In this document: in pieces, positions 1 through 64,000 of the stretch | Position numbering within the stretch: the stretch's first letter is position 1 | Layout: each line of letters opens with the position of its first letter | Assembly: GCF_947568905.1 (NCBI RefSeq) | Contig: NC_079165.1 | Span: 21,452,001-21,516,000, forward strand | DNA from: Ostrea edulis | Lineage: Eukaryota | Length of the DNA stretch: 64,000 nt | Reading direction: 5' to 3' | Made by a program: the position numbers and the translations under genes | Notes under the pieces: generated by a model | The model's input: the letters and a program-made list of their open reading frames with translations, nothing else | Told to the model about the DNA's origin: nothing | Databases searched by the model: none

Positions 1-2250
1 GTTTCTATACATTAGGAGTTTTATCTGATTCTGGTTGTATTTTTGCTGGTTTCTATACATTTGGAGTTTTATCTGATTCTGGTTGTATTTTTGCTGGTTT
101 CTATGTTATGAGTTTTATCTAATTCTGGTTGTATTTTTGCTGGTTTCTATACATTAGGAGTTTTATCTGATTCTGGTTGTATTTTTGCTGGTTTCTATGT
201 TAGGAGTTTTATCTGATTCTAGTTGTCTTTTTGCTGGTTTCTATATATTACGAGTTTTATCTGATTCTGGTTGTATTTTTGCTGGTTTCTATACATTAGG
301 AGTTTTATCTGATTCTGGTTGTATTTTTGCTGGTTTCTATACATTAAGAGTTTTATCTGATTCTGGTTGTATTTTTGCTGGTTTCTATGTTATGAGTTTT
401 ATCTGATTCTGGTTGTATTTTTGCTGGTTTCTATGTTAGGAGTTTTATCTGATTCTGGTTGTATTTTTGCTGGTTTCTATGTTAGGAGTTTTATCTGATT
501 CTGGTTGTATTTTTGCTGGTTTCTATACATTAAGAGTTTTATCTGATTCTGGTTGTCTTTTTGCTGGTTTCTATACATTAAGAGTTTTATCTGATTCTGG
601 TTGTATTTTTGCTGGTTTCTATACATTAGTAGTTTTATCTGATTCTGGTTGTATTTTTGCTGGTTTCTATACATTAGGAGTTTTATCTGACTGGTTGTAT
701 TTTTGCTGATTTCTATACATTAAGAGTTTTATCTGATTCTGGTTGTATTTTTGCTGGTTTCTATACATTAGGAGTTTTATCTGATTCTGGTTGTATTTTT
801 GCTGGTTTCTATATTAGGAGTTTTATCTGATTCTGGTTGTATTTTTGCTGGTTTCTATACATTTGGAGTTTTATCTGACTGGTTGTATTTTTGCTGGTTT
901 CTATACATTTGGAGTTTTATCTGACTGGTTGTATTTTTGCTGGTTTCTATACATTAGTTTTATCTGATTCTGGTTGTATTTTTGCTGGTTTCTATACATT
1001 AGGAGTTTTATCTGATTCTGGTTGTATTTTTGCTGGTTTCTATGTTATGAGTTTTATCTGATTCTGGTTGTATTTTTGCTGGTTTCTATGTTAGGAGTTT
1101 TATCTGATTCTGGTTGTATTTTTGCTGGTTTCTATACATTAAGAGTTTTATCTGATTCTGGTTGTATTTTTGCTGGTTTCTATACATTAAGAGTTTTATC
1201 TGATTCTGGTTGTATTTTTGCTGGTTTCTATACATTAAGAGTTTTATCTGATTCTGGTTGTATTTTTGCTGGTTTCTATACATTAGTAGTTTTATCTGAT
1301 TCTGGTTGTATTTTTGCTGGTTTCTATACATTAGGAGTTTTATCTGACTGGTTGTATTTTTGCTGATTTCTATACATTAAGAGTTTTATCTGATTCTGGT
1401 TGTATTTTTGCTGGTTTCTATACATTAGGAGTTTTATCTGATTCTGGTTGTATTTTTGCTGGTTTCTATACATTAGGAGTTTTATCTGATTCTGGTTGTA
1501 TTTTTGCTGGTTTCTATATTAGGAGTTTTATCTGATTCTGGTTGTATTTTTGCTGGTTTCTATACATTAAGAGTTTTATCTGATTCTGGTTGTATTTTTG
1601 CTGGTTTCTATATTTATTAGGAGTTTTATCTGATTCTGGTTGTATTTTTGCTGGTTTCTATACATTTGGAGTTTTATCTGACTGGTTGTATTTTTGCTGG
1701 TTTCTATACATTTGGAGTTTTATCTGATTCTGGTTGTATTTTTGCTGGTTTCTATACAAGGAGTTTTATCTGATTCTGGTTGTATTTTTGCTGATTTCTA
1801 TACATTAAGAGTTTTATCTGATTCTGGTTGTATTTTTGCTGGTTTCTATACATTAGTTTTATCTGATTCTGGTTGTATATTTGCTGGTTTCTATACATTA
1901 GGAGTTTTATCTGATTCTGGTTGTATTTTTGCTGGTTTCTATACATTTGGAGTTTTATCTGACTGGTTGTATTTTTGCTGGTTTCTATACATTAGTTTTA
2001 TCTGATTCTGGTTGTATTTTTGCTGGTTTCTATACATTAGGCGTTTTATCTGATTCTGGTTGTATTTTTGCTGGTTTCTATGTTATGAGTTTTATCTGAT
2101 TCTGGTTGTATTTTTGCTGGTTTCTATGTTATGAGTTTTATCTGATTCTGGTTGTATTTTTGCTGGTTTCTATGTTAGGAGTTTTATCTGATTCTGGTTG
2201 TATTTTTGCTGGTTTCTATACATTAGGAGTTTTATCTGATTCTGGTTGTA
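1..2250. repeat. 48-bp minisatellite array (about 46 copies, with 45-47-bp variants), continuing off the left edge
   Basis: Unit GGAGTTTTATCTGATTCTGGTTGTATTTTTGCTGGTTTCTATACATTA; produces the 16-aa periodic ORFs in the track. Confidence 0.97.
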
Positions 2251-2446
2251 TCTTTACTGGTTTCTATACACTAGGAGTTCTATCTGTTTTTACAGTAATT
2301 ACCAAAGTATTTACAGGTTTGGATTCTGTTTGTCCATTGCTTCCAATAGTAACGGTGTCAGCAGTGGTTTCACTATTCATCTTTATACCTGAAAATATTC
2401 AAAATTGACAAAAATATCACAAAATTTCCATGTGGTATACCCATTT

Positions 2447-2507
2447 AATATATATATATATATGTGTGTGTGTGTCTGTGTGTGTGTATATATATCTATA
2501 TATATAT
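2447..2507. repeat. Compound (TA)n/(TG)n microsatellite
   Basis: Read directly. Confidence 0.9.
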
Positions 2508-2974
2508 ATTTAATCATAGGAGCAGCTCCATAGGCATACTTAGAGGTACATAACATATTAATAATTAAATATTTTGGTTTCCAAACTAACCTGCCTGATG
2601 TATGATGGTGATTTATAATAGCTTTAGCAACGTAAAATATTTCATTTCATCACATGTATAAGAAAGGAATATCAGAAGTCAAAATTTTCAGTTTAATCTT
2701 GACCAACTCAACTCTTGGACATTTTGAGTTGACCCTTGTTCGTATTATAATGTATGCATTGTGCATGCCTTCTTCACACGTGGTCGAAAAGAAAACAATG
2801 ACATCCGAATGTTTTACTATGTTCATCGACTGCAGATATATAAAGGACCTATATATAGCATGCATAAAACACTAAAGATTATAGATATGCACAATTGCTG
2901 GGAAAATAGCACGACGTGGTATGCTAATAAGACAGTCACATGATCAGTACTCCACTCATTTCAGAAAGAAAGTG

Positions 2975-2975
<1 letters not shown>

Positions 2976-3011
<36 letters not shown>

Positions 3012-3779
3012 TCACCTTGGCCCATATCTGAAGACTTTCAATATATATTTGCATGTAAAACCTTAGTCCCTATTATGGCCCAAACTACCCTTTGCAAACT
3101 TGAATCTACACTATGTCAGAAAGCTTTCATGTATATGTCAACTTCTTTGGCCCAATGGTTCTTGAGAAGAAGATGTTTAAAGCATTTTCCTATATTTGTA
3201 TGTAAAACTTTGACCCCCCCCCCACTTGTGGCCCCATCCTACCCCCGGGGGCCATGATTTGAACAAACTTGAATCTGCACTATGTCAGAAAGTTTTCTTG
3301 TAAATATCAGCTTTTCTGACTCAGTGGTTATTGAGAAAAAGATTTTTCCTATATATTTGTATGTAAAACTTTGATCCCCCTTGTGGCCCCATCCAACCCC
3401 AGGATCCCATGATTTGAACAAACTTGAATCTGCATTATGTCAGGAAGCTTTCATGTAAATCTCAGCTTTTCTGGCTTAGTGGTTCTTGAGAAGAAGATTT
3501 TTAAAGTTTTTCCCTATATATTTGTATGTAAAACTTTGATCCCCCTTGTGGCCCCATCCAACCCCAGGATCCCATGATTTGAACAAACTTGTATCTGCAA
3601 TATGTAAGGAAGCTTTCAGGTAAATTTCAGCTCTTCTGGCCCAGTGGTTCTTGAGAAGAAGATTTTTAAATGACGCCACCCTATTTTTGCATTTTTGTGA
3701 TTATCTCCCCTTTGAAAGGGACATGGCCCTTCATTTAAACAAACTTGAAAGCCCTTCACCCAAGGATGCTTTTGGCCAT

Positions 3780-3817
<38 letters not shown>

Positions 3818-3910
3818 TCGAAAATGTGAAAAGTTTAACAGACAGACGACGGACAATTTTAAAGCGATCAGAAAAGCTCACTTGAACCTTCGGTTCAGGT
3901 GAGCTAAAAA
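2976..3910 (+). mobile_element. Non-autonomous Helentron/HINE-type element carrying about 167-bp Cg170-like tandem core repeats
   Basis: 5' AAACAAGAGGCCC..GCTCACCTGA subterminal repeat; internal repeats (gaacaaacttgaatctgca...ggccccatcc); ACAG/ACGG microsatellite at about 3838; 3' hairpin GCTCACTTGAACCTTCGGTTCAGGTGAGCTAAAAA. Confidence 0.8.
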
Positions 3911-4611
3911 TACAGGCTGTATTTTGAAAGTAACCATATTTTTATTTATTTATATCTCTACAACCTTAGTTTTTGTATGCAATACTTAATAGATTTTTTT
4001 TTGTTTCGTTTTATTCATCAGCTACTGTAGTTTTGATATCTTTATCAAAATGTAACACAAAAGTTGGAGTATATTCTGTAATCCATAGAAACCTTAGTCT
4101 ATATCTAGAGAATATCAAACTACTGAAATATACTGAAACCTTAGTCTATATCTAGAGAATATCAAACTACTGAAATATACTGAAACCTTAGTCTATATCT
4201 AGAGAATATCAAACTACTGAAATATAATTCAATTTTCACATGGCTTAATTTCTGTTCATTCAAGGTTAGGATATATCCACAAATTATAAGTACCTCCACA
4301 AACAAGATAATCACTATAACTTCATATCATCCATCACAAAAAAGAGATCTGTTTAAAAAGATTAATTCATATCTGACAACTATGATCCAGTGCAAGATTG
4401 CATGTCTGCATGAACCTATATATGTAACATATCGCAGGGCGATATTATCTGCAATTAAACTATAATGTCTAAATGTTACATGCCTGTCCTTATACTGCTA
4501 TGAAATCATAGTGATTATTTTTAGTGACATTCTAATTACTACATTCATATTGTGTGAAAAAGCCATCAACTTCAATGTTATATTTAAAAAATTAGCAAGG
4601 TTAAAGTTTCA

Positions 4612-4664
<53 letters not shown>

Positions 4665-7600
4665 AGGCATAAAAAGAAAAGGGGATTTATTAAGCACTAA
4701 TATATGCCCTAACCTTCCGAGTTCAACTGTGGCAAATTTGCCTTTGCCATCAATATCAGCCTCATAACTTTAACCATGAACTTTCAATTTATTATATGTA
4801 GGAAGTATTTCTCATGCATATTCAAAAGGTATTGATTTATGCAAAAAGACAAACAGACCAAAAACAATATATCCCCCACCCACCAAAGTTTTATCTCATT
4901 GGGTATAAAATGACATCAAAATATTTTTTCTGAAAGTTTAGACAATCTAGATGTATTCTACTTGTGTTAAAAATTTAAATCCCACCTTTACTATTCACTG
5001 ACAGGGTTGGGGTTAGGGTTAGGACACACATTATCTGATCAGATGGTGAAAAAAATATTTGATGATATTTTCATTTTTGATGATGTTTTTCATAAAATCA
5101 TGTTTACAGAGATAATTTTGAAGCATAATATATTATAAATAAAAATTAATTCTTAGAATGTCAGCAGATCTTGACCCTCATCAACAATGACCAACAGAGG
5201 ATGCCCCAAAACATTACGTAAGTCTCAATATGTAAACTTCAGATGAACTTTGCTTAGTTTCAATCACATGTCCAGTATCCACTGGAATCAACGAAACAAC
5301 ATTATATCTAAACTAGAAGTATAAACTTCGTTGTAATGAGGAAAAAAATTATAAAGACCATGTATGATTTGTATACAATGCATTAAATTCAAAATTCAGT
5401 TGACCCCAAAAATATTAAATGTTGATCTGAAAGGTGATGAATTCTTTTGACGATTCATGAAATTGAATACATATGACTACATATTGACGCAATACTATAT
5501 CTATAACTGTTGCCTTATTACATAATCCTACACTTAATAAAGGGAAATGCATGGTAAACCAAATATCATACACCTGTATCAAAATATATAGACAAAACAA
5601 AATGTCATTATAAGGTATCTAATGACCAAAATAAACCTTTGTGTCATAAAGCAAGCCTGCACACATATACAAGATGGCATGGGGCATGGCACTGCAGGGC
5701 TCTAACTGGACCTGGTCCACAAATTCAGTGGCCAAAGACAAAAGAGCTGACAACCACATCCAACAATAAAACCTCCATCTACTGTATTTTCATTTCTCTG
5801 TTTGGTCCTATATAGTGTCCACCTTGGTCATTTCTGTTGAATTATCAAAGGACAAAACCGCAGGATTTAGTTACGTTTTTAATTTTTGTGCTACGAGCTG
5901 ATTAAATATTACTAAGAAAGTTAAGCATAAAGAACAGGTGTCCTAATGGGCTCCGAGACTTAGTGATTTATATAGAACGCAGCCAATAAAATTATTCACA
6001 AGAATTAAAAAAGATCGAGGTCTCTCTCCTTCAGTATATTAGCGCCCTCGGCTAAATTCCGATACATTTTTTCCCAAATCACTTCGTAACAAGGAACATA
6101 TTGTTGCGGAATGACACGCAAGATTATAATGCATAAACAATGACCATATATAATGACCAATTATTCATCGCCGCGTCTTTAAACGTCAAGTTACGTTTGC
6201 GTGCGAATCATTAAAATGGATGTTAATACTTAATTATGCATACAAAGCGTACTGATTTGCAAATGTGAAAACGTGAGAGAAAAGTTTCAAGTGATTTAGT
6301 TAACGAAGGCTTCGAAAATTTGTTTTAAAACTTACTATTGTAACATGTTTTCTGTTTTAAAAAAGGTTTGAAATATGAGGCATTTCTGATGAATTTAAAA
6401 GAATAACGTATGATAGTAAACTTTAGAAAATTTCATCACAGAAAATTCAATTTTGTTCTGCTCGCAAATCTGTTATAAAGTTTTATCTACTCGATTACAA
6501 ACATCACCAGCAAAAGATATCACATGACATATTATATCCATCAGTTAAGGTTGTAAACCTCAATAATGCAAAACTGAAATTTGGGACAAATCATTCACAC
6601 TAATGCACAAATTTACATGGGTGGTTCATATGACAAATAAATTCTATTTCTTTCATTTTAGAATTCATTCATACAACAGAGACTATCCTCTGTATCCTTC
6701 ACTTTGTAGATAAGGGCATTATCCTCCACTCTCTCCTCTCTGATCACCAAACAAGACAAGCAGGCCAATGTAATTTGCTATAGTATACAAAATAAACTTC
6801 CTTAATATGTTTGTCATCAGCAATTATTCAAAAAGATGGAAATGTTAAAGACAACTTTTTAGCACAGTTAAAAACAACAACAAAAACCCCCCACAAGAAA
6901 TGGAAAATTAAATGTTATATAGATACATGCAACATTTTGAAATTCATCAATTTAATAAAATACATTTAAAATCATGTATTAATGTCCTGCATTGGTAATT
7001 TCTTTGGCATTTATAAGACATTGCAAAGTGCCCTAATAGAACCATGGATATGTTATAAGTAAACCTTGTCAATTTTAGATACTTTAAGGTAGCTCCATGT
7101 ATGCACCCTCATGTGACTTATCAATATCAATGGTTCAAAGTAGAAAAACTATATTGATTTGTACGTGATAGTTTAATCTAATTAATAATCAAAGAAAACA
7201 TATATGTTACCACCTTTTTAAAGCTGTCAGACATACAAAAACAGAAGTATATGTTGACATTAGAAAATTGCAAATTTTCATGAAACAGCATAATAAAAAT
7301 ACACATAAAACTGGTTAAAATGACAACATTTTAATAAGAGTTTCAAAAACTGCTTCTTTTTTAATATAGATATATTAATTGTGGATATTAGGGAAATTAT
7401 TGCAAAATAAACATACAATAAAGAAAATACCAGCATAAAGAGTTATTGCCCTTGATAACACTTTTTTATAATAGATAATTGATTAATTATAGGAAAAAAA
7501 TAAACTTCTTAGAATCGAATAGTTTACCAGATTTTTTTTTTTTTTATTATACCCAGCGAATAAAATCCCCCTGAAGGATATATTCCTAAGATGCACAAAG

Positions 7601-10600
7601 TTTAATCAAATAAACCTAAAAACCTATGACATCAAAAGAGGGTGGAGCTACCTTAAGAGTCAATAGTTAAATTAAGACCCATGCACTCCCTCTTAGCAAT
7701 AACCTAAAGCTGCAGATGTTAATTGCTGTTAATTTGCTGTACATGTAGATACCCTGGAATATACAAGGACTGGGAGAATGAGGTAATCCTCGAAGTCTCT
7801 TTATTAAAATCAATTTTGCATATTAAGCATGAACACCAAGATCATGTCAGCTAGTCCACAACATAAAAACAAAGGGTTCTCCTTTAAATTCTTTTCAGCT
7901 GAAAAAAATGGTTGCCATCAATTCTCATTTCTGTGAGTGGTTCCTTTTGGAAAGTCTCCTCAATCAGATTTAAATTGTTGCATCAGCAGTCTTACGTCTA
8001 TATTTAGTTGAATATTTCTATGATGGTCATTCATGTACTTTTTGTTGAATATTCTTCCCTAGGGTTAGATTTTTAGACTTGCTATATCTGAAGGGGGTTT
8101 ACTTACGATGTCCAATGTAATGCTAAAACATTAAGACTTAACAAACACACTTCCATTACATGTGTAATGTCGACCAACTCCCTTAATACAGAGCTTCTAA
8201 AAGATTTACATCCAACTGCACGTGATCTGCACTTCAAATATCACAAATGACTTTTAGCAGTTATGATTGGACCATCAAGACTGAGCAGACTGTTGGATAT
8301 ACTAAGTGACACCCACTAATAACCATTCTGTATGTTAACATTTCCTAATTTCTATGTTTTTCTCCTTTTTTTCCTTCAAATATATCTGTAGTGGGCCGGT
8401 ACTACAGTGTAATATTTGTAAATTCATTCCATTTAGTCATCAAAGAAAATTGTCCTCTTTCAGACAGAATTTAAAAAATTTCAAGGTACAGCAATTATGT
8501 ATGTTCCCTATAAACCTATGAAAGTTTTTAATTTCCCTAAGACGATATCCCTAGATTATACTGAAGCAGGAAATAAATTGGACACATATGACCATAACTA
8601 TATGCTGTTCAATGATCAAAGTTTTCATTGATACAGACAGAAACACCAACCTGATAAAATTTTAAACATAATATTTGTATTCTACATTTCATCACCAAGA
8701 CCTATAGTCCCAATAATGTCTTTGCAATAAGTATAATAACTTTAAACTAAAACTGTACATCTTTTCATAAGTTGACAAAAAACAAATAACTGTCCTTTGA
8801 ATCTGCTGACATTTTCTAATAACATACACTGCTTTAATAATTACTGCAGCTATACCCCCTCATTTAATATATACTCAATGTAATTCTACTGAAAATCCTC
8901 AAAATTAATATTCATTTTATTATAATCCTAATCAAATTAAAATAGCACCTATATATACTTACTGAATAATTTTCTTCGCATGCCTTGCACAGAAGACAGG
9001 AAAAATGTTCTATCAGAAAAAATCCCTCTGAAGATAATTTTCTGCAAAGTTCCCCAAACATTCAGGTCTACTGGATAATTTTTGTCTTTTTTTTTTTCAA
9101 ATCATAAGCTTGATAAAAATGATTGCCACCTAAAGGGGAGTTATGCATGATAATGAATTTTGGCTGAGAATACTGTGCCCTTCGCTGCTCAGTGTACTTT
9201 TCATGTCATTTACATAAATGAATAATAATGTGGTCGTAAACCATGTAGCCGTGTCATAACATGTACATATCCTGAAGTCGATATCAGTCGACAAACTTCA
9301 CTAAACTTGACAAAAGTTCTTGTCTCCCGTGGATTTTATTTTATTCAAATCAAAAGTCAAGGAGAATTTAAATTTTGATTGGATGGATATGAAATCCCCG
9401 GAGATGTGATTTAATTCAAATGTATAAATTTCAGGAGCTGGTTCATAAATAATTTATTACAGTAAGAAGTAGATGCTTGTTTAGAAAATTAAACCAGAAT
9501 CTTTATTTATATGAATAACTTAATCACAGGTTCTCTTCTGATAGTTTGTACAGTATAATAATAAAGGTAGTCGCCATGTACATTGCAAACAAGCACATGT
9601 AGTATGCCATTAAATGTACTACTTATCTATAATTACTAGATGTTCAGTTCCCCTATCCAGAAATGCATACATATACATAGTATACATGGTATATATTGAT
9701 AAACAATATTGATATTTTATTAAATATGTAGTGTTACCTCAGCCAAATTAACTCTCAATTTATAAACAGTAATACAATTTACAAATATCTACTTTAATTT
9801 ACCATACATCATTTACATACATGTATAATTACAAATTATCTGGGCATTCAAATTTCTTTCTTTTTTAATAAACATAATCAAATGTCTTTGAAAAATGTAC
9901 TAGTCCATCACTGACGTACCAGCTAGTGCACTGCTGATGTACAAAAGCACCACTAACAGTACTGTACCTACATGTGCATAGCAAAATGTGGCAGTGCACT
10001 GCTAAATAATGTACCAGAACACTGCTAATCATGTACCAAAGCAAGTGTATTACTGATGTAGTAGCTATGATATATGTGGTGGAACACTTAAAGTAACTTT
10101 ATAATGCCTAAAACTTGATGGGAGGACTGAGCTACAATCAAAACTGCAAGTCCAATGACCTTGGCCGTATTCATATGACTTTCAATCACCATCAATACAA
10201 AGAAGTCTTCGTGTTGTGTATAAGTCTCTAATACATTGTATGCTTCTCCATATACATCACCCAGGCACAATTCTGACAGATTTCTGTATCAACCACAACT
10301 GTCATACATGTATTACTGTGTATTATTGTGTACAACATGCATAGGATTACATGCACACTGACTTAAACATGGGTCACATGTGAAATGCATAAACATTTTA
10401 TAATGGTGACATTTGAGGATGTGCACAAAATATCTTCTAATTTCGTATTCATGAAAAAAATTCATAATATAATGAATATGACATAATGTACTTTAAAGAC
10501 ATCCTTATGCCTCTGTCAGTATAGAACAGAAATCTGAAAAATGACCTAGCTAGTTGAACATATAATCTACATGTACCGTAACCAGAAAGTCAAAAAACTT

Positions 10601-10685
10601 GATATGTTCTTTCATTCAATTGTGGTTACTGTGTAAACCTGCCCAAGTGCTCTTTACAATTTTTTTTATGCACAATAACTTCAAA

Positions 10686-11810
10686 ATCTGGATCTGCATT
10701 GCAAACTTTACAGTCTGGATCTAATTACAATCTTTACAGTCTGGATCTGATCACAAACTTTACAGTCTGGATCTGATCACATAATTAACAGTCTGGATCT
10801 GATTACAAACTTTACAGTCTGGATCTAATTACAATCTTTACTGTCTGGATCTGATCACAATCTTTACAGTCTGGATCTGATCACAACTTTACTGTCTGGA
10901 TCTGATCACATAATTTACAGTCTGGATCTGAATATAAACTTTACTGTCTGGATCTGATTACAAACTCTACAGTCTGGATCTGATTACATACTTTACAGTC
11001 TGGATCTGATCACAACTTTACTGTCTGGATCTGATCACATACTTTAAAGTCTGGATCTGAATACAAACTTTACAGTCTGGATCTGATCACAAACTTTACA
11101 ACCTGGATCTGATCACAAACTTTACAGTCTGGATCTGATTACAAACTTTACAGTCTGGATCTGATCACAAACTTTACAGTCTGGATCTGATTACAAACTT
11201 TACTGTCTGGATCTGCATCACAAACTTTACAACCTGGATTTGCATTACAAACTTTACAACCTGGATTTGCATTACAAACTTTACAGTCTGGATTTGATTA
11301 CAAACTCTACAGTCTGGATCTGATTACAAACTTTACAGTTTGGATCTGTATCACAAACTTTAGTCTCAATATGATCACAGACATTACAATCTAAATTTGA
11401 TCAGAAACTTTACATCTGGGTTTGATCAGAAACTTTACATCTGGGTTTGATCAGAAACTTTACAAACTGGATCTGATCATAGACTTTACAATCTGGATCT
11501 GATCAGAGATTTCACAATTTGAGTCTGCAGATCACGAGCCTTTCAATCTTGGTCTGATTACATTTCCTTACTATCTGGGTCTGATCATGCAGAGACTTAA
11601 ATCTGGGTCTGATCACAAACTTTACAATCTCTGTCTGATCAGAATCTTTACAATCTGGATATGAGCATACTATTATAGACTTTACAATCTGGATTACAAT
11701 TTGGATATGATCATAGACTTCACAATCTGAGTATGATCACAAACCTTACAATTTTGGTCTGATCAGACTTTACAACATGGGCTTGATCATAGACCTTACA
11801 ACCTGAATTT
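10686..11810. repeat. 26-bp minisatellite (TTTACAGTCTGGATCTGATCACAAAC), about 40 copies decaying rightwards
   Basis: Period 26 (ctggatctga at 10741 and 10767). Confidence 0.93.
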
Positions 11811-12249
11811 GAATTTCAGAATTAAAAGGACCAATGAACAATGAATCTATATGGGCCCAGTTCCCAGGCAGTGAAGGCCCAAGAGTCTAAGGAAAAGAAC
11901 ATGTTTACAGCTTTTATTCCCTGTACAGGTCTATTAATGTGATTTAATCATTGTTATTGATATCATCAGCTACAGCCAAACTATCTACATCAGATCAGAG
12001 CTAACAAGACAAACCTGTCGCTAAAATCACTGATATTACAGTTTCTCTGTTCAGATTGTATAGCATTTAGATTACAGTTTGGGTAAATTGAGTTCATATT
12101 ATAATATACCATTAATCACAACCCAAAAGTATTGACAATATGAAACTGTAAAATGTCATGACAAAATCATGTCTCATAAAAAAAACACTGTACAAAATGT
12201 AACTAAAATTTTTCAATACTGATGAAAAGTGAGCTTAAAACAAATACTG

Positions 12250-12770
12250 ATGATTGATTGATTATTGTTTAACGTCCCTCTTGAGAATATTTCATTCATA
12301 TAGAGACATCACCATTGCCAAGGGGCCTCCATGGCAGAGTGGTTAGAGCATTGCGCTCAAAATCACACAGCCTCTCACCTCTGTCGGCGCGGGTTCAAAT
12401 CCCGCTCGCGCCGGTAAGTGAGAAAGTTTCCCAGTTTGAGTTTACTTTCGGACGACCGGTGGTCTCTTCCCAGGTACATTGTATCTGGGTTCTCTCTTCC
12501 ACCAATAAAAACTGGGTGCCACCAGATAACTGAAAAATTGTTGAGTGTGGCGGAAAACATCAATCAATCAATCATCATTGCCGGTGAAGGACTGCAAAAT
12601 TTAGGCCTATATGCCTGGCGGTTATAGCCTTTGAGCAGGGAGGAATCTTTATCTTGCCACATTTGCTGTGACACGGGACCTCAGTTTTTGCAGTCTCATC
12701 CGAAGGACCGCCCCATTTAGTCGCCTCTTACAACAAACAAAAGGTACTGAGGATCTATTATAATCCGCAT
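12250..12770 (-). mobile_element. Abundant oyster SINE (minus strand), split by a second SINE
   Basis: Reverse complement matches copies at 40503-40765 and 46444-46722; (TTGA)n tail at 12250. Confidence 0.8.
12320..12570 (+). mobile_element. tRNA-derived SINE nested in another SINE
   Basis: A box TGGCAGAGTGG, B box GGTTCAAATCC, (ATCA)n tail; 12-bp TSD ATCA(C/T)CATTGCC at 12308-12319 and 12571-12582. Confidence 0.8.
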
Positions 12771-14089
12771 GCTGATGAAAAGTGAGCTTGGTACAATCTT
12801 GATATATATCCATATCAAATCTAATTTCTTTTAAACATGCTCATTGGTCAATTGCAATTCATTTCAATTTATCCAATTAAAATGCAGGATAGAAATACAG
12901 TGTAATCTAGTAGACTGACATAAACCAAGAAACATAAACTTTAACTCCCCAGTATCCTCATCAACCAAAAATAATATATAGGACCCATTAAAATAACGAT
13001 AGTATTAGAGGGTTCTTCACTGTGGCTAGACATAGAACTAAATCTATTTTATAGCTTTAACATTTTGATGATCACAGTTTAAAATATCAGATCAACTAGT
13101 AGTACATAAATTTCAACCTGTAAATTTTTATTCTTAATCTTCAATCCATAAAAATACATGCAATTCATTGCTGAATGAAATGTTACAGTGAAGAAAAATG
13201 GTATTCATATCTACTCACGATTTATGCAAAATAGGTTTATTTACATATTATCTAATCTTGCTTTAATGGTCAAATGTGTCCTTGAATTAATATAAAATTT
13301 CACTAAAAGTGTTCTGTAATCTGCTTCTAAAAGCAACATGCTATTTAGGATGACAGTTTACTACGGTAATTTAAGTCACAGTGCTTGCACTTGAAATGAA
13401 CCTAACTCTCACATCCTGCGTCGAGAAATTATTAACTCTTTTCTGGTATTTTTATTTCTCTAAGATCATTTCATCAAAAGGGGTCATTAATGCAACTCCA
13501 TGAATACCAGCATGTCATAAATATTGATGAGAAATGACAATGAATAATTCTATACAATTATCCTGGTATAATGCTTATCCCACAAGTCAAACAAGATATG
13601 TGAAGTTCTACATGTACAAACATTATATTTATCCTTAAGAATAGTTTTTCTCAGGCCACTGTTCTCTCTTCATTTTTCTCCAGATATATTGATAAAACAC
13701 ACAACACATATTACTAAACTAGCAACATGCATGCAACAGGGAACATATTCATGAGTTTACACACAAAACTCAAAAAAAAAAAAAAAAAGTGCCAGAAGAA
13801 AATCAGATTACTCCGCTGCGAATGTTATTTGCATAACTACTTATGTATAAATCTACACAACAGGGCAACAGGAAGAATAAATCTTATGAATAATTCAGCA
13901 CTCTTTGTCTGGGTATAGGCAAGTTCAGATTAAGAGGCAAATTAATATTGACATTAATTTTCCATAAAAATCACAAAACAACATCACCAAAGTCCTGTTT
14001 GCATTCAGCCAGAACAATTTGGTATCCCAAACCCAAACTGGCAGTATACAATGATTATTTCTAAATTCAGTATTGAGGAGGAATAACAG

Positions 14090-14411
14090 CAGGGCTGTAA
14101 ATTAACCTTCAATTTGGAGGAGGCAGAAAATTAGGTGGGGGTCTGGGGGCCGCCCAGGCCCCCAGACGCTGAGCACATTTTGTGCACACTGAACACGTTT
14201 CGTGCAAAATCCTTGATTCTAGGGCGTTCTAAGATGTTACTTGACTAACTCATTCTAAAAGAAAGATTTGGAATGCTTTTTAAGGGAGGTATCATGTTCT
14301 TAGTTATGGGAAACAACATAAATTCTAATGAACTTTAAATTTTAATTTTTTTTGGCTCAAAAGTTGGAGGAGGCAGCTGCCTCCTCCGCCTCCATGTAAT
14401 TTACGGCCCTG
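14090..14411. mobile_element. MITE with CAGGGC(C/T)GTAAATTA TIRs and 5-bp TSD AACAG
   Basis: TIRs at both ends; near-identical inverted copy at 49755-50067. Confidence 0.85.
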
Positions 14412-14875
14412 AACAGATTGTCATGATGAAAAGAATACCTATCAAAACATGAATAAAAAAAATAAACATCAGTAAATGTAGTCTATAACCATTTAAATCT
14501 TATCATCTAACTGGTTAGCTCAGTGGGCGAACAGTGGATGACGATCTGTATATCCTGATTTCCAATCAGGTAGGGGTTTCGGGTTTTAATTTTTTTTCTT
14601 CAAATGACCTTTTTCACAAAACATACATGTAGTAAATTTCAAAAGTTTTAATTTCAAAATATCATCATGATCATTGCATATATTCTCCAGCTTTCAGCAT
14701 ATAATAGCTTTCTTTGGTGTGTTAATACTACACCTTTAATCAGGTAAACTTGAAAGTTCCTCCACACATGGTAAAAATGACAATGGGCACTCATTATAAT
14801 GGATTGCATTTTCATTTCACATTAATCTGATTGTACTGTACATGAGCTCCATCACTTCTTCCACTCTTCATTACA

Positions 14876-15360
14876 CACTGGTATTAAACTGATGATAGTA
14901 ACGATCGTTACTATCATCCCAAGATGGCGGAAGGAATTTCCGGTAAGACCACATTTACTTATTATATCGATTTGTATTGTTTATTTGCGAATGATATGTA
15001 GGTAAGAAATATCATACATTAGCAACAATTACGATCAGGTGTTATTTTATCTTTTATACGGCTCATATGAACAGAAAATTTGTCGTTGAAAAAACAGCGA
15101 GGATGATAGTAATGAAAGTAACGTTACTATCATCATCGCTGTTTTTTCAACGACGAATTTTCTGTTCATATGAGCCGTATAAAAGATAAAATAACACCTG
15201 ATCGTAATTGTTGCTAGCGTATGATATTTCTTACCTACATATCATTCGCAAATAAACAATACAAATAGATATAATAAGTAAACGTGGTCTTACCGGAATT
15301 TCCTTCCGCCATCTTGGGATGATAGTAACGATCGTTACTATCATCAGTTTAATACCAGTG
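14876..15360. mobile_element. Foldback (almost wholly palindromic) element with flanking 6-bp direct repeat ATTACA
   Basis: About 225-bp arms are near-perfect reverse complements; ends CACTGG...CCAGTG; ATTACA at 14870-14875 and 15361-15366. Confidence 0.85.
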
Positions 15361-18300
15361 ATTACAATTACAGTACCAATATAATTATCATACAGCTATA
15401 CTGTCCATTTGCATTAATAATGAACATGATGAATAATCGCTTTTGTGAATGGAAATATTAAATGAATGGCATTAAAACATTATTTGATTATATCTTATTA
15501 CATGTAGTACTCCGTTCTTTTACCATATCTACATCCTATGATGTAATAAGGTTTAATAAACTGTTTAATATCTAGACTTAAAGCTTCATCAGGGCCATAT
15601 ATCCTGTGCATCTGCCAGATTTCTTTTTTCAGCATCCATACGTGTTTTTTTTAATTTACTGAAATAAGAATTTGTAGGAAACAAACAGATTCAGAAGAAC
15701 CTTTGAAAAATTCGATACTGCTTTCTGCCTCACCCCACATTTACAAATCGGAACACATGTCACATTAGAGTAAAGTTTATTGACCAGCATGTATTTCAGA
15801 TTCTAGTTTCAATATTTCACATCCCTACTCCCCTCCCCATTCAAGAAAGCATTCTCTGCAAATCCTTGATGAAACCTGTATCTCTTTAATAATCTCAAGG
15901 GTGATACAGAACAGTGATACCTGTTTAATGCCCGTTCCACACTAAGCAGAATCTGTAAGTCTTGAGGTCGTCTCCATTGTATTTTAATTCTCTTCTCCCA
16001 TTATAATCATGCACATATGGTGCTATATATGAACTCAATCAAGCCACATGAACTGATGGGGGCAAGAGGTCCAAATAAGATTTTAAAAAGGGGATCATAA
16101 GAATGTTGTTACCAGACAGAATCAATTACCAGTGGCCAGATAGCTAACTTAATAGGACACTTGACTGAAGATCATCATTATAAGAGGGTTAGAGTTTGAG
16201 TCTTGGTCTTGTCAATACAGGACTTTCGAGATACGGATCCACTCTGACTTTTATCACACGTTGAACGTAATTGTAGGGCATGTCACTTCCGGATTACAAT
16301 AACAACAAAGTAAACAAACATGGAATATTTCAATTGCTATCAATTTCCTGCATTTAAATGCTATCTTTGAAAGAAAGGAATCACTACAACCATTTTATAG
16401 GAAAATACAATTGATTAAATTATGCGAGTCGGCGCGGGAAATAAATCTAGGGAATATCTTGAGGATATCGGTAAAACTTCACGCCTTGCATCCAATGGTA
16501 CGCGTCTAAATGCACCTTTTCCCTTCCATCTAATTTACACCCAGGTACTAAGCACCAATAATGACTTGGATCGTCATCGTGGGACTGCGCATAGCTCTTT
16601 ACGGACCGTCTGTTAGCGAAACACCATATGTATCGATATCAACTTTGCCCTACAATTGGTTATTATCACGTGACCGTGGTGTATAAACGTCAAATATAAT
16701 CGGTCGTTCCGGCATTTCCCGAAAGTTCCGTATTGCATTTTCTCTTTCCCCGGTACACAATTTGGACATGGTGCTGTGACCAGTAGAAATTCAGTCAGGC
16801 ATGCCTTCACACTAATCAAAGACAATTTTTCCTACAATTTTTTAAAACATTTAACTCTCCAAGATATATTTTGAAAATAAATATTGTTTTGAGTTTACAC
16901 CTAATTAGTTTTGATATCATTATTTAACACATATCAAATTGCATTAATAGTGAAAATGTTCAATATATATGTATAATCTGCAAGGAAATTGTGATCAGTG
17001 TTTCTTGTTAAATAATAATGGAAAAAAGATAGTAATTTATTTCCTACCTACTCTAATTTTGTCTTGGATGCTAGTAGAAACACAGTCATTATTTTAGGCC
17101 TTACTTGGGATTCAGGAGTACAGGGTTCAAATCTAGTTCCACAACACTGCCATAATCAACAAATAAAAAGTGGGGTTATATTTTTGATCTATTAAATCTT
17201 TAATTTTGCAAAAACTATTTGAGACAAAATATTTTTGTGAACAAAAATGGATTTCGAAAAATGTGAATAATTATCCCTTGCCAAGAAGTATCATTGCCTA
17301 GATGTCAAAGATCCGCCTCCATCAATCGTACAGCATCCAATTCCTATCTGATTTGGCATTTAGTTCAAGTACAAAAACATATATTACAATTCTGATTGAC
17401 CTACAGTTAAATAGCAATTCATATTCTAATTCTCTTGAAATTTCATTGCACCTCAAACCTATTTCTCTTATTCTCATTAATATTCATTCGCACGCCGCTC
17501 GAGTGTTACCCGTTTAGCCAAAATGGGTCAGATTCGGAGGCCATTTTGGCTCCCATGTTGTCAGTTTTCGTGGAAAAGTTCCAGGGACTTTTGACGAATA
17601 ATACACTGTGTTGTCACAGATAGAGAATAAGGAGATTTGAAATGAAATTGAACACCTCTAATTGTTTTAATTACAAATGTCATTTGTTTACATACAATAA
17701 TACATATGCAAAAATCCTACCGTGATTTTGCCCGACCCCTTGTCAAAAATCGGTCAGTGTTGGCACGAAGATATGACGCTGTCAATTTTTCTGCGGGTAA
17801 ACCTTGTCAACTTGTTATTACAACCACTTCGTTCTCCTTTTACAAAACTAAACAAAGAAAACATTACTTTAACGGAATCATTATGCTAAAATTGTGGAAT
17901 TATGAATATGTAAAAATGGTAATTATTTACCTGCTTCTTCATTAGCGGCCCGGAGCATTTTCCGCCATTTTGAATAATAATACACTACAATTAACTTCCG
18001 TAAATCGATATGAATTTTCTATGAAAGAGAAATCGTCATTAAAATGTCTCCAAAGATGAAGCACGTTTATGACAGAGTATTTTTATTTTTCAAGATCTTA
18101 AGGAAAAATACATCTTGGGATAATTTTTTAATCCATAATTCATATTCCGGAAATTGCCGAAGTATTATCGGCTACCTGATACCAAATGCAGCGGGAATAT
18201 TCAAATATCCCAAAGTGCCATAGATATATTAACACTTCACAGTAAGTTGTCCGCTATTTTGCGATGAAAAAATCTTATTTGCCTACGTTGGCCTTTGTCA

Positions 18301-18628
18301 TTTTATGATCTTTAGCTTTGACATTTGCTATGCTTTTTAACAATTGCAGAACTTTAACTACATAGTACCATGGGAATGCCACAAGGTGGGCGGGGAACCC
18401 ATAAACTTGTGCAACTTCTTACATTTGGTAGAGTAAAGAAGTCAAACTTGGCATTTGGATGACCACACAAAAGGAGATAATTCAAATTAGTACAGATATA
18501 TGTATAGATATATCAAAGACACCACAGAGTCGTCCATGCACTTAGAACTGCTAAATCATACCGGTACTTAAAAATGTTTTAAAGTAGATATTAACGATAA
18601 ACTGTAACAGGAAGGGAGAAAATGCAAC

Positions 18629-18938
18629 GGACCCGACCGAGATTCGAACCCAGGCCCCCTGAATCTCTAGTCAAGAGCTCTACCAACTGAGCTAACTGGC
18701 CATCGGTTATTGAATCCGGCTGACGCTACACTCCTCCCTCCTTAAATATCTTCACACCTGAAGACATCAACCCGGGATCTTTTTTACCCTGGCAGGCATT
18801 TTCACCTGTCAGTTCCAGGGGCTGGTCTACGGTATCAAATGTAACAGGAAGGGAGAAAATGCAACGGACCAGACCGGGATTCGAACCCGGCCCCCCTGAA
18901 TATCTAGCCAGGTGCTCTACCAACTGAGCTATCTGGCC
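18629..18938 (-). repeat. Two tandem tRNA-derived units (18629-18701, 18866-18938) of a SINE-like repeat
   Basis: 73-nt cloverleaf-like sequences with A/B boxes and paired acceptor stem but aberrant 8-nt anticodon loop; shared 3' flank GTTGCATTTTCTCCCTTCCTGTTAC. Confidence 0.7.
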
Positions 18939-19103
18939 ACCGGCGATCGAACCCGGCCTACCACTACAGAACTAACACCTCAACTTTATGATAAAACGGG
19001 ATGGTTTCATCTTCTCCATCGACAACTTCCCATATTCATGTAGCAATATTCCATTATCACCTGCATATGTATAATATGAAATTCATTTTCAATTTAGACT
19101 GTA

Positions 19104-19459
19104 AGTAGTATAACGCGTCCCGATAGGGAGGTCAACTGAGTGCACTTTTTATGCAAATGAGGTCAAGTAAGGGCGTTTTTGATTGGTCAAGCGGTGTTGG
19201 GGTCAACGGAGTGCACTAGGACGGGGTCAACCCCAGCAGGGGTTGTAGAGCGGGTGAATAGACTGGCCTATGGCCGCTGGTCTATGATGCGGTACTTTCG
19301 CTTTGAGTTCCTGGAATGAGTTCCTGCTATTTTTCTGAAAATCGGTATAAAATCCAGTGAAATCCTGTGTATTAAATCTAAAAGAATAACAGTGTATTAA
19401 ATCTAAAAGAATAACACAAGGTTTTAAGTTGACATGTTTATTAAAGAACAATGGTACAA
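19104..19459 (+). repeat. Left terminal inverted repeat (356 bp)
   Basis: Reverse complement of 38844-39199; identical by eye except one mismatch at 19453/38850 near the inner end; contains 2x25-bp tandem repeat at 19367-19416. Confidence 0.96.
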
Positions 19460-19532
19460 GCATAGAACAATGCAAAACAATTCAATAAGCATAAAAACAG
19501 TTCAATAAGCATAACAGTTCAAGCACAGTCCA

Positions 19533-20450
19533 TTACTTTCTGCTGAGTTTCTTCTTCTTTTTTGGCCGTTCTTCAGTAGGTGCGGGTGGATTCCACATCT
19601 CTAACGGTGTGTATTCTCTCTTCACAGGGGGTTTTGAGCCAGGTACGGGTCCAATCATCGCATCTATCTCCGCTTGTTCTTCTGGACACTCACTAATCCA
19701 GTGTCCTATTTTTCCGCATTTGAAGCAAGGATCCTTTTGTTTGGTTTTCTTGCTGGTCTGTTGAGAATCTGCCGACCACGATTTCTTACTGGTCTGCGGA
19801 TAATCTGTTTTCTGTGGGCAATCCGGCGACCAATGTCCTGTTTCTCCACACGTGTAGCACGGGTTAGCAGTGTAATCTGGAGTGTATTCCTTCCTAGGTT
19901 TTTTAGAAGTCAGGTCTTCCAGCTTCTTCAGTAGGATTGTGGTATGATTTCCAATCTCATTACTCAGCACATTAATGCGGTTAACGATCCCGTCTAGTGT
20001 CGTGGTAATGATGGCGAAATCGGTCCTGCTCATGGGGGAATCTTCTCCGCCGAAGGGGGGTTTATCGTATAAGCCCATCTCCAGTCCCGTAGCGTCCTGT
20101 GAATCGGGAAAATAGAAGCCTAATCCCGGGTCTGTCGGATTCTGGCTAGGGAGGTAATCCGAGGTCTGGGCCATCTTCACTTGTCGAGCAACGTGGTCTG
20201 AAGGCGTGAGATTGAAGCTCGTGGTCTGGTTCGAGGTCTGGGCCATCTTCTTCTCTTCTCTTCTTCTTTGAGCAACGTAGTCTGGAGACGTGAGCAAGAA
20301 GTTCGAGGTCTTCCCCAGTTCAGTCTTCTGATCGTCACTCTTAGCTTTCTTCAGTTCAATGTAGTCTTTCTGTGGCCCCATCTCCTTCTGTACCAGCTGA
20401 TCTATTTTCTTCTGAGCTTTGTCCACAAATTCTAGTTGTTTCTGAGCCAT
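19533..20450 (-). CDS. Maverick accessory protein with two CCHC zinc knuckles (Gag nucleocapsid-like)
   Basis: CYTCGETGHWSPDC and CFKCGKIGHWISEC; TATAAAA at 20503-20509; AATAAA within TIR (19437-19442); C-terminal KKKKK. Confidence 0.85.
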   Translation of the reverse strand: MAQKQLEFVDKAQKKIDQLVQKEMGPQKDYIELKKAKSDDQKTELGKTSNFLLTSPDYVAQRRREEKKMAQTSNQTTSFNLTPSDHVARQVKMAQTSDYLPSQNPTDPGLGFYFPDSQDATGLEMGLYDKPPFGGEDSPMSRTDFAIITTTLDGIVNRINVLSNEIGNHTTILLKKLEDLTSKKPRKEYTPDYTANPCYTCGETGHWSPDCPQKTDYPQTSKKSWSADSQQTSKKTKQKDPCFKCGKIGHWISECPEEQAEIDAMIGPVPGSKPPVKREYTPLEMWNPPAPTEERPKKKKKLSRK

Positions 20451-20770
20451 GTCTTCTGGAAGGTGATTGAAGATCGAATGAGGACTGACACTGGGGCTCC
20501 GCTTTTATAGCCAGCAAAATGTCTAGACTATTCTGTCTCGTGAGGGGCACGTGGGGAGCACGTGGTTGCATCATCTTTTTCTGGAAAAACCGGTTTCAGC
20601 TAGAACATCGCGCGACCAGCGCGTGCTAGTGCACTAATTGAACTTGAAAAGCCGGTTTCTCGCGACCAGCGCGTGCTAGTGCCCATTGGTACACATTGAC
20701 TTTAGTGGAATGGAACTTATATTGGTGTTTAAAGTAGCCCTAAAAAGGGCTGTGCATGAAGTTTTTATTT

Positions 20771-21277
20771 TTAAAAATGGCCGGCTTCATACGCAGGTTC
20801 TTCTATATACACGTGTAAGTCATGATCTTCGGATATAATGTGTTGTACTAATTGTCGAGCTCTTCTCCCGGGGAAACGTATCTCTTCGACGGTTTCCCAC
20901 ATCCAGTGTGCATCCCAAAACAATACCCATACACTTCTCCGGTAACGTGGTTTCTCCAGTCGAATAAATCCCGATACTTTTTGAGTGCCGTTCAATAACG
21001 TGTAAAACTGGTAAATCATGTACTGTATGAGGGGGGAATTTTTCAGGTACATGTCACTTAAACGCAGGTAAATATCCTCCACTGTTTCATGTGACCGCAA
21101 TACATAGTCAAAACACCAATTTTTAGATCGGCCCCAGCGTAATCGATGGCGACATCTCTGTACTAAATTGGCCCAGATCTCCATCTCGTCTACATAATCT
21201 TCTACTATGGTTAAATTCTCCACTGGTTGTATTCCCTGGCCGCGGCGTCTCGCTCTTAAAATTCTCCGTGTATCCAT
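20771..21277 (-). CDS. Maverick accessory protein resembling an inactivated CRESS-virus Rep HUH endonuclease domain
   Basis: RSKNWCFDY (motif I-like), NGTQKVSGFIRLEKPR..DAHW (motif II region lacking His); AATAAA right after stop (20764-20769). Confidence 0.6.
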   Translation of the reverse strand: MDTRRILRARRRGQGIQPVENLTIVEDYVDEMEIWANLVQRCRHRLRWGRSKNWCFDYVLRSHETVEDIYLRLSDMYLKNSPLIQYMIYQFYTLLNGTQKVSGFIRLEKPRYRRSVWVLFWDAHWMWETVEEIRFPGRRARQLVQHIISEDHDLHVYIEEPAYEAGHF

Positions 21278-21312
21278 GACTGAAGGTCAGACAAGAATGA
21301 CTGTAGAAAAAC

Positions 21313-21392
21313 CAGCTGACGTACAGGTGCTTGATCACGTGGTGCAGGTGTTTGATCACGTGATGCATAACCTTTACCTATAAATACAGGTG
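21313..21392. promoter_or_regulatory. Divergent promoter with E-box cluster and TATA
   Basis: CAGCTG, 2x CACGTG, 3x CAGGTG; 21-bp tandem repeat 21324-21365; TATAAATA 21379-21386. Confidence 0.7.
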
Positions 21393-21416
21393 TTTTCTGA
21401 ACGTTCGTTATTTACT

Positions 21417-21749
21417 ATGGGGGGCAGTGCTACTACGAGAATAAATGGATATAGTTATGTACTACAATGTATGAACGTGGCCTTACATAATCCTCACATT
21501 CAAAATGCTCGTCAATTTGTACAACAGATGTCACCGGAGGTCAGAAATGTACATAGTTTTCAACGGATTGCTGATTCATTAGCGGAGAATACCAATACGG
21601 GACGTTTACTCATGATTTATTTGTATGCTGAGGAATTGAAACAGAATCTTCCAGACCAGATGAGTGACATTGATCGGATCTTACGCGATTGTCTACAAAA
21701 AGGATTCGTGGAACTGATTCGTATGAAAGGAATGGCTGCCCTGTTATAA
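21417..21749 (+). CDS. Mini Bcl-2-family (BAK-like) protein, 110 aa
   Basis: FQRIADSLAENTNTGRLLMIY resembles BAK FTKIASSLFESGINWGRVVAL (BH1); C-terminus resembles BH2 region; ATG 21417 follows TATA. Confidence 0.7.
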   Translation: MGGSATTRINGYSYVLQCMNVALHNPHIQNARQFVQQMSPEVRNVHSFQRIADSLAENTNTGRLLMIYLYAEELKQNLPDQMSDIDRILRDCLQKGFVELIRMKGMAALL

Positions 21750-21786
21750 AACAAGAACGTTTTAGAATTTTTTCATTTTGATCATC

Positions 21787-22140
21787 ATGGCTGAATTGAC
21801 CAACAACGTTCTTACCGCTGTATTACAGCATTTCGAGGACTACAAAGAATCGGTGAACAACGCTCGTAGCGCTGCATTACGGTGTATCAAGGACTGGAAA
21901 GAAAAACAGCCGTTGAGATATAAATTCGCCATGAAGTTGTTGATCTTTTGGGAATTTCCTATGACCTTATATGAATATTCCAGCGTTTGCAAGCATATAG
22001 CCGACAACCTGAACAGAGAGTCTGGATTGATCATGATTTATAACATGGACCAAGAATTTAGACGACGGGAACCTGAGAAGACTGGGGCGATTGTAGCGAT
22101 TACCGATCACTGGCTGGAAAAGGTGTATAAAAAAACCTAA
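21787..22140 (+). CDS. Helical paralogue 2 of tandem array (putative derived Bcl-2-like fold)
   Basis: EFPMTLYEY..HIADNL..GLIMIY..QEFRRREPE..AITDHWLEKVY shared with neighbours. Confidence 0.75.
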   Translation: MAELTNNVLTAVLQHFEDYKESVNNARSAALRCIKDWKEKQPLRYKFAMKLLIFWEFPMTLYEYSSVCKHIADNLNRESGLIMIYNMDQEFRRREPEKTGAIVAITDHWLEKVYKKT

Positions 22141-22168
22141 CCGTTTTCTTTTCCTTTATTCCTGGAGG

Positions 22169-22516
22169 ATGGCCAGCAGTGACAACATCGCAGAAAAAGC
22201 TCATAACCATGCATTAGAATGGGTGGAGAAAATGCAAGACGATACGGTGTTTCAAGCTGTTAAAAATTATCTGATAGCGGGGGTGTTTCCAATGACTCTG
22301 GACGAATATACAGATCTACGGAACCATGTGTACATCAATCTCTATAACGATGCGGGGTTGATGTTAATTTATGTCGCGGGGGAGGAATTCAAGAAACGCA
22401 TGCCTGAAAAAACCGCCGAGATTGAAAGTATCACCAAGGACTGGCTTCGAGAAGTATACATAAAGTGTGAAGAACTTAATTCATTTCATTTATTCCCGGA
22501 GGATGGCCAGCAGTGA
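22169..22516 (+). CDS. Helical paralogue 3 of tandem array
   Basis: VFPMTLDEY..GLMLIY..EEFKKRMPEK..SITKDWLREVY. Confidence 0.75.
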   Translation: MASSDNIAEKAHNHALEWVEKMQDDTVFQAVKNYLIAGVFPMTLDEYTDLRNHVYINLYNDAGLMLIYVAGEEFKKRMPEKTAEIESITKDWLREVYIKCEELNSFHLFPEDGQQ

Positions 22517-22808
22517 CCACATCACAGAGAAAGCGATAGTTTATGTATTGGATTATCTCACAGACATTCATTCTGGGCAGTTTGAATTTGTGTTACACTA
22601 TATGCGAGAAGAATTATTTCCCATCAGCTTAAAGGACTATCCATGTCTCTGTCAGTATTTGATCGAGAACCGGATCACCCCGCAAGCCTTAGTACTGATT
22701 CATTTAATGGGCCAGGAATTGAAACGAATTCGACCCACAGACAGAGCAGAAATCGAGAAAATCAGACTACGATGTCTTCGAGAGATGTACGTCAAGTTAA
22801 ACGTGTGA
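22503..22808 (+). CDS. Helical paralogue 4 of tandem array
   Basis: MASSDHITEKA start duplicates MASSDNIAEKA of paralogue 3 at DNA level; LFPISLKDY..ALVLIH..QELKRIRP..CLREMY. Confidence 0.75.
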   Translation: MASSDHITEKAIVYVLDYLTDIHSGQFEFVLHYMREELFPISLKDYPCLCQYLIENRITPQALVLIHLMGQELKRIRPTDRAEIEKIRLRCLREMYVKLNV

Positions 22809-22990
22809 CTTTTAATCTGGATCAAAATGAAGTGCATCTGTTACCCGAAGAAGACCGGACAAGTATCTGGATGACTGTAGCTGCTGATCGATATCGATTT
22901 CAACGCAGGATTCGAGAAATGGAAAAAATGTTGGACCCTATTTTAAAAAGACATGTGAATTGGTGTTGTGTGTGGGAGTTATGTATTTGA
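22772..22990 (+). CDS. PP1-binding eIF2alpha-phosphatase adaptor (GADD34 C-terminus / ASFV DP71L / HSV ICP34.5-like), 72 aa
   Basis: RVxF motif KRVTF followed by R..IW...AADRYRFQRRI; AATAAA at 23004-23009. Confidence 0.88.
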   Translation: MSSRDVRQVKRVTFNLDQNEVHLLPEEDRTSIWMTVAADRYRFQRRIREMEKMLDPILKRHVNWCCVWELCI

Positions 22991-23545
22991 AATATGTGAC
23001 ATGAATAAAATTGTTTACACGAAAGCTGTGTTTGGTTGAGTCTCTCAGAGAAGGGTTTATTTGTTGAGGAATCCAGAAAATCCTAAAGGTAGAGTGAAAA
23101 TCGAATCAATTAAGGTGTTTTCTATCGAATAGACCTTATGAGATGTTTTTAGGGATGTACATGGTCGAGAAATAAATTTTTAAAGAGGGGTGAAGAAACA
23201 TTGAACCTCGACTCGACCTCTTTAACCTCTGTTTCTTTGAAAACTATGCGACGTAGCAAAATAAAAATAAGTTTAACGCATTCGCCGTCTCAGAATCTAT
23301 CAGATTAAATCTACCTTGCACAGATATCGAATGTCTAGAAAAAGACAATGAGAAAAAACTCTCTACTCGAAAGCACAAATCCGCCATTTTGACGGCCACC
23401 ATCTTGGCTTCGTCTCCGAAGCGAGGGATGTTTTCGAGGAGGTCCGCGCTTTCCCGATATATACCGGCGCACTCGCCAGTTCGCTTCACTGGTGATCCAG
23501 CACAGTTATAGAAGATTTTTGAAGGATTTTAAAGAAGAAAGAAGA

Positions 23546-24337
23546 ATGGCTACAAGAAGAGACCCGCTCTACAATTTTCAGACCTTGCCTGGATTCCGGT
23601 ACCGGCTGGTAGTGGTGGCTGAGGAACGGGTAGGGGAGAATTGGGTCGTGCGTTCTGAGAACGACCTGAGCACCTTCTCCCCTTTCGACCAGAGTGGGGT
23701 CCGTGAGATCATCTGCCGGGTGCGGGCCGAGTATGAAGGGAGGGCACCCCGCCGCCGCACCGCTCGAATCTCCACGGGTACGAGACCGCGCCGACGGGCC
23801 CCACAGCCACCCTCACCACCACCACCTTACTCCCCGGCGACGCCTACAACACCACCACCAGCGATCCCATCGGCACCAGTGGAATACAGCCCGGTGCCGA
23901 TGAGCGACTCACCAGCGTCACCGGTGGAGTATTCACCGCGGTCACCGTCCCCCGCACCACCTCCCAGTCCAGCCCAGAGTCCGTCACTGCTGGTGGCAGA
24001 CACAGCATCACCACCGAGACCAGCAGCCCCTGCAAGACCCCCACCACCTACCATCCGGTTTGCAGGGAGGACTCCACCACCACCGAGACCAACCCACGCA
24101 CCGGTGGCAACTCATCCCCCGAGGAACCACCCTATGACTGTCCCTGGCTGGGCAGATAGGGCGGTTCCCATCTGGTTTAAGTGTCCTGTCTGCTGGCAAG
24201 ACAGGGTACACTCTGGAATTACGTGCAGGGGATGTGGGCAGCGCCCAGCTTGCTGCTCGTGCGTGGAAGAGTTACAGGAGCGGCGACACACCCGGGGACG
24301 GTGCCCGTTATGCCGGTTTACCGGAAGCAGGGAATGA
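23546..24337 (+). CDS. Pro-rich protein with C-terminal C4C4 RING finger (putative viral E3 ligase)
   Basis: CPVC-x10-CRGC-x5-CCSC-x13-CPLC; PPPY and YSP repeats; ATATATA at about 23457; AATAAA at 24469. Confidence 0.75.
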   Translation: MATRRDPLYNFQTLPGFRYRLVVVAEERVGENWVVRSENDLSTFSPFDQSGVREIICRVRAEYEGRAPRRRTARISTGTRPRRRAPQPPSPPPPYSPATPTTPPPAIPSAPVEYSPVPMSDSPASPVEYSPRSPSPAPPPSPAQSPSLLVADTASPPRPAAPARPPPPTIRFAGRTPPPPRPTHAPVATHPPRNHPMTVPGWADRAVPIWFKCPVCWQDRVHSGITCRGCGQRPACCSCVEELQERRHTRGRCPLCRFTGSRE

Positions 24338-24596
24338 AAGTCGGTCCTTAGGACCAAACGGCCCTTTTCAGGGCCACCAACTTTTTTGAAAAGACACTTT
24401 TTATGGCAAAAATCAAGAAACACACAAGTTTGTTTTAAAAAAGTTTTATTAACACAAGTAATAGCTAGAATAAAGCTATAATAAAGTTACATTTTCTTGA
24501 CAATGTAAACATGTTTATGATACTGATAAGCAAAGTCACAAATCCATTGTCTATAATGAGCCCAATTGCCTCCGGCTAATCCATGAGGTTTCACCG

Positions 24597-25067
24597 TTAA
24601 ACAGTTACATTGTTGTACAATAGCATCCACCCAAGGTAGAGATAATACATCTCCTCGTAGATCCGTCTCCGCCATGGTGGTTGACAGGTCTCACAGGTAC
24701 ACGTTGACCAGGGTTCTTGACTGTAAGGACAATGTTGAAACAGCCGGGGATCAAACTTTCTCTGAGTCCAGCGCTCTCTAAACTCCTGACAGATCTCACA
24801 GGTACAGTCCTTATGTGCTATTTCTTCTTCAGGGGTGATGGTACAATGCTGCGGACACTTACACTCTAACCAGGGTTCTCTAGTGTGACCACAACATTTA
24901 TAGACAAAGGGATAATACGTCAGCTCTGCCAATCTCTCTATCCACTTCTGTTTGGCCAGGATGTTTTCTTTTTTATAATGAAAACAGCCACAAGTGCTCC
25001 AAGGTCCTCGGCAATACCCACACACTAGTACATCATTCTCATCATCCGCGTACCGTTCAAACGACAT
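24597..25067 (-). CDS. Cys/Trp-rich repeat protein of unknown function
   Basis: Three C-x5-PW-x2-C-x-C units; TATATA about 35 bp upstream of ATG 25067. Confidence 0.65.
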   Translation of the reverse strand: MSFERYADDENDVLVCGYCRGPWSTCGCFHYKKENILAKQKWIERLAELTYYPFVYKCCGHTREPWLECKCPQHCTITPEEEIAHKDCTCEICQEFRERWTQRKFDPRLFQHCPYSQEPWSTCTCETCQPPWRRRIYEEMYYLYLGWMLLYNNVTV

Positions 25068-25115
25068 GATTGAGAAAAATGGTAACAAGTGACCTATGTA
25101 TATAGTGTTTTTTGA

Positions 25116-25190
25116 TGAGTCATCAACATGACGTCAGCCATCTGAGGTAGGGGATGTTTTCGAGGACGTCCGCGCTCTCGCCTTTTTAAA
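25116..25190. promoter_or_regulatory. Divergent promoter: AP-1 site (25116-25122), CRE (25129-25136), 26-bp shared motif (25151-25176)
   Basis: TGAGTCA, TGACGTCA and GGGATGTTTTCGAGGACGTCCGCGCT read directly. Confidence 0.65.
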
Positions 25191-25241
25191 CCGAGCGCAA
25201 CGTCAAAATCGGGCATTCCGATTTTTTAAGGAACCAGAACC

Positions 25242-25541
25242 ATGAGTCGCAGAGTAGGACCAGACCCTACAGTGAATGATTATTGTATCAAATGGGAGGA
25301 GGATTGGGAGCGAGAGATTACCCCGCCGGCCTCACGGGAGGCTCTTCCCCCACCACCCATGAGCCAGGATCTGCCCCCGTCAGAAGAAAACTGGGACGCA
25401 GAGATGGAAGTGGTGCAGCGGCCTCCGGGGAGATTGTTTTTTAAACACGGGTGGTTGCCTGTTTTTGTGTTTGACCACGAGCAACCCCCGGAGGAGCAGA
25501 AAAAGAAGAGAAGAAAGAAGAAGAAGAAGAACAGACAGTGA
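25242..25541 (+). CDS. Small acidic/basic protein of unknown function
   Basis: 99-aa ORF downstream of shared promoter motif; EEDWERE/EENWDAE repeats; basic C-terminus. Confidence 0.55.
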   Translation: MSRRVGPDPTVNDYCIKWEEDWEREITPPASREALPPPPMSQDLPPSEENWDAEMEVVQRPPGRLFFKHGWLPVFVFDHEQPPEEQKKKRRKKKKKNRQ

Positions 25542-25752
25542 GAGGGGGATAGAGAAGAAGAGAAGGAGAAGAAGGAGAAGAGAGAAGAAGAAGAGAAAAG
25601 ACCAAGAACAGAGAGAGAGAAAGAAAACAGCCCTTTTCAGGGCTACCCATTCTTTTTGAAAAGACATGGTTGATTACAATGAAAAGAAAAAAAAAAATTT
25701 TTTTCCCAACGTTTTATTAAACTCCAACTATGAACAATAACAATAACATAGT

Positions 25753-26250
25753 TTACAATACATTCAGTCTTTGACATTGACAAGTTTGTCCTTGATGGGT
25801 TCTCGGTTTTCGGAAGGTCTCTTTAAACCAATCCGCCACAAAACGATCGCGTTGTAAGGCCGTGCCTTTCCAGGGAAGTAACCATTCTTGTACGGTGCTT
25901 CTATGTCGATGGCGTTGATGTAAAAAATACACACAGTATTGTCCACAGACATCCGTATTCAAATCTTGATAACAATGGGTGTTATGAATCCAAGTCTCTC
26001 CGTGGCGTTGAATAAAGTCTTGGATGTCTTTATGGCTGGGAGGTAATCCGTAAGAATCAAAATATTCGACGGTAGGGCTACTCAAATACAAACAGACCCA
26101 ATGCGCTCCAGGGCGATCGTGAGGGTCTGTATTCACCACGATGGCTTTGTGATGAGGTAACAGCTCAGGTATGACATCTCGAGGATACACACCTGCAAAC
26201 GCCGGTCCTAAATCTCGTTGTAAAACATCTCTCAATTGCTGAGTATCCAT
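25753..26250 (-). CDS. Adenain-like cysteine maturation protease
   Basis: VVNTD...GAHWV, EYFDSYG, YQ..TDVCGQYC; AATAAA at 25713-25718. Confidence 0.95.
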   Translation of the reverse strand: MDTQQLRDVLQRDLGPAFAGVYPRDVIPELLPHHKAIVVNTDPHDRPGAHWVCLYLSSPTVEYFDSYGLPPSHKDIQDFIQRHGETWIHNTHCYQDLNTDVCGQYCVYFLHQRHRHRSTVQEWLLPWKGTALQRDRFVADWFKETFRKPRTHQGQTCQCQRLNVL

Positions 26251-26257
26251 CTCTCTC

Positions 26258-27661
26258 TTAGTAATCGATGCTGACTTCTCGTTGTTTGTTGATTTCTAGC
26301 AGATTGTCGAACACGGCATACACCACACAGTTTAAGGTCCTGGCTACGTTGGCGGCAAATTGCACTTCCACTCTCAAGTTCCCCGTCTGTATGAGATGAA
26401 ATTTATCCGTCTGGACTTCTTGATCTTTCGTGAAATCCACACACCAGAGGGTGTAACCGTTTTTATACTCTTCCAGGGTAATGTCCGGAGCCCAGTCCTG
26501 GCCTAATTTTCCCAAGCCTTTGTACAGACTCAAATACGATCTCAGGTACTGATCGTCGGTGAAATTAGGTTCCAAAGGGCGGGTTTCCATCATTTCTCCA
26601 TTGATACTGATTTCTAATTTCTTGACTCTCTCATTTTGGAAATGAAAGGGGTTTCTGGTATTATCCCCATTAAAAGCCGCATTGTCCACAAAACCCAACA
26701 CGATCAGTTTAGGCATCTGTCCTTGAAACAGATGATCGGTGATTTTAGATTGGGTGCCACTAGGAATGGTGAAGGTTTTCACTTCCACTCGTCTCAATGG
26801 ATATTTCGCCGTTTGAGTACTCAGTTGCTGATTGATGAGATTAATGATACTCGGCACAGGTTTGACTTTCCTCACCCACAAGATCATACTTTGAATGGCC
26901 ACTTTCCCACTACTCCCGGCAGCGGTCATCATGTAGAACTGAGGTCGAGCGCGATTGAATCTGAGACGGACATCCAAGCCATTAGGGAGACATTTCTCTT
27001 GCTCAAACAAATCCAGATGTAATCGATCCATCAACACGATCTCCTTACTGTCTGTAATCTTCTCGTGACGTTTTCTCAACCCTACATTCTTGGAATCATC
27101 CGGATACTCGGGAGTCGGGATGACGGCCGCGATGTTGACTTTGTTAGACACTACTGCAAATTCCACAGGAGTTTGAGCCAGAGCTTCTAATTTGACCTCA
27201 TCCATATGTCCTGCCGTATCTTTTTCCCACAAGCTACAGGCTCTCATCTGGGTTTCCAGAGTCTTGGGTGCATAAGACAACAATTTCTCCAGATACGCTT
27301 TGTAGGGATAAGTATCCGTCCCCGGGGTAATGACTTTTCCATTGAGACTGACATCGATTTCACTGAACAAGGAATGGAGAATGTTATTCACGGGGGTGGA
27401 GGTCGAATTGCCTCCTGCGAGATTCGTTCCATTGGCTTTCGTGAATTTACATACCATCTGGAGATAAGTTTGGGATAAATCCAGATATTCATCTCCTTGT
27501 CCTTTGATTTCAAATTCAATCGGAGCCGTATCCGAGTTGAGGGTACTGGAAATGGGGTAATATTCCATCCATTTCGAATCTTCTAAAGTGACGTTGGTCG
27601 GGGGCACTTTAAACAGTTCTAAACTGCTGGTGCCACAAGCGCAAGATTCTCGGTGCATCAT
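26258..27661 (-). CDS. Major capsid protein (double jelly-roll), 467 aa
   Basis: [58 protein letters not shown] motifs of Polinton MCP. Confidence 0.95.
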
Positions 27662-27740
27662 ATTGGAACGATGTGTTACTCAGCGTGAACTGGCATCAAA
27701 TGTGTTCTGGGCTCCTTCTCACCCCCTTTTTATAGGGTTC

Positions 27741-28436
27741 TCAGTCGAAAATATCCAGAGAGCGTTTTGGCTTACCCCTTTTCACTAGCTTCCTACCTCC
27801 CTTCCTAGATCGCTTCCTAGGTTGCTTCCTAGGTCTCTTATGAGGCCCTCCCCGAGCTAAGATACGTTGTTTTCTTTTAACAAATCCTTTTCCTTCCTGT
27901 ATTCCCACCTGTTTTCCCACCTGTTTTCTTTTGAGGGTCGTGGTTCCAGGCTTCCTGAGTATTCCTGTGCGTGCTTTTCTTCCTCGTTTGGATGGGGCTT
28001 TTCGAGATCTTCGCCTACGGGCATACCCTGCTGTCTCTTTCAGGGCTTGGGCACCGTGTGTCTTGAGAGCGTCTTTGAGTGATCGTTTATTATCTAACAC
28101 ATCCATCCCTGTTTTAGCAGCAGCCTTTAAGGCACTTTTAGCCCCCGATTTGAGTAAATCGGTGAAAAATCCTTTTCCCTTCTGCTTTTCAGATTCTGGG
28201 TCATATTCTTCTGTTGGATGGCTTCTACGTCGTCTCCTCTGATAAGAGCGATAAGGGCGGTCGTAATCATAATATCTCTCTTGATAGACAGGACGTTGTT
28301 GTTGTTGTTGTTGCTGTTGTGCGGGGGATCCACCTAATAATCCGCTGATCAGGGGACCCGCCACTTTGCTGGCTATTCCCAACAGGGCTCCAAGCCCGTG
28401 ACCCTGCTGCCGTATTAAACCTTTATGGTAGTGCAT
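27741..28436 (-). CDS. Basic core/membrane-active precursor with amphipathic helices (analogue of adenovirus pVI/pVII)
   Basis: QQGHG-LGALLGIASKV and QKGKG-FFTDLLKSGAKSALK amphipathic segments; Arg/Lys-rich C-terminal half. Confidence 0.75.
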   Translation of the reverse strand: MHYHKGLIRQQGHGLGALLGIASKVAGPLISGLLGGSPAQQQQQQQQRPVYQERYYDYDRPYRSYQRRRRRSHPTEEYDPESEKQKGKGFFTDLLKSGAKSALKAAAKTGMDVLDNKRSLKDALKTHGAQALKETAGYARRRRSRKAPSKRGRKARTGILRKPGTTTLKRKQVGKQVGIQEGKGFVKRKQRILARGGPHKRPRKQPRKRSRKGGRKLVKRGKPKRSLDIFD

Positions 28437-28463
28437 CTTGATGTAAATGAACTTCGTTAGGGT

Positions 28464-28607
28464 TTACACCCGCTTTTTATACTTTTTACGCCGTCTCTTT
28501 CTCTTCTTTCCTTGGCCCGCTTGACCCACAATGGCATTGGCAATCCACGGAATGAGAAACCAGATTCCGTGTCCTTTCTGGCGTCTGACTCCTCGATGGT
28601 ACTTCAT
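28464..28607 (-). CDS. 47-aa hydrophobic/basic peptide (below ORF-track cutoff)
   Basis: MKYHRGVRRQKGHGIWFLIPWIANAIVGQAGQGKKRKRRRKKYKKRV; ATG 3 nt after penton stop; N-terminus mirrors MHYHKGLIRQQGHG of the next gene. Confidence 0.7.
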   Translation of the reverse strand: MKYHRGVRRQKGHGIWFLIPWIANAIVGQAGQGKKRKRRRKKYKKRV

Positions 28608-28610
28608 CTT

Positions 28611-29612
28611 TCAATACACTTTGCGGAAATGAAGTTTGACTAGGGAGCGCCCATTTAAAAACCCCATAGGACGCCCTAAAGAATTCATGATGTGTACCTC
28701 AATGGTATCGAAATATTTCTTACTCAGTTTCAAATATTCGGCTCGAATCGGTTCCCAACGGGCTTGTTGTCGATCGTCGTATTGAGCCGTACAGGGGACG
28801 ACTCTCAATAATTTCAATTTGTTGGTGCCCACCACTTGAGGATCCACAATGTCACAATACACATACATGGCTTTCAGATTGTCGTAGACATCCATGGTCG
28901 TGTTCCCCAAGTAATTCACGTTGATCTATTTCGTCATGGTTTCTTGGCCCAGGATCATTTTGTCACTATCCAGACCTAGCTTGTACGCTAAGGGCGTAGG
29001 GAAACGAATGCACATGGGGGTGGATCTCAGTGCTTTCCCATTAAACTGATACTCGACACGATCGTACTCGGGGTGATACACTAAGATCTGGTTGTTCCCC
29101 TCGTCGTTAGGATTCCCTAACTCGGTCCATACTTTCCACAGGGTTCTCCTTAAGGCTGCGTTGATTTCATTGATTAACGCCAAAGGTTGTGTATAAGCTC
29201 CGGGTCGAAAGTGAATGCGAATGATATCGAAGGGAAATAAACTATCCCCTCCCGCAAAGAGATGGGACCATGGCGTCAGATCCCAGGGGACCACCACCTC
29301 ACACCTGGCCATCGTGACTTTGCCCATATTCTCTGTCTTAAATCTTTCCCATTTATAAGTGTTGGGATCTTGGACATGTTGCGTATACGGATCTGGAATG
29401 AGAACGTCCACATAAGCCTCGCTATCCGATACGTTTTGTAAGTTAGCCGAGTACATCATTTCGGTCAATCCGACTTCCCATGCTCCATCCGTTAAGTCCA
29501 TGGTGTGTGGCAATAACGTTTTAAATTGAGCCGTCGTATTCGTCGGAAACGATTCCATCGACCCATCACTCAACAGAGTCATGTAAAACCCTTCTCCTCC
29601 TCCTCCAGCCAT
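28611..29612 (-). pseudogene. Minor capsid protein (penton) interrupted by one in-frame TAG at 28926-28928
   Basis: N-term FYMTLLSDGSME.FPTNT..F..WEVGL and C-term YVYCDIVDPQVVG..LLRVV..TIEV..LHFR are in the same frame, joined ACG AAA TAG ATC AAC. Confidence 0.9.
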
Positions 29613-29725
29613 GATGTCTTAAATGAGCCCCTGTCTCTGTTTCCTTCTCTATTTATACACAACACCGTTTTGTTTTTTCACAATTTTTTATTTGAAACAA
29701 CATACAACATGACAATACATTCAAT

Positions 29726-30175
29726 TCATTCTTCTTGATCGCGGCCACCACCCCACATCAACGCATCCGAGTCTTCCAACTCTAGTGTTCGTCTCGGGAC
29801 TAAGCGTCGTCGCATCACCAGATAGTGTCGGGTTCCCCAGCAATCGGCTACATCATAACCTTCATTGATCATGTCTTTGAAATGTCGGAGACAGTCCTCG
29901 GAATGGTCAAACCAAGGACTCTCATTTAAGGTCCAATCGGATTCGTCTTGTCGTCCCATCAATCCCCAGAAGGCTTTGACTTTCCAGCGAAACTCTTGAT
30001 ACTTGGTCTTCATGATAAAGGCTGACCATCCGTGAGGTATCAGTATACGTTTGTACAAGTACACAGGATGCGTGGACGTTTTGTGTTGTTTACAATGCAT
30101 CAAACACATCTGCTTATCCGCAAACCATGCCGTTTTCTTTCCCTCTTGTTTCCAGGCGTACTGTGTGTTAGCCAT
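29726..30175 (-). CDS. Hypothetical protein with internal duplication
   Basis: AWFADKQMCLMHCK versus PWFDHSEDCLRHFK; TATA inside upstream gene (about 30212); AATAAA 29687-29692. Confidence 0.6.
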   Translation of the reverse strand: MANTQYAWKQEGKKTAWFADKQMCLMHCKQHKTSTHPVYLYKRILIPHGWSAFIMKTKYQEFRWKVKAFWGLMGRQDESDWTLNESPWFDHSEDCLRHFKDMINEGYDVADCWGTRHYLVMRRRLVPRRTLELEDSDALMWGGGRDQEE

Positions 30176-30455
30176 GGTGAACTGATGAATCTGAAGAAGA
30201 TCGTTCCTGTTTTATACTCGGGCTCGCTAACGTCATTTGTGGACTAGGCATGACGTAGCCCACCAAAGAACTTAAGGTGACCATCCAAAAATCGCGATTG
30301 GGATCGCCTAAGGCTAACATGACGACCGAGGTGATAATGATGGTTAAACACAGGAATAATTGTGCAAAATACACAATTTCTGCTCGAGGGACTTTTTCAC
30401 CCAAGAAAGTCCACTGGTTGGTCATGGCTGAATGAGATCCGCTTGCGGAATCCAT
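30168..30455 (-). CDS. Small two-TM membrane protein
   Basis: IVYFAQLFLCLTIIITSVVMLAL and FWMVTLSSLVGYVMP hydrophobic segments. Confidence 0.7.
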   Translation of the reverse strand: MDSASGSHSAMTNQWTFLGEKVPRAEIVYFAQLFLCLTIIITSVVMLALGDPNRDFWMVTLSSLVGYVMPSPQMTLASPSIKQERSSSDSSVHHG

Positions 30456-31507
30456 GAATCAAAACTGGGAGGATATCCTTTCCAACGCACTTTGACTTCT
30501 GAAATGACTTTTTTTCCCACACGCCGCTTTTTATACCCTAAGATTTCTTCCACTTCATAGACATCATCGTCTTTAATCACTTGTTGTAATTCCTTCTCGT
30601 AAAACGTTCCTTCTAATTCTTCCCCGTGATCGTCTTGAATGCGATAGACGTTTCGTCCTGGCACTTTTCTAGAGATGGTAAACAGCTCTTTGGTCCAATT
30701 CGGTAAATATCCTTTTTCAAACGTACGTTTGGCTTTACTAATGCGTACACGATCCCCCACTTGCAAGCGACTCGTGGTATCGGCACTCTGTTTTCCATAC
30801 AAGGTTTTCCATACGGTCAAGACATTCTTGGCATTGACTTGAGCAGGAGCTCGCCGGATACTGCGATGATAGGTATGATTGTAACCATACACCAGATCCC
30901 CCAAGACATCGACATACCGTCGTGTTTTATGACGTGTAAAATACCGCCACATGCGTGCTTTCAGCGTGCGTTGAAAACGTTCCACAATACTGGCTTTGGT
31001 TTCGGCATTACGGGTCGTAAAGAAATGAATGGATTTGAAGGCTTGACGAAATTCTTTATTGGTAAATTCTTTTCCTTGATCGGACTGAATGCGGACGGGG
31101 CGACGTCCCTCTCGAAAAATCCCTCGTAAGCCTCGTATCATTTCTTTACCCGTTTTCTGTTTTAAAGGCACGACCCAGGCATATTTAGACAGCACGTCAA
31201 TGGCACATAATAAAAACGTATACCCATTATTGTCTTGTTTCAAGCTGGAGACATCGGCTAAATCTAATTGCCATTGTTCATCCATATCCGTCACTCGTGT
31301 TTGTCGTCGCTTGAATTTCCTCCGTATCGGTTTATGCAAGGTATAGGTATCTTGAGCTTTCACCCATTCTCGAATTTGAGACAGGGTAATCTTGTGTCCT
31401 AATTGACGCACTTGACGATACAACGCCTGGACTCCCCCATACCCTGTCTTGGGATCGTAATACAGTCGCTGTAAGATCTGTTCTGCTTTCATGGTAGATT
31501 TAACCAT
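30422..31507 (-). CDS. int: Retroviral-like (rve) integrase with C-terminal chromodomain
   Basis: WQLDLAD, IQSDQGKEF, KASIVERFQRTLK (DDE); YEVEEIL..VRWKGYPPSFDSWI. Confidence 0.97.
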   Translation of the reverse strand: MVKSTMKAEQILQRLYYDPKTGYGGVQALYRQVRQLGHKITLSQIREWVKAQDTYTLHKPIRRKFKRRQTRVTDMDEQWQLDLADVSSLKQDNNGYTFLLCAIDVLSKYAWVVPLKQKTGKEMIRGLRGIFREGRRPVRIQSDQGKEFTNKEFRQAFKSIHFFTTRNAETKASIVERFQRTLKARMWRYFTRHKTRRYVDVLGDLVYGYNHTYHRSIRRAPAQVNAKNVLTVWKTLYGKQSADTTSRLQVGDRVRISKAKRTFEKGYLPNWTKELFTISRKVPGRNVYRIQDDHGEELEGTFYEKELQQVIKDDDVYEVEEILGYKKRRVGKKVISEVKVRWKGYPPSFDSWIPQADLIQP

Positions 31508-32256
31508 TTTCCAATTTCACGTGATGTCTTTTTACTGGCCTCCCAGATATTTTTAGGGGTCATCATTCGTCTGGGAGTTTCATAGAACGATTGGTCAAAA
31601 CCCGAGATTTCTTGAAATCCGCTCTCCTCTTCCTCTAGAGGTCTAGGCGTACTGATTTTCCCTGGTTTGTCCATGGCTTTTATAACATCCCGATTGTTCA
31701 CATATCCTTTGGGAGCATGAGTCTCTTTTAACGCTTGAGCAAATTCCTCTAATCCCGTGGGGGGATCACGATGTCTTAAGGGTCTTTGTCGTTGGGCTTC
31801 GGTCATTAAATCCACAATATTGGAATCGGGAACCCTGCGTCCTCTATAGCTGATTTCTCCTTCTTTATTCCAAGTCACCACTTTGGATTTCTTGAGATGA
31901 TCGAGTAATAAACCTGCTTTCTTTCGACCCGGTTTATTGACGCTTTTGATAATCTGTTCCTCCAAGTCATCGGGTGCTGCGGCGGTTGTGGGTGGTGAGG
32001 CGGCACTGGCTGCACTGGTTGGGGAGGGCCGAGTGGCTGGGGTGGGATGTCGAGCTTGTTGTAAATATTGACGATAGCGATGAAGTTGATGACCGTACAA
32101 CCCCACTTTTTCTTTCTCGGTTAAATCATCTCGATGTTCAATCTCGTCCAAATCACTGCGTAAACCAATAGTCGAGGTAAATTCGGGAGGTTTAGGTAAT
32201 TTGCCTTTTAATTCGTTGAGCATCGCTTCCGGTACCAATACCATTTTTCGACTCAT
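31489..32256 (-). CDS. Conserved uncharacterised Maverick protein
   Basis: MSRKMVLVP start; VTWNKEGEISYRGRRVPDSNIVDL motif typical of Polinton gene next to integrase. Confidence 0.8.
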   Translation of the reverse strand: MSRKMVLVPEAMLNELKGKLPKPPEFTSTIGLRSDLDEIEHRDDLTEKEKVGLYGHQLHRYRQYLQQARHPTPATRPSPTSAASAASPPTTAAAPDDLEEQIIKSVNKPGRKKAGLLLDHLKKSKVVTWNKEGEISYRGRRVPDSNIVDLMTEAQRQRPLRHRDPPTGLEEFAQALKETHAPKGYVNNRDVIKAMDKPGKISTPRPLEEEESGFQEISGFDQSFYETPRRMMTPKNIWEASKKTSREIGKWLNLP

Positions 32257-32582
32257 GATTTCTTACAAATTTTGCCACACACAAACGAACCCAATCCTTT
32301 TTGGTGGATGAGTATACCTCGTCGTTTTTTCACGGGTTGAGTCCGGACTAAGCGTCTTAAGATGTGTTTCTTTCGACCCAGTTGTCGCTTCTGAGTAGGA
32401 TTGAGAGGAATCACCCCTTTTAATAGATTGTACACAATCTCACAAATCTTTAAAATGCAGTCATTGGAACAATGTTTCAACACCTCTGTCTTTAATTTGC
32501 TGGAATAGTGAGGAGCCGCTAACGTCTGCAAGAGCGGTAAATGAGGTCGTAATCGACATTCACACTTCTTCGTATGAGCCAT
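32253..32582 (-). CDS. Conserved small basic Maverick protein (109 aa)
   Basis: ICEIVYNLLKGVIPL..QKR..ILRRL..QKGLG; TATAAAA at 32614-32621; ATGA overlap with next gene. Confidence 0.8.
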   Translation of the reverse strand: MAHTKKCECRLRPHLPLLQTLAAPHYSSKLKTEVLKHCSNDCILKICEIVYNLLKGVIPLNPTQKRQLGRKKHILRRLVRTQPVKKRRGILIHQKGLGSFVCGKICKKS

Positions 32583-32622
32583 GATAATGAAGGGTGGGGC
32601 CCCTTCCCCCTCCTTTTTATAC

Positions 32623-33531
32623 CTAGTCCAGGACAATGGCACTCGGATGTTTAGGATCAAAACGCTTGTGATGGACGGTCTCTTCGTGACGATTGCGGTT
32701 CTCTCTCGCATTGAAGACCAGAGGGCAAAATTTACATTTATATTTCTTTTGCACCTGAACTGGTGTCGAGGTGGTTAAGGGTTGAAATTTCATGCTTCCA
32801 AAGGTATGAGCAAAACTCGGTAGAGCAGTATCACTGGTTCTGGAACTTCCTATAGGCCCATGCATGGGTCGTTCCATTTTCTTTTGAGCTAATCCGGCTT
32901 TCAGATTGGCTAACGTTTTAGTGGCCTTGGGGGGAGTGGCCTTGGGAAACGGCATCTTCACAATGAGAGGGGTTTTCTTTGGAGCCCAATTGGGAAACGG
33001 ATTCTTCATCCTGAGAGGTGTCTTCTTAGGGGATTTCTTAGGGGACTTCTTAGGTGTCTTCTTAGGTAAGCGAATAATGAGTTTAGGAATTCTCTGAGGC
33101 GATTTTTTAGCTTTCTTAGCCCGTGGTTTCTTGGTTTTCTTGGGTTGTCCCCCACGGGGCCTACGGCCTGTTTCCCATTTGAATAAATGACGGATAATGG
33201 TCCCTCCTAAGAATCCGGCGCCTCCTCGTTTCAAAATGGCTTTTTTACGCTCTTCTTCATTGGACTTCTTATCGGCAATGACACTCAAGTCTTGGCGATG
33301 GGATTGAATGAACCGCTGAGTGATTTTATTGCCTGGTAAGACGCCTCGCAATAAATTTCGAGCGCCCATCGCAAACCAGTTGAGTAAGGCTCTACGTCCT
33401 AATTCAATGAGATGGCTCCGTTGAACGGGATCCCGTTCCCGTTGTAAACGGCGTAACGTTTTGACTAATTTACTCTTCGCGGAAGGTCTACCCATGATGA
33501 AGACTGTCTTTCGAATGATACACCTGCCCAT
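32623..33531 (-). CDS. Paralogue of the small basic protein extended by SPKK/TPKK repeats and a C2H2 zinc finger
   Basis: NLLRGVLP core; KKTPKKSPKKSPKKTP; YKCKFCPLVFNARENRNRHEETVH. Confidence 0.75.
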   Translation of the reverse strand: MGRCIIRKTVFIMGRPSAKSKLVKTLRRLQRERDPVQRSHLIELGRRALLNWFAMGARNLLRGVLPGNKITQRFIQSHRQDLSVIADKKSNEEERKKAILKRGGAGFLGGTIIRHLFKWETGRRPRGGQPKKTKKPRAKKAKKSPQRIPKLIIRLPKKTPKKSPKKSPKKTPLRMKNPFPNWAPKKTPLIVKMPFPKATPPKATKTLANLKAGLAQKKMERPMHGPIGSSRTSDTALPSFAHTFGSMKFQPLTTSTPVQVQKKYKCKFCPLVFNARENRNRHEETVHHKRFDPKHPSAIVLD

Positions 33532-33544
33532 GATGTGACATTAT

Positions 33545-34183
33545 TTATACTCTCGGGGGCATGTGCACAGCCAAGTTGGTAAAGAGTTGACTTCTTAATC
33601 TTAAATCGTCCGACGTCTGAGGACTCAAGTCCACTAGTAAATACCCGTGAGGTACACGGGTGGCGTCCTCATAGGCTGGAAGTAAATGCGGCATTTGTAA
33701 TTGCCGACTTAACACCCCAATCTGAGATTTATCTCGAGGATTTTTAAACAGCACAAGATAGTGAGCATTCAGACTGATGGTACGATGTTGTACTGCTCGA
33801 TCAAACAGATTTTGTGTGATATAAATGACACTGGTATTGCGATGATGCGCTTTGCGCGTAAACCAGTCGACAATCGATTCGATGGCTTTACCTCCCATCA
33901 TATCATCAAAAATGAGTAGATGACGCGTACTGAGATCCGCCACTATCTGCTCATCGTCTTGAGGTATATTGTGGATAAAAGTGACCTTGTCCTGTAAGGA
34001 TTCGTACGCGGACTGCCATTCTCGATAACACCATACTATCTTTTCGGGAGGCGGTGCAATCCACTGCGTATTTTGTACCAGTTGCTTCACAAATTCCGTT
34101 TTACCCGATTTAGAGGGTCCAGCCACCACCATGGTAAATTCATGTTTCAACTGAAAAGGCTCAAGTGTCTCGTAGGTATACAT
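33545..34183 (-). CDS. A32/FtsK-like genome packaging ATPase
   Basis: Walker A GPSKSGKT, Walker B LLIFDD, HHRNTSVIYITQNLF, RTISLNAHY. Confidence 0.96.
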   Translation of the reverse strand: MYTYETLEPFQLKHEFTMVVAGPSKSGKTEFVKQLVQNTQWIAPPPEKIVWCYREWQSAYESLQDKVTFIHNIPQDDEQIVADLSTRHLLIFDDMMGGKAIESIVDWFTRKAHHRNTSVIYITQNLFDRAVQHRTISLNAHYLVLFKNPRDKSQIGVLSRQLQMPHLLPAYEDATRVPHGYLLVDLSPQTSDDLRLRSQLFTNLAVHMPPRV

Positions 34184-34223
34184 CTTGATAAATGACACAA
34201 GTTCATGGGATCATACATATTTA

Positions 34224-34751
34224 TTAACAAATAAAAATACGTACAGCTTGCTCAACACTATGTCTACAAATAGGACATTGTTTCAGTCCCGTAGCACATA
34301 TAGCACAAGTACATAAATGACCACAAGGTAAAAAAGCAATTCTCAAGTCTCGTTCTAAACAAATGTGACATTTCTGGGTACACATTGGATTCCCTGCCGC
34401 GTCTAAGGGTAAGCCTTCCCAATCGCAACCACTGTCTTTAGCGCGGGCATAGGCATTGAAGGCTTGTCGTACCCATTGTTTACCCTTATTACACTTCAGG
34501 TAAGGACAGTGAGGATACCAATAAGCATGTTGTATCCAAGGATTGTCGACAGCTCCCCAATGGTGAAGTCCAAAGTTGCAATAAAAACAGCACGTGTTAT
34601 CCCCGTACCCTTTGTAAAAGTATCCCGCTTCTGCAATGGTAGGTAATAGGTTCTGCAAGTGTTCGGGAGCATTTTCAAACGACGTTACTCGATCTGACAG
34701 TAGAGCATAACGTGGTGTACCCGGGTTATGTAGTGATTCGTAGTCCGTCAT
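34224..34751 (-). CDS. iap: Inhibitor of apoptosis (single BIR + RING)
   Basis: RVTSF..AEAGYFY..CCFYC..W..DNPWIQHAYWYPHCPYL; CHIC..LPCGHLCTCAICA..CPICR. Confidence 0.93.
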   Translation of the reverse strand: MTDYESLHNPGTPRYALLSDRVTSFENAPEHLQNLLPTIAEAGYFYKGYGDNTCCFYCNFGLHHWGAVDNPWIQHAYWYPHCPYLKCNKGKQWVRQAFNAYARAKDSGCDWEGLPLDAAGNPMCTQKCHICLERDLRIAFLPCGHLCTCAICATGLKQCPICRHSVEQAVRIFIC

Positions 34752-34786
34752 TTTGCCGACTGATGGTTTTCTCTAGCATGTCCTTT

Positions 34787-37700
34787 TTAATACCCGTAAG
34801 GCAGCGTGTCATAATTATGAATACGTTGACGTTTATCATACACCATGCGGTATTTCTTCACCAGAGGAATGGTTCGCACATCATGTTGGCGGGTTCGTTG
34901 AATAAAGTGCGGATAGTTGACATGGACTTCTTCTTCTTCTCCTTTTAACATTTTTTCCAACGTATCGAGAGACACGACTCTAGAGGCACGATAATTGAGT
35001 GTCAATCCTTTGACTTTGCAGACAGATTTTTCCCCCTGGGTCTCGTATGCATAATTTTTGGGCCCGCCCGACATGTACTTGATGATACGATCTCCACCCA
35101 ATTCATCGGTCCAGCCGCCTAAACTGTTGATAATGGTCGGATTGAACTGGGTCTCGTCGTGCTGATAGATGATACTATCCGTGTCAAAGTATAAGACACG
35201 CTCTCCCAAAGGCTGTAACGTCTCGTACAAATGTAAACGAGCATGAGCTGTTGTAAAACACGCCAGCACCACGTTTCCAAAGGGACAGTCTTCTAAAAAT
35301 TCTTCTTTCTCCTGATAATTGATCAGCATCATATCACATTCGGGGCGTTCACGATTTTCTAAGAGTTCGATGCCTTTGACTTCTAAAGTGGCATCTTGTA
35401 ATTTCTGTTGTAATTCTTCTTCTTCCGTGAGATACAGGGATTTGGGTAATTGTAATCGTTTAGCAAATTTTCCCCACAAACAATTTAAAAAGAGTTTGGC
35501 AATGGTTCTTCGGACCGGATTTTTCTGGATGTCTGCCGGATTCATAGCAATGCCTTCTCGTTGCTGAATTTCCTCAATGTAATGTTGCTGGTGTTGGGCT
35601 GTTTGACAATCCTCGGGGAATCCGGAAGCTTCTTGTTTAATTTTCAAAAAGGTGTTGATATACGCTCGAAATAAGTGGTCACTGGTTTTCTCAAAATGCC
35701 AAACTTCGTAAATGCGGTCGAGACGATAGCCTAGATCTAATGCTTTGTGAAGTTCGGTGGTCACCCAGGTGCCCGTGAGACTGCGTTCAGAATCGGTGTG
35801 CTGGCACCGCTCGTCGGGTCCTAAGTTGCGCTGTTCCGCACAGGTGCGGCATAAGGGAAAGAGTAATTTACCCCCGGTCTTGTAAGGTAATACGGGGTGA
35901 TACAGCTCTCGGGGTGGGAGGACACGACAACGAATGAGCCCGAAATAGTCTCTGACATCGGTGAAATGGCTGGTGATGACTTGGGGATGTTGGACGGGAA
36001 ATGGCTTGTATTTCAACACGTACGGGTACAGGGAACAGACATCCACGTATCGCATGTCACCCTCCTCACAATACAGTCGTGTAGCATTGGTCCGGCCTCC
36101 GTACAAAGCGTCACGGGGATTCAAATGATCTTGTATATCGACTCCTTGTAAAAATTCCTGTAAGTCGGGATTGGTCTGGGTCTGACGATCAAACTCGTGT
36201 TCCCATATGCTCACGACTGTATAGCCTTGGTCTTCTAAAGCACTGGCTCGTTTTAAGGTGTCCAGGTAGAGGTCTTGATACGTATGCTGAACACGATGAG
36301 GATGCATGTCAGTCAACAGATTCGGGAAACAGGTGGGACAGCCGTGCCAGTAACAGCCATAGAATTCGTACACGATACGAGATTCCTCATCATACCCATC
36401 TACTGTATAGGGTCCAAGCGTGACTTCGCCCCCATTTCTAGCATGTCGTATGCAGTGATGTTGATGTTCTAACCAGGCGAGCCATCGGCAAGCTTTAGCT
36501 GAATATCGTCGTGCTGGCCGGTAGCCCATATTGGGAATGATGGCGATGGTATTTTCAACCATGAATCCTCGTCGGTAGGCTAAATTAGCCGTGCTGGCAA
36601 ACGTGATGGATTCTTGAAAGGGGTCTACTTCCACCAGATCAAACAGGGTGGATTTGAAATGGGCACAACAGCGGCGTAAAATATCCACGTCCGAGATGCA
36701 GTAAGCTAAGAATTCTTTCTGGAAATCAAAGACTTTGCCCTCTTGTTGATGGTACCAAGTATAGAAGGCTTCACGATTGGCGGTGGACATATCGTCAGGA
36801 TTGTAGAAATGAGCGGCCGGGTAAGGACCCACATACTGCTGGTTCTCTGTCGTGTTGAAAAAGTGCGGGAAATAGCCTTTTTTCAATTCCGTTAATCCGA
36901 AAGCAGAGGGCATCTTGGCAAGAGCAAAGGGTAGAAAGTTGTAAGAATCGATGAATCTCAACCCCAAGACTTGCATGGATAAGATTTTACTCCCGTTCAG
37001 GATGACGGTGGGTTTGATACACGCCGTGTGCACCAGGTAATTCAAAATAAACTGCCCATCGTATCCTTTGAAATTGTGGGCAATGATGGTGGCTTCATCG
37101 TGTTTGAGTTCCACATGGCCTTGCTCATCGGTCTCGCTCTGTAAGAGCCATTCCATAAACTGTTTTAACGTGTCGGGTCCTTGAAATAGGAAGCGGCGTT
37201 GTGATCCGAATCCTTCACAATGAGAACAGGGCTTGTCGATATCCACACTGTCGCAATGTTGACACACACGTTCTGCCACGCATAAATTGGGGATGTGAAT
37301 ACCGTTTTCCTGACTGCATTCGAAATCGTAATAAATGTATATTTTCAACTCCTCTTCTTCTTTTTCTTTCTTAGGTTTGGGTTTCGTCTGTACAAAGCAG
37401 TGATGAGGCATGGTGACGACTTTGTGACAGATGCGGCATTCGGTTTGACCCCCACACGCGTGGCGTTTTAATAATTGCTTGGACATCCATTTCTGACACT
37501 GGTTACACCGCCCCATTAAACTGCAGACCGTGGTCGTTGTATTACTGCTGTAAGGTTTCAAGTGGGTCTTGTAACAAGCTGCATTTCTGAAAAATCCCTT
37601 ACAATGAGGGCAATTCGTCTGAGTCCCGTCCGGGGTACAGGGGGTATCGGCTAAACAAAATGAGCATCGATGAGGACAGACGGTCCGATGATCTTCAATG

Positions 37701-38746
37701 TGACTGTAACCAACATCGCAATAATCGCAATAGTATCCGTTTTCCGTCACTCCAGGCATAGACACAATGGCATCGTAATGCTCGTTATCCAGCAGGATAT
37801 TCAAACAAGTCCCGTGCCCCGGTCCTTTGTAAATAGGTTCCAGTCGTAAACGAGTTGTATTCGTTTTGAATTGAAATATTTTCAATCGATACTGTGGGGC
37901 GAGCGCGTGCTGTAATTGCTCCCATTCACGCGGCCCACACGACTGGTTCATAACACACCCAGCTTGTTCCATCAAGGCTATCGCTTCTCGTTTCTGGTCG
38001 AGCGTTTTGAAATCCCCTTTTCTCATGCGTAACCATTTCGTTTCCCATGCCGGGTCGTTTGATTTCTGGCTGTGTAGACGTGCTACCACAATAGCCCGGG
38101 ACAAGCAGAGAGAATCCTCAGGATTTTGAATGCGAACGATCGCTCTCTTGGAGTTTTTGAATTTCTCCTTATCCACGTGTAGATGTTTTTTCTTAGTGCA
38201 CCCGCTGCCTTGTGGATATTTGACATGGAAAAAATCCATCTGCACTGCCCCGTCGGTGATTAGGAATTCCTTTTTAGATTGCTGGACGGATTCTATTTTG
38301 TTCAGAATTTTGTCCTCGTTGAGCTGATTGGACTGCGTAAATTCGTACCAAATAGCTGAATCCAGAGACGGGTGCCGAATATTTAAACGTAGATAATCAT
38401 TGGGATTGCACTGCATTTCCTGTTTCACATTTTTTAACATATCCCGGAAGAGCCGACGAATGAAGGCTGTATTTTCTTTCTCTGGAATAGGTTTGAAAGC
38501 AACATTGTAGACATTTTCCTTGACTTTAAATTTCCGTGATTGACGTCCTCGTTCCAGTTGAATTTTGTAATAATCCGAAATGAGTTTCTTTTTCCCCCCT
38601 CCCCGCTGTAAATACTGTAGTCGTCGTTGATTCTCTCTGCGGAGTTGTAATTCACGCTGCCGTTGTCTGTTCAGCTGATCATTCAAAAATCTCAATCGCT
38701 GTTCAATATAACTCCGTGGAAGTCCAGTAGGTAACTTGTCTGACAT
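34787..38746 (-). CDS. polB: Protein-primed family B DNA polymerase (N-terminal TP-like and OTU-like regions, Zn-rich region, Vsr-like insert)
   Basis: YDFEC, HNFKGYD, YVDVCSLYP, KLFLNCLWGKF, YFDTDS, GPKNYAY, KVKG; uninterrupted 1319-aa ORF; TATA at 38783-38795. Confidence 0.98.
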   Translation of the reverse strand: MSDKLPTGLPRSYIEQRLRFLNDQLNRQRQRELQLRRENQRRLQYLQRGGGKKKLISDYYKIQLERGRQSRKFKVKENVYNVAFKPIPEKENTAFIRRLFRDMLKNVKQEMQCNPNDYLRLNIRHPSLDSAIWYEFTQSNQLNEDKILNKIESVQQSKKEFLITDGAVQMDFFHVKYPQGSGCTKKKHLHVDKEKFKNSKRAIVRIQNPEDSLCLSRAIVVARLHSQKSNDPAWETKWLRMRKGDFKTLDQKREAIALMEQAGCVMNQSCGPREWEQLQHALAPQYRLKIFQFKTNTTRLRLEPIYKGPGHGTCLNILLDNEHYDAIVSMPGVTENGYYCDYCDVGYSHIEDHRTVCPHRCSFCLADTPCTPDGTQTNCPHCKGFFRNAACYKTHLKPYSSNTTTTVCSLMGRCNQCQKWMSKQLLKRHACGGQTECRICHKVVTMPHHCFVQTKPKPKKEKEEEELKIYIYYDFECSQENGIHIPNLCVAERVCQHCDSVDIDKPCSHCEGFGSQRRFLFQGPDTLKQFMEWLLQSETDEQGHVELKHDEATIIAHNFKGYDGQFILNYLVHTACIKPTVILNGSKILSMQVLGLRFIDSYNFLPFALAKMPSAFGLTELKKGYFPHFFNTTENQQYVGPYPAAHFYNPDDMSTANREAFYTWYHQQEGKVFDFQKEFLAYCISDVDILRRCCAHFKSTLFDLVEVDPFQESITFASTANLAYRRGFMVENTIAIIPNMGYRPARRYSAKACRWLAWLEHQHHCIRHARNGGEVTLGPYTVDGYDEESRIVYEFYGCYWHGCPTCFPNLLTDMHPHRVQHTYQDLYLDTLKRASALEDQGYTVVSIWEHEFDRQTQTNPDLQEFLQGVDIQDHLNPRDALYGGRTNATRLYCEEGDMRYVDVCSLYPYVLKYKPFPVQHPQVITSHFTDVRDYFGLIRCRVLPPRELYHPVLPYKTGGKLLFPLCRTCAEQRNLGPDERCQHTDSERSLTGTWVTTELHKALDLGYRLDRIYEVWHFEKTSDHLFRAYINTFLKIKQEASGFPEDCQTAQHQQHYIEEIQQREGIAMNPADIQKNPVRRTIAKLFLNCLWGKFAKRLQLPKSLYLTEEEELQQKLQDATLEVKGIELLENRERPECDMMLINYQEKEEFLEDCPFGNVVLACFTTAHARLHLYETLQPLGERVLYFDTDSIIYQHDETQFNPTIINSLGGWTDELGGDRIIKYMSGGPKNYAYETQGEKSVCKVKGLTLNYRASRVVSLDTLEKMLKGEEEEVHVNYPHFIQRTRQHDVRTIPLVKKYRMVYDKRQRIHNYDTLPYGY

Positions 38747-38843
38747 GATGTCGAAAGTGACACCCAATGCACCGCGCGCCGCTTTATATATATTACCTGT
38801 AGACAGCGCTGGGTAAAACTAGGGACCGTGCCAGCTCTGGGGA

Positions 38844-39199
38844 TTGTACTATTGTTCTTTAATAAACATGTCAACTTAAAACCTTGTGTTATTCTTTTAG
38901 ATTTAATACACTGTTATTCTTTTAGATTTAATACACAGGATTTCACTGGATTTTATACCGATTTTCAGAAAAATAGCAGGAACTCATTCCAGGAACTCAA
39001 AGCGAAAGTACCGCATCATAGACCAGCGGCCATAGGCCAGTCTATTCACCCGCTCTACAACCCCTGCTGGGGTTGACCCCGTCCTAGTGCACTCCGTTGA
39101 CCCCAACACCGCTTGACCAATCAAAAACGCCCTTACTTGACCTCATTTGCATAAAAAGTGCACTCAGTTGACCTCCCTATCGGGACGCGTTATACTACT
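38844..39199 (-). repeat. Right terminal inverted repeat (356 bp)
   Basis: Reverse complement of left TIR; followed by TSD ACTGTA. Confidence 0.96.
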
Positions 39200-39939
39200 A
39201 CTGTACATCTTTAACAAAAAACATTTTGTCTCTCTGGATAATTCATGTGTACCTGTTTCATTGAACAAATTATGTGAGGGCAACCTCATTTTAGAAATGC
39301 ATTTTTTATATAATTTTAGTATTAAATTTTCCAAATACAAGTTGTACAGAGTGTACTATATGTAAAACTTATACGGTACCAATTTTGATGCACCAGATGC
39401 GCATTTCGACAAATAATGTCTCTTCAGTGATGCTCAACCGAAATGTTTGAAATCCGAAATAACTATGAAGTTTTAGAGCTAAATATAGCCAAAAACAGCG
39501 TGCCAAAAAAGTGGAGCCAAATTCGTCCAAGGATAAGAGCTATGCATGAGGGAGATAATCCTTAATTTTGAAATGAATTTCTAAATTGTATGACAGCAAT
39601 TATATATACATCCGTATTTTCAAGCTAGTAACGAAGTACTATGCTACTGGGCTGTAGAGACCCTCGGGGACTAACAGTCCACCAGCAGAGGCCTCATAAA
39701 CAAATATTGTCTGCCAAGTGTTTGTAATGTAAATGTAACGTTCCTATATATTCACTTTGCATTTTGGATGACACCGCAAAAAAAAAAAAACAACAACAAC
39801 AAACAAACAAAAAAACCGAGGCCCCGTGTCACAGCAGGTGTGGCACGATAAAGATTCCTTGATCCTGCTCAAAGGCCGTAAACACCGAGCATAAACCTAA
39901 ATTTTGCAGCCCTTCAATGGCTATGGTAGTGGGTACATA

Positions 39940-40430
39940 TGTATTTCTTTATCAGATGTAAATATATAGCTTTGGTTAGGAGTTTTTTCAAAGTTGATTG
40001 TTGTTTTCTGCAATGGATGGTGTCCTTTTCTTGAATAATGTCCTTTAGATTTCTTGATTGTCAACTGGGAAACAATGTTGAAGATGTTGTGATTTCTCGG
40101 ATTATGTGTGATGACAAAAGGGATTTCTGTGCGTAATGTTTTAGAATCTGATTTCCTCTTAACTTTCCATAACTCTGTGATTGGTATTTGTTCTGCTTTT
40201 CTGATAGCTTCAGTTATAAGATTACGTGGATATTTTTGGCGATGGAGATAATTACCGAGTTCTTCTAATCTTTTAGTTCTAAGTTCTTCGTCGGTAACTG
40301 TATGCAAATTCTCCTGGCTAAGTTAAATGGCATGTTCCATTTCGTGTGTGATGGGTGACAAGAGTTGAAAAGAAGATTTTGATGAGTGTTGGTTTCCTTG
40401 TAAAATAGATCCTTGGAAATGTTATTATTT
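39940..40430 (-). mobile_element. Penelope-like retroelement fragment (RT C-terminal region), degenerate
   Basis: LFNSCHPSH, KYPRNLI, IPFVITHNP motifs with frameshifts. Confidence 0.65.
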
Positions 40431-40502
40431 TACTTGATGAGAAGTATTTCCTTTTGTAAACTTGATGTTTTCATGGAGCTTATTTTTAATAACAAATGAA
40501 TC

Positions 40503-40765
40503 CCGTGGGGATACGGGTTAGAATAGGTCCTCAGTACCCCTTGCTTATCGTAGAAGCGACTAAATGGGCGGTCCTTCGGATGAGACCGCAAACACCGAGG
40601 CCCCGTGTCACAGCAGATGTAGCACGATAAAAATCCCTCCCTGCTCAAAGGCCATAAGCGCCGAGCACAGGCCGAAATTTTGCAGCCCTTCACCGGCAGT
40701 GGTGAGTTCTCCATATGAGTGAAATATTCTCGAGAGGGACGTTAAACAATATTCAATCAATCAAT
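40503..40765 (+). mobile_element. Oyster SINE, near full length (further copies about 39812-39920 and 46444-46722)
   Basis: Shared body gtcctcagtacccc...gagggacgttaaac and (ATCA)n tail. Confidence 0.8.
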
Positions 40766-40789
40766 AACAAATGAAATTCTGTCAATTCT

Positions 40790-41350
40790 CTGTCTGACAA
40801 AAAGCATTGAACATAATTGATACTTTCTGTAAACATTCAGGATTAAAACTGAATAAAGATAAAACAGAATGTTGATTATTAGGACAGCTAAAGAAAATCT
40901 TCAAATGAAAGTCAATTAAAATTCAATTGGATGATACGTTTCAAAGATCATGATCACATATACATGGGCTAATATTTATAGAAATAATTTGTTGCTGATT
41001 CTAACTATAAACTTGCACAATCGTTTATGCAAGCATTATTTTCTTAGCAAATGGGGGGGGGGGGGGGGGGGTGTTGACAGAATCTGTAAAATTTGTGCTG
41101 ATGTCATTGAAAATAATGTACATTTAATTTTTGAATGTCAAAATGTAGAACAGATATGAAATATTGTTGAGATGGTGCTTGAAATTGACATTCGGTGCAA
41201 ACATTCTTCTAGGCTATGAAGATGATCTTAAAGTGCATTAATCTAACTTTGTGATTTCAAATATTGCTTTTTAGAACATACATTGTAAATGATGTTAAGA
41301 CTTGAAAACAAAATTGGAAGTGCACGTTAAACTAGACTGTTATAGAACAC
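40790..41350 (+). mobile_element. Degenerate L1/Tx1-like LINE 3' fragment
   Basis: CKIC...ENNVHLIFEC zf-RVT-like motif. Confidence 0.4.
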
Positions 41351-41559
41351 CTGTTCCTCGGTATTTGTTGTAGGGGGAGTGGTGGATTGTTACTGACTGT
41401 GATGCAGTTTCCCCTGCAACAATATCATGGCTATATGCATGGAACAAATATAGACACATTGCTGGATCCAGCTAATGCTCTATCAAGTCCCTATCGTGAA
41501 AGAGAAACTTTAAACGTATTGTACCACAACATATGCCAAAAGTGGTGTAAATCAAACGT

Positions 41560-42360
41560 GGATTCTAAGTTTTTTAAAGGACTTTTAGCAGATTTGAAAT
41601 CGCAAAACCTTTCTCAAATCAACAACGTATGGCTTTTCGACACTTTCGCTAATTTAAAGACTACATGTACTTATTGACTTTTTGACATTATAGACAGTTG
41701 CGTCTTCAATAGAAAAAGAATTTAATAAGAAGGTATTCATATCTAGTGATCAATCAGTCAAAAAAATACTTTGTTTAACACCACTCTGATTCCACACACA
41801 AATACTCTGAAGTTGATGAAAAGGTGAACATAACGAACAGTGATCAATCTCATATACAAAATTAAGAGTAGGGCAGACATGGACCCCTCATTGACATTAT
41901 CTTCTTAGTCTTTGGTCATCAGGTCTTCCAACAGTCTATTGGAATTCCCTGCATGGGCACGAATTGCGTTCCTTTATCAGATGACCTATTCTTATATTAC
42001 GAGGAAGAATTCATTTATCTTCTACATGAGAAGAAAAAAATATCTTGTTGTGACCTTCAGCTCAACATTTAGATATCGACAACGTTTTATTTATTAACAA
42101 TAATCATTCTCATTCATTTATCAATTCGATATACATGTATATCCCAATGGACTCGAAATAAAAGACACTACAGAATCTTCCATATCGGCTTCACTCTTAA
42201 ATATTTTATTGAACATTGATGTTAACGGCAATTTAAGGACAAATAGGATGGCTTCAGCTTCTCCATCGTCAACTTCCCAAATTTATGTAGCAATATTCCA
42301 TTATCACCTACATATGATGTTTATATCTCTCAACTGATTCGATACGCAAGAACTTGTTCT
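41560..42360 (+). mobile_element. Degenerate Penelope-like RT fragment
   Basis: Remnants of QQSIGIPMGTNC and NFP.LCSNIPLSP; same family as 51005-52130. Confidence 0.7.
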
Positions 42361-43504
42361 GAGGAAGGAACAGTAATCTTCTTGTTCGTGTCGTTGGTCA
42401 CTTTTTACTGCACATGCGTGAAAGTGAGGCACAGAAAAAGTTTGGATCCCAAATGAATTTATCTTATTTTCTAGATGTTTTGGAGCATGTTTGGGTATTA
42501 ACTAGTTTGTTGTGCATACTTTGAGATTTTAAATGAATGCTGAGACAGAAACTAATGAAATATCACCGAAAAAGAGAAAACGTATAAAATCTAAAGGTGA
42601 GCAGGCAAAATCTGAGAAGACGCAACCTAACACGGGAAACCCTTTGTGTAATTCAAATGATAATCAGATTATACGGAGGAGGTGCGGATCATATGGAGCG
42701 CATGGATGTTTTACACACTGTTAATCCAAACAGAGAGAAATAGGATATCCAGGAGAATACTGTTAGGAATCTGAGACTCGTATCTTGGAACTTTTACGGG
42801 GGTTTTGAGAGTATATGATTTTTTAAACTAAATCAAAATGTATTTCAGTTGGAGGATCTATTGCTTTAATAAGGAATTCATTATCTAAATATGTAACTGA
42901 ATTTAAAAGAAGATGAATTCCATTTCCTTTGTACTCAAGTTTAATGAAAAGATTTATTAAGCCATACTATTGGGGGAAAAACCTTCTGTGTTTAAAGTAG
43001 TTCAGTTGTTTACTGTTAATAACTTGAAAGACATGTGTAAACTTGGAAAGTGTATGTATACACCTAGCATTGAAAGTCCGAGAAGAAAATGAGTGATTGT
43101 ATTCACCGTCATGTGTATGTTGTATTGTCTGATATCAACAGTGTCATTAATGATTTAGGTAAACTGATGAGCTGTATAGCTGAAAGTTAATAAAAAACCG
43201 AATTGAAAAAATAGTGCTTTCTTTTTCTTTTTCTCTTTGTGTGTGTTTTGCATCGTTCTTACACTGACAGGACCTAGATACCGCGGACTTAATCCAAAGG
43301 TTGTACAGAGTGCTGCTGGCGTGTCTGGACTGTATTCTGCAGTGAATCAAGTCCGATTCTACCTGTGTTACATCGATTGCCTATGGACAATGCTCGTCAG
43401 ATAGGCTCTTGGACATACGAGTGCGCTTGGCAGATTTGGTACATCCGAATCGTCAGGGCTGTCTCACGTTACTATTTTCATCAATCATTGCAGCAAAGTT
43501 GACA

Positions 43505-43722
43505 GCAGCATTACATACCTTAATACTTTCCCCAGCATTCAGCAGCATTACATACCTTAATACTTTCCCCAGCATTCAGCAGCATTACATACCTTAATAC
43601 TTTCCCAGCATTCAGCAGCATTACATACCTTAATACTTCCCCAGCATTCAGCAGCATTACATACCTTAATACTTTCCCCAGCATTCAACAGCATTACATG
43701 CTTTAATACTTTCCCCAGCATT
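43505..43722. repeat. 37-bp tandem repeat (about 6 copies)
   Basis: CAGCATTACATACCTTAATACTTTCCCCAGCATTCAG. Confidence 0.9.
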
Positions 43723-44117
43723 TGAATTTGAGTGATATATGTATATGGAATCTGCTGCACACAGATTTTTTAAAATGTCTCAATTTTCTTTGGCCTTGAT
43801 TAACATTTAGAAGCTGCTGCCCAAATCACTAGATATGACAAGATATCTAACGCTGGGCTGTTCGGTATAGCATGACAAGATATCTAACACTGGGCTATTA
43901 AAAGATATAAAATGTACCAAGTACATTATTACAATATTCACAGGTACTCTGTCTCATATCTGAGGCCCAATCATATAATATATTCATTATCGACAGTTGA
44001 ACATTAGAAAACAACGCACATCCTACCGGTATTCCTGGAAGGAATCTAACAATGTCGAATATAATGCAGATGGATTCTAGATTGAACACATGGATTTATT
44101 TAATTAATCCGGAAATT

Positions 44118-44557
44118 TTATTCAGTCTCGTACAATAAAAATCCCGAAAACGTTGTCCAGCCACCATTAATTGTGGTACCAGTGGCATGGAATTGACCGT
44201 GAACTTTGACCCAAACAGCGTCTCCAACTTCTAGCTCTGTGATAGCCATGTTGAATCCAGGGCCCCAGAAATCCATGTCGCCAGAGAATACATTGCAGAA
44301 ATTAACCACATTGCGCACGATCATTACTTCTTCATATTTGCCCGCCGAAGTGAGTATGGAGGAGGAGAAAGCGTAGATCCCTTTGAGTGGTGCCGTGAAC
44401 ATCCCATTGTTTTTGTTGTAGGCATTTCCAGAATTGATAACCAGATAGTCGAAGAGAAATATGTCGTTGTCGAGTGGATTGGCGATGTTGTGTGTCAGTC
44501 GGACGGAGAATGCGATCGGATTAGGTGAAAGAACTACGGAGTTTACGAGAAAGCGTA
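44118..44557 (-). CDS. C1q-domain protein B, terminal exon (globular C1q domain)
   Basis: Acceptor ttttactttag; PIAFSV..FDYLVINSGNAYNKNNGMFTAPLKGIYAFS..GDAVWV..TTFSGFLLY. Confidence 0.9.
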
Positions 44558-44751
44558 CTAAAGTAAAATCAAAACGTAATTATTTAGCTGATTGTCATTA
44601 ATACATGTAATATAAAGAGTTATGTAAGACATGAAATTGATTAAAGAGATCATGATCAACGCTGATCACTAGCGCACATACTACATGTAATGTATTACGT
44701 TTGCATAAAACCTGTTTGGCATTTTAAATTCTTAATGAATAATTAACATAC

Positions 44752-45141
44752 ACGATTTAGCTCTTGCAGGACGCACGGTTTCTTCAGGATGGTCAACAGC
44801 GGCTTCGCCGTCCACATCACTGGTCGAGCTTTTTAGTTCCAGTTTTTCTTCATAAAGTTCATCAATTTTCTGCTTGGGACATGCGTTTTCATCCGATAAT
44901 TCCTTTATTTTGGTCTGCATATGCTTCAGGTCAGCCTCCAAACGACTCTGGGCTCTTCTGAGGGAAACCACCTCTTCCCACAACAAACGGTTCTCCCTCT
45001 CTCCAGAGTAGACCGAGCTCTCATTTCTCCCCTCTTCCAACTCTTTCATTACATTTCGTATTTCCTGCGTTGTTAATTGACTTTTCACTGATGAGCACAA
45101 CCAAAAAAAAAAAAAAAAAAAATTAGACCCAAGACTTTCAT
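44752..45141 (-). CDS. C1q-domain protein B, coiled-coil exon (5' end ambiguous: frameshift in T20 run, or acceptor with exon start at 45087)
   Basis: Heptad coiled coil; donor T/GTATGT phase 1 joins in frame to the C1q exon. Confidence 0.7.
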
Positions 45142-45915
45142 ACCCAAATATGCATGACAAGTCTCAGCTTATGACTTGTGTGTAGTTGATAGTACCTGAT
45201 CTCGTTATCTATAAGTTAAAGTATAATCTATTTCTGAAAATTATCATGGTAATTTTAGATTTTCTAAATGTCATCGAGTGTGTGTATGTAGATATACTTC
45301 AATATTAAATAGATTTCAGTTTTGAAATACATGAGGATGTGAATTGCTACACTTCACGCCTGCGTACTCTATGAATTGCTTATATTTACATTCTATTTCC
45401 ATTTCTGTCTGAACAACAACCGTTAGAACATACGTACTATATTTATCAAGATTCATACACGCATTGTTCACAACTGTTGTGCATTCATGAGGAAATGGCT
45501 ATCACTAGAAAGATGTAAATATATCATAGGTATAAATATTGGACATGAAAATGTTTTGTTTTGTTTTTTTTTTTGTTTTGTTTTTTATACAGATGTTTGA
45601 TAATACATATTTTCAATGCATATTTCATAAACCATGCAGTCATTTGCTATTTCGAATCTGATATATATCAACATTGTCAGTTGTGTATCCAGGATTTGTT
45701 AAAGGGGGAATAGGCTTTTGAGACGTTATATGTTACCTTTATGGGTCATTCTAGCTATACTTTATGCTTAATGAAATAAATAAATAAAAACCAACAACTG
45801 GCATGTTAATCTTAATGCACTTGTTTGTATATATAATGTTAAGTCTTGTACATGTACGTTTGCGCTATTGTTTGACTATTTTATTATTATAAATTTTTTT
45901 TTGGTTACAAAAGGG

Positions 45916-46355
45916 GTGTGTGTGTCTAAATCCGTTACTGATTGTAATGTCATGCTGTGTGTGTCTAAATCCGTTACTGATTGTGATGTCATTCTGTGTG
46001 TGTCTAAATCCGTTACTGATTGTGATGTCATGCTGTGTGTGTCTAAATCCGTTACTGATTGTGATGTCATTCTGTGTGTGTCTAAATCCGTTACTGATTG
46101 TGATGTCATGCTGTGTGTGTCTAAATCCGTTACTGATTGTGATGTCATTCTGTGTGTGTCTAAATCCGTTACTGATTGTGGTGTCATTCTGTGTGTGTCT
46201 AAATCCGTTACTGATTGTAATGTCATGCTGTGTGTGTCTAAATCCGTTACTGATTGTAATGTCATGCTGTGTGTGTCTAAATCCGTTACTGATTGTGATG
46301 TCATTCTGTGTGTGTCTAAATCCGTTACTGATTGTGATGTCATTCTGTGTGTGTT
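45916..46355. repeat. 39-bp minisatellite (about 11 copies)
   Basis: TGTGTGTGTCTAAATCCGTTACTGATTGTGATGTCATTC; 13-aa periodic ORFs. Confidence 0.95.
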
Positions 46356-47609
46356 GATGTCATTCTGGTGATATTGTGCATTTTGTTAATGTAGATAATA
46401 TAACTCAACTACGAACGTGTTATGTATTTCACTGCAGTCATGTGAGGATCCGGGCTAGAAAAGGTCCTCAGTACCCCACCCCCGGGGATCCGGGATAGAA
46501 AAGGTCCTCAGTACCCCTTGATTGTCGTAGTAGGCAAATAAATGAGATAGTCCTTCGGATAAGACAGCAAAAACCGAGACCTCGTGTCACAGCAGGTGTA
46601 GTACGATAAAGATCCTTCCCTGCTCAAAGATCGTAAGCGCCAGGCAAAGGCCTAAGTTTTACAGGCCTTCACCGGCAGTGGTGATGTCTCCATATGAGTG
46701 AAATATTCTCGAGAGGGACGTCATGAAACAATGTACATGTATATATCAAAGTAATTCCGCTAGGTTTTTTTCTTTCAAAATTTAATACTGATTTATTTTC
46801 AGCAAATATGCAAATATCATTGGTTCAATGAATTTATATACTCATTTATTCACTAAATGCAGAAACCCCGGCGTACGATAATGTGAAAAGGTGAAGATAA
46901 CGAACGAATCTAATAACTTCTATGACGAATACAAAATTTAGAGTTGGGCAAACACGGACCTCTGGATATACCAGAGGTGTGATCATATGTCTAGGAGGAG
47001 TAAGTATCTCCTGTCGACTGGTCACACCCGCCATGAACCCTATACATGTGTCTTGATCAGGTAAACAGAGTAATCCATAATCAAAATCAGAGTTTAAATA
47101 ACACGTCGGGCAACATTTGACAGGTTGTATTGGCATACTAGATCGTTATACATAGTCGGAACCGCCCCTCCCAGTCTGTAGCACTTCTTTTACCTCCCGT
47201 AGGACACAACGCCGATATTTTCGCTTGAAGTTGTTTCTCAGCTTCTTTATGCGATTGGTCACTTTACCATTCCTTATTGCGATATTCAACTAATAACCCC
47301 CCCCCCCCATTTCAAGTGTTCGGGAGCAAAGGAAAACATGGCTTTCGAAGCGAAGATTTTGACAAGTTACAAAACGTTCAGAGAGATGCTTTACAGCTTT
47401 TTAATCAGTTTGTTTTGAAATTAATTTTATTCAAAATATAAACATACCTAACAACGTTTCTCTTTCCTCCTTCATCTGGTCCACTTTTGTGACCATCGAT
47501 GCTTCTAATTTAAGAGGTATGTGTTTGTTAGATGGGGTATGTGTTTGTTAGAGGGTATGATTTTTGATAGAGGAATAGATAACACATTTTATATACACAC
47601 TGTATTCCA

Positions 47610-48061
47610 TCATTCAGTTTCATACAACAGATAACCGGAAAATGAAGTAAATCTGCTGTCAACCAAAACGCCCGCGTCGTGGTAAACATCATCTACCCTC
47701 ACCCACACAGCATCTCCCACATTCAGTTCAATTGTGGCCATATTGAATCCTGGAGCCCAAAAGTCCTTGTCACCACTGTAAAGACCACAGAAAGCATTGC
47801 CATTGCGAACTATTTCTGCCTCTAGGTATTTGCCAGCCCCTGTGAGTAGGGAACCATAAAAGGCATAGATGCCTCTTACTGTGGATGTAAACATGCCGTT
47901 GTTTTTGTTGTAGGCATTACCAGAATTTGTAACGATATGGTCGAAAACAAAGGTCTGGCCGTCATTGGGGTCAACAATATTGGCGGAAATACTCGCGGTG
48001 AATGCTATCGGCGGACTCGCTGCTATCCCGGTGCTCGGTATCAATAACCGTTCAATGATAT
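47610..48061 (-). CDS. C1q-domain protein A, exon 2 (globular C1q domain)
   Basis: Acceptor ttatccttacag; PIAFTA..FDHIVTNSGNAYNKNNGMFT..GIYAF..GDAVWV..TSFSGYLLY. Confidence 0.93.
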
Positions 48062-48160
48062 CTGTAAGGATAAAAGTTAAACCGTGAAAACTATTCAAAA
48101 CAACGAAGTGCTCACCAAGAATGTCACGTACATTTCAGGACCTTTAAAATAGATACTCAC

Positions 48161-48572
48161 TAGATCTGCGTCTGCGTTGATGGTTTTTGCTAAAGTCACT
48201 CCTGTCCGAGTTATTCCGGTGGCCAGAATCTATCTTTTCTGTCACGTGATGCGTATTTCTAAAGTGGGACATTTCTCTGTCCATCGCGACCATCTGCTCT
48301 TTCAGTTCCCTGTTTTCAGTCATTATGTCTTCGATGCGAGATTTCATATCATTTAATTCCGATTCCAATTTGGACAGAGTCTGTTTTAGAATAAGATTTT
48401 CGTTTGTCAGAAATGAGAAATCTTCCCTCAATGATGCACATCCTTTATCGACGTTATGGTCCGTAATATATTCTTCGATCAACCTTCTGAGTTCGTCTTT
48501 CGTTGATTCGCTTTTCGTCCATGGCAAAGATGAAACCGCGAGAAAAAACAGAAGTTTCATGTGGCGTGCCAT
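48161..48572 (-). CDS. C1q-domain protein A, exon 1 (signal peptide, coiled coil, RRRR furin-like site); 287 aa spliced
   Basis: MARHMKLLFFLAVSSLPWTKS; donor A/GTGAGT phase 1 matches exon 2. Confidence 0.9.
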
Positions 48573-49754
48573 TTCTACTCAGAAAATTAGTAGCACTGTC
48601 ACAGATACTACAATGCTTTTTGGAGTATAATGCTTATCCAAGATCGAGCCCCGTGACACAAATGTGTTTATAAGTAACATTATCTACATGACACGTCTCT
48701 GTTGGTATCATGCGAGGAACCACAGTGTGAGACAGTTTTATATATTTACGTTTCCAATGTTTTTGCCTTTGATATCTTTACAAATTGTAATGATGCCGAT
48801 TTCCTCGTGGATGCATTGCAGTTGTGAACAATGTGCGTATGAATCTTAATAAATATAGTACGTCTGTCTTAAGGTATTCATTGTATAACGAAAGAAGATC
48901 GAACAAATTTGAACGATTTAAATCAAGATAAAGTGTTAAGTGTTAAACAGTGATGAAAGTGAAATACCTCAAATTCACATGACTGGTAAATGATCAGAAG
49001 CTGACCAATTTGCACTTGAACCTTTTTTGAAGAGTTATCCACCCTTGATGAAAATAAGAAAAATATAATGTTCTAAAATTATATGTAGTATATGATTAAT
49101 TTTATTTCATACTTTTATAAAAACAAAGTTTATGCAACGTTTTACCAAGAGATTTGTATAAAAATACAATTTCTTTCAAAAATATTCTAATAAAACATGA
49201 TTTCCCATATACTTCAATCTTAAATTCTAGATGAAATAAACCAAATAGTTATCAAAATTTTGTAAATTCCTATGGTGGATTATTTTTATTTAATGAACCC
49301 TTCATAATGGTGCCATGATTACAAAAATCCTACCATCCGTTTATTAGATCTGAAATATGATCGTTATACATTGAATACCTTAAGGGCTGAAAATTCCGAC
49401 AGGCACGGAAGTAGAATGTAAATATAAAAAGTAAATATCATTTTTTTTAAATACTTGAGGATATGAACTGGAACGCACACTTTTCATGAAGCTCGTTAAA
49501 TTATAATAGCGACGTGAAGCGTCGCAGTTCATATCCTCAAGGGGAACATAAATTCCAAATTTCAGACCTCCTGGGGCCTTTGGGGCGGGTTAAAAACTGC
49601 CAAAATTGACAAATTTTCAAAAATCTTCTCGCATTGGTATCCATGGCAACACCAAAAGAAGACAAAGCGGCAAAAAATGCACTTCAAGATGTGACCGGTC
49701 GACAGGGGATGCTTATTCCTCCTAGGCACCTGATCCCACCTCTGGTACATTCAG

Positions 49755-50067
49755 CAGGGCCGTAAATTACATGGAGGCGGAGGAGGCAGCTGCCTCCTCC
49801 AACTTTTGAGCCAAAAAAAATTAAAATTTAAAGTTCATTAGAATTTATGTTGTTTCCAATAACTAAGAACATGATACCTCCCTTAAAAAGCATTCCAAAT
49901 CTTTCTTTTAGAATGAGTTAGTCAAGTAACATCTTAGAAGGCCCTAGAATCAAGGATTTTGCACGAAACGTGTTCAGTGTGCACAAAATGTGCTCAGCGT
50001 CTGGGGGCCCCCAGACCCCCGCCTAATTTCCTGCCTCCTCCAAATTGAAGGTTAATTTACGGCCCTG
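49755..50067. mobile_element. MITE with CAGGGCCGTAAATTA TIRs and 5-bp TSD TTCAG, inserted in a PLE 3' repeat
   Basis: Inverted near-identical copy of 14090-14411. Confidence 0.85.
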
Positions 50068-51004
50068 TTCAGGGCTCCGTGTTTGCCCAATTCTCTATTT
50101 TGTATTGCTTATAGGAGTTATGAGATTGATCGCTGTTCGTTATCTTCACCTTTCATTGTACATGTATATCAAAATTCCATACATTGATTTGAAAGATTTC
50201 ATAAAACCATATGTAAATTTTCTTTGGCAAATCTATTAGGATTTCTATGATACAAGTAATGACACAAGTAAACTTTATCCTATTCAAAACAAAGTAAACA
50301 AACCGTGAAACATCGTCATGACACGCCAAGGGGAAGTCACAGGGGCTAAATATAAATATATTTATGGTATCACAGGGTTCGGGCCCAAAACGGGCTTAGC
50401 CCCTATGGGTGAAGTGATTATTTCAAGAAAACGAATCGGACATTCAAATTTGACCCATTCAAACTTACTGAACAGAGAACTTCAGCCTGAATGCATATTT
50501 AGTGACTGCCCATTAACTTTTACGCCCAAACGAAATAGACTTTTTAATAATGTTTAATCAATGAAATAATTTTATACAAATATCGACAATCGGGGAGAGT
50601 GTTGATATTCCGGACGGGTGTAATATTTCGGAAAGTCAAGAAAACAGCATTATATCTTGCATTACAATAGTTATTTGTTCTAAAGGACGAAGACCATGTT
50701 TATCAAAATTCGGCCTAACGTCCAAAGTGAATAATTTTTTGTTAGAAATATTCTCTAACATGTTCTTTTCCTGTAATGTACTGGTTTTTATATGTAAAGT
50801 TGGTGAAAGAACACAATTTTTAGGTTTACATTACTAGTATAAATCCTATAATTTGCGCTATTTTTTAAGATTGCGTCATACAACGTCGCTATATATTATT
50901 AGAAGTGGTAACGTATTGTAAAACATGATTATGCAATGAGTGGTTTAATATATAATAAGATCTTGAAAAAAAAAATGTCTTTCCCAAATACGCAAGAAGG
51001 TTAT

Positions 51005-52130
51005 TTTACCAGAGGTAGGATCAGGTGCCTAGGAGGAGTAAGCATTCCCTGTCGACCGGCCACACCCACCGTGAGCCCTATATCTTGATCAAGTTAACGG
51101 AGTTATCCGTAGTCAAAATAAGTGTGCCAAGATCGGCCTCACAATCGGTATGAAACATCTAATTGAGCATTTGACCCAATGATAGGTTGTATTAACGAAC
51201 TAGATCGTTATAAAGACCATAGAATTTGCGAAATGCTGACTTTAATTGAGACTGTTGAAACCCTTTCATCATCAACTTGTTTGTCAGTAGCTTGCCTCGA
51301 TTTAAAAACTGACCCTATGCAGAACAAGCTCTTGCGTATCGAATCAGTTGAGAGATATAAACACCATATGTAGGTGATAATGGAATATTGCTACTTATAT
51401 ATAGGAAGTTGACGATGGAGAAACTGAAATCATCCCGTTTGTCATAAAGTTGAGTTGTCAGTTTGTCGTTAATGTCTATGTTCAATAAAATATCTAAGTA
51501 TGAAGCAGATGTGGACGACTTTGTGGTGTGTTTTATTTCGATTTCACAGGGATATATCGAATAGACATATGAATGAAAATTACTATTGTTAATAGATAAA
51601 ACATTAAAACATCGTCGATATATCTAAATGTCGAATTGAAGGCCACAGCAAGAGATTTCTTCTTCTTGCGTAGAAGTTTTTGAGTAAATTCTGCTTCATA
51701 TGAATATAAAAACAGGTCAGCTAACAAAGGAGCACAATTCATGCACATGAGAATTCCGATAGACTGTTGGAAGACCTGATCACCAAAGACTACGAAGATA
51801 TTGTCAATGGAGGAACTCTAGCATATTTTTACGTGTGCGAGGAATCAGAGTGGTGTTTAACAAAATAATTTTTGGATGACTGATCACTAGATATGAATAT
51901 TTCTTTTTTCCCTTTTTGTTGACGAAGCAACTGTCTATGATGTCAAAATGTCTAGTCTTTAATTTATCGTGAGGAATGGTCGTGTAAAGTGTTGAAAAAT
52001 CATAGGTTTTGAGGTTATTGATTTGGAAAAAGTTTTGTGATTTCAAGTTGAATAAAACTTCTTTAGAATTTTTTAGAATCCACATTAATTTTGGTTAACA
52101 CCACTTCTGGCATATGTAGTCCCACAGTAA
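51005..52130 (-). mobile_element. Penelope-like RT fragment
   Basis: MWILKNSK, TYDFSTLYTTIPH, NCAPLLADLFLYSYEAEF, FRYIDDVL. Confidence 0.8.
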
Positions 52131-53163
52131 GTTTGAAGTTTCTCCTTCACAGCTGTTAATATTTTCGTGAGGAGCAAAGATAGGGGCGTGGTAGAGCACT
52201 CACTGGATCCAGCAATGTATCTTTGTTTGTAAGTTTTTGTTAATGTAGTTTAGGAATCCAATATAGGTACGGTAGTTCATATTCATTCGACCCATTGACA
52301 GGGATATTAAATGTGTCTAAAACTGAAGCATGGTTTTGAAGAATTTCATCTTTTGAAAGGGCAGTTGGAGTATAAGTATGATTAGCTGCAATAATGTAGC
52401 CCAATCCAATTTTTTTTTATTCTGACGTTTTCGGGATTGGGCTACAATTCCATAGGATCTCCGTAATGGTGCAAAATAATTTTATGAATAACCGATAATA
52501 AACTCTGTGTATTGGTCCCAAATGTTGTTTACACCAAAAGGAGTACCAACTTTGTGCTCGGGCATGTCTAATAAAGGTGTTTTTCATTAAATATAATGTA
52601 CAGCATGCAAAATTCTTCGTCTGCTCCGCCATGCTTGTTATCGCGAGATCTCGTAGGTGGATCTAATGAAAAGCCTAAACATTGACTATCAGCGCGAAAA
52701 TGTAGTTACTCGAGCCACTTCGACAAAGGAAAGAAAATCATATTGTTGCAGAAAGAATTTACACTCTGCTGTTCGGTTTTTAACTTGATATTAAATTCAA
52801 ACCTTCTCAATACCGACGAAATAGCTTTCGCCTCCATACTTGTCCATTGATGTAAATACCACCTTATATGGCATATGCAAATGACTTGACAACCGGAAGT
52901 TGAAACTTCAGTACATCAAACATGGCGCATAAATATGAATCGAGAAACTGGGATTTATCGAAATTGTTGAAAACGGTAGAATAGAGCCTCACAAATCTAA
53001 AGTTGCAGGTTGTAAATTTATATATTGACTAAGAAACATAGAATATCATTTTATTTACGTAAAGAAAGTCAGGAAATGTTTAGAATGAGCGCAAATGTTG
53101 CGGGAGTGAATCACTCCCGCATTTGCACCATTACGGAGATCCTAAGGAGTTGTAGCCCTCTCC

Positions 53164-53206
<43 letters not shown>

Positions 53207-53224
53207 GAGAGGGCTACATTATTG

Positions 53225-54900
53225 CAGCTAAAGTATGATTACCAAAAGTGGAATTAATGCCAAGTTCGTTTAAAATACAGTTGTAATAATGAGCCTTACA
53301 AACAAAGACAATGTTGTTACAAGCTTTGTCAGCTGGAACCAAAACATGTTCCTCATGTAACCCATCTACTTCTTTTATCACTTCTGGTTTACTAAACACA
53401 GAAAAATAGATGGTACACACTTTTGTTTTAATATGTCTAATGCGGGATTTTAATATTCCTCTTATTCTTTTAACCCATTCTGACAATGTATCAAGTTCTT
53501 CTTTTTCATATTTAGCCCATCGTCTGGCATAATCTTCGACAGAATTCATAATAGAGATGAAGTTCTGTCGCCAATTAAAAGACCGAGGTTCTCTGTATTT
53601 AGGACCTTTTAGAATAAGTGATTTGAGGTCCTCGTTTTCAATTATATCAACATCACCAGTAATGGCATGTCCAGCTGGACTATATAGTTGAAGGAAGGAA
53701 TATCATCCATGACCCTAGCTGCAGAACTGTAGCTCTCTGAAAAAATATTTTGACATAACAGAGAGCTACAGAGCCACCCCTTATAAAAACCTTCGATTTA
53801 CGGCGCACAAAAAGCTGAGCACGGTTGAGGCCTTATATCGTTGTATTCTTGAGTTACTGTCTCATAAATTTAATATCAAAAAATTCTTAACATATTTTCC
53901 TACTATACTTGTGTTTAAACATACCTTCAAATATTCATTAAAGCCCCATACGACCTGAAAACTCCCAGCTTCAAATGATTTCGTTTGTTGACGTAGCCAT
54001 GTTAGGTAGCCGGGTCAAATCGTACCCTGTTGTTGTTGGTATATATTCATAAAATTCGTTATATGTTATGTATTCGCTCTTCAATTATCAACAATACGAA
54101 TAATTTATAGAAAATAAAAAAAAATAAAGTTTTTCTAAAGGTAAAATAAGCTCTTGATTCATGAAAATGCCACCAAAGTCCTTAACACTCATGTGGCAGG
54201 GATGGGGACCGAACCAGACTAATGAAAGCCGCATTGCCGTGAGTTTAGCTATTAGAATAATTATTATTTAAAGGCACTGGGATGATACATTATTTAAAAT
54301 ATTTAGCTAAAATATTTGTGGGGATATGAATTCACATCTTGACGTTATTGTGCAAGTATGGAAATTAACCAGGATTCGAATTGACCCGGCTACCTAACAT
54401 GGCTACGTCAATAAACGAAATCATTTGAAGCTGGGAGTTTTCAGGTCGTATGGGGCTTTAATGAATATTTGAAGGTATGTTTAGACACAAGTATAGTAGG
54501 AAAATGTTAAGAATTTTTTGATATTAAATATATGAAACAGCAACTCAAGAATACAACGATATAAGGCCTCAACCGTGCGCAACTTTTTGTGCGCCGTAAA
54601 TCGAAGGTTTTTATAAGGGGTGGCTCTGTAGCTCTCTGTTATGTCAAAATATTTTTTCAGAGAGCTACAGTTCTGCAGCTACCATGACCCGTGCTGGTTT
54701 AAAGAGCCTGTGATTGGCAACGTCCATAATCATAGAGTTCAGTCTATATTCAGGTGTTGAAAAATCCAAGTATAGACTAACTGTGGCTTCTTGAAATAAC
54801 GCATGTAAAACTCTCAATGGAACAGAGTAAAGTTTTGTACGAATAGGATTTGGACCTGTTGACGTAAAGTAAAATTGAATCAATAGTGACATCATTTATA
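53225..54900 (-). mobile_element. Penelope-like ORF fragment split by a DNA-transposon insertion
   Basis: VLVPADKACNNIVFVCK; RLFKPARVM/DDIPSF rejoins when 53716-54690 is removed. Confidence 0.7.
53716..54681. mobile_element. Non-autonomous DNA transposon, about 300-bp TIRs (TAG...CTA), 9-bp TSD CCATGACCC (Academ- or MULE-like)
   Basis: TSD at 53707-53715 and 54682-54690; long TIRs. Confidence 0.88.
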
Positions 54901-55829
54901 CTTGGTCTTTATTTATACCTTGTTTCCGTCGTTGAGTATTGGGAAAGAGTCCCATCACATTCACATTATTTCCTTGTGAACTAGTCAAATTTCCCACATA
55001 AATGTGATGCATAGTTGTGCTTTGAATACATGGAATAATAATGTTTCCTGAAAGTATCCTATTTTTGACCTTGCTGCTGTAGATCTAGATCATCTGGCGA
55101 CTTAGTTCAAATTTATTTTAACAAATTCACATTAATAGTAAACTTCAATTAGAACAAAAATATGAAACTGCTCGTCCGTCTTTATGGTTTGTACTGGTTT
55201 AGGCCCATTTTGACACATCTATGAAAGGTGAAGATAACGAACAGTGATCAACCTCATAACTCCTATAAGCAATACAAAATAGACAGTTGTGCAAACACGG
55301 ACCCCTGGATATATATACCAGAAGTGGGGTCAGGTGTCTAGGAGAAGTAAACATTCCCTGTTAACCCATCACACCCGCCGTGAAACCCCTGCATCATCAA
55401 CTTGTTTGTCAGTAGCCTGTCTCGATTTAAAAACTTGTCATATTCAAATTTAATTCAAATATCTTGATGCGCGCATTGAACAATCGAATTGATGAGAGGA
55501 ATAATTGAATTGATGCGCGCATTCATTGAATTAATGCTCTCTTCCATTGAATTGTAACGCGCATCAATTAAATTGTAGATATCATCAATTCATTTGAAGA
55601 GAGCAGCAATTCAATTATAGTGATCATCAATTCAGCAGAATAATGAATGCTATCATTTAATTCAATTAATGCGCGCAATAATTCAGAATTGAAGATATTA
55701 TTAATCATTTGAGGCGATCATTAATAGAATTGCTGCGCGCTTCAAATGAATTAATGATATCTTCGAATGATTAAAGATGTCTTCAATTATTTAAGTTTAT
55801 TCAATTTGGCGCCTGACTGTCCTGACGAG

Positions 55830-56930
55830 GTCGAAGTGTGTTTTCCATACTTGGCGATCCAGTGGATTGATCATATCTAACCCTGTAGACTCTAGGTCTC
55901 GTTTTACTAATTCATCCCATGTCAGCTTTGGTCTGCCTGGAGCTCGATATCCCGTGACATTCAATGTATGAACCTAACTGTGATATCCAACCTGTACTGC
56001 GCTCATCATGGCCTAGCTAGCTGTCTCAGCCTACATGTCCTGATACCATCAGCGATGTTTCTGATGTTAAGCGGAGTAATAAGAGACTCAAAACTGACAT
56101 TCACTTCAAGATTGACAAGGCATATCCATCTTATCATGGCTTTGTCGTTGCGTATCAGTTTTCTTGGAGTGGCGGCTGTTAATGCCCATGTTTCGGAACC
56201 ATATAGCAACACATGTCTAATGTAAGTTGAACATAGATGACCTCTGGTTGTAATTGCCAGATGTTTGTTCGTCAGGAGTGAAAGAAGCTCTCTGAATTTT
56301 TCCAAGCAGACTTACATCGTGTTGTTGCTGCAATTTCACATCCAGATGACAAAGTGTCTCCAAGGTAACGGAAGTCTGCTACAACTTCAAGTGTGTCCTC
56401 ACCTATTTTTACCTCTGTCATGGGCCTACCATCTATAGGTCGAATGAGTCCATGACAGCGCGGGCACTTGTATCTTGGATCGGGTTTAAGAGGACCATTG
56501 ATTCCACTACATTTTTATGGACCCAGCATGAGCAGCTGTTACAGAAGATGGGAGTTCCTGCCTGTGAGTTTTAGGCAGACGGAACATGGGTACTTTCCTG
56601 AACTTCTCAAATATTCCATATTCATGCCTGATAGCATCACTTTGGTCTTGCCCTTGTTGACCTTTCAAGAGTCCTTTCTCCTCCAATCTTTTCTTCCGCT
56701 CGGCCATTCTTTCGATCAGCGACTTAATGGAGGTGTCAACAACTGCTAGATCGTTATAGCAAACAGGAGCTCCCAAGGACAGCTTGTACGAAATTGGAAT
56801 GACAGTGCTTCCAGTACAAAGATAAACAGCAAAGGACTCAAAACAGATCCTTGATGAACACCGACCTTGACATTAAACTCGTCATTATAGACATCTCCTA
56901 CACGGAACATGGCATCTTGCATTAGAGTAA
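55830..56930 (-). mobile_element. Degenerate RTE-clade non-LTR retrotransposon RT fragment
   Basis: VKVGVHQGSVLSPLLF, LLYGSETW, MIRWIC with frameshifts. Confidence 0.8.
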
Positions 56931-57253
56931 ATGATATGCACAATCTTGATTAACCATTCATCAATACTTAACTTATATAATAATGTATGTCAATAATTTA
57001 ATATAATTTGCACTTGATTAGGGAGTATTCACAGGAAGTCGTCATTCCGTGTGCAACAGCTAACTAGTCCCCTCAGAATCCAAAATCGTCTCCTCTTGTG
57101 GATTGCGCTAGTCAAACTCATCATTGTAGCAATGAAAGAAAAAAAACCCGTATAACCTTGAGAAATATGCTTGCCAACAATATGATACATGGCTTTTTTC
57201 TCTACCTTTTTTTTTTATTTTTTATGGTGATCTTGCCACTGTCCGGGGCTAGG

Positions 57254-57533
57254 CAGGGCCGTAACTGCCGATGAGGCAGACGAGGCAACTGCCTCGTCTG
57301 ATTTTTTGGCAAAAAAGAAAATAAAATTATATAAATGTTATATTATAGGATATATGTTTAAAATGAAGACAAGCACCTTTGTCTTTGACACCATATTACG
57401 ATTCTTTACATAGTACAAATGAAACACAAACATGATAAATTGGGATTTAAAAAGTGTCATTTTCAGTCGTAAAGTCAATCGGCGGCCCCCAATCCCCTGC
57501 CTCCCCTGATTTAGAACCCTACTTACGGCCCTG
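57254..57533. mobile_element. MITE with CAGGGCCGTAA TIRs and 5-bp TSD CTAGG
   Basis: TSD at 57249-57253 and 57534-57538. Confidence 0.8.
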
Positions 57534-57744
57534 CTAGGGGAGGCCGTTTTATTGTATTGACTACTCTTTCTCTGATGTAAATATTGAGTGGCCTATATCC
57601 CCCATTGTGTTGGGTCATATAGGATTTTTCTCTTCCGACTGCCCGTTAAAAATATTATATTCGTAGTCAAAATTATACGACTTTGGGGGTCATTGTGCGA
57701 ATCAATATCAGAACGAGTTAATGACAGTAAGTGAAAAAACCAAG

Positions 57745-58024
57745 ATGGCGGATGAATTGAGAGGATGCTACACTTTGCATGAAATGTTCACAATTGTTGG
57801 TAGTAGAATGACACAGAAAGATATTAACATATTGAAATATCTTTACAATGGCATTATGCCTCAGAGAATAATAGGTAGGGTGAAGGATGGGGTCGAATTT
57901 TTGCTTGGACTGGAAAAGATGAACAGGGTTGATGAGACCAACTTCAAATACGTGGTTGATTTACTGAGAATGATATCACGACATGATTTACTGCAGTATG
58001 TCACTTTGAGAAAACGTAAACCAG
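57745..58024 (+). CDS. DEDD: Death effector domain-containing protein DEDD, coding exon 1
   Basis: YTLHEMF.IVG..DE.NF..V.DLLR.I.RHDLL.YVTL matches vertebrate DEDD DED; donor G/GTATAT. Confidence 0.93.
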
Positions 58025-58836
58025 GTATATAAAATCTTTTATTTCATACAGTACGGAAATATATGTCATTGTAACCCCTATTCAGTCCTCTGTCTCGTGA
58101 AACGGACGCCTCTGACGTATCGCAATAGTTTAGTCAGCTGGACGAAGTATTAGGTCAGCTGTACGACTACACTATATTATCCTTACTTTGTTCCTTATTT
58201 CCAATGCAACATGAGGTTGTTGGTATCCTTACAAAGGAGCTGTCAAGCCTCGGTGTAATACACCTTTAGATAAAAAGTATATGCCCACAAAAGAATGTTA
58301 CAGATGATATATATTTAAGGAATAAAAGTAATTTTTCTCATTTTCACAATATAAAATAAGTTGGGACGGTTTGTGCATTATAAACTGCAAAGCTGTTCAT
58401 AAAATAGTGTAAACTGTCCCAACTTACTAAACATATTAAAAATAAATCTTATAAAATGTGCAAAAATTAAATTCATTCCTTATAATTTAATTTAGTTTGA
58501 TATTACTTGATGAATAATTATAAAGAATATATTGATTGTCTATGACATGGACCAATATTGCCATAGCAACAAAATGGAAACAGAAAAGCCAAAAACAGAG
58601 ATGACATATAGCAGGAGTAAATGGCAACTTTGTTTATAAATTCGTTATAAAGAGTGTTGAATGTTAATAAAGTCAAATGTGCTAATCAAATTGTGTGTTA
58701 CAGATGATATAAAATTATATGTATATAATTATTAGATAGATATAGTGGTATCATCTTTGTTATTGTAAAACATTGTAAAATAAGGCTTTATTTGAAGCCT
58801 GAAGGTAACATTGGAATTATTTTTGTTCTTATTTAG

Positions 58837-59139
58837 TGTGTCCAGACCCTGTCACAGAATATTTAGAAGAGACATCAAGATTATCAAACATACCGACTTC
58901 TGTACCACAGGAAAGGAAGCGGAAAAGCCTAGATCTGCCATGCCCGAGACATGGCAAACTCCGGAGGCAGTCCCTGCACAGAAAAGCCAAGTCACGGTCT
59001 GGATTAGCCAGTGAACATGTCCAAGGTGAGCCTATCTCCTGCTCAGAGATGGCTGCTTCTTCCTCCAGCAGTTGTGGATCACTTCACGTGGATGACAGTG
59101 ATGCAGATCAGAGGACAAACAAAACAAAGGCTACCTGTG
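58837..59139 (+). CDS. DEDD: DEDD coding exon 2
   Basis: VCPDPVTEYLEETS; phase-1 acceptor and donor. Confidence 0.88.
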
Positions 59140-59425
59140 GTAATAACATGTTTAATTATAAAGGTTTTGTAAGATAGGTATTCAATGCTAGAATTTCAGT
59201 CTGTAAACACAAGGTGTTAATGATTCAAGGTAGATGCAAATAATTGATCAGTCTGTGACTCTCCGTATATCGAGGTGGGGTCTAACACGGAACTCTTTTT
59301 AAAAAAACTTGATTCCGTATTTTCAACAGATATACATGTACATGTAACTTGAGAAATCTAAATTTATGCAGAGTTAGAAATTTCAGAAATTATAAAGGTA
59401 TGATGGCAACTACAAACGTGTGTTA

Positions 59426-60512
59426 GGCCAAAATAAAATATATGCACGTTTCCTTTTTCACTCGCCCAAAAATTAGGCAGGGTATGTAGGTAAAATTATT
59501 TATTTTATTAAAACATTTTATTGAAAATCTTTTCATTCGTTATGCTTTGAATACAGGTCTATACACATTCAGTCTTCACGAAAAACTTTGTTAAGCACAG
59601 GCCCTTCGGGCCTCCCAGTATAATAATTTTGCAAGCCCGAACAATATTTTAATGGCCCAAAATATTTTTTCTGATTTGACCACTTGTCATTTGCAAGGTG
59701 TTGCATGCTGATTCTACACTATAGATACATGTATGTTCTACTGTAGGAAAACACACAACTGACATTAAAAGGATTATCTTATTTTATTTTTCAACATATT
59801 AATCTCGCAGATGACATCAGCAGCTCATGTTCTACTTTGTTTTGTAAACACACATACAGAACATTTTGTTTTCTCCAGAATTAAATCTTAGCAAAGGCCC
59901 ACCCTCGGTCCAATGGGGCATGGATTTTCGTTCTCTTTTCTCCTTGTACGACTGTTTTTTTTTATTTGGATCTGATGGTTGTGATTGCGAAATACGCTTG
60001 TGAGGTTTTGAATTTCATGGATGAGCCCCCTCCCTACACGGGCACTGGAAGTTAATGTAAATATATAGTATGTGCATGTATTTTTTATACATTCACATAC
60101 TATATATTTACATTAACTTCCAGTGCCTGTGCCTCCCTATACTTCAGAAAAGGCAGCATGGTTGATCGTTTTTCGATGCAAAAGTCTGAGTCAATCTCAC
60201 GCTTTATTTGTAATATACAACACATACAATAAAACATTTACAGGCCCGCCGGACTCCTGGGTTAAATATTTTTAGAAGCCCGATCCCGATTTTACTGGCC
60301 ACGGGCATTGGGCCACCAGTTAACGTCGAAGACTGCACATTAGAAATTCTTTTCAAACATTTTGAAGATCAATATTAGTCAAAATGTAAATCAGAGGAAC
60401 TCAAACGCGAAAAGAAAAAAATTATAGTTTGAAAATATTTAGAGTCGACAGCAAAAACGTACACTTAGGTAGGGTAGGAAAATCAGAAACGCACATATAT
60501 TTTATTTTGGCC
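59426..60512. mobile_element. Non-autonomous DNA transposon with GGCCAAAATAAAATATATG TIRs and TTA TSD (Harbinger/Zator-like), containing nested insertions
   Basis: TTA at 59423-59425 and 60513-60515. Confidence 0.75.
60037..60131. mobile_element. 95-bp hairpin MITE with 8-bp TSD CCTCCCTA
   Basis: About 38-bp inverted arms; TSD at 60029-60036 and 60132-60139. Confidence 0.8.
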
Positions 60513-61276
60513 TTAGGATGAACTAACTCCAGTGACCTTGACCAAAATTTGGTCATAATTCAGAACCAGGACCAATAGAGATGTGATCCTGGATAGTGGT
60601 GATTTAATGATGAGGCCGACAAATTTGTATTGACTCTAGTAACCTTGATAAAAACTGTTTTAACTTCCACACCTGGACTGATAGAGACATGGTATTTACA
60701 AGAGTGATGACTAAATCATGAGGCCTTTAAATGGTTATCAAGGTCAAGTGACCCTGTGACCTTGGCATTTGACATTAATCTTAAAATGCTGTATAATCTT
60801 CTGAACATGTAGTGATAAAAACATGGATCTTCAACAATGATGATTGGATCATGAAGCCTACCAACTAGTATCAAGGTCAAGTGACTCCAATGGCCTTGAC
60901 ATTTGACCTTGAGCATAAAAACTTGTATAAATTCAGAACCTGGACTGTAAGAGACATGGGGTCTTCAACAAGGATAATTGGACAAGTCTGTAAAGTAGTG
61001 TCCAGGTCCAGTTACTCCAATGACCTTAACATATGACCTTTTAGTATAACTTCAGAATATGGACATAAGAGACAAGTGATCTTCATCCTAGATGATTAAA
61101 TGATTAGTCCTACATACTGATTTACGCTGCAAACTGGTACATGTATTATAAAGATAACTTGAATAAAAACAGTGTTTTGTTTAAGAGGCGTTATAATCAC
61201 AAATTGGCAAATTATAATCATATTTTGTTATATGTATGCATGCTCAATTTTGATTCTAACCTCTTCTTCTCAACAG

Positions 61277-61531
61277 ATATTCGTCTAAGAGTGAGGGCAG
61301 AGTACAGTGATCATGTGACTGCACTAACAGGAAATGTGAACTCAAATAAACCCACTCAGCTAGAGAGACAGTTTGAAAAATTCATGCAAGCTACAAACAT
61401 TCTGAAATCCAGGGATCTTGGATCCATTGTGTGTGATATAAAATTTACGGAACTAACATACCTGGATGCCTTTTGGAGAGATTATCTTAATGGTTCTTTA
61501 TTAGAGGCCCTCAAGGGGGTGTTTATTACAG
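61277..61531 (+). CDS. DEDD: DEDD coding exon 3
   Basis: DIRLRVRAEY..LERQFEKF..SRDLGSIVCDIKFTELTYLDAFWRDYLNGSLLEALKGVFIT. Confidence 0.95.
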
Positions 61532-62056
61532 GTAGGTGTAGATTGCTCAATGCAAACTGACCTTTAAGTATAGAATTGCAATTTTTTCATTACAGTTTTC
61601 CATGAGTGTCGATAAACATTTTGTATTCTCAATCCTTTTAATGTGGGTGTGGTTACTTTGTTATTATGTTATTGAAATGCAGAGAGATCGTTGGTCAGGA
61701 AGGATCAAGACTTTGCCGGGCCATGATCCTGTATCTTTTGATTAGGGTATCATACTAAAGTTATACAAAGTTAGAAATTGTACTTCACCCATGCAACCCA
61801 TCTGAATTCAAAATTGAATGCGTATAAATTCATCAGTAATATTTGACAGGGTATTTTTTTAATTTGGTTGAAATATTTCTCGATATGTATAATGGCCTGA
61901 AAAAAATACAGGACGAAAATGTCCCTGTATGCAGTGGCAACAATAGTCATAAATATGTGCCTGTAATCATCTGTAAGCAATCTTCTCACTGAATAATATT
62001 GTGATAAGGAAACCTCTACATATAGGCAGTATAGAGTGCATTCATTTGTTCTGCAG

Positions 62057-62178
62057 ACTCATTGAAGGAAGCGGTGGGGAATGAATCCATCAAACTGCTG
62101 GTGAGTGTGGATGAAGATGACTACGAAGCTGGAAGGTTGTTACTTTTGGATAACTTGAAGAAATCACAGCAACAATAA
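62057..62178 (+). CDS. DEDD: DEDD coding exon 4 (spliced product 319 aa)
   Basis: DSLKEAVGNESIKLLVSVDEDDYEAGR..; acceptor ttctgcag; stop TAA 62176-62178. Confidence 0.92.
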
Positions 62179-62209
62179 GATTCTACAAGAACTAGATATT
62201 CCCGATATA

Positions 62210-63449
62210 TTTTTAGCTCATCTGAGCTTTTCTGATCGCCTGCTGTCCGTCTGTCTGTAAACTTTTTACATTTTCGACTTCTCCATAACCAGTGCTCGAG
62301 CTGGGCTTCGCCATTTTCGCCAATGGCGAATTATTTTCAAAAATGGTGAAAAAAAATTGAAAGTGGCGAAACTCCCTTTTTGCAATAAATTGTATTTTAA
62401 ATCCTTTGTCAGTGACGCATTATCGCCTATTTGTTTATGCAGTCAAAATCTGTTTATTCAGTCAACGCGTGCGACTGGAAATCTTGCTTCGCTCCAGTGC
62501 ATACAGAGCTGGTCACAGCCTCAGGTAATTTATGGCTGCAAAAAAGTCGGTGATTATGTAATAAAGTACATCGGACAGCTGTTTACCCTGCTGTGGTCAA
62601 TTGTTTAACATTTAAAGTCTTATTCATTATCGTGTTATCATCTCCACATTAATGTCAATTCTTAACCAGAGAACCGACCGGTAATTAAATTGGCCGTATT
62701 ATTGTGTATAATGTATATATGAATACATCAATTGTTTGTTTTTGCGGCCAAACTCGTTGATTACAAGATTTTGATGTGTTTGATTTTAGTTTGAATATTT
62801 CATAAACAATTATGCGGTCGGTCACTATTGATATGGACATAGCAATTTTAATAAATAATTTTCTTTGAAGTTCGGTGCGCAACAGTATAAAAATGCTAAT
62901 CTCCTAAGACTATGCACCCCATTCTATTTTGACACTAAACTTGTAGCTTCTGACCCTAGTCAGTCTAAAATTAAAAAATAACTATGTTTGGCTTTACAGT
63001 CAACCCCACCTGCTCAAACATCTGATTCTGTCCAAATTGCAAAATCTTCCATATAAAAACGGAAATTCAATAGGGAATGGTTGAGATACGACTTTAAATT
63101 GGGTTTGATGTTTTGTGACATCTGCATTTCGGGCAATGTACACAATGTTTTCACTGAGGGGTGTAGCATCATGAAGTTTATATTTTTATGATTTATTATC
63201 CGAATTTTGATTTCCATAATAGAATTTATCAAACAAATCAACTTCTTATTATTTCAGAAAGAAATGTTTAGGTATGGTAGCTGGATATGATTAAGTAATG
63301 TAACTTATTCAAAATGCTAAAATAAGTGTAATGAATAAAATAATATATAATATGATGGAAATAATTGTAAAGCATGTGATTATTTGTGCCGAGCCACTCC
63401 CCGAAAAAGTGGCGAAAGGGAATTCTGGTCCAGTGGGAGCACTGTCCAT

Positions 63450-63503
<54 letters not shown>

Positions 63504-64000
63504 CTTTCAAATTTGTTCAAATGAAGGGCAATGCCCCCTTCAAAGGGGAGATAATCACAAAAATGCAAAAATAGGTGGAGTCATTTAAAAATCTTCTCAA
63601 GAACCAATGGGCCAGAAAAGCTGAAATTTACATGAAAGCTTCCTGACATGGTGCAGATTCAAGTTTGTTAAAATGATGACCCCTGGGGGTAGGATGGGGC
63701 CACAATAGGGAATCAAAGTTTTAAATACAAATATAAAGGGAAAATCTTCTTCTCAGGAACCACTGGGCCAGAAAAGCTGAAATTTACATGAAAGCTTCCT
63801 TAAATTGTGCAAATTCAAGTTTGTTAAAATCATGACCCATAGGGGTAGGATGGGGCCATAATAGGGGGTCAAATTTTTACATACAAATATATAGGGAAAA
63901 TCTTTAAAAATATCCTTCTCAAGAACCACTGGGCCAGGAAAGTAGATATTTATATGAAAGGTTCCTGATATTGTGCAAATTAAAGTTTGTTATAATCATG
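62210..64000 (-). mobile_element. Helentron/HINE-type element with Cg170-like repeats (runs off window), interrupted by a hAT derivative
   Basis: TTTTAGCTCA end, CTGT microsatellite, repeats reverse-complementary to 2976-3910. Confidence 0.75.
62290..63444 (+). mobile_element. Internally deleted hAT transposon with TTF-type zinc-finger remnant
   Basis: CAGTGCTC...GAGCACTG TIRs, 8-bp TSD TCCATAAC; KRKFNREWLRYD..MFCDIC..FTEGC at about 63057-63180. Confidence 0.85.

Follow-up and report, generated by a model that had tools for sequence, protein, structure and literature searches.

A young, already damaged Maverick/polintovirus insertion in Ostrea edulis with candidate histone-type stem-loops behind accessory genes

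The stretch of the Ostrea edulis genome that was analysed here (the window; 64,000 nucleotides of contig NC_079165.1) contains a Maverick/Polinton element of 20,096 bp at positions 19104..39199. It is bounded by two TIRs of 356 nt (19104..19459, starting with AGTAGT, and 38844..39199, ending with ACTACT) and flanked by a perfect target-site duplication (TSD), ACTGTA, at 19098..19103 and 39200..39205. The TIRs differ by one mismatch in 356 nt (95% interval 0.007-1.6%), located at position 350 from the end. A 6-bp TSD together with an (AGT)2/(ACT)2 end motif is given as a Maverick criterion in PMC8097293, and the element also encodes a protein-primed PolB and a retroviral-type integrase, both recognized by Pfam and by catalytic motifs, a double-jelly-roll capsid protein, an A32 ATPase and an adenain protease. 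The preliminary description of the locus, which had reported a Maverick with a perfect TSD and TIRs identical except for one inner-edge base, was accurate on these points. It had also stated that many genes carry their own TATA box, and this agrees with a strict TATAWA motif 30-60 nt upstream of 10 of the 25 ORF starts examined, against a chance rate of about 2.4% per start (p ~6e-11, computed for n = 23). Its statement that AATAAA signals delimit gene blocks holds in part: the named sites all exist, and six fall within a range of 2 nt inside to 36 nt beyond a stop codon, but the element contains 34 AATAAA motifs in total. Approximately 23-25 ORFs cover 85% of the element, which differs from its flanks in GC content (45% vs 35%) and in the CpG observed/expected ratio (0.91 vs 0.61). 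In the right flank, a very high-copy repeat starts at 39360.

The core genes are all located on the minus strand. The protein-primed DNA polymerase B of 1319 aa (34787..38746; Pfam DNA_pol_B_2, E 6.8e-57) displays exonuclease and polymerase motifs and probably carries a VSR-type insert, as suggested by a weak DUF559 match (E 0.0014) and an internal nuclease-like stretch, EFYGCYWHG. It is accompanied by an A32-type packaging ATPase (33545..34183; Pox_A32, E 5.7e-7), an integrase with D-D-E motifs and a chromodomain (30422..31507; rve, E 1.3e-10; Chromo, E 3.5e-8), and an adenain-type cysteine protease with its catalytic motifs (25753..26250; Peptidase_C5, E 2.5e-4). The major capsid protein (26258..27661) was recognized from its predicted double-jelly-roll model (pLDDT 76), which in Foldseek matched Sputnik (E 3e-17) and also iridovirus, PBCV-1 and mavirus proteins. 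A basic protein of 231 aa (27741..28436) is probably a core protein, judged by position and composition only. The ORF at 28611..29612, with an in-frame stop at 28926-28928, is what we take to be the penton or minor capsid gene on the basis of position, size and a motif; its family is conserved, 325-341 aa long and situated at the place expected for a minor capsid protein. Capsid and penton profiles did not match PDB sequences. The minus strand further encodes a protein of 305 aa that has a basic tail and two CCHC zinc knuckles (19533..20450; zf-CCHC, E 3e-15), two small orphans of 149 and 95 aa, the latter with hydrophobic stretches (29726..30455), and three ORFs of 255, 152 and 302 aa without a confident family (31489..33531). 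NCBIfam profiles produced no real match to the element ORFs, and ESM Atlas provided no usable match for two element proteins.

The accessory genes include four tandem helical paralogues of 101-117 aa on the plus strand (21417..22808, with ORFs at 21417-21749, 21787-22140, 22169-22516 and 22503-22808), each preceded by a TATA-like box 38-46 nt upstream. Structural modelling suggests that a minimal Bcl-2 fold is probable for them: of the 20 rows with at least 90 aligned residues, 17 were of Bcl-2 type, and the best match was ASFV A179L (Z 7.4, rmsd 3.3, 100 aligned residues; Z is below 8, for a helical protein). Foldseek searches of the model against PDB and BFVD returned no match at E<=0.001, a word search with the third paralogue also returned none, and Pfam detected Bcl-2 weakly in the first paralogue (E 0.0066) and in 1 of 36 members of the protein family. 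Next to this array lies a 72-aa DP71L/GADD34-like PP1 adaptor (22772..22990, plus strand), which contains the RVxF motif and the conserved C-terminal domain of the DP71L/ICP34.5/GADD34 proteins and matches ASFV DP71L (E 4.9e-5), PPP1R15B (E 1.1e-4) and Pfam PP1c_bdg (E 1.7e-5); an in-frame upstream ATG at 22643 is a possible alternative start. A -1 frameshift at GTTAAAC (22796-22802), a heptamer that is also listed for equine arteritis virus in a table of PMC3835772, could in principle join the fourth helical gene to the adaptor. We consider this improbable, because the downstream RNA folds worse than shuffled sequences (z +0.6 to +1.6) and an ATG of its own is available to the adaptor.

On the minus strand, an IAP with BIR and RING domains is encoded at 34224..34751 (BIR, E 1.7e-15; zf-C3HC4_3, E 9.6e-12), and a 156-aa Cys-rich orphan that is very variable between copies at 24597..25067. 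Three further accessory genes are referred to here as genes A, B and C. Gene A (23546..24337, plus strand) encodes a Pro-rich protein of 263 aa with a C-terminal RING (zf-RING_2, E 0.0011), gene B (25242..25541, plus strand) an acidic protein of 99 aa with a basic C-terminus, and gene C (20771..21277, minus strand) a 168-aa orphan with weak similarity to Viral_Rep (PF02407, E 0.015). Genes A and B have an upstream motif in common, at 23427 and 25153. Single-letter variants in the accessory block (40 of 836) comprised 11 synonymous, 24 non-synonymous, 1 stop and 4 non-coding changes, and purifying selection is not clearly visible in them.

Each of the genes A, B and C is followed by a sequence resembling the stem-loop at the 3' end of histone messages (RF00032), a feature that the preliminary description did not mention. 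Stem-loop A (24355..24400, plus strand; stem 24360-24375) reaches 40.2 bits (E 7.4e-9), above the Rfam gathering score of 34, and follows the gene A stop at a distance of 22 nt, with ACCAA and a T-run/GAAAAGA box after it. Stem-loop B (25624..25669, plus strand; stem 25629-25644), which is separated from the gene B stop by 87 nt, scores 32.0 bits (E 8.6e-6), below the gathering score, but passes a strict scan; it is followed by ACCCA and a T-run/GAAAAGA box, and its stem is identical to that of the H1 gene of L029. Stem-loop C (20710..20756, minus strand; stem 20751-20736) follows the gene C stop at 19 nt and is the weakest of the three (22.3 bits, E 0.036); it too is below the gathering score and passes the strict scan, the interval from stop to stem contains an AATAAA, and a downstream box is not evident. 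All three are in sense orientation and just 3' of a stop, in unlike flanks. Such hairpins were absent from the 44 kb of flanking DNA and from the rest of the 64 kb, and none appeared in 400 simulated elements; a loose stem-loop pattern did not discriminate (4 matches vs 1.46 expected). Stem-loops A and B match animal H1, H2A and H4 genes in stem, ACCAA/ACCCA and T-run/AAAAGA box. Across eight related sequences, every one of the 48 stem cells is paired, and the sole change is compensatory; this covariation concerns one pair and was reached by 13 of 500 shuffles. Poly(A) signals are found 94 and 105 nt after stem-loop A, and ATTAAA 72 nt after stem-loop B. The same hairpin occurs behind other non-histone ORFs on the host-type contigs L033 and L037, and the peptide tails of another family of helical genes (P0182) fit it as well. 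Two stem-loop patterns had no match among IMG/VR viral contigs, a protein scan of these contigs for L039 found no relatives, and PMC3256202 does not mention the stem-loop.

The element carries two lesions. The penton gene is interrupted by the in-frame stop at 28926-28928, whereas 11 of 13 close relatives in the penton cluster, one of them 98% identical, read through this site and the other two end before it. Judged from these sequences, the stop is private to this copy, and a conserved or programmed read-through is unlikely because the stop is not conserved in the relatives. The second lesion affects a macrodomain gene, of which a 62-aa ORF remains (24487..24675, minus strand): both ends are kept, about 110 codons are gone at ~24575 and the domain is therefore not whole, compared with homologues of 176-191 aa. 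Thus, the earlier count of about 23 ORFs uninterrupted apart from one penton stop was correct about the penton and overlooked the macrodomain, and the term "intact" is not supported, since one of the two lesions hits a core virion gene. An intact Maverick as defined in PMC8097293, with unbroken conserved ORFs, would not include this copy, owing to its penton stop.

The family to which the element belongs is large. In both of two DNA runs, read depth is flat across all 29 bins of the element, with medians of 127x and 192x and a single-copy depth of about 1.4x, which translates into 81-105 and 130-166 copies per haploid genome, respectively, for a genome of 887-1140 Mb. The 1.56-fold difference between the runs may reflect library bias, because one library was PCR-based and the element is GC-rich. 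Overall, roughly 80-170 full-length, near-identical copies are present per haploid genome. The element differs from the majority contigs of the two runs by ~0.5-0.6%. The capsid cluster comprises 51 proteins, 96.7-99.8% identical among the members listed, with siblings in this range on eight chromosome-length records. The gene A cluster comprises 54 proteins (87.7-100% identical among the members listed), and the named members among those listed are all from Ostrea edulis. Indels (12 of 44) keep the frame inside ORFs, and by our reading the frame-changing ones lie outside them. The near-identical TIRs, the small difference from the majority contigs and the capsid siblings bear out the earlier view that the insertion is very recent, and a family in which all copies are heavily mutated is not what was found. 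We regard the identity, youth and damage of the insertion as nearly certain, and it is probable, with somewhat less confidence, that it represents a young, already defective member of a high-copy, recently active Maverick/polintovirus family.

The closest known systems are vertebrate Mavericks (Barreat and Katzourakis 2021, PMC8097293) and adintoviruses (Starrett et al. 2021, PMC8502044), which according to these studies have the TIRs, the 6-bp TSD and the (AGT)2/(ACT)2 ends in common with the oyster element and span a size range, 12.7-24.6 kb, into which it falls. Also alike are the polymerase-ATPase module, the integrase-penton-core-capsid-protease module and the presence of an accessory region, and the gene order resembles vertebrate/Beta adintovirus maps. 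Bcl2 and IAP cargo is already known from adintoviruses (PMC8502044). The Alpha and Beta adintovirus markers PLA2X and GasderminX/Cupiennin had no counterpart in so far as Pfam found neither PLA2 nor gasdermin in 25 ORFs. The oyster element differs by its mollusc host, by having all core genes on one strand, and by a family of about 100 near-identical copies, compared with a maximum of 38 intact copies reported for vertebrates in PMC8097293. Further extras are the four tandem Bcl-2-like genes, the DP71L-like adaptor, the macrodomain and the histone-type 3' ends, none of which was found by a word search of the Maverick/adintovirus literature. The pPolB2 Polintons that Jeong et al. (10.1101/2023.08.22.554363) describe from molluscs, which have a VSR nuclease insert, come from the same host group, and the oyster polymerase may resemble theirs through its internal nuclease-like stretch; the passages on them in that study do not treat accessory genes.

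The host-control set of ASFV includes an IAP, which the oyster BIR-RING protein parallels. The 72-aa adaptor with its RVxF motif is also like the short form of ASFV DP71L (70-72 aa; PMC5346070), and A179L is the best Bcl-2-fold match, although the oyster proteins are shorter, with five helices and lacking a membrane tail, and are present as four paralogues, and the kit sits in a 20-kb integrating element. With the metazoan histone mRNA 3' end as described in RF00032 and PMC3763545, the element shares the 6-bp stem, the UUUY loop, ACCAA/ACCCA, intronless genes, a short distance from stop to hairpin for A and C (19-22 nt, vs 28-33 nt in five histone genes) and, in stem-loops A and B, a purine box 13-20 nt downstream. 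Differences are the 87 nt between stop and hairpin for B and the encoded proteins, which are not histones.

From known Maverick biology, the element would be copied by the protein-primed polymerase from its terminal repeats, and the integrase would insert copies with a 6-bp duplication. The anatomy of the left-hand accessory block suggests a role in host-cell control, in which the DP71L-like adaptor would recruit PP1 and thereby keep translation on, while the IAP and the four Bcl-2-fold proteins would block cell death. We infer that the messages of genes A and B, and perhaps C, undergo SLBP/U7 histone-type 3' processing, i.e., that they would end at the stem-loop, be cut by the U7 snRNP and be bound by SLBP. 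Such messages may be made, translated and destroyed along with S phase, and there are hints that the three genes are timed to the DNA-copying phase of the host. Siblings with an unbroken penton would probably be able to build particles, and the copy at 19104..39199 would be moved or packaged only with their help.

The use of stem-loops A and B as 3' ends appears somewhat favoured, and has to be weighed against the view that the hairpins are idle passengers acquired from histone genes of the host or from histone-like repeats, with the three genes polyadenylated at nearby AATAAA or ATTAAA signals. Poly(A) signals are indeed close to all three, stem-loop C is degenerate, and the hairpin may move about easily because it is present behind other non-histone ORFs on L033 and L037. 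On the other hand, three separate hairpins with unlike flanks, all in sense and directly behind stops, two of them followed at the right spacing by a purine box and with no further hairpin in the 64 kb, are not readily explained as passengers, and Pfam detected no histone-coding remnant in any element ORF. We consider idle passengers rather unlikely. Far less credible is the proposal that this copy is an intact, virus-competent provirus, with the penton stop due to an assembly error or read-through and a short macrodomain ORF that is normal for the family. At positions 22201 and 24668, at least 95% of the reads in each of the two runs disagree with this copy, a sign that it contains private letters or errors, and the penton site is not among the read variants listed; however, the stop is not conserved in relatives, the macrodomain lacks ~110 codons compared with its 176-191-aa homologues, and in run X7 the family-depth majority contig stops at 24576, right at the macrodomain gap.

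For the family as a whole, we rate the existence of a particle stage as evenly balanced, and it is plausible that the lineage still replicates as a virus. Alternatively, the family could be an intracellular, self-copying transposon that spreads through the germ line by its polymerase and integrase and forms no infectious particle today, its capsid and host-control genes being retained from a viral past or serving inside one cell. In agreement with this possible but less favoured explanation, in neither raw-read run did read ends accumulate at the right terminus, which is a weak test, and protein scans of IMG/VR viral contigs with element genes or their relatives found no relatives. Moreover, a penton-broken copy exists with near-perfect ends, and passages of PMC8097293 and 10.1101/2023.08.22.554363 state that Maverick/Polinton virions have not been observed. 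Against it, capsid sequences from coral viromes are reported to group with polintoviruses of corals (PMC11131425). The element itself retains complete capsid, protease and ATPase genes, and close relatives keep a whole penton. A combined anti-apoptosis and anti-shut-off kit is typical of productively replicating viruses, and its presence here fits such a lifestyle.

The insertion itself is ordinary, as both young Mavericks in oysters and cargo of the Bcl2/IAP type are expected; its most unusual feature is the putative histone-type stem-loops behind three non-histone accessory genes. According to PMC3763545, no mature metazoan mRNAs other than histone messages carry a stem-loop end in place of poly(A). 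We tentatively propose that the histone 3'-end pathway has been captured by animal polintoviruses, and perhaps by further DNA viruses of invertebrates (L039), such that early regulatory genes would produce poly(A)-less, SLBP-bound messages, activation would be linked to S phase or to the egg and early-embryo stages, and the "non-histone genes with histone stem-loops" of invertebrates would largely be viral cargo. If true, a histone-type end on the genes of a virus-like element would be a new and testable route of host exploitation, and stem-loop-ended messages would escape poly(A) RNA-seq, which could be one reason why expression of Mavericks is seldom observed. It is a long-standing question whether the Mavericks of animals produce virions, and a near-identical family of about 100 copies in a farmed oyster, equipped with an ASFV-like anti-death and anti-shut-off kit, is a good place to look; it would then provide a live system for catching the long-sought Maverick virion.

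The element at 19104-39199 is 20,096 bp long, starts with AGTAGT, ends with ACTACT and is flanked on each side by a copy of ACTGTA, so that the perfect target site duplication reported in the preliminary description is found at both borders. Its terminal inverted repeats (TIRs) span 356 nt and differ only at position 350, again as described. The GC content is 45% vs 35% in the flanks, there is no CpG depletion (observed/expected 0.91, against 0.61 in the flanks) and ORFs cover 85% of the sequence. Pfam detects a protein-primed polymerase, an integrase with chromodomain, an A32 ATPase and an adenain protease, all with their catalytic motifs, and a 467-aa ORF is predicted to fold as a double jelly roll capsid (model pLDDT 76; match to the Sputnik capsid at E 3e-17). 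These features identify the element as a Maverick as defined in PMC8097293. The polymerase carries a nuclease-like insert (DUF559, E 0.0014) resembling the VSR insert of mollusc pPolB2 (available part of 10.1101/2023.08.22.554363), a likeness that concerns the insert alone. Every AATAAA site listed earlier is present, and the proposal that many genes have their own TATA box holds for 10 of 25 starts examined, which show a strict TATAWA 30-60 nt upstream, far above chance.

The right flank contains host genes for C1q-domain proteins (44118-45163 and 47610-48578, both -) and for a protein with a death effector domain and TRADD-N (57667-61560, +), and the element is thus a chromosomal insertion. 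Just to its left, a 237-nt repeat with two tRNA-like units (18629-18701 and 18866-18938, -) is probably a tRNA-derived SINE. A very high-copy repeat (39360-39620) starts 160 nt to the right, where depth reaches about 5,700x in its bin vs 130-190x in the element. The window also contains tandem arrays with units of 48 nt (1-2050), 26 nt (10626-11790), 37 nt (43491-43752) and 39 nt (45839-46432), a palindrome with 237-nt arms (14876-15360), a nested inverted repeat (53716-54681) and a distant 255-nt inverted pair with 99% identity (14157-14411/49755-50009).

The copy had been called intact, with ORFs uninterrupted apart from a penton stop. The stop is real (28926-28928, in frame), but a second gene is also broken. 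Relatives of the putative penton protein are 325-341 aa long; 11 of the 13 members of the closest cluster read through the stop site and the other two end before it, which argues for a lesion and not a family trait, and one read-through relative is 98% identical to both halves of the broken gene. The stop may alternatively be an assembly error. A 62-aa ORF (24487-24675, -) aligns in two pieces to a metagenomic protein of 176 aa, covering its residues 3-32 and 142-173. The same two-end alignment recurs in other full-length homologues at the loci that were examined, 17 out of 26. By sequence comparison, these homologues are assigned to the macrodomains (PDB match at E 1.6e-4; Pfam E 0.0032 for one of three). 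About 110 codons are absent from the macrodomain gene at about 24575. A family-depth contig of DNA read run X7 stops at 24576, which suggests that other family copies differ here. We conclude that the element is a member of the Maverick family but not an intact one.

The insertion is very recent, as proposed. The single TIR mismatch corresponds to 0.28% divergence (95% interval 0.007-1.6%), and 14 compared members of the 51-member capsid cluster, on eight chromosome-length records, are 96.7-99.8% identical, several being identical proteins at four loci. The nearest named relatives of the capsid are Ostrea edulis proteins (98-99% identical), and the exact sequence of the Pro-rich RING gene (gene A, 23546-24337, +) occurs in a 54-protein cluster in which all 14 named members among those listed are from O. 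edulis. Going by the names on these matches, the host is probably O. edulis. RefSeq models of sibling capsids mostly omit residues 346-388 (26498-26626, -; in-frame GT-AG with weak splice signals), and this may be a gene-prediction artefact or may reflect a cryptic intron.

Four of 24 listed sequencing runs were examined. In two deep DNA runs (1,382 and 1,313 Mb of reads), depth was even across 29 of 29 element bins, with medians of 127x and 192x. If the sequenced organism is O. edulis, as is probable, and its genome size lies between 887 and 1,140 Mb, the upper bound being our assumption, these depths translate into 81-105 copies per haploid set in the first run and 130-166 in the second. The available text of PMC9679248 gives genome sizes of 887 Mb and 1 Gb and lists 2.44 Mb of Maverick sequence, a total that fits a family of about 100 copies. 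The 1.56-fold depth gap may be real or due to library bias, as one library was PCR-based; after correction, 4 of the 40 variants listed differ in frequency between the runs. This copy differs by about 0.5-0.6% (summed by hand) from 16 listed majority contig pieces. Family copies also vary structurally, by a 62-nt duplication (20584-20645), an intergenic replacement (29658-29726) and a skip of 72 nt close to where the polymerase gene starts (38612-38685). A Cys-rich orphan (24597-25067, -) holds 18 of the 40 variants, 14 of them non-synonymous, and is either fast-evolving or no true gene.

Three genes of the element are followed, in sense, by histone-type stem-loops (Rfam RF00032): gene A by hairpin A (24355-24400, +; 40.2 bits, above gathering), the acidic gene B (25242-25541, +) by hairpin B (25624-25669, +; 32.0 bits) and the 168-aa gene C (20771-21277, -) by hairpin C (20710-20756, -; 22.3 bits), at distances of 22, 87 and 19 nt from the stop codons. 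A scan of the whole window found no further RF00032 stem-loop, and a strict stem-loop scan returned the same three, with none in the flanks or in 400 simulated elements. Reference animal histone genes were taken by pattern scan from contaminated MAG contigs. Hairpin A matches H2A and H4 hairpins and hairpin B an H1 hairpin, both including the T-run and the AAAAGA box; hairpin C has no evident box. Stem pairing is kept in 48 of 48 cells and the sole variable pair is altered on both sides, in a small sample of related sequences. A 24-nt motif that does not recur in the element lies upstream of both gene A (23427-23450, +) and gene B (25153-25176, +); it is followed by a TATA-like stretch and is probably a common promoter.

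Among nine distinct hairpin-bearing MAG contigs examined, histone genes precede the hairpin in six and non-histone ORFs in three. The six bacterial MAG contigs (L027, L029, L031, L034, L035 and L038) encode animal H1, H2A, H2B and H4, as read from translations, and are host contamination. The other three carry, directly before the stem-loop, a MADF-domain ORF (L033:132-860, -) or a 99-aa orphan (L037:90-451, -), or a RING-finger gene with a 41-bit stem-loop 19 nt on (L039:141-788, -). L039 is a gene-dense, intronless, virus-like 9.4-kb contig from a bacterial MAG, in which the RING gene lies beside a kinase and large orphans and has upstream CACGTG boxes like gene C; tblastn found no similarity between L039 and the element.

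The element also encodes putative host-control proteins. Four tandem paralogues of 101-117 aa (21417-22808, +) belong to a small helical family with 30 matches. A confidently predicted structure (pLDDT 90) has ASFV A179L as its best match (Z 7.4 and rmsd 3.3 over 100 aligned residues). Of the 20 structural matches with at least 90 aligned residues, 17 are of Bcl-2 type, counting A46, which we take to have a Bcl-2 fold; Z values below 8 are no proof for a helical protein, and Foldseek gave no significant match with the model. In another family, the helical gene (P0144, P0179-P0183) ends in NSPF, and the tail peptides of the read-through variant P0182 fit two successive histone stem-loops, as judged from the peptide. 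Pfam identifies an IAP (34224-34751, -), and a 72-aa ORF at 22772 matches ASFV DP71L (E 4.9e-5) and PPP1R15B. Short DP71L (70-72 aa) brings PP1 to eIF2-alpha, according to the available text of PMC5346070. This PP1 adaptor overlaps the fourth helical gene in a different frame (22772-22808), with a GTTAAAC heptamer but no downstream structure, and the relatives P0145 and P0160 fuse the helical domain in frame with the RVxF part.

Adintoviruses that carry Bcl2 and IAP genes have been described before, and the maps in PMC8502044 include elements from mussel and pearl oyster; 'GADD34' and 'macro' are absent from the accessible supplement text, where figure labels may use other names. The DP71L literature matches listed mention neither 'polinton' nor 'adintovirus'. 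Paper listings and partial texts on Polintons in O. edulis and bivalves, histone stem-loops and SLBP, among them PMC11131425, PMC10294476, 10.1101/2025.02.07.637071 and PMC3835772 and with few subscription journals, gave no account of these features. The predicted histone-type gene ends and the DP71L-like adaptor appear to be new.

Structure, core genes, lesions, copy number and hairpins are direct observations, and we consider it reasonably probable that they belong to a Maverick that copies itself, uses S-phase histone-type gene ends and deploys host-control proteins. That the hairpins are idle is unlikely in our view, given their sense orientation and confinement to the element; poly(A) signals near all three and the scores of hairpins B and C below gathering count against histone-type ends. 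A family living purely as an intracellular transposon is somewhat more conceivable, yet still doubtful: the element has a predicted capsid, while no read-end pile-up was seen at its terminus, a weak test with sheared libraries and protein-capped ends. Both of these alternatives can hold together. That this copy is an intact provirus is very improbable in view of the penton stop and the broken macrodomain gene.

In the favored reading of a self-copying Maverick, the element would, following established Maverick biology, copy itself from its ends and insert by its integrase. According to the available text of PMC3763545, SLBP binds the histone hairpin, is required for histone mRNAs to be exported and translated, and is made at S-phase entry and destroyed at S-phase end. 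From their anatomy, the element hairpins would be bound by SLBP, and expression of the genes in front of them would be confined to S phase, the best time for a 20-kb DNA element to copy itself. The PP1 adaptor, the IAP and the Bcl-2-like proteins would sustain both translation and survival of the host cell, and because its penton gene is broken, this copy would rely on its siblings for any particle.

Follow-up and report, generated by a model that had tools for sequence, protein, structure and literature searches.

Adenovirus E1B-19K is a viral Bcl-2 protein, and the poxvirus proteins A46, A52, K7 and B14 are Bcl-2-fold immunomodulators without BH3 binding, forming an expanded paralog family in which the BH motifs have been lost. 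ASFV DP71L, HSV ICP34.5 and cellular PPP1R15A/B share an RVxF motif, an eIF2alpha motif of the form W...D-R-x-RF and, further downstream, a pair of leucines, and in its long form DP71L carries in addition an N-terminal extension of unrelated sequence (PMC5346070). ORF E, of the six open reading frames (A–F) considered here, has these motifs and leucines and likewise an N-terminal extension. Maverick/Polinton elements, for their part, are defined by inverted repeats, (AGT)2//(ACT)2 ends and a 6-bp target duplication, and whether those of animals are infectious viruses or transposons is debated, particles not having been observed (PMC8097293).

Adintoviruses, which belong to this same class of element, have accessory genes that include Bcl2, IAP and Oncoid (Starrett et al. 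2021, PMC8502044), such that the surmise of an earlier note on this DNA, that some adintoviruses carry single genes of the Bcl-2 or IAP kind, is borne out in print. In the available text of that paper the Bcl2 and IAP homologs are given one sentence and map labels, those for IAP standing near the Mytilus and Pinctada maps, and a tandem array, a truncated fold or overprinting is not described; a search of its main text and supplement text for a GADD34-like gene gave 0 matches. Among the matches listed from the polinton literature on eIF2 or Bcl-2, none is on this topic. In other words, Bcl2 and IAP are reported as already known in adintoviruses, and no eIF2alpha adaptor in an adintovirus or polinton was found in the literature searched, which lay outside subscription journals and Repbase descriptions.

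The window, by which is meant the whole 64,000-nucleotide stretch of DNA that was analysed, contains a Maverick with six ORFs for which the best overall explanation, at a probability of roughly 70%, is that they form an accessory region, conserved in a high-copy element, whose likely effect is host cell survival and continued translation during replication of the element. A is predicted to act on host BH3 helices, which it would capture as a shortened Bcl-2, E would bring in PP1 such that eIF2alpha is dephosphorylated, as by ASFV DP71L, and F would likely act as a RING E3 ligase.

The Maverick and its six-gene region

The 20.1-kb span from 19104 to 39199 is a complete Maverick which carries all six ORFs. 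Its inverted repeats are 356 nt long and 100% identical, its termini are AGTAGT//ACTACT and its 6-bp target duplication is ACTGTA; pPolB, integrase, packaging ATPase and protease are encoded within it (Pfam), the protease with an E value of 2.5e-4 that falls 0.1 bit short of the cut-off. The element is the 20-kb Maverick that it had been taken for. No Pfam model matches a major or minor capsid gene in the element, and the putative capsid genes are assigned from their size, their position and motifs known for such proteins. A stop interrupts the minor capsid frame in the window copy, but the putative capsid genes are intact in the majority of element copies. Relatives of this Maverick amount to more than 100 copies within the same genome, and induction of the element could therefore alter host antiviral and heat-stress responses.

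The six ORFs between 21417 and 24337 all lie on the same strand, with overlaps between C and D and between D and E, as had been described (Table 1). Their order, A-(B)-C-D-E-F, is kept across the Maverick subfamilies of the genome, B being optional and missing in most diverged subfamilies, and in a distant Maverick lineage a helical gene is also paired with an adaptor relic. Beyond this genome, synteny is judged from database proteins without gene context; no relatives of C were found in the viral contigs searched, and none of E in the metagenome contigs searched. The ORF at 24597-25067 has no Pfam match.

Table 1. Features of the Maverick and its six-gene region (positions within the window; dot, no strand)
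Feature	Position	Strand	Remarks
Left terminal inverted repeat	19104..19459	.	Starts AGTAGT; ACTGTA at 19098-19103
Predicted core promoter of A	21379..21412	+	TATAAAT at -38, initiator-like TTATT at -9
ORF A	21417..21749	+	110 aa, predicted five-helix Bcl-2-like
Predicted core promoter of B	21745..21777	+	TATAAAA at -42 overlaps A stop, TCATT at -14
ORF B	21787..22140	+	117 aa, C-group paralog without BH1; fold by homology only
Predicted core promoter of C	22126..22160	+	TATAAAA at -43, TTATT at -13
ORF C	22169..22516	+	115 aa, helical paralog without BH1; fold by homology only
Predicted core promoter of D	22459..22490	+	In C 3' end; CATAAAG at -44, TCATT at -22 and -17
ORF D	22503..22808	+	101 aa, predicted five-helix Bcl-2-like (alpha1-alpha6 span), overprinted by E
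ORF E	22643..22990	+	115 aa, predicted DP71L/GADD34-type PP1-eIF2alpha adaptor
G-TTA-AAC heptamer	22796..22802	+	D frame, just ahead of D stop; possible -1 frameshift site
AATAAA	23004..23009	+	Likely common to nested A-E transcripts
ORF F	23546..24337	+	263 aa, C-terminal RING-like domain, predicted E3 ligase
Single-BIR + RING IAP	34224..34751	-	Beside pPolB, same Maverick, outside cassette
Right terminal inverted repeat	38844..39199	.	ACTGTA at 39200-39205

Rather than evolving neutrally, the outcome that the earlier note had named as telling against its proposal, A, D, E and F are under purifying selection. On single-pair, pairwise estimates, dN/dS is 0.18 for A (P 2.5e-9), 0.33 for D (P 1.5e-4), 0.31 for the core of E (P 0.008) and 0.38 for F (P 1.8e-4). 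The signal is weakest in C, for which comparison with distant copies gives 0.67-0.76 (P 0.17-0.25), a constraint that is not significant; for B among close copies the ratio is about 1.

ORF F comprises an N-terminal domain with no Pfam match, a Pro-rich linker and a C-terminal eight-cysteine RING-like domain (about 24182-24313). The pattern C-x2-C-x10-C-x2-C-x5-C-x2-C-x11/13-C-x2-C, in which Cys takes the place of the usual His, is found in 47 of 51 ORFs. The match to zf-RING_2 is full-length (E 9e-4) and, like all RING matches of F, below the curated cut-off, and matches of the A2 profile are mostly to RING E3s, the best being TRIM32 (E 0.008). F is likely, as far as its sequence indicates, a RING E3 ligase, such that its naming as one is upheld by the cysteine pattern, although the database matches are weak. 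The IAP, said to complement the cassette, does have both of its domains (Pfam E 1.7e-15 for BIR and 9.6e-12 for RING), but it lies 10 kb off and is not a cassette member.

ORF E and its junction with ORF D

There is strong sequence evidence that E is a PP1-eIF2alpha adaptor, the assignment that it had been given from the outset. The window copy matches PF10488 with an E value of 1.9e-5, just short of a cut-off that is passed by 109 of the 150 scored genome matches, and its best PDB sequence matches are DP71L (E 1.3e-4) and CReP. KRVTF is found at 22799-22813, an eIF2alpha-binding-type motif at 22856-22912, and the two leucines are L97 and L101. Across the 56 loci having the motif region, RVxF is present in all, the W-xxx-A-x-D-R-x-RF core in 51 and the leucine pair equivalent to DP71L L57/L61 in 52. 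The published eIF2alpha-binding motif is Rx[Gnl]x1-2Wxxx[Arlv]x[Dn][Rg]xRFxx[Rlvk][Ivc] (PMC5346070), which E satisfies at every position but [Gnl], where it has Ser. The predicted adaptor differs from DP71L, ICP34.5 and PPP1R15 in this residue, in its setting within an integrating 20-kb invertebrate element and in being overprinted on a gene of predicted Bcl-2-like type.

The overprinted part of E is its codons 1-55. Over the 50 codons tested the E frame is free of stops in all 30 distinct D sequences, and the equivalent frame contains 1-4 stops in every one of 62 distinct sequences of A, B and C. In 53 of the 56 E loci an in-frame AUG stands 54-56 codons ahead of the RVxF valine, and E probably starts at this upstream AUG. 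A short form of 72 aa beginning at Met44 is unlikely to be the conserved product and was set aside, since no more than 24 of the 56 loci have this Met.

It is conceivable, if improbable, that D and E together make one fusion of a Bcl-2-fold domain with a PP1 adaptor, either by a -1 frameshift where D ends or in frame in other lineages, such that the helical domain targets the phosphatase. Indeed, the D stop falls within the RVxF codons of E in all cassette junction types, and no TATA of its own is found for E in 23 of 23 upstream regions. Moreover, two database proteins have the expected arrangement, P0008 being a helical domain and adaptor in frame and P0023 continuing from the helical domain into RVTF, and G-TTA-AAC, presumably a slippery sequence, precedes the D stop in the allele class to which the window copy belongs (24 loci). 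The heptamer is, however, not in other D alleles, and no frameshift site of this -1 type proved to be conserved. P0008, in addition, comes from a single contig and could be a relic whose frame has shifted. If frameshifting joined D to E, furthermore, neither an E frame that is open for 73-85 codons upstream nor the AUG at -54/-56 would be needed, yet both are there.

The predicted Bcl-2 fold of ORFs A–D

ORFs A–D are mutually paralogous (BLAST E 5e-19 to 2e-3), but sequence support for their membership of the Bcl-2 family is almost absent and the call therefore rests on structure prediction. A matches the Pfam Bcl-2 model with an E value of 0.0066, short of the cut-off; there was no such match in 10 allele or paralog ORFs of the family and no Bcl-2 match in 34 database relatives. 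PDB sequence searches with the family profile and with A gave unrelated weak matches only, and the ESM Atlas returned no usable match for C or A. What A does contain is a BH1-type motif, N60-T-G-R63 (21594-21605), in which the Trp of N-W-G-R is replaced. N-x-G-R occurs in 46 of 47 A ORFs and in all nine A-type relatives checked, and in none of the 25 B, 60 C and 55 D ORFs; BH1 is thus kept by A alone among the four. A BH2 region and a C-terminal membrane anchor are missing from A–D (maximum 19-residue hydropathy 1.06), for which reason the proteins are termed Bcl-2-like and not canonical members.

The model of D (pLDDT 89) has five helices, and all 16 rows of its fold search that align at least 95 of its 101 residues belong to the Bcl-2 family, with A179L the best (Z 7.4, rmsd 3.3, 100 residues aligned). 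At the C-terminus of D these alignments end at Bcl-xL 184 and Mcl-1 308, before BH2; a Foldseek search of D against viral models gave no match. The model of A (pLDDT 88) likewise has five helices. Bcl-2-family entries are 41 of 43 among the Foldseek rows listed for it, headed by ORFV125 (prob 0.99, E 0.23), and in its VIA search non-Bcl-2 chains tie for best (Z 6.3), with Bcl-2 in 13 of 50 rows. None of the fold matches of A and D is significant singly, every Foldseek E value being above 0.2, and for VIA Z values below 8 (here 6.3-7.4) the tool warns of a possible common helical arrangement. By comparison with the usual Bcl-2 fold, two helices are lacking, as is the tail.

When A is modelled together with a BH3 peptide of the host, the predicted complex scores 0.85, as against 0.01 for the best control, in a measure uncalibrated for peptides and host-pathogen pairs; its mark is reached by 51 of 78 solved pairs and by 2 of 108 that are mismatched. 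The runs agree in at least 91% of contacts, the partner pLDDT is at least 84, and the BH3 Gly-Asp is contacted by G62/R63; the score may reflect likeness to solved Bcl-2:BH3 structures. A is predicted to be a shortened Bcl-2 with canonical BH3-peptide binding, and a truncated form of the fold is predicted for A and D with moderate support. B, C and D are probably Bcl-2-fold proteins that have lost BH1 and have other host targets. The earlier note had proposed a Bcl-2 array against mitochondrial apoptosis, which claims too much for B, C and D, given their lack of N-x-G-R.

Could the helical paralogs simply be generic five-helix bundles with an unrelated role, leaving E, F and the IAP as the only host modulators? 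The Z values below 8, the want of a significant Foldseek match, of a Bcl-2 sequence match and of an Atlas match, and the absent helices and tail would all fit. Against this, three independent lines agree, namely the weak Pfam match of A, the full-length fold matches of A and D and the BH1-type N-x-G-R, which at the start of the central helix makes the predicted contact with BH3 Gly-Asp, and we give such bundles little chance. The viral Bcl-2 proteins ASFV A179L, vaccinia F1L, orf virus ORFV125 and myxoma M11L provide the best full-length fold matches to the Bcl-2-like proteins of the cassette, and the predicted BH1-BH3 contact of A is a further likeness. The cassette proteins differ from them in being about 100 aa in length with five helices and no membrane tail, in alignments that stop before BH2, and in occurring as 3-4 tandem paralogs of which just one keeps BH1. 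The loss of BH motifs in the expanded paralogs A46, A52, K7 and B14 resembles that proposed for B, C and D, although these poxvirus proteins are not among the fold matches listed for A and D. If BH3 binding is true of A, a Bcl-2 of roughly 100 aa without BH2 would put a lower bound on the size of the fold.

Transcription and the nature of the element

The first five ORFs had been placed between one TATA and one AATAAA. TATAAA at 21379 and AATAAA at 23004 are indeed there, but so are further TATAAA words at 21745 and 22126, CATAAA at 22459 and an extra AATAAA at 21440, within A. Since A–D each have their own TATA/initiator-like site, a geometry seen at 9 of the 22 genes of this Maverick, separate promoters with nested mRNAs ending at 23004 are likelier, judging from these signals, than one unit. 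Four runs of unrecorded kind are uninformative on transcription, with 30 of 30 bins covered, intergenic ones included, and GT..AG ends at 0 of 15 joints among those listed.

The proposal that A–E belong to a lytic virus and are expressed early as one unit, spliced or polycistronic, like adenovirus E1B/E3, is accordingly weakened, and we regard it as unlikely. It draws on one downstream AATAAA after E, on a minor capsid frame of 333-335 aa in 76 of 81 matches, and on the lack of a TATA before E and, in several subfamilies, before C (among distinct upstream regions, 23 of 23 of E, 16 of 25 of C and 6 of 21 of A have no TATA-like word). It has to contend, however, with a TATA at -38 to -44 and an initiator-like word before each of A, B, C and D, and, as regards splicing, with the report that intact vertebrate Mavericks are intronless (PMC8097293). 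An element that stays in the genome and replicates in germline cells would also be served by these genes.

Beyond the preferred reading of a conserved accessory region lies a broader and more tentative one, which we hold at somewhat less than even odds. Bivalve Mavericks may be active animal viruses in which a minimal five-helix Bcl-2 evolved and then gave rise to a single BH3 trap and to several paralogs directed at new host targets. The last paralog would have been coupled, through overprinting or as a fusion, to a PP1-eIF2alpha adaptor that had been captured, and the linked module of apoptosis and stress-response antagonists would be swapped between lineages by recombination. Were they active viruses, such a module would be carried by a class of virus for which no particle has ever been observed in bivalves; a selected antagonist of eIF2alpha shut-off and a predicted BH3 trap are, in this regard, tools typical of large DNA viruses. 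E and A allow direct small-protein tests of host conflict for which the whole element is not needed.

ORF F, downstream of the putative nested transcripts, has its own TATA-like site at 23458 and AATAAA words at 24469 and 24480.

The cassette and its enclosing element

The six co-oriented ORFs, A to F, are present as the earlier note described, and are enclosed by a complete Maverick/Polinton with perfect inverted repeats of 356 nt, AGTAGT//ACTACT ends and an ACTGTA target duplication, in which pPolB, an integrase with chromodomain, an ATPase and a protease were also found. The overall reading, of a cassette acting on host apoptosis and the eIF2α response, is held with a confidence of 0.7, that of B, C and D with less.

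Features of the window, with single-pair NG86 dN/dS against one distant natural copy (pooled values have the window copy in common and so are not independent)
Feature	Position	Strand	dN/dS	Remarks
Host tandem repeats	1–2100; 10626–11800; 43491–43752; 45839–46432			Outside the Maverick; periods 48, 26, 37, 39 nt
Maverick	19104–39199			
Two-zinc-knuckle (CCHC) gene	19533–20450			Adjoins left repeat; conserved, purifying selection
Conserved ORF	20771–21277			Divergent to A; weak Viral_Rep match (E 0.015)
CACGTG words	21338–21363			Repeated; upstream region common to A and the conserved ORF
A	21417–21749	+	0.18 (P 2.5e-9)	
B	21787–22140	+	0.57 (P 0.03)	Comparison possible with paralog only
C	22169–22516	+	0.67 and 0.76	Not significant
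D	22503–22808	+	0.33 (P 1.5e-4)	Partly confounded by D/E overlap
E	22643–22990	+	0.31 (P 0.008)	Core
F	23546–24337	+	0.38 (P 1.8e-4)	RING synonymous sites saturated against most distant allele
Similar short sequence, GGATGTTTTCGAGGA..GTCCGCGCT	23380–23460; about 25120–25220			Upstream of F and of the ORF at 25242; possibly a shared regulatory element
Cys-rich ORF	24597–25067			Confined to close subfamilies; paired cysteines; no Pfam match, and no LxCxE seen by eye
Putative minor capsid gene	28611–29612			In-frame stop near 28926 leaves a 230-aa open frame
IAP	34224–34751	−		

Searches of the genome (895 Mb, 52 contigs) give counts that are to be read as at least those stated: the best 40 of 311 candidates for the cassette DNA were scored, all as 97–100% matches; for ORF C the best 150 of 505 candidates were scored as matches, and 130 of 150 scored IAP matches lay at E 1e-30 or better. 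Of the 81 matches to the putative minor capsid frame in the genome, 76 have it at 333–335 aa, as against 230 aa here; from the interrupting stop, therefore, the window copy is probably non-autonomous for this gene.

Cassette composition was examined at 62 loci (the 20 best DNA matches, the window itself being one, 40 hand-picked over the range of divergence and 2 from a PF10488 search), of which 23 hold an intact A-B-C-D-E-F and 11 an intact A-C-D-E-F, the others being partial or degraded. Gene order is constant in this Maverick family wherever the genes occur; B, which falls within the C group (tree retaining 35 of 44 rows), is optional. Moreover, alleles are mosaic between subfamilies: in L051–L090, other stretches of the same genome, near-identical C or F alleles stand, in various combinations, beside A alleles with identities of ~48% or ~97% and beside D alleles with ~38% or ~97%, pointing to recombination between subfamilies. 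IAP alleles fall into identity classes of roughly 99%, 87% and 68%.

ORF E and the transcription of the cassette

ORF E, an eIF2α-phosphatase adaptor according to the earlier note, is very probably one of the DP71L/GADD34 type. Its top matches among PDB sequences are ASFV DP71L and PPP1R15B, and it contains KRVTF together with the eIF2α motif quoted in passages of PMC5346070, one position deviating. Its leucines align with L57 and L61 of DP71L, which the same passages describe as important (PMC5346070). Across loci the RVxF is kept in 56/56, the eIF2α motif in 51/56 and the two leucines in 52/56; other E alleles exceed the Pfam cut-off.

No stop interrupts the E frame in any of the 30 distinct D sequences, and the same frame in A, B and C has one to four stops in 62 of 62 distinct sequences; a synonymous-codon null for the open frame gives 0.064 for the D allele of the window and 0.002–0.005 for three others. 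The main rival to separate D and E products is a D–E fusion protein, in favour of which a heptamer precedes the D stop in the window's D allele class and the database relatives P0008 and P0023 are fused. With regard to separate products, an AUG lies 54–56 codons ahead of the valine of RVxF at 53 of the 56 loci, an inner Met being present in only 24 of 56.

The single TATA (21379) to which A to E had been ascribed is unlikely to be their sole promoter, as B, C and D each have their own TATA-like site 42–44 nt upstream, followed by a TCATT/TTATT word; E is without a TATA. In 9 of 22 genes examined across the element, a TATA at −37 to −46 is combined with a TCA[TGC]T/TTATT word near the ATG. Among distinct upstream regions from different copies, the TATA-like word occurs at this distance in 15/21 for A, 5/6 for B, only 9/25 for C and 22/23 for D, and the initiator-like word in 19/21, 6/6, 25/25 and 23/23, respectively. 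The likeliest arrangement would be one of nested 3′-coterminal mRNAs, with the AATAAA downstream of E as their common end.

A probable host PPP1R15 gene lies elsewhere in the genome (L092:1495–3162), its last exon apparently starting at the Val of K-V-H-F. This exon has 34% identity to the E core, and the viral adaptors may have been derived from the gene. Its closest named relatives are Saccostrea proteins, in keeping with a host of oyster type.

Bcl-2 likeness of ORFs A to D

ORFs A to D are paralogs, the sole sequence evidence for Bcl-2 being a Pfam match of A at E 0.0066, below threshold; such a match was sought without success in 10 allele or paralog ORFs and in 34 database relatives collected by family profile. 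In AlphaFold2 both D (pLDDT 89) and A (pLDDT 88) are modelled with confidence as five helices. Against VIA, Bcl-2 proteins make up 18 of the top 29 rows for D, including all 16 that align at least 95 residues, the best being A179L (Z 7.4, rmsd 3.3, 100 aligned) and F1L (Z 7.3), with the alignment stopping at about alpha6, short of BH2. Of the 43 Foldseek rows listed for A, 41 belong to the Bcl-2 family, one of them as judged from its title, with ORFV125 in the lead (probability 0.99, E 0.23); in VIA the best Z for A, 6.3, is tied with unrelated bundles, Bcl-2 taking 13 of 50 rows. Since the fold scores of both models fall under the range that the tools call safe, the case for Bcl-2 rests on convergence.

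Where the central helix begins, 46 of 47 A ORFs have N-x-G-R, which was never found in B, C or D ORFs; a membrane tail was looked for in all four paralogs and none has one. A was also modelled with a 35-residue stretch of a host Bcl-2-family gene (L106), presumably a Bak-like BH3, the first residues of which may be intronic. The predicted complex scores 0.85 against 0.01 for the best control, on a score uncalibrated for peptides, the mark of which 51 of 78 solved pairs and 2 of 108 mismatched pairs attained; the result may mirror likeness to similar complexes already solved. Contacts agree between runs to 91% or more, the partner has a pLDDT of no less than 84, and G62/R63 are placed on the BH3 Gly-Asp.

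Of the proposed Bcl-2 array, therefore, A is retained, on its fold matches, N-x-G-R and predicted BH3 contact, as likely to work like a viral Bcl-2, and B, C and D, lacking N-x-G-R, are not retained on the same footing. Poxviruses have Bcl-2-fold proteins with other targets, and by analogy B, C and D are probably proteins of this kind.

Proposed mechanism and relation to known viruses

The C-terminus of F is an eight-cysteine RING-like domain, matched full length by zf-RING_2 at E 9e-4, with the pattern retained in 47 of 51 F ORFs; its 21 PDB matches are weak, RING E3s being in the majority, and its N-terminal domain is conserved but has no Pfam match. The RING assignment is weakly upheld, and that of the IAP firmly, as a clear BIR and RING protein, although it lies beside pPolB and 10 kb from the cassette.

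From known virus biology, linear protein-capped DNA replication and heavy capsid synthesis would be expected to provoke eIF2α kinases and mitochondrial apoptosis; in answer, E would undo the block on translation, A would sequester BH3 helices that promote apoptosis, the IAP would keep caspases in check and F would dispose of a host factor. Such a mechanism is as compatible with an infectious cycle as with germline cells surviving bursts in copy number.

The suspicion that adintoviruses have IAP or Bcl-2-like genes is confirmed in print, homologs of both being described in PMC8502044. Searches of the open-access literature turned up no description, in Mavericks, of a gene of the GADD34/DP71L type, of truncated Bcl-2-like genes in tandem or of D/E-type overprinting. 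Because every part of the cassette has a known viral counterpart, it is not a new kind of system.

The pairing of a helical gene with an adaptor recurs beyond this Maverick family, because it is also seen in a distant degraded relic on contig C3 (near 94.31 Mb; L080:4062–7135 with L112:1401–5339), which has 39% identity to the window element in integrase, 28–40% in capsid and 31% in ATPase. There, a helical paralog is followed by an adaptor that is interrupted by a stop and is closer to the PPP1R15 of the host, and by a CARD-PC4 gene. Short relics on contig C10 (L078, L079) also hold both kinds of gene, helical and adaptor, in reversed order.

Follow-up and report, generated by a model that had tools for sequence, protein, structure and literature searches.

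An apparently intact Maverick/Polinton, an endogenous virus-like element, in an oyster genome carries a tandem array of four related genes for small helical proteins, for which a cut-down Bcl-2-like fold is suggested but not proven. In this element and in its relatives the array always ends in a DP71L/GADD34-like PP1-binding tail, and the element also encodes an IAP. The window, that is, the whole 64,000-nucleotide stretch of DNA analysed here (contig NC_079165.1, positions 21,452,001 to 21,516,000), contains the complete 20.1-kb element (19104-39199), and the host is Ostrea edulis or a close relative. All coordinates are those of the window. The main features of the element outside the array are the following:

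19104-19459 (strand not assigned): left terminal inverted repeat, starting AGTAGT and preceded by the 6-bp target-site duplication ACTGTA (19098-19103)
19533-20450 (- strand): CCHC zinc-knuckle protein, near the array
26258-27661 (- strand): major-capsid-type protein ("F54H12.2-like")
30422-31507 (- strand): retroviral-type integrase with a chromodomain, a core Maverick gene
34224-34751 (- strand): IAP-like gene (BIR and C3HC4 RING)
34787-38767 (- strand): protein-primed family B polymerase
38844-39199 (strand not assigned): right terminal inverted repeat, ending ACTACT and followed by ACTGTA (39200-39205)

The identity of the element rests on its ends and its core genes. The inverted repeats are 356 nt long and 100% complementary. 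Pfam searches identified the polymerase (PF03175, E 7e-57), the integrase (rve, E 1.3e-10; Chromo, E 3.5e-8) and an A32-like packaging ATPase (E 5.7e-7), whereas the adenovirus-type protease C5 was recovered just below its cutoff (E 2.5e-4, 21.2 bits against 21.3). The capsid-type protein is 98% identical to an Ostrea edulis protein of the same name, with hundreds of relatives in oysters. The GC content of the element is 45%, against 34-37% in the flanks. The perfect repeats, the intact target duplication and the open core genes suggest that the element is young. The IAP-like gene is supported by clear matches to BIR (E 1.7e-15, 57.7 bits against a cutoff of 22.9) and RING (E 9.6e-12).

The array lies in the accessory region of the element and comprises the following features:

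21379-21384 (+ strand): TATA-like box, 38 nt upstream of the A-type start codon
21417-21749 (+ strand): A-type member, 110 aa from its ATG, the conserved first gene of every array
21787-22140 (+ strand): B-type paralogue 2 (ORF2, B2), 117 aa
22146-22200 (+ strand): conserved 55-nt start block, copy 1, a pyrimidine-rich leader plus the first 32 nt of ORF3
22169-22516 (+ strand): B-type paralogue 3 (ORF3, B3), 115 aa
22480-22534 (+ strand): conserved 55-nt start block, copy 2, at the start of ORF4
22503-22808 (+ strand): B-type paralogue 4 (ORF4, B4), 101 aa, overlapping ORF3 by 14 nt and ending GTC AAG TTA AAC GTG TGA
22772-22990 (+ strand): DP71L/PPP1R15 (GADD34)-like PP1-binding tail, 72 aa from its ATG, in the -1 frame relative to ORF4 and overlapping it by 37 nt, carrying KRVTF and W...AADRYRFQRRI
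23004-23009 (+ strand): AATAAA polyadenylation signal (function inferred)

The four genes form one previously unnamed family. In BLASTP comparisons ORF2 and ORF3 are 38% identical (E 4e-19) and ORF3 and ORF4 are 36% identical (E 1e-19), and the motif given for these three ORFs in the preliminary description matches the invariant columns F57, P58, L61, Y64, N74, L81, I84, E90, P96, I102, I105, L110 and Y114. The preliminary description regarded the three ORFs as paralogues that echo a "mini-Bcl-2". We found that this echo is real homology: BLASTP of the upstream ORF gives E 2e-6 to ORF4 and 5e-4 to ORF2, and the alignment of the A-type profile against the B-type profile with hhalign gives 98.5% probability and E 2.7e-15 over 93 columns, corresponding to the full length. 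The array therefore has four members, one conserved A type and three fast-evolving B types. In the tree the genes at the first position form one clade (support 100/99), and ORF3 is sister to ORF2 (support 94/91). A profile search of all stop-to-stop ORFs found no further member anywhere in the 64-kb window.

The family is rare. A search of 1.84 billion representative proteins returned only 29 hits at E 1e-3 or better, and all convincing ones are small ORFs on short ENA assembly contigs, some of them from Tara samples. Three long hits (1247-3284 aa) are unrelated or odd-composition proteins and were set aside. A word-index protein search found only one 93% relative for the A type and nothing for B3. 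An element of Crassostrea virginica has an A-like ORF that is only a weak family match (E 4e-4), has no Pfam Bcl-2 hit and overlaps a 171-aa long-form tail ORF; it does not provide a bridge to canonical Bcl-2 proteins. A Maverick of Mercenaria, a more distant bivalve, has neither the family nor the tail.

Comparison with related loci (with designations such as L001) shows that the array varies in copy number, and the "accordion" of the preliminary description is a fair term for it. Related elements always start with one A type, followed by one, two or three B-type copies, with deletions, partial duplications and cassette swaps at the conserved start block. The preliminary description took a nearly identical block of 46 bp around the starts of ORF3 and ORF4 as a sign of duplication in situ. 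The block is 55 nt long at 89% identity, and is not a leftover of a recent duplication, because ORF3 and ORF4 are only 36% identical as proteins. It is a recombination junction: the relative L001 lacks ORF3 exactly between the two blocks, and two other genomic copies, L011 and L012, carry a third, partial copy of the block. In L011 and L012 the last B copy is a version only 38-40% identical to the ORF4 of the window, inside flanks that are 89-93% identical in DNA. L011 also has an A type that is only 47% identical beside a B3 that is 84% identical.

The two types differ in selective constraint. The dN/dS values are 0.14-0.26 for the A type, with 0.14 even at dS above 2, and 0.38-0.97 for the B types (0.38-0.66 for ORF2). 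Pooled synonymous to nonsynonymous counts are 16:12 for A and 20:57 for B (Fisher p 0.005), although the pairs are not independent. No pairwise dN/dS exceeds 1 with meaningful counts, and the 0 synonymous and 9 nonsynonymous differences between ORF2 and its counterpart in L012 are not significant on their own. The faster evolution of the B types could reflect relaxed constraint rather than an arms race.

The preliminary description did not mention the Maverick or the PP1-binding tail. In the window the tail has the RVxF motif (KRVTF) followed by the W...A.DR.RF..RI stretch (WMTVAADRYRFQRRI). It matches Pfam PF10488 at E 1.7e-5, with 25.1 bits just under the cutoff of 26.1, while its counterpart in L006 scores 31.2. 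Among PDB sequences it matches DP71L (9nb9_B, E 4.9e-5) and PPP1R15B (4v0x_B, E 1.1e-4). A tail HMM hits the end of every related array, the tail is under purifying selection (dN/dS 0.165), and in one relative (P0011/L002) it is fused in frame to the last B copy.

The preliminary description proposed that the proteins have a Bcl-2 fold and have lost the BH motifs. We obtained template-free AlphaFold models of the A type (pLDDT 86, pTM 0.80) and of B3 (pLDDT 79, pTM 0.71), both of which are five-helix bundles with the same plan; the two models share part of their input alignment, and are therefore not fully independent. Their best Foldseek matches in the PDB are almost all Bcl-2 family proteins, with TMq 0.45-0.61 and rmsd 4-5 A. 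For the A type, the nine best matches are the Orf virus Bcl-2 homologue ORFV125 (E 0.16-0.74, probability up to 0.99, TMq up to 0.58), and about two thirds of the top 50 belong to the Bcl-2 family, including BAK, MCL-1, BCL-XL (TMq 0.61), BAX, BOK, KSHV Bcl-2, vaccinia F1L and NRZ. For B3, every match with TMq at or above 0.45 is Bcl-2 family. The invariant TN.GR stretch of the A types (T59 and N60, with a GR just before helix 61-77) sits directly before the most hydrophobic and most confident helix, much as the NWGR of BH1 is likely to sit before helix 5.

However, no structural match is statistically significant: the best E-value is 0.16 for A and 3.6 for the Bcl-2 matches of B3, and a search of the viral structure library BFVD with the B3 model gave nothing better than TMq 0.44. 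The models have five helices, where a Bcl-2 fold has seven or eight (PMC3847314). The Pfam Bcl-2 match (PF00452) of the A type (E 0.0066, 17.4 bits) is below the cutoff of 31.4 and is limited to the A lineage of the window, occurring in 2 of 23 family members and in no B type. Searches of PDB sequences with the A type alone and with the B, whole-family and A profiles gave no significant hit, the only Bcl-2 protein being FPV039 at E 0.61 in an inconsistent register.

The reading we favour, although we consider it only about as likely as not, is that the four genes encode cut-down Bcl-2-fold proteins acting as host-cell modulators, as part of a cell-survival module composed of one A-type gene, one to three B-type genes and the tail, with the IAP encoded elsewhere in the element. 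Under this reading the A type holds a conserved host target, most plausibly in the mitochondrial death pathway, and the B types are diversifying binders of variable host stress or immune proteins, as the poxvirus Bcl-2-like families are; the role as innate-signalling inhibitors put forward in the preliminary description remains a hypothesis. The last B copy would work together with the PP1-recruiting tail, and the array would change by unequal recombination at the start block and by exchange of cassettes between elements. Mavericks/Polintons are widely suspected to be real viruses of animals, but no virion has been observed (PMC8097293) and their accessory genes are mostly blank. An IAP, a DP71L/GADD34-like translation rescuer and a variable array of probably Bcl-2-like proteins are kinds of survival gene known from large DNA viruses. 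They are what a virus needs when it must keep an infected cell alive and translating, and would not be needed by a transposon that only cuts and pastes.

A less likely alternative is that the domain is not Bcl-2-like in any meaningful sense, but is a new helical module serving as the N-terminal part of a viral PPP1R15-like phosphatase regulator, for localisation, capture of eIF2 or another substrate, or regulation. The upstream copies would then be free-standing duplicates, and the last copy would be joined to the tail by fusion, coupled translation or a -1 ribosomal frameshift. This is consistent with the position of the tail after the last B copy in every array, with the fusion in P0011/L002, and with the insignificance of the fold matches. 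In L001, L007-9 and L003 the tail lies in the -1 frame of the last B, and its frame has no ATG (L001) or none close upstream of the RVxF-type motif, even though the tail is under purifying selection. The window and L001 share the heptamer G_UUA_AAC, the slippery site of equine arteritis virus (PMC3835772), two codons before the B4 stop and inside 31 nt identical in both. African swine fever virus DP71L also exists as a 71-72 aa short form and as a long form with about 112 extra N-terminal residues (PMC5618007). On the other hand, in the window, L005/L006 and L010 the tail has its own ATG, so it can be made alone. The junction differs between lineages in frame (+1, -1, 0) and in sequence, which does not look like one conserved recoding signal, and the RNA following the heptamer is not more stable than shuffled sequence in the window or in L001 (z +1.1 and +0.7); a classical frameshift signal is not supported. 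Judging from the sequence only, we found no convincing donor/acceptor pair for splicing between B4 and the tail, and the purine at position -3 of the AG in the start block argues against a splice acceptor there. The A type is the most conserved member and is never next to the tail; moreover, this alternative does not exclude a Bcl-2-like fold. A stronger version, which we regard as unlikely, is that the B-type domain is a rapidly diversifying targeting module of a virus-encoded eIF2alpha phosphatase regulator, with the frameshift producing both the free domain and the domain-tail protein from one locus in some elements, including that of the window, and the array acting as a cassette system that retargets host PP1 as the host changes. 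This would represent programmed frameshifting in a DNA virus-like element of an animal, together with a new class of PP1 regulatory subunit.

It is also unlikely that the A type is a true anti-apoptotic Bcl-2 homologue binding BH3 helices of oyster Bax/Bak-type proteins in a groove, with the B types as diverged copies active against different BH3 ligands. The top structural matches (ORFV125, MCL-1, BCL-XL, F1L and KSHV Bcl-2) are BH3-binding proteins, and the sub-threshold Pfam hit, the TN.GR motif and the co-occurring IAP point in the same direction. Yet the proteins stop after five helices and would therefore probably lack the helices that carry BH2 and close the groove, there is no membrane anchor, the B types lack the TN.GR motif, and no sequence-level relation to any solved Bcl-2 protein was found. 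Most doubtful is the possibility that the ORFs encode small structural or replication-related proteins of the element, such as core, scaffold or DNA-binding proteins, or are decaying and without function. They are short, helical and unannotated, and B-type dN/dS reaches 0.97 in one pair. However, they lie in the variable accessory region rather than in the morphogenesis module, next to host-interaction genes, the family is intact in every one of more than ten diverged arrays, and the A type is under clear purifying selection. The absence of the module from the Mercenaria Maverick argues against a core virion role.

The poxvirus Bcl-2-like families (vaccinia N1, A52, B14, K7 and A46; also M11L, F1L and ORFV125) are likewise small all-helical viral proteins with little or no sequence similarity to cellular Bcl-2. 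There are several paralogues per genome, N1, A52 and B14 lack a membrane anchor, and A52 and B14 act on NF-kB rather than on apoptosis (PMC3847314). Those proteins have seven helices, and no significant sequence or structure score links them to the oyster family: there is no Pfam hit to any poxvirus family, F1L scores TMq 0.55 and E 2.8 in the PDB, and in the viral structure library the best is a Murmansk poxvirus apoptosis inhibitor at TMq 0.43 and E 3.3. The carrier here is a 20-kb integrating Maverick, and the array is coupled to a PP1-binding tail. African swine fever virus combines a Bcl-2 protein (A179L), a BIR protein (A224L) and a 70-residue PP1 recruiter (DP71L) in one genome (PMC5618007). 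A179L keeps all BH motifs and is a clear Bcl-2 family member, which the oyster proteins are not; the IAP of the Maverick has a RING, which A224L lacks, and its Bcl-2-like genes form a variable tandem array directly upstream of the tail. The tail resembles PPP1R15A/B (GADD34, CReP) and viral ICP34.5, but is only 68-72 residues long. Its N-terminal partner domain, where fused, is the new helical family, for which Pfam scans, without a direct comparison, show no relation to the N-terminal regions of cellular PPP1R15 proteins.

The element has the layout and ends of Mavericks/polintoviruses, and in the papers we could search, none that mentions Mavericks or Polintons reports Bcl-2-like, IAP or GADD34-like genes in them. 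BIR and BCL2-like motifs are carried by another invertebrate mobile element, the Burro giant LTR retrotransposons of planarians (PMC6431247), where they are domains within one huge polyprotein rather than separate small genes of a DNA virus-like element in a variable tandem array. The oyster array offers a natural example of expansion, loss and cassette exchange in a host whose apoptosis machinery is of practical interest for disease.

The array contains further elements whose function is inferred. Boxes similar to the TATA-like box of the A type lie at 21745 and 22126, 42-43 nt upstream of the B2 and B3 start codons, and may act as promoters. Apart from one AATAAA inside the A-type coding sequence at 21440, the signal at 23004-23009 is the only one between the A-type start and the end of the array. 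The CCHC zinc-knuckle gene (zf-CCHC, E 3.1e-15) on the opposite strand is found next to the array in L005 and L008.

The region 21390-22990 holds a run of short ORFs on the + strand, separated by gaps of 37 and 28 nt and then overlapping by 14 and 37 nt. From their ATG codons they are as follows:

21417-21749 (+), A, 110 aa
21787-22140 (+), B2, 117 aa
22169-22516 (+), B3, 115 aa
22503-22808 (+), B4, 101 aa
22772-22990 (+), a 72-aa ORF in the -1 frame of B4

The three ORFs that the preliminary description reported as diverged paralogues are B2-B4. They are plainly paralogous: B2 and B3 are 38% identical (E 4e-19), and B3 and B4 are 36% identical (E 1e-19). The shared motif noted in that description corresponds to the invariant columns of the alignment. 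The ORF that it called the mini-Bcl-2 is A, which matches B4 at E 2e-6 and B2 at E 5e-4. With relatives added, an A-type profile (8 sequences) aligns to a B-type profile (17 sequences) over 93 columns, at 98.5% probability and E 2.7e-15. There are therefore four paralogues of one family. A search with a family profile found no other copy in the 64-kb window.

A nearly identical DNA block of 46 bp around the starts of B3 and B4 had been taken as showing duplication in situ. We found that the block is 55 nt long at 89% identity (22146-22200 and 22480-22534), and covers a pyrimidine-rich leader and the first eleven codons of B3 and B4. The rest of B3 and B4 has diverged to 36% protein identity, so the block is not a remnant of a recent duplication. 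Instead, it behaves as a recombination site: a relative, the locus L001, goes straight from B2 to B4 with the junction inside the block, and two other genomic copies, the O. edulis loci L011 and L012, have a third, partial copy of the block in front of B3.

Positions 19104-39199 are a Maverick/Polinton. The element has perfect 356-nt terminal inverted repeats (19104-19459 and 38844-39199), the ends AGTAGT...ACTACT, which is the end motif described for vertebrate Mavericks (PMC8097293), and a 6-bp target duplication ACTGTA (19098-19103 and 39200-39205). Its GC content is 45% against 34-37% in the flanks. It encodes a protein-primed polymerase, an integrase with chromodomain and an A32-like ATPase, and gives an adenovirus-type protease hit at E 2.5e-4 (21.2 bits against a cutoff of 21.3). 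A capsid-type protein is 98% identical to an Ostrea edulis protein and has many relatives in Saccostrea, Crassostrea and Magallana. With its perfect repeats, target duplication and open core genes, the element looks like a very recent insertion. The array lies in the left accessory region, next to the following genes:

19533-20450 (-), a CCHC zinc-knuckle protein near the array, which is also the neighbour of the array in the related loci L005 and L008
20771-21277 (-), a 168-aa ORF of unknown function, conserved in L001 (dN/dS 0.37), with only a weak Viral_Rep hit (E 0.015)
23492-24337 (+), a downstream proline-rich ORF with a cysteine-rich, RING-like C-terminus and no Pfam hit, whose counterpart is an annotated 263-aa gene in the O. 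edulis copies

An exhaustive profile search of 1.84 billion representative proteins gave only 29 hits at E 1e-3 or better, of which three long ones are spurious. The rest are small ORFs on short ENA-held assembly contigs, some from Tara samples. None has a Pfam domain or a name, and the genes called in L011 and L012 do not include them. In every locus the genes form the same array, with one A type first and then B types, but the number of B copies varies.

Number of B copies after the A type in the window and in related loci (L numbers)
L004/L002: 1
L001, L005/L006, L011: 2
L003: at least 2 (contig ends)
Window, L012, L007-9: 3

In a maximum-likelihood tree the position-1 genes form one clade (support 100/99) with short branches, while the B types sit on long branches and B3 groups with B2 (94/91). 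Copies from O. edulis or close relatives are mosaics. L012 (positions 15221-16709 of the locus, from OX387709.1) is 89-93% identical to the window in DNA, but its last B is only 40% identical to B4. L011 (positions 15256-16607 of the locus, from OX387711.1) lacks B2 and has an A type only 47% identical beside a B3 that is 84% identical. In these two copies the last B is only 38-40% identical to B4 of the window, inside flanks that are otherwise 84-93% identical, indicating cassette swaps. The dN/dS is 0.14-0.26 for A and 0.38-0.97 for B types, and pooled synonymous:nonsynonymous counts are 16:12 against 20:57 (Fisher p 0.005, with the caveat that the pairs share sequences). The term "accordion" used in the preliminary description is thus fair, although the process includes loss, partial duplication and cassette exchange between elements, and not only duplication in place.

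Sequence evidence for a Bcl-2 fold is thin. The Pfam Bcl-2 model hits A at E 0.0066 (17.4 bits, cutoff 31.4), and only in the window lineage, in 2 of 23 members. Searches of PDB sequences with single sequences and three different profiles found no Bcl-2 protein at a meaningful score. Structure prediction, on the other hand, gives confident models for B3 (pLDDT 79, pTM 0.71 with 7 sequences) and for A (pLDDT 86, pTM 0.80 with 23 sequences). Both models have the same five helices, at about residues 2/11-22, 26-40, 45-57, 61-77 and 79-105/109.

Foldseek against the PDB found no match at E 1e-3 or better for either model, but the pattern of matches is consistent. For A, the nine best matches are Orf virus ORFV125 (E from 0.16, probability up to 0.99, TMq up to 0.58), and about two thirds of the top 50 are Bcl-2 family proteins from animals and viruses, with TMq up to 0.61. 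For B3, every match with TMq at or above 0.45 is Bcl-2 family. The CID domain, named in the preliminary description as an alternative, scores only TMq 0.40. Against membership, Bcl-2 folds have eight helices, or seven in M11L, F1L and N1 (PMC3847314), while the proteins described here are predicted to have five, and the rmsd values are 4-5 A. We therefore consider the fold probable, at somewhat better than even confidence, and membership in the family not established. The invariant TN.GR of A types sits just before the buried, most confident helix. This may be equivalent to the position of NWGR in Bcl-2 proteins, although the equivalence is inferred.

The preliminary description did not include the 72-aa ORF overlapping the end of B4, which is a DP71L/GADD34-type PP1-binding region. 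It has KRVTF and WMTVAADRYRFQRRI. Searched apart from B4, it matches the solved DP71L chain 9nb9_B at E 4.9e-5 and PPP1R15B at E 1.1e-4. It scores just under the Pfam cutoff here, and above it in the L006 counterpart. The tail is under purifying selection, with dN/dS of 0.165. Its synonymous divergence between the window (22793-22945) and L001 (1824-1976), dS about 0.96, is five to nine times that of the adjacent ORFs in the same pair of elements (0.10-0.20). The pair is therefore a recombinant mosaic.

A tail profile hits the end of every related array, but the junction with the last B varies between loci. The tail has its own ATG in the window, in L005/L006 and in another related locus, L010, where there is an ATGGCTGA stop/start overlap. 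In the relative P0011/L002 it is fused in frame to the last B. In L001 it has no ATG, and in L007-9 and L003 there is none close upstream of the RVxF-type motif; in these loci the tail is in the -1 frame. In the window and L001 the sequence G_UUA_AAC (22797-22803 in the window) lies two codons before the B4 stop, inside 31 nt identical in both, and a -1 slip there would read ...KRVTF. This heptamer is the equine arteritis virus slippery site (PMC3835772). However, no stable structure follows it, and the tail may be expressed from its own ATG, as a fusion or possibly by such a slip.

The element also has a BIR+RING IAP at 34224-34751 (-), between the polymerase and ATPase genes (BIR 1.7e-15, C3HC4 RING 9.6e-12). 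An IAP, a Bcl-2-like protein and a DP71L-type tail together are the combination described for African swine fever virus, where DP71L also occurs in a short form and an N-terminally extended form (PMC5618007). TATA-like boxes at 21379, 21745 and 22126 lie 38-43 nt upstream of the ATGs of A, B2 and B3. The only AATAAA after the start of the array, apart from one within the A coding sequence, follows the tail at 23004. This fits nested transcripts with a common 3' end, but these are inferred.

Viral Bcl-2-fold families and viral PP1 recruiters are well known. In the literature we could search, none of the papers that mention Mavericks or Polintons reports Bcl-2-like, IAP or GADD34-like genes in them, and the nearest precedent is the BIR and BCL2-like motifs inside the polyprotein of planarian Burro retroelements (PMC6431247). 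The new parts are the presence of Bcl-2-like proteins and PP1 recruiters in a Maverick, the array organisation and the coupling to the tail. With paralogy and array dynamics shown, the Bcl-2 fold probable and the function as yet untested, the interpretation in the preliminary description is partly supported, and the finding is best described as a new protein family forming the variable part of a host-survival module of an oyster Maverick.

A Crassostrea virginica element (L013, from CM130321.1) has, in the region 15721-16316 (-) of L013, a 171-aa long-form PP1-binding tail ORF with an acidic, serine-rich N-terminus. It overlaps a 153-aa ORF that is only a weak A-like remnant, keeping an A-like motif (SYQRIALSLAAGNLNAGRLLVIQFF). 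A Mercenaria element has neither the family nor the tail. The module therefore seems confined to oyster Mavericks, and is best preserved in the Ostrea lineage.

Just outside the left end of the element lies a 45-nt imperfect inverted pair (16122-16166 and 18906-18950, 73% complementary), possibly tRNA-derived, which may be a SINE-type repeat of the host. Positions 1-2000 of the window have a strongly skewed composition (GC skew +0.33, AT skew -0.52), unlike the rest of the window, and are probably a simple or satellite repeat.
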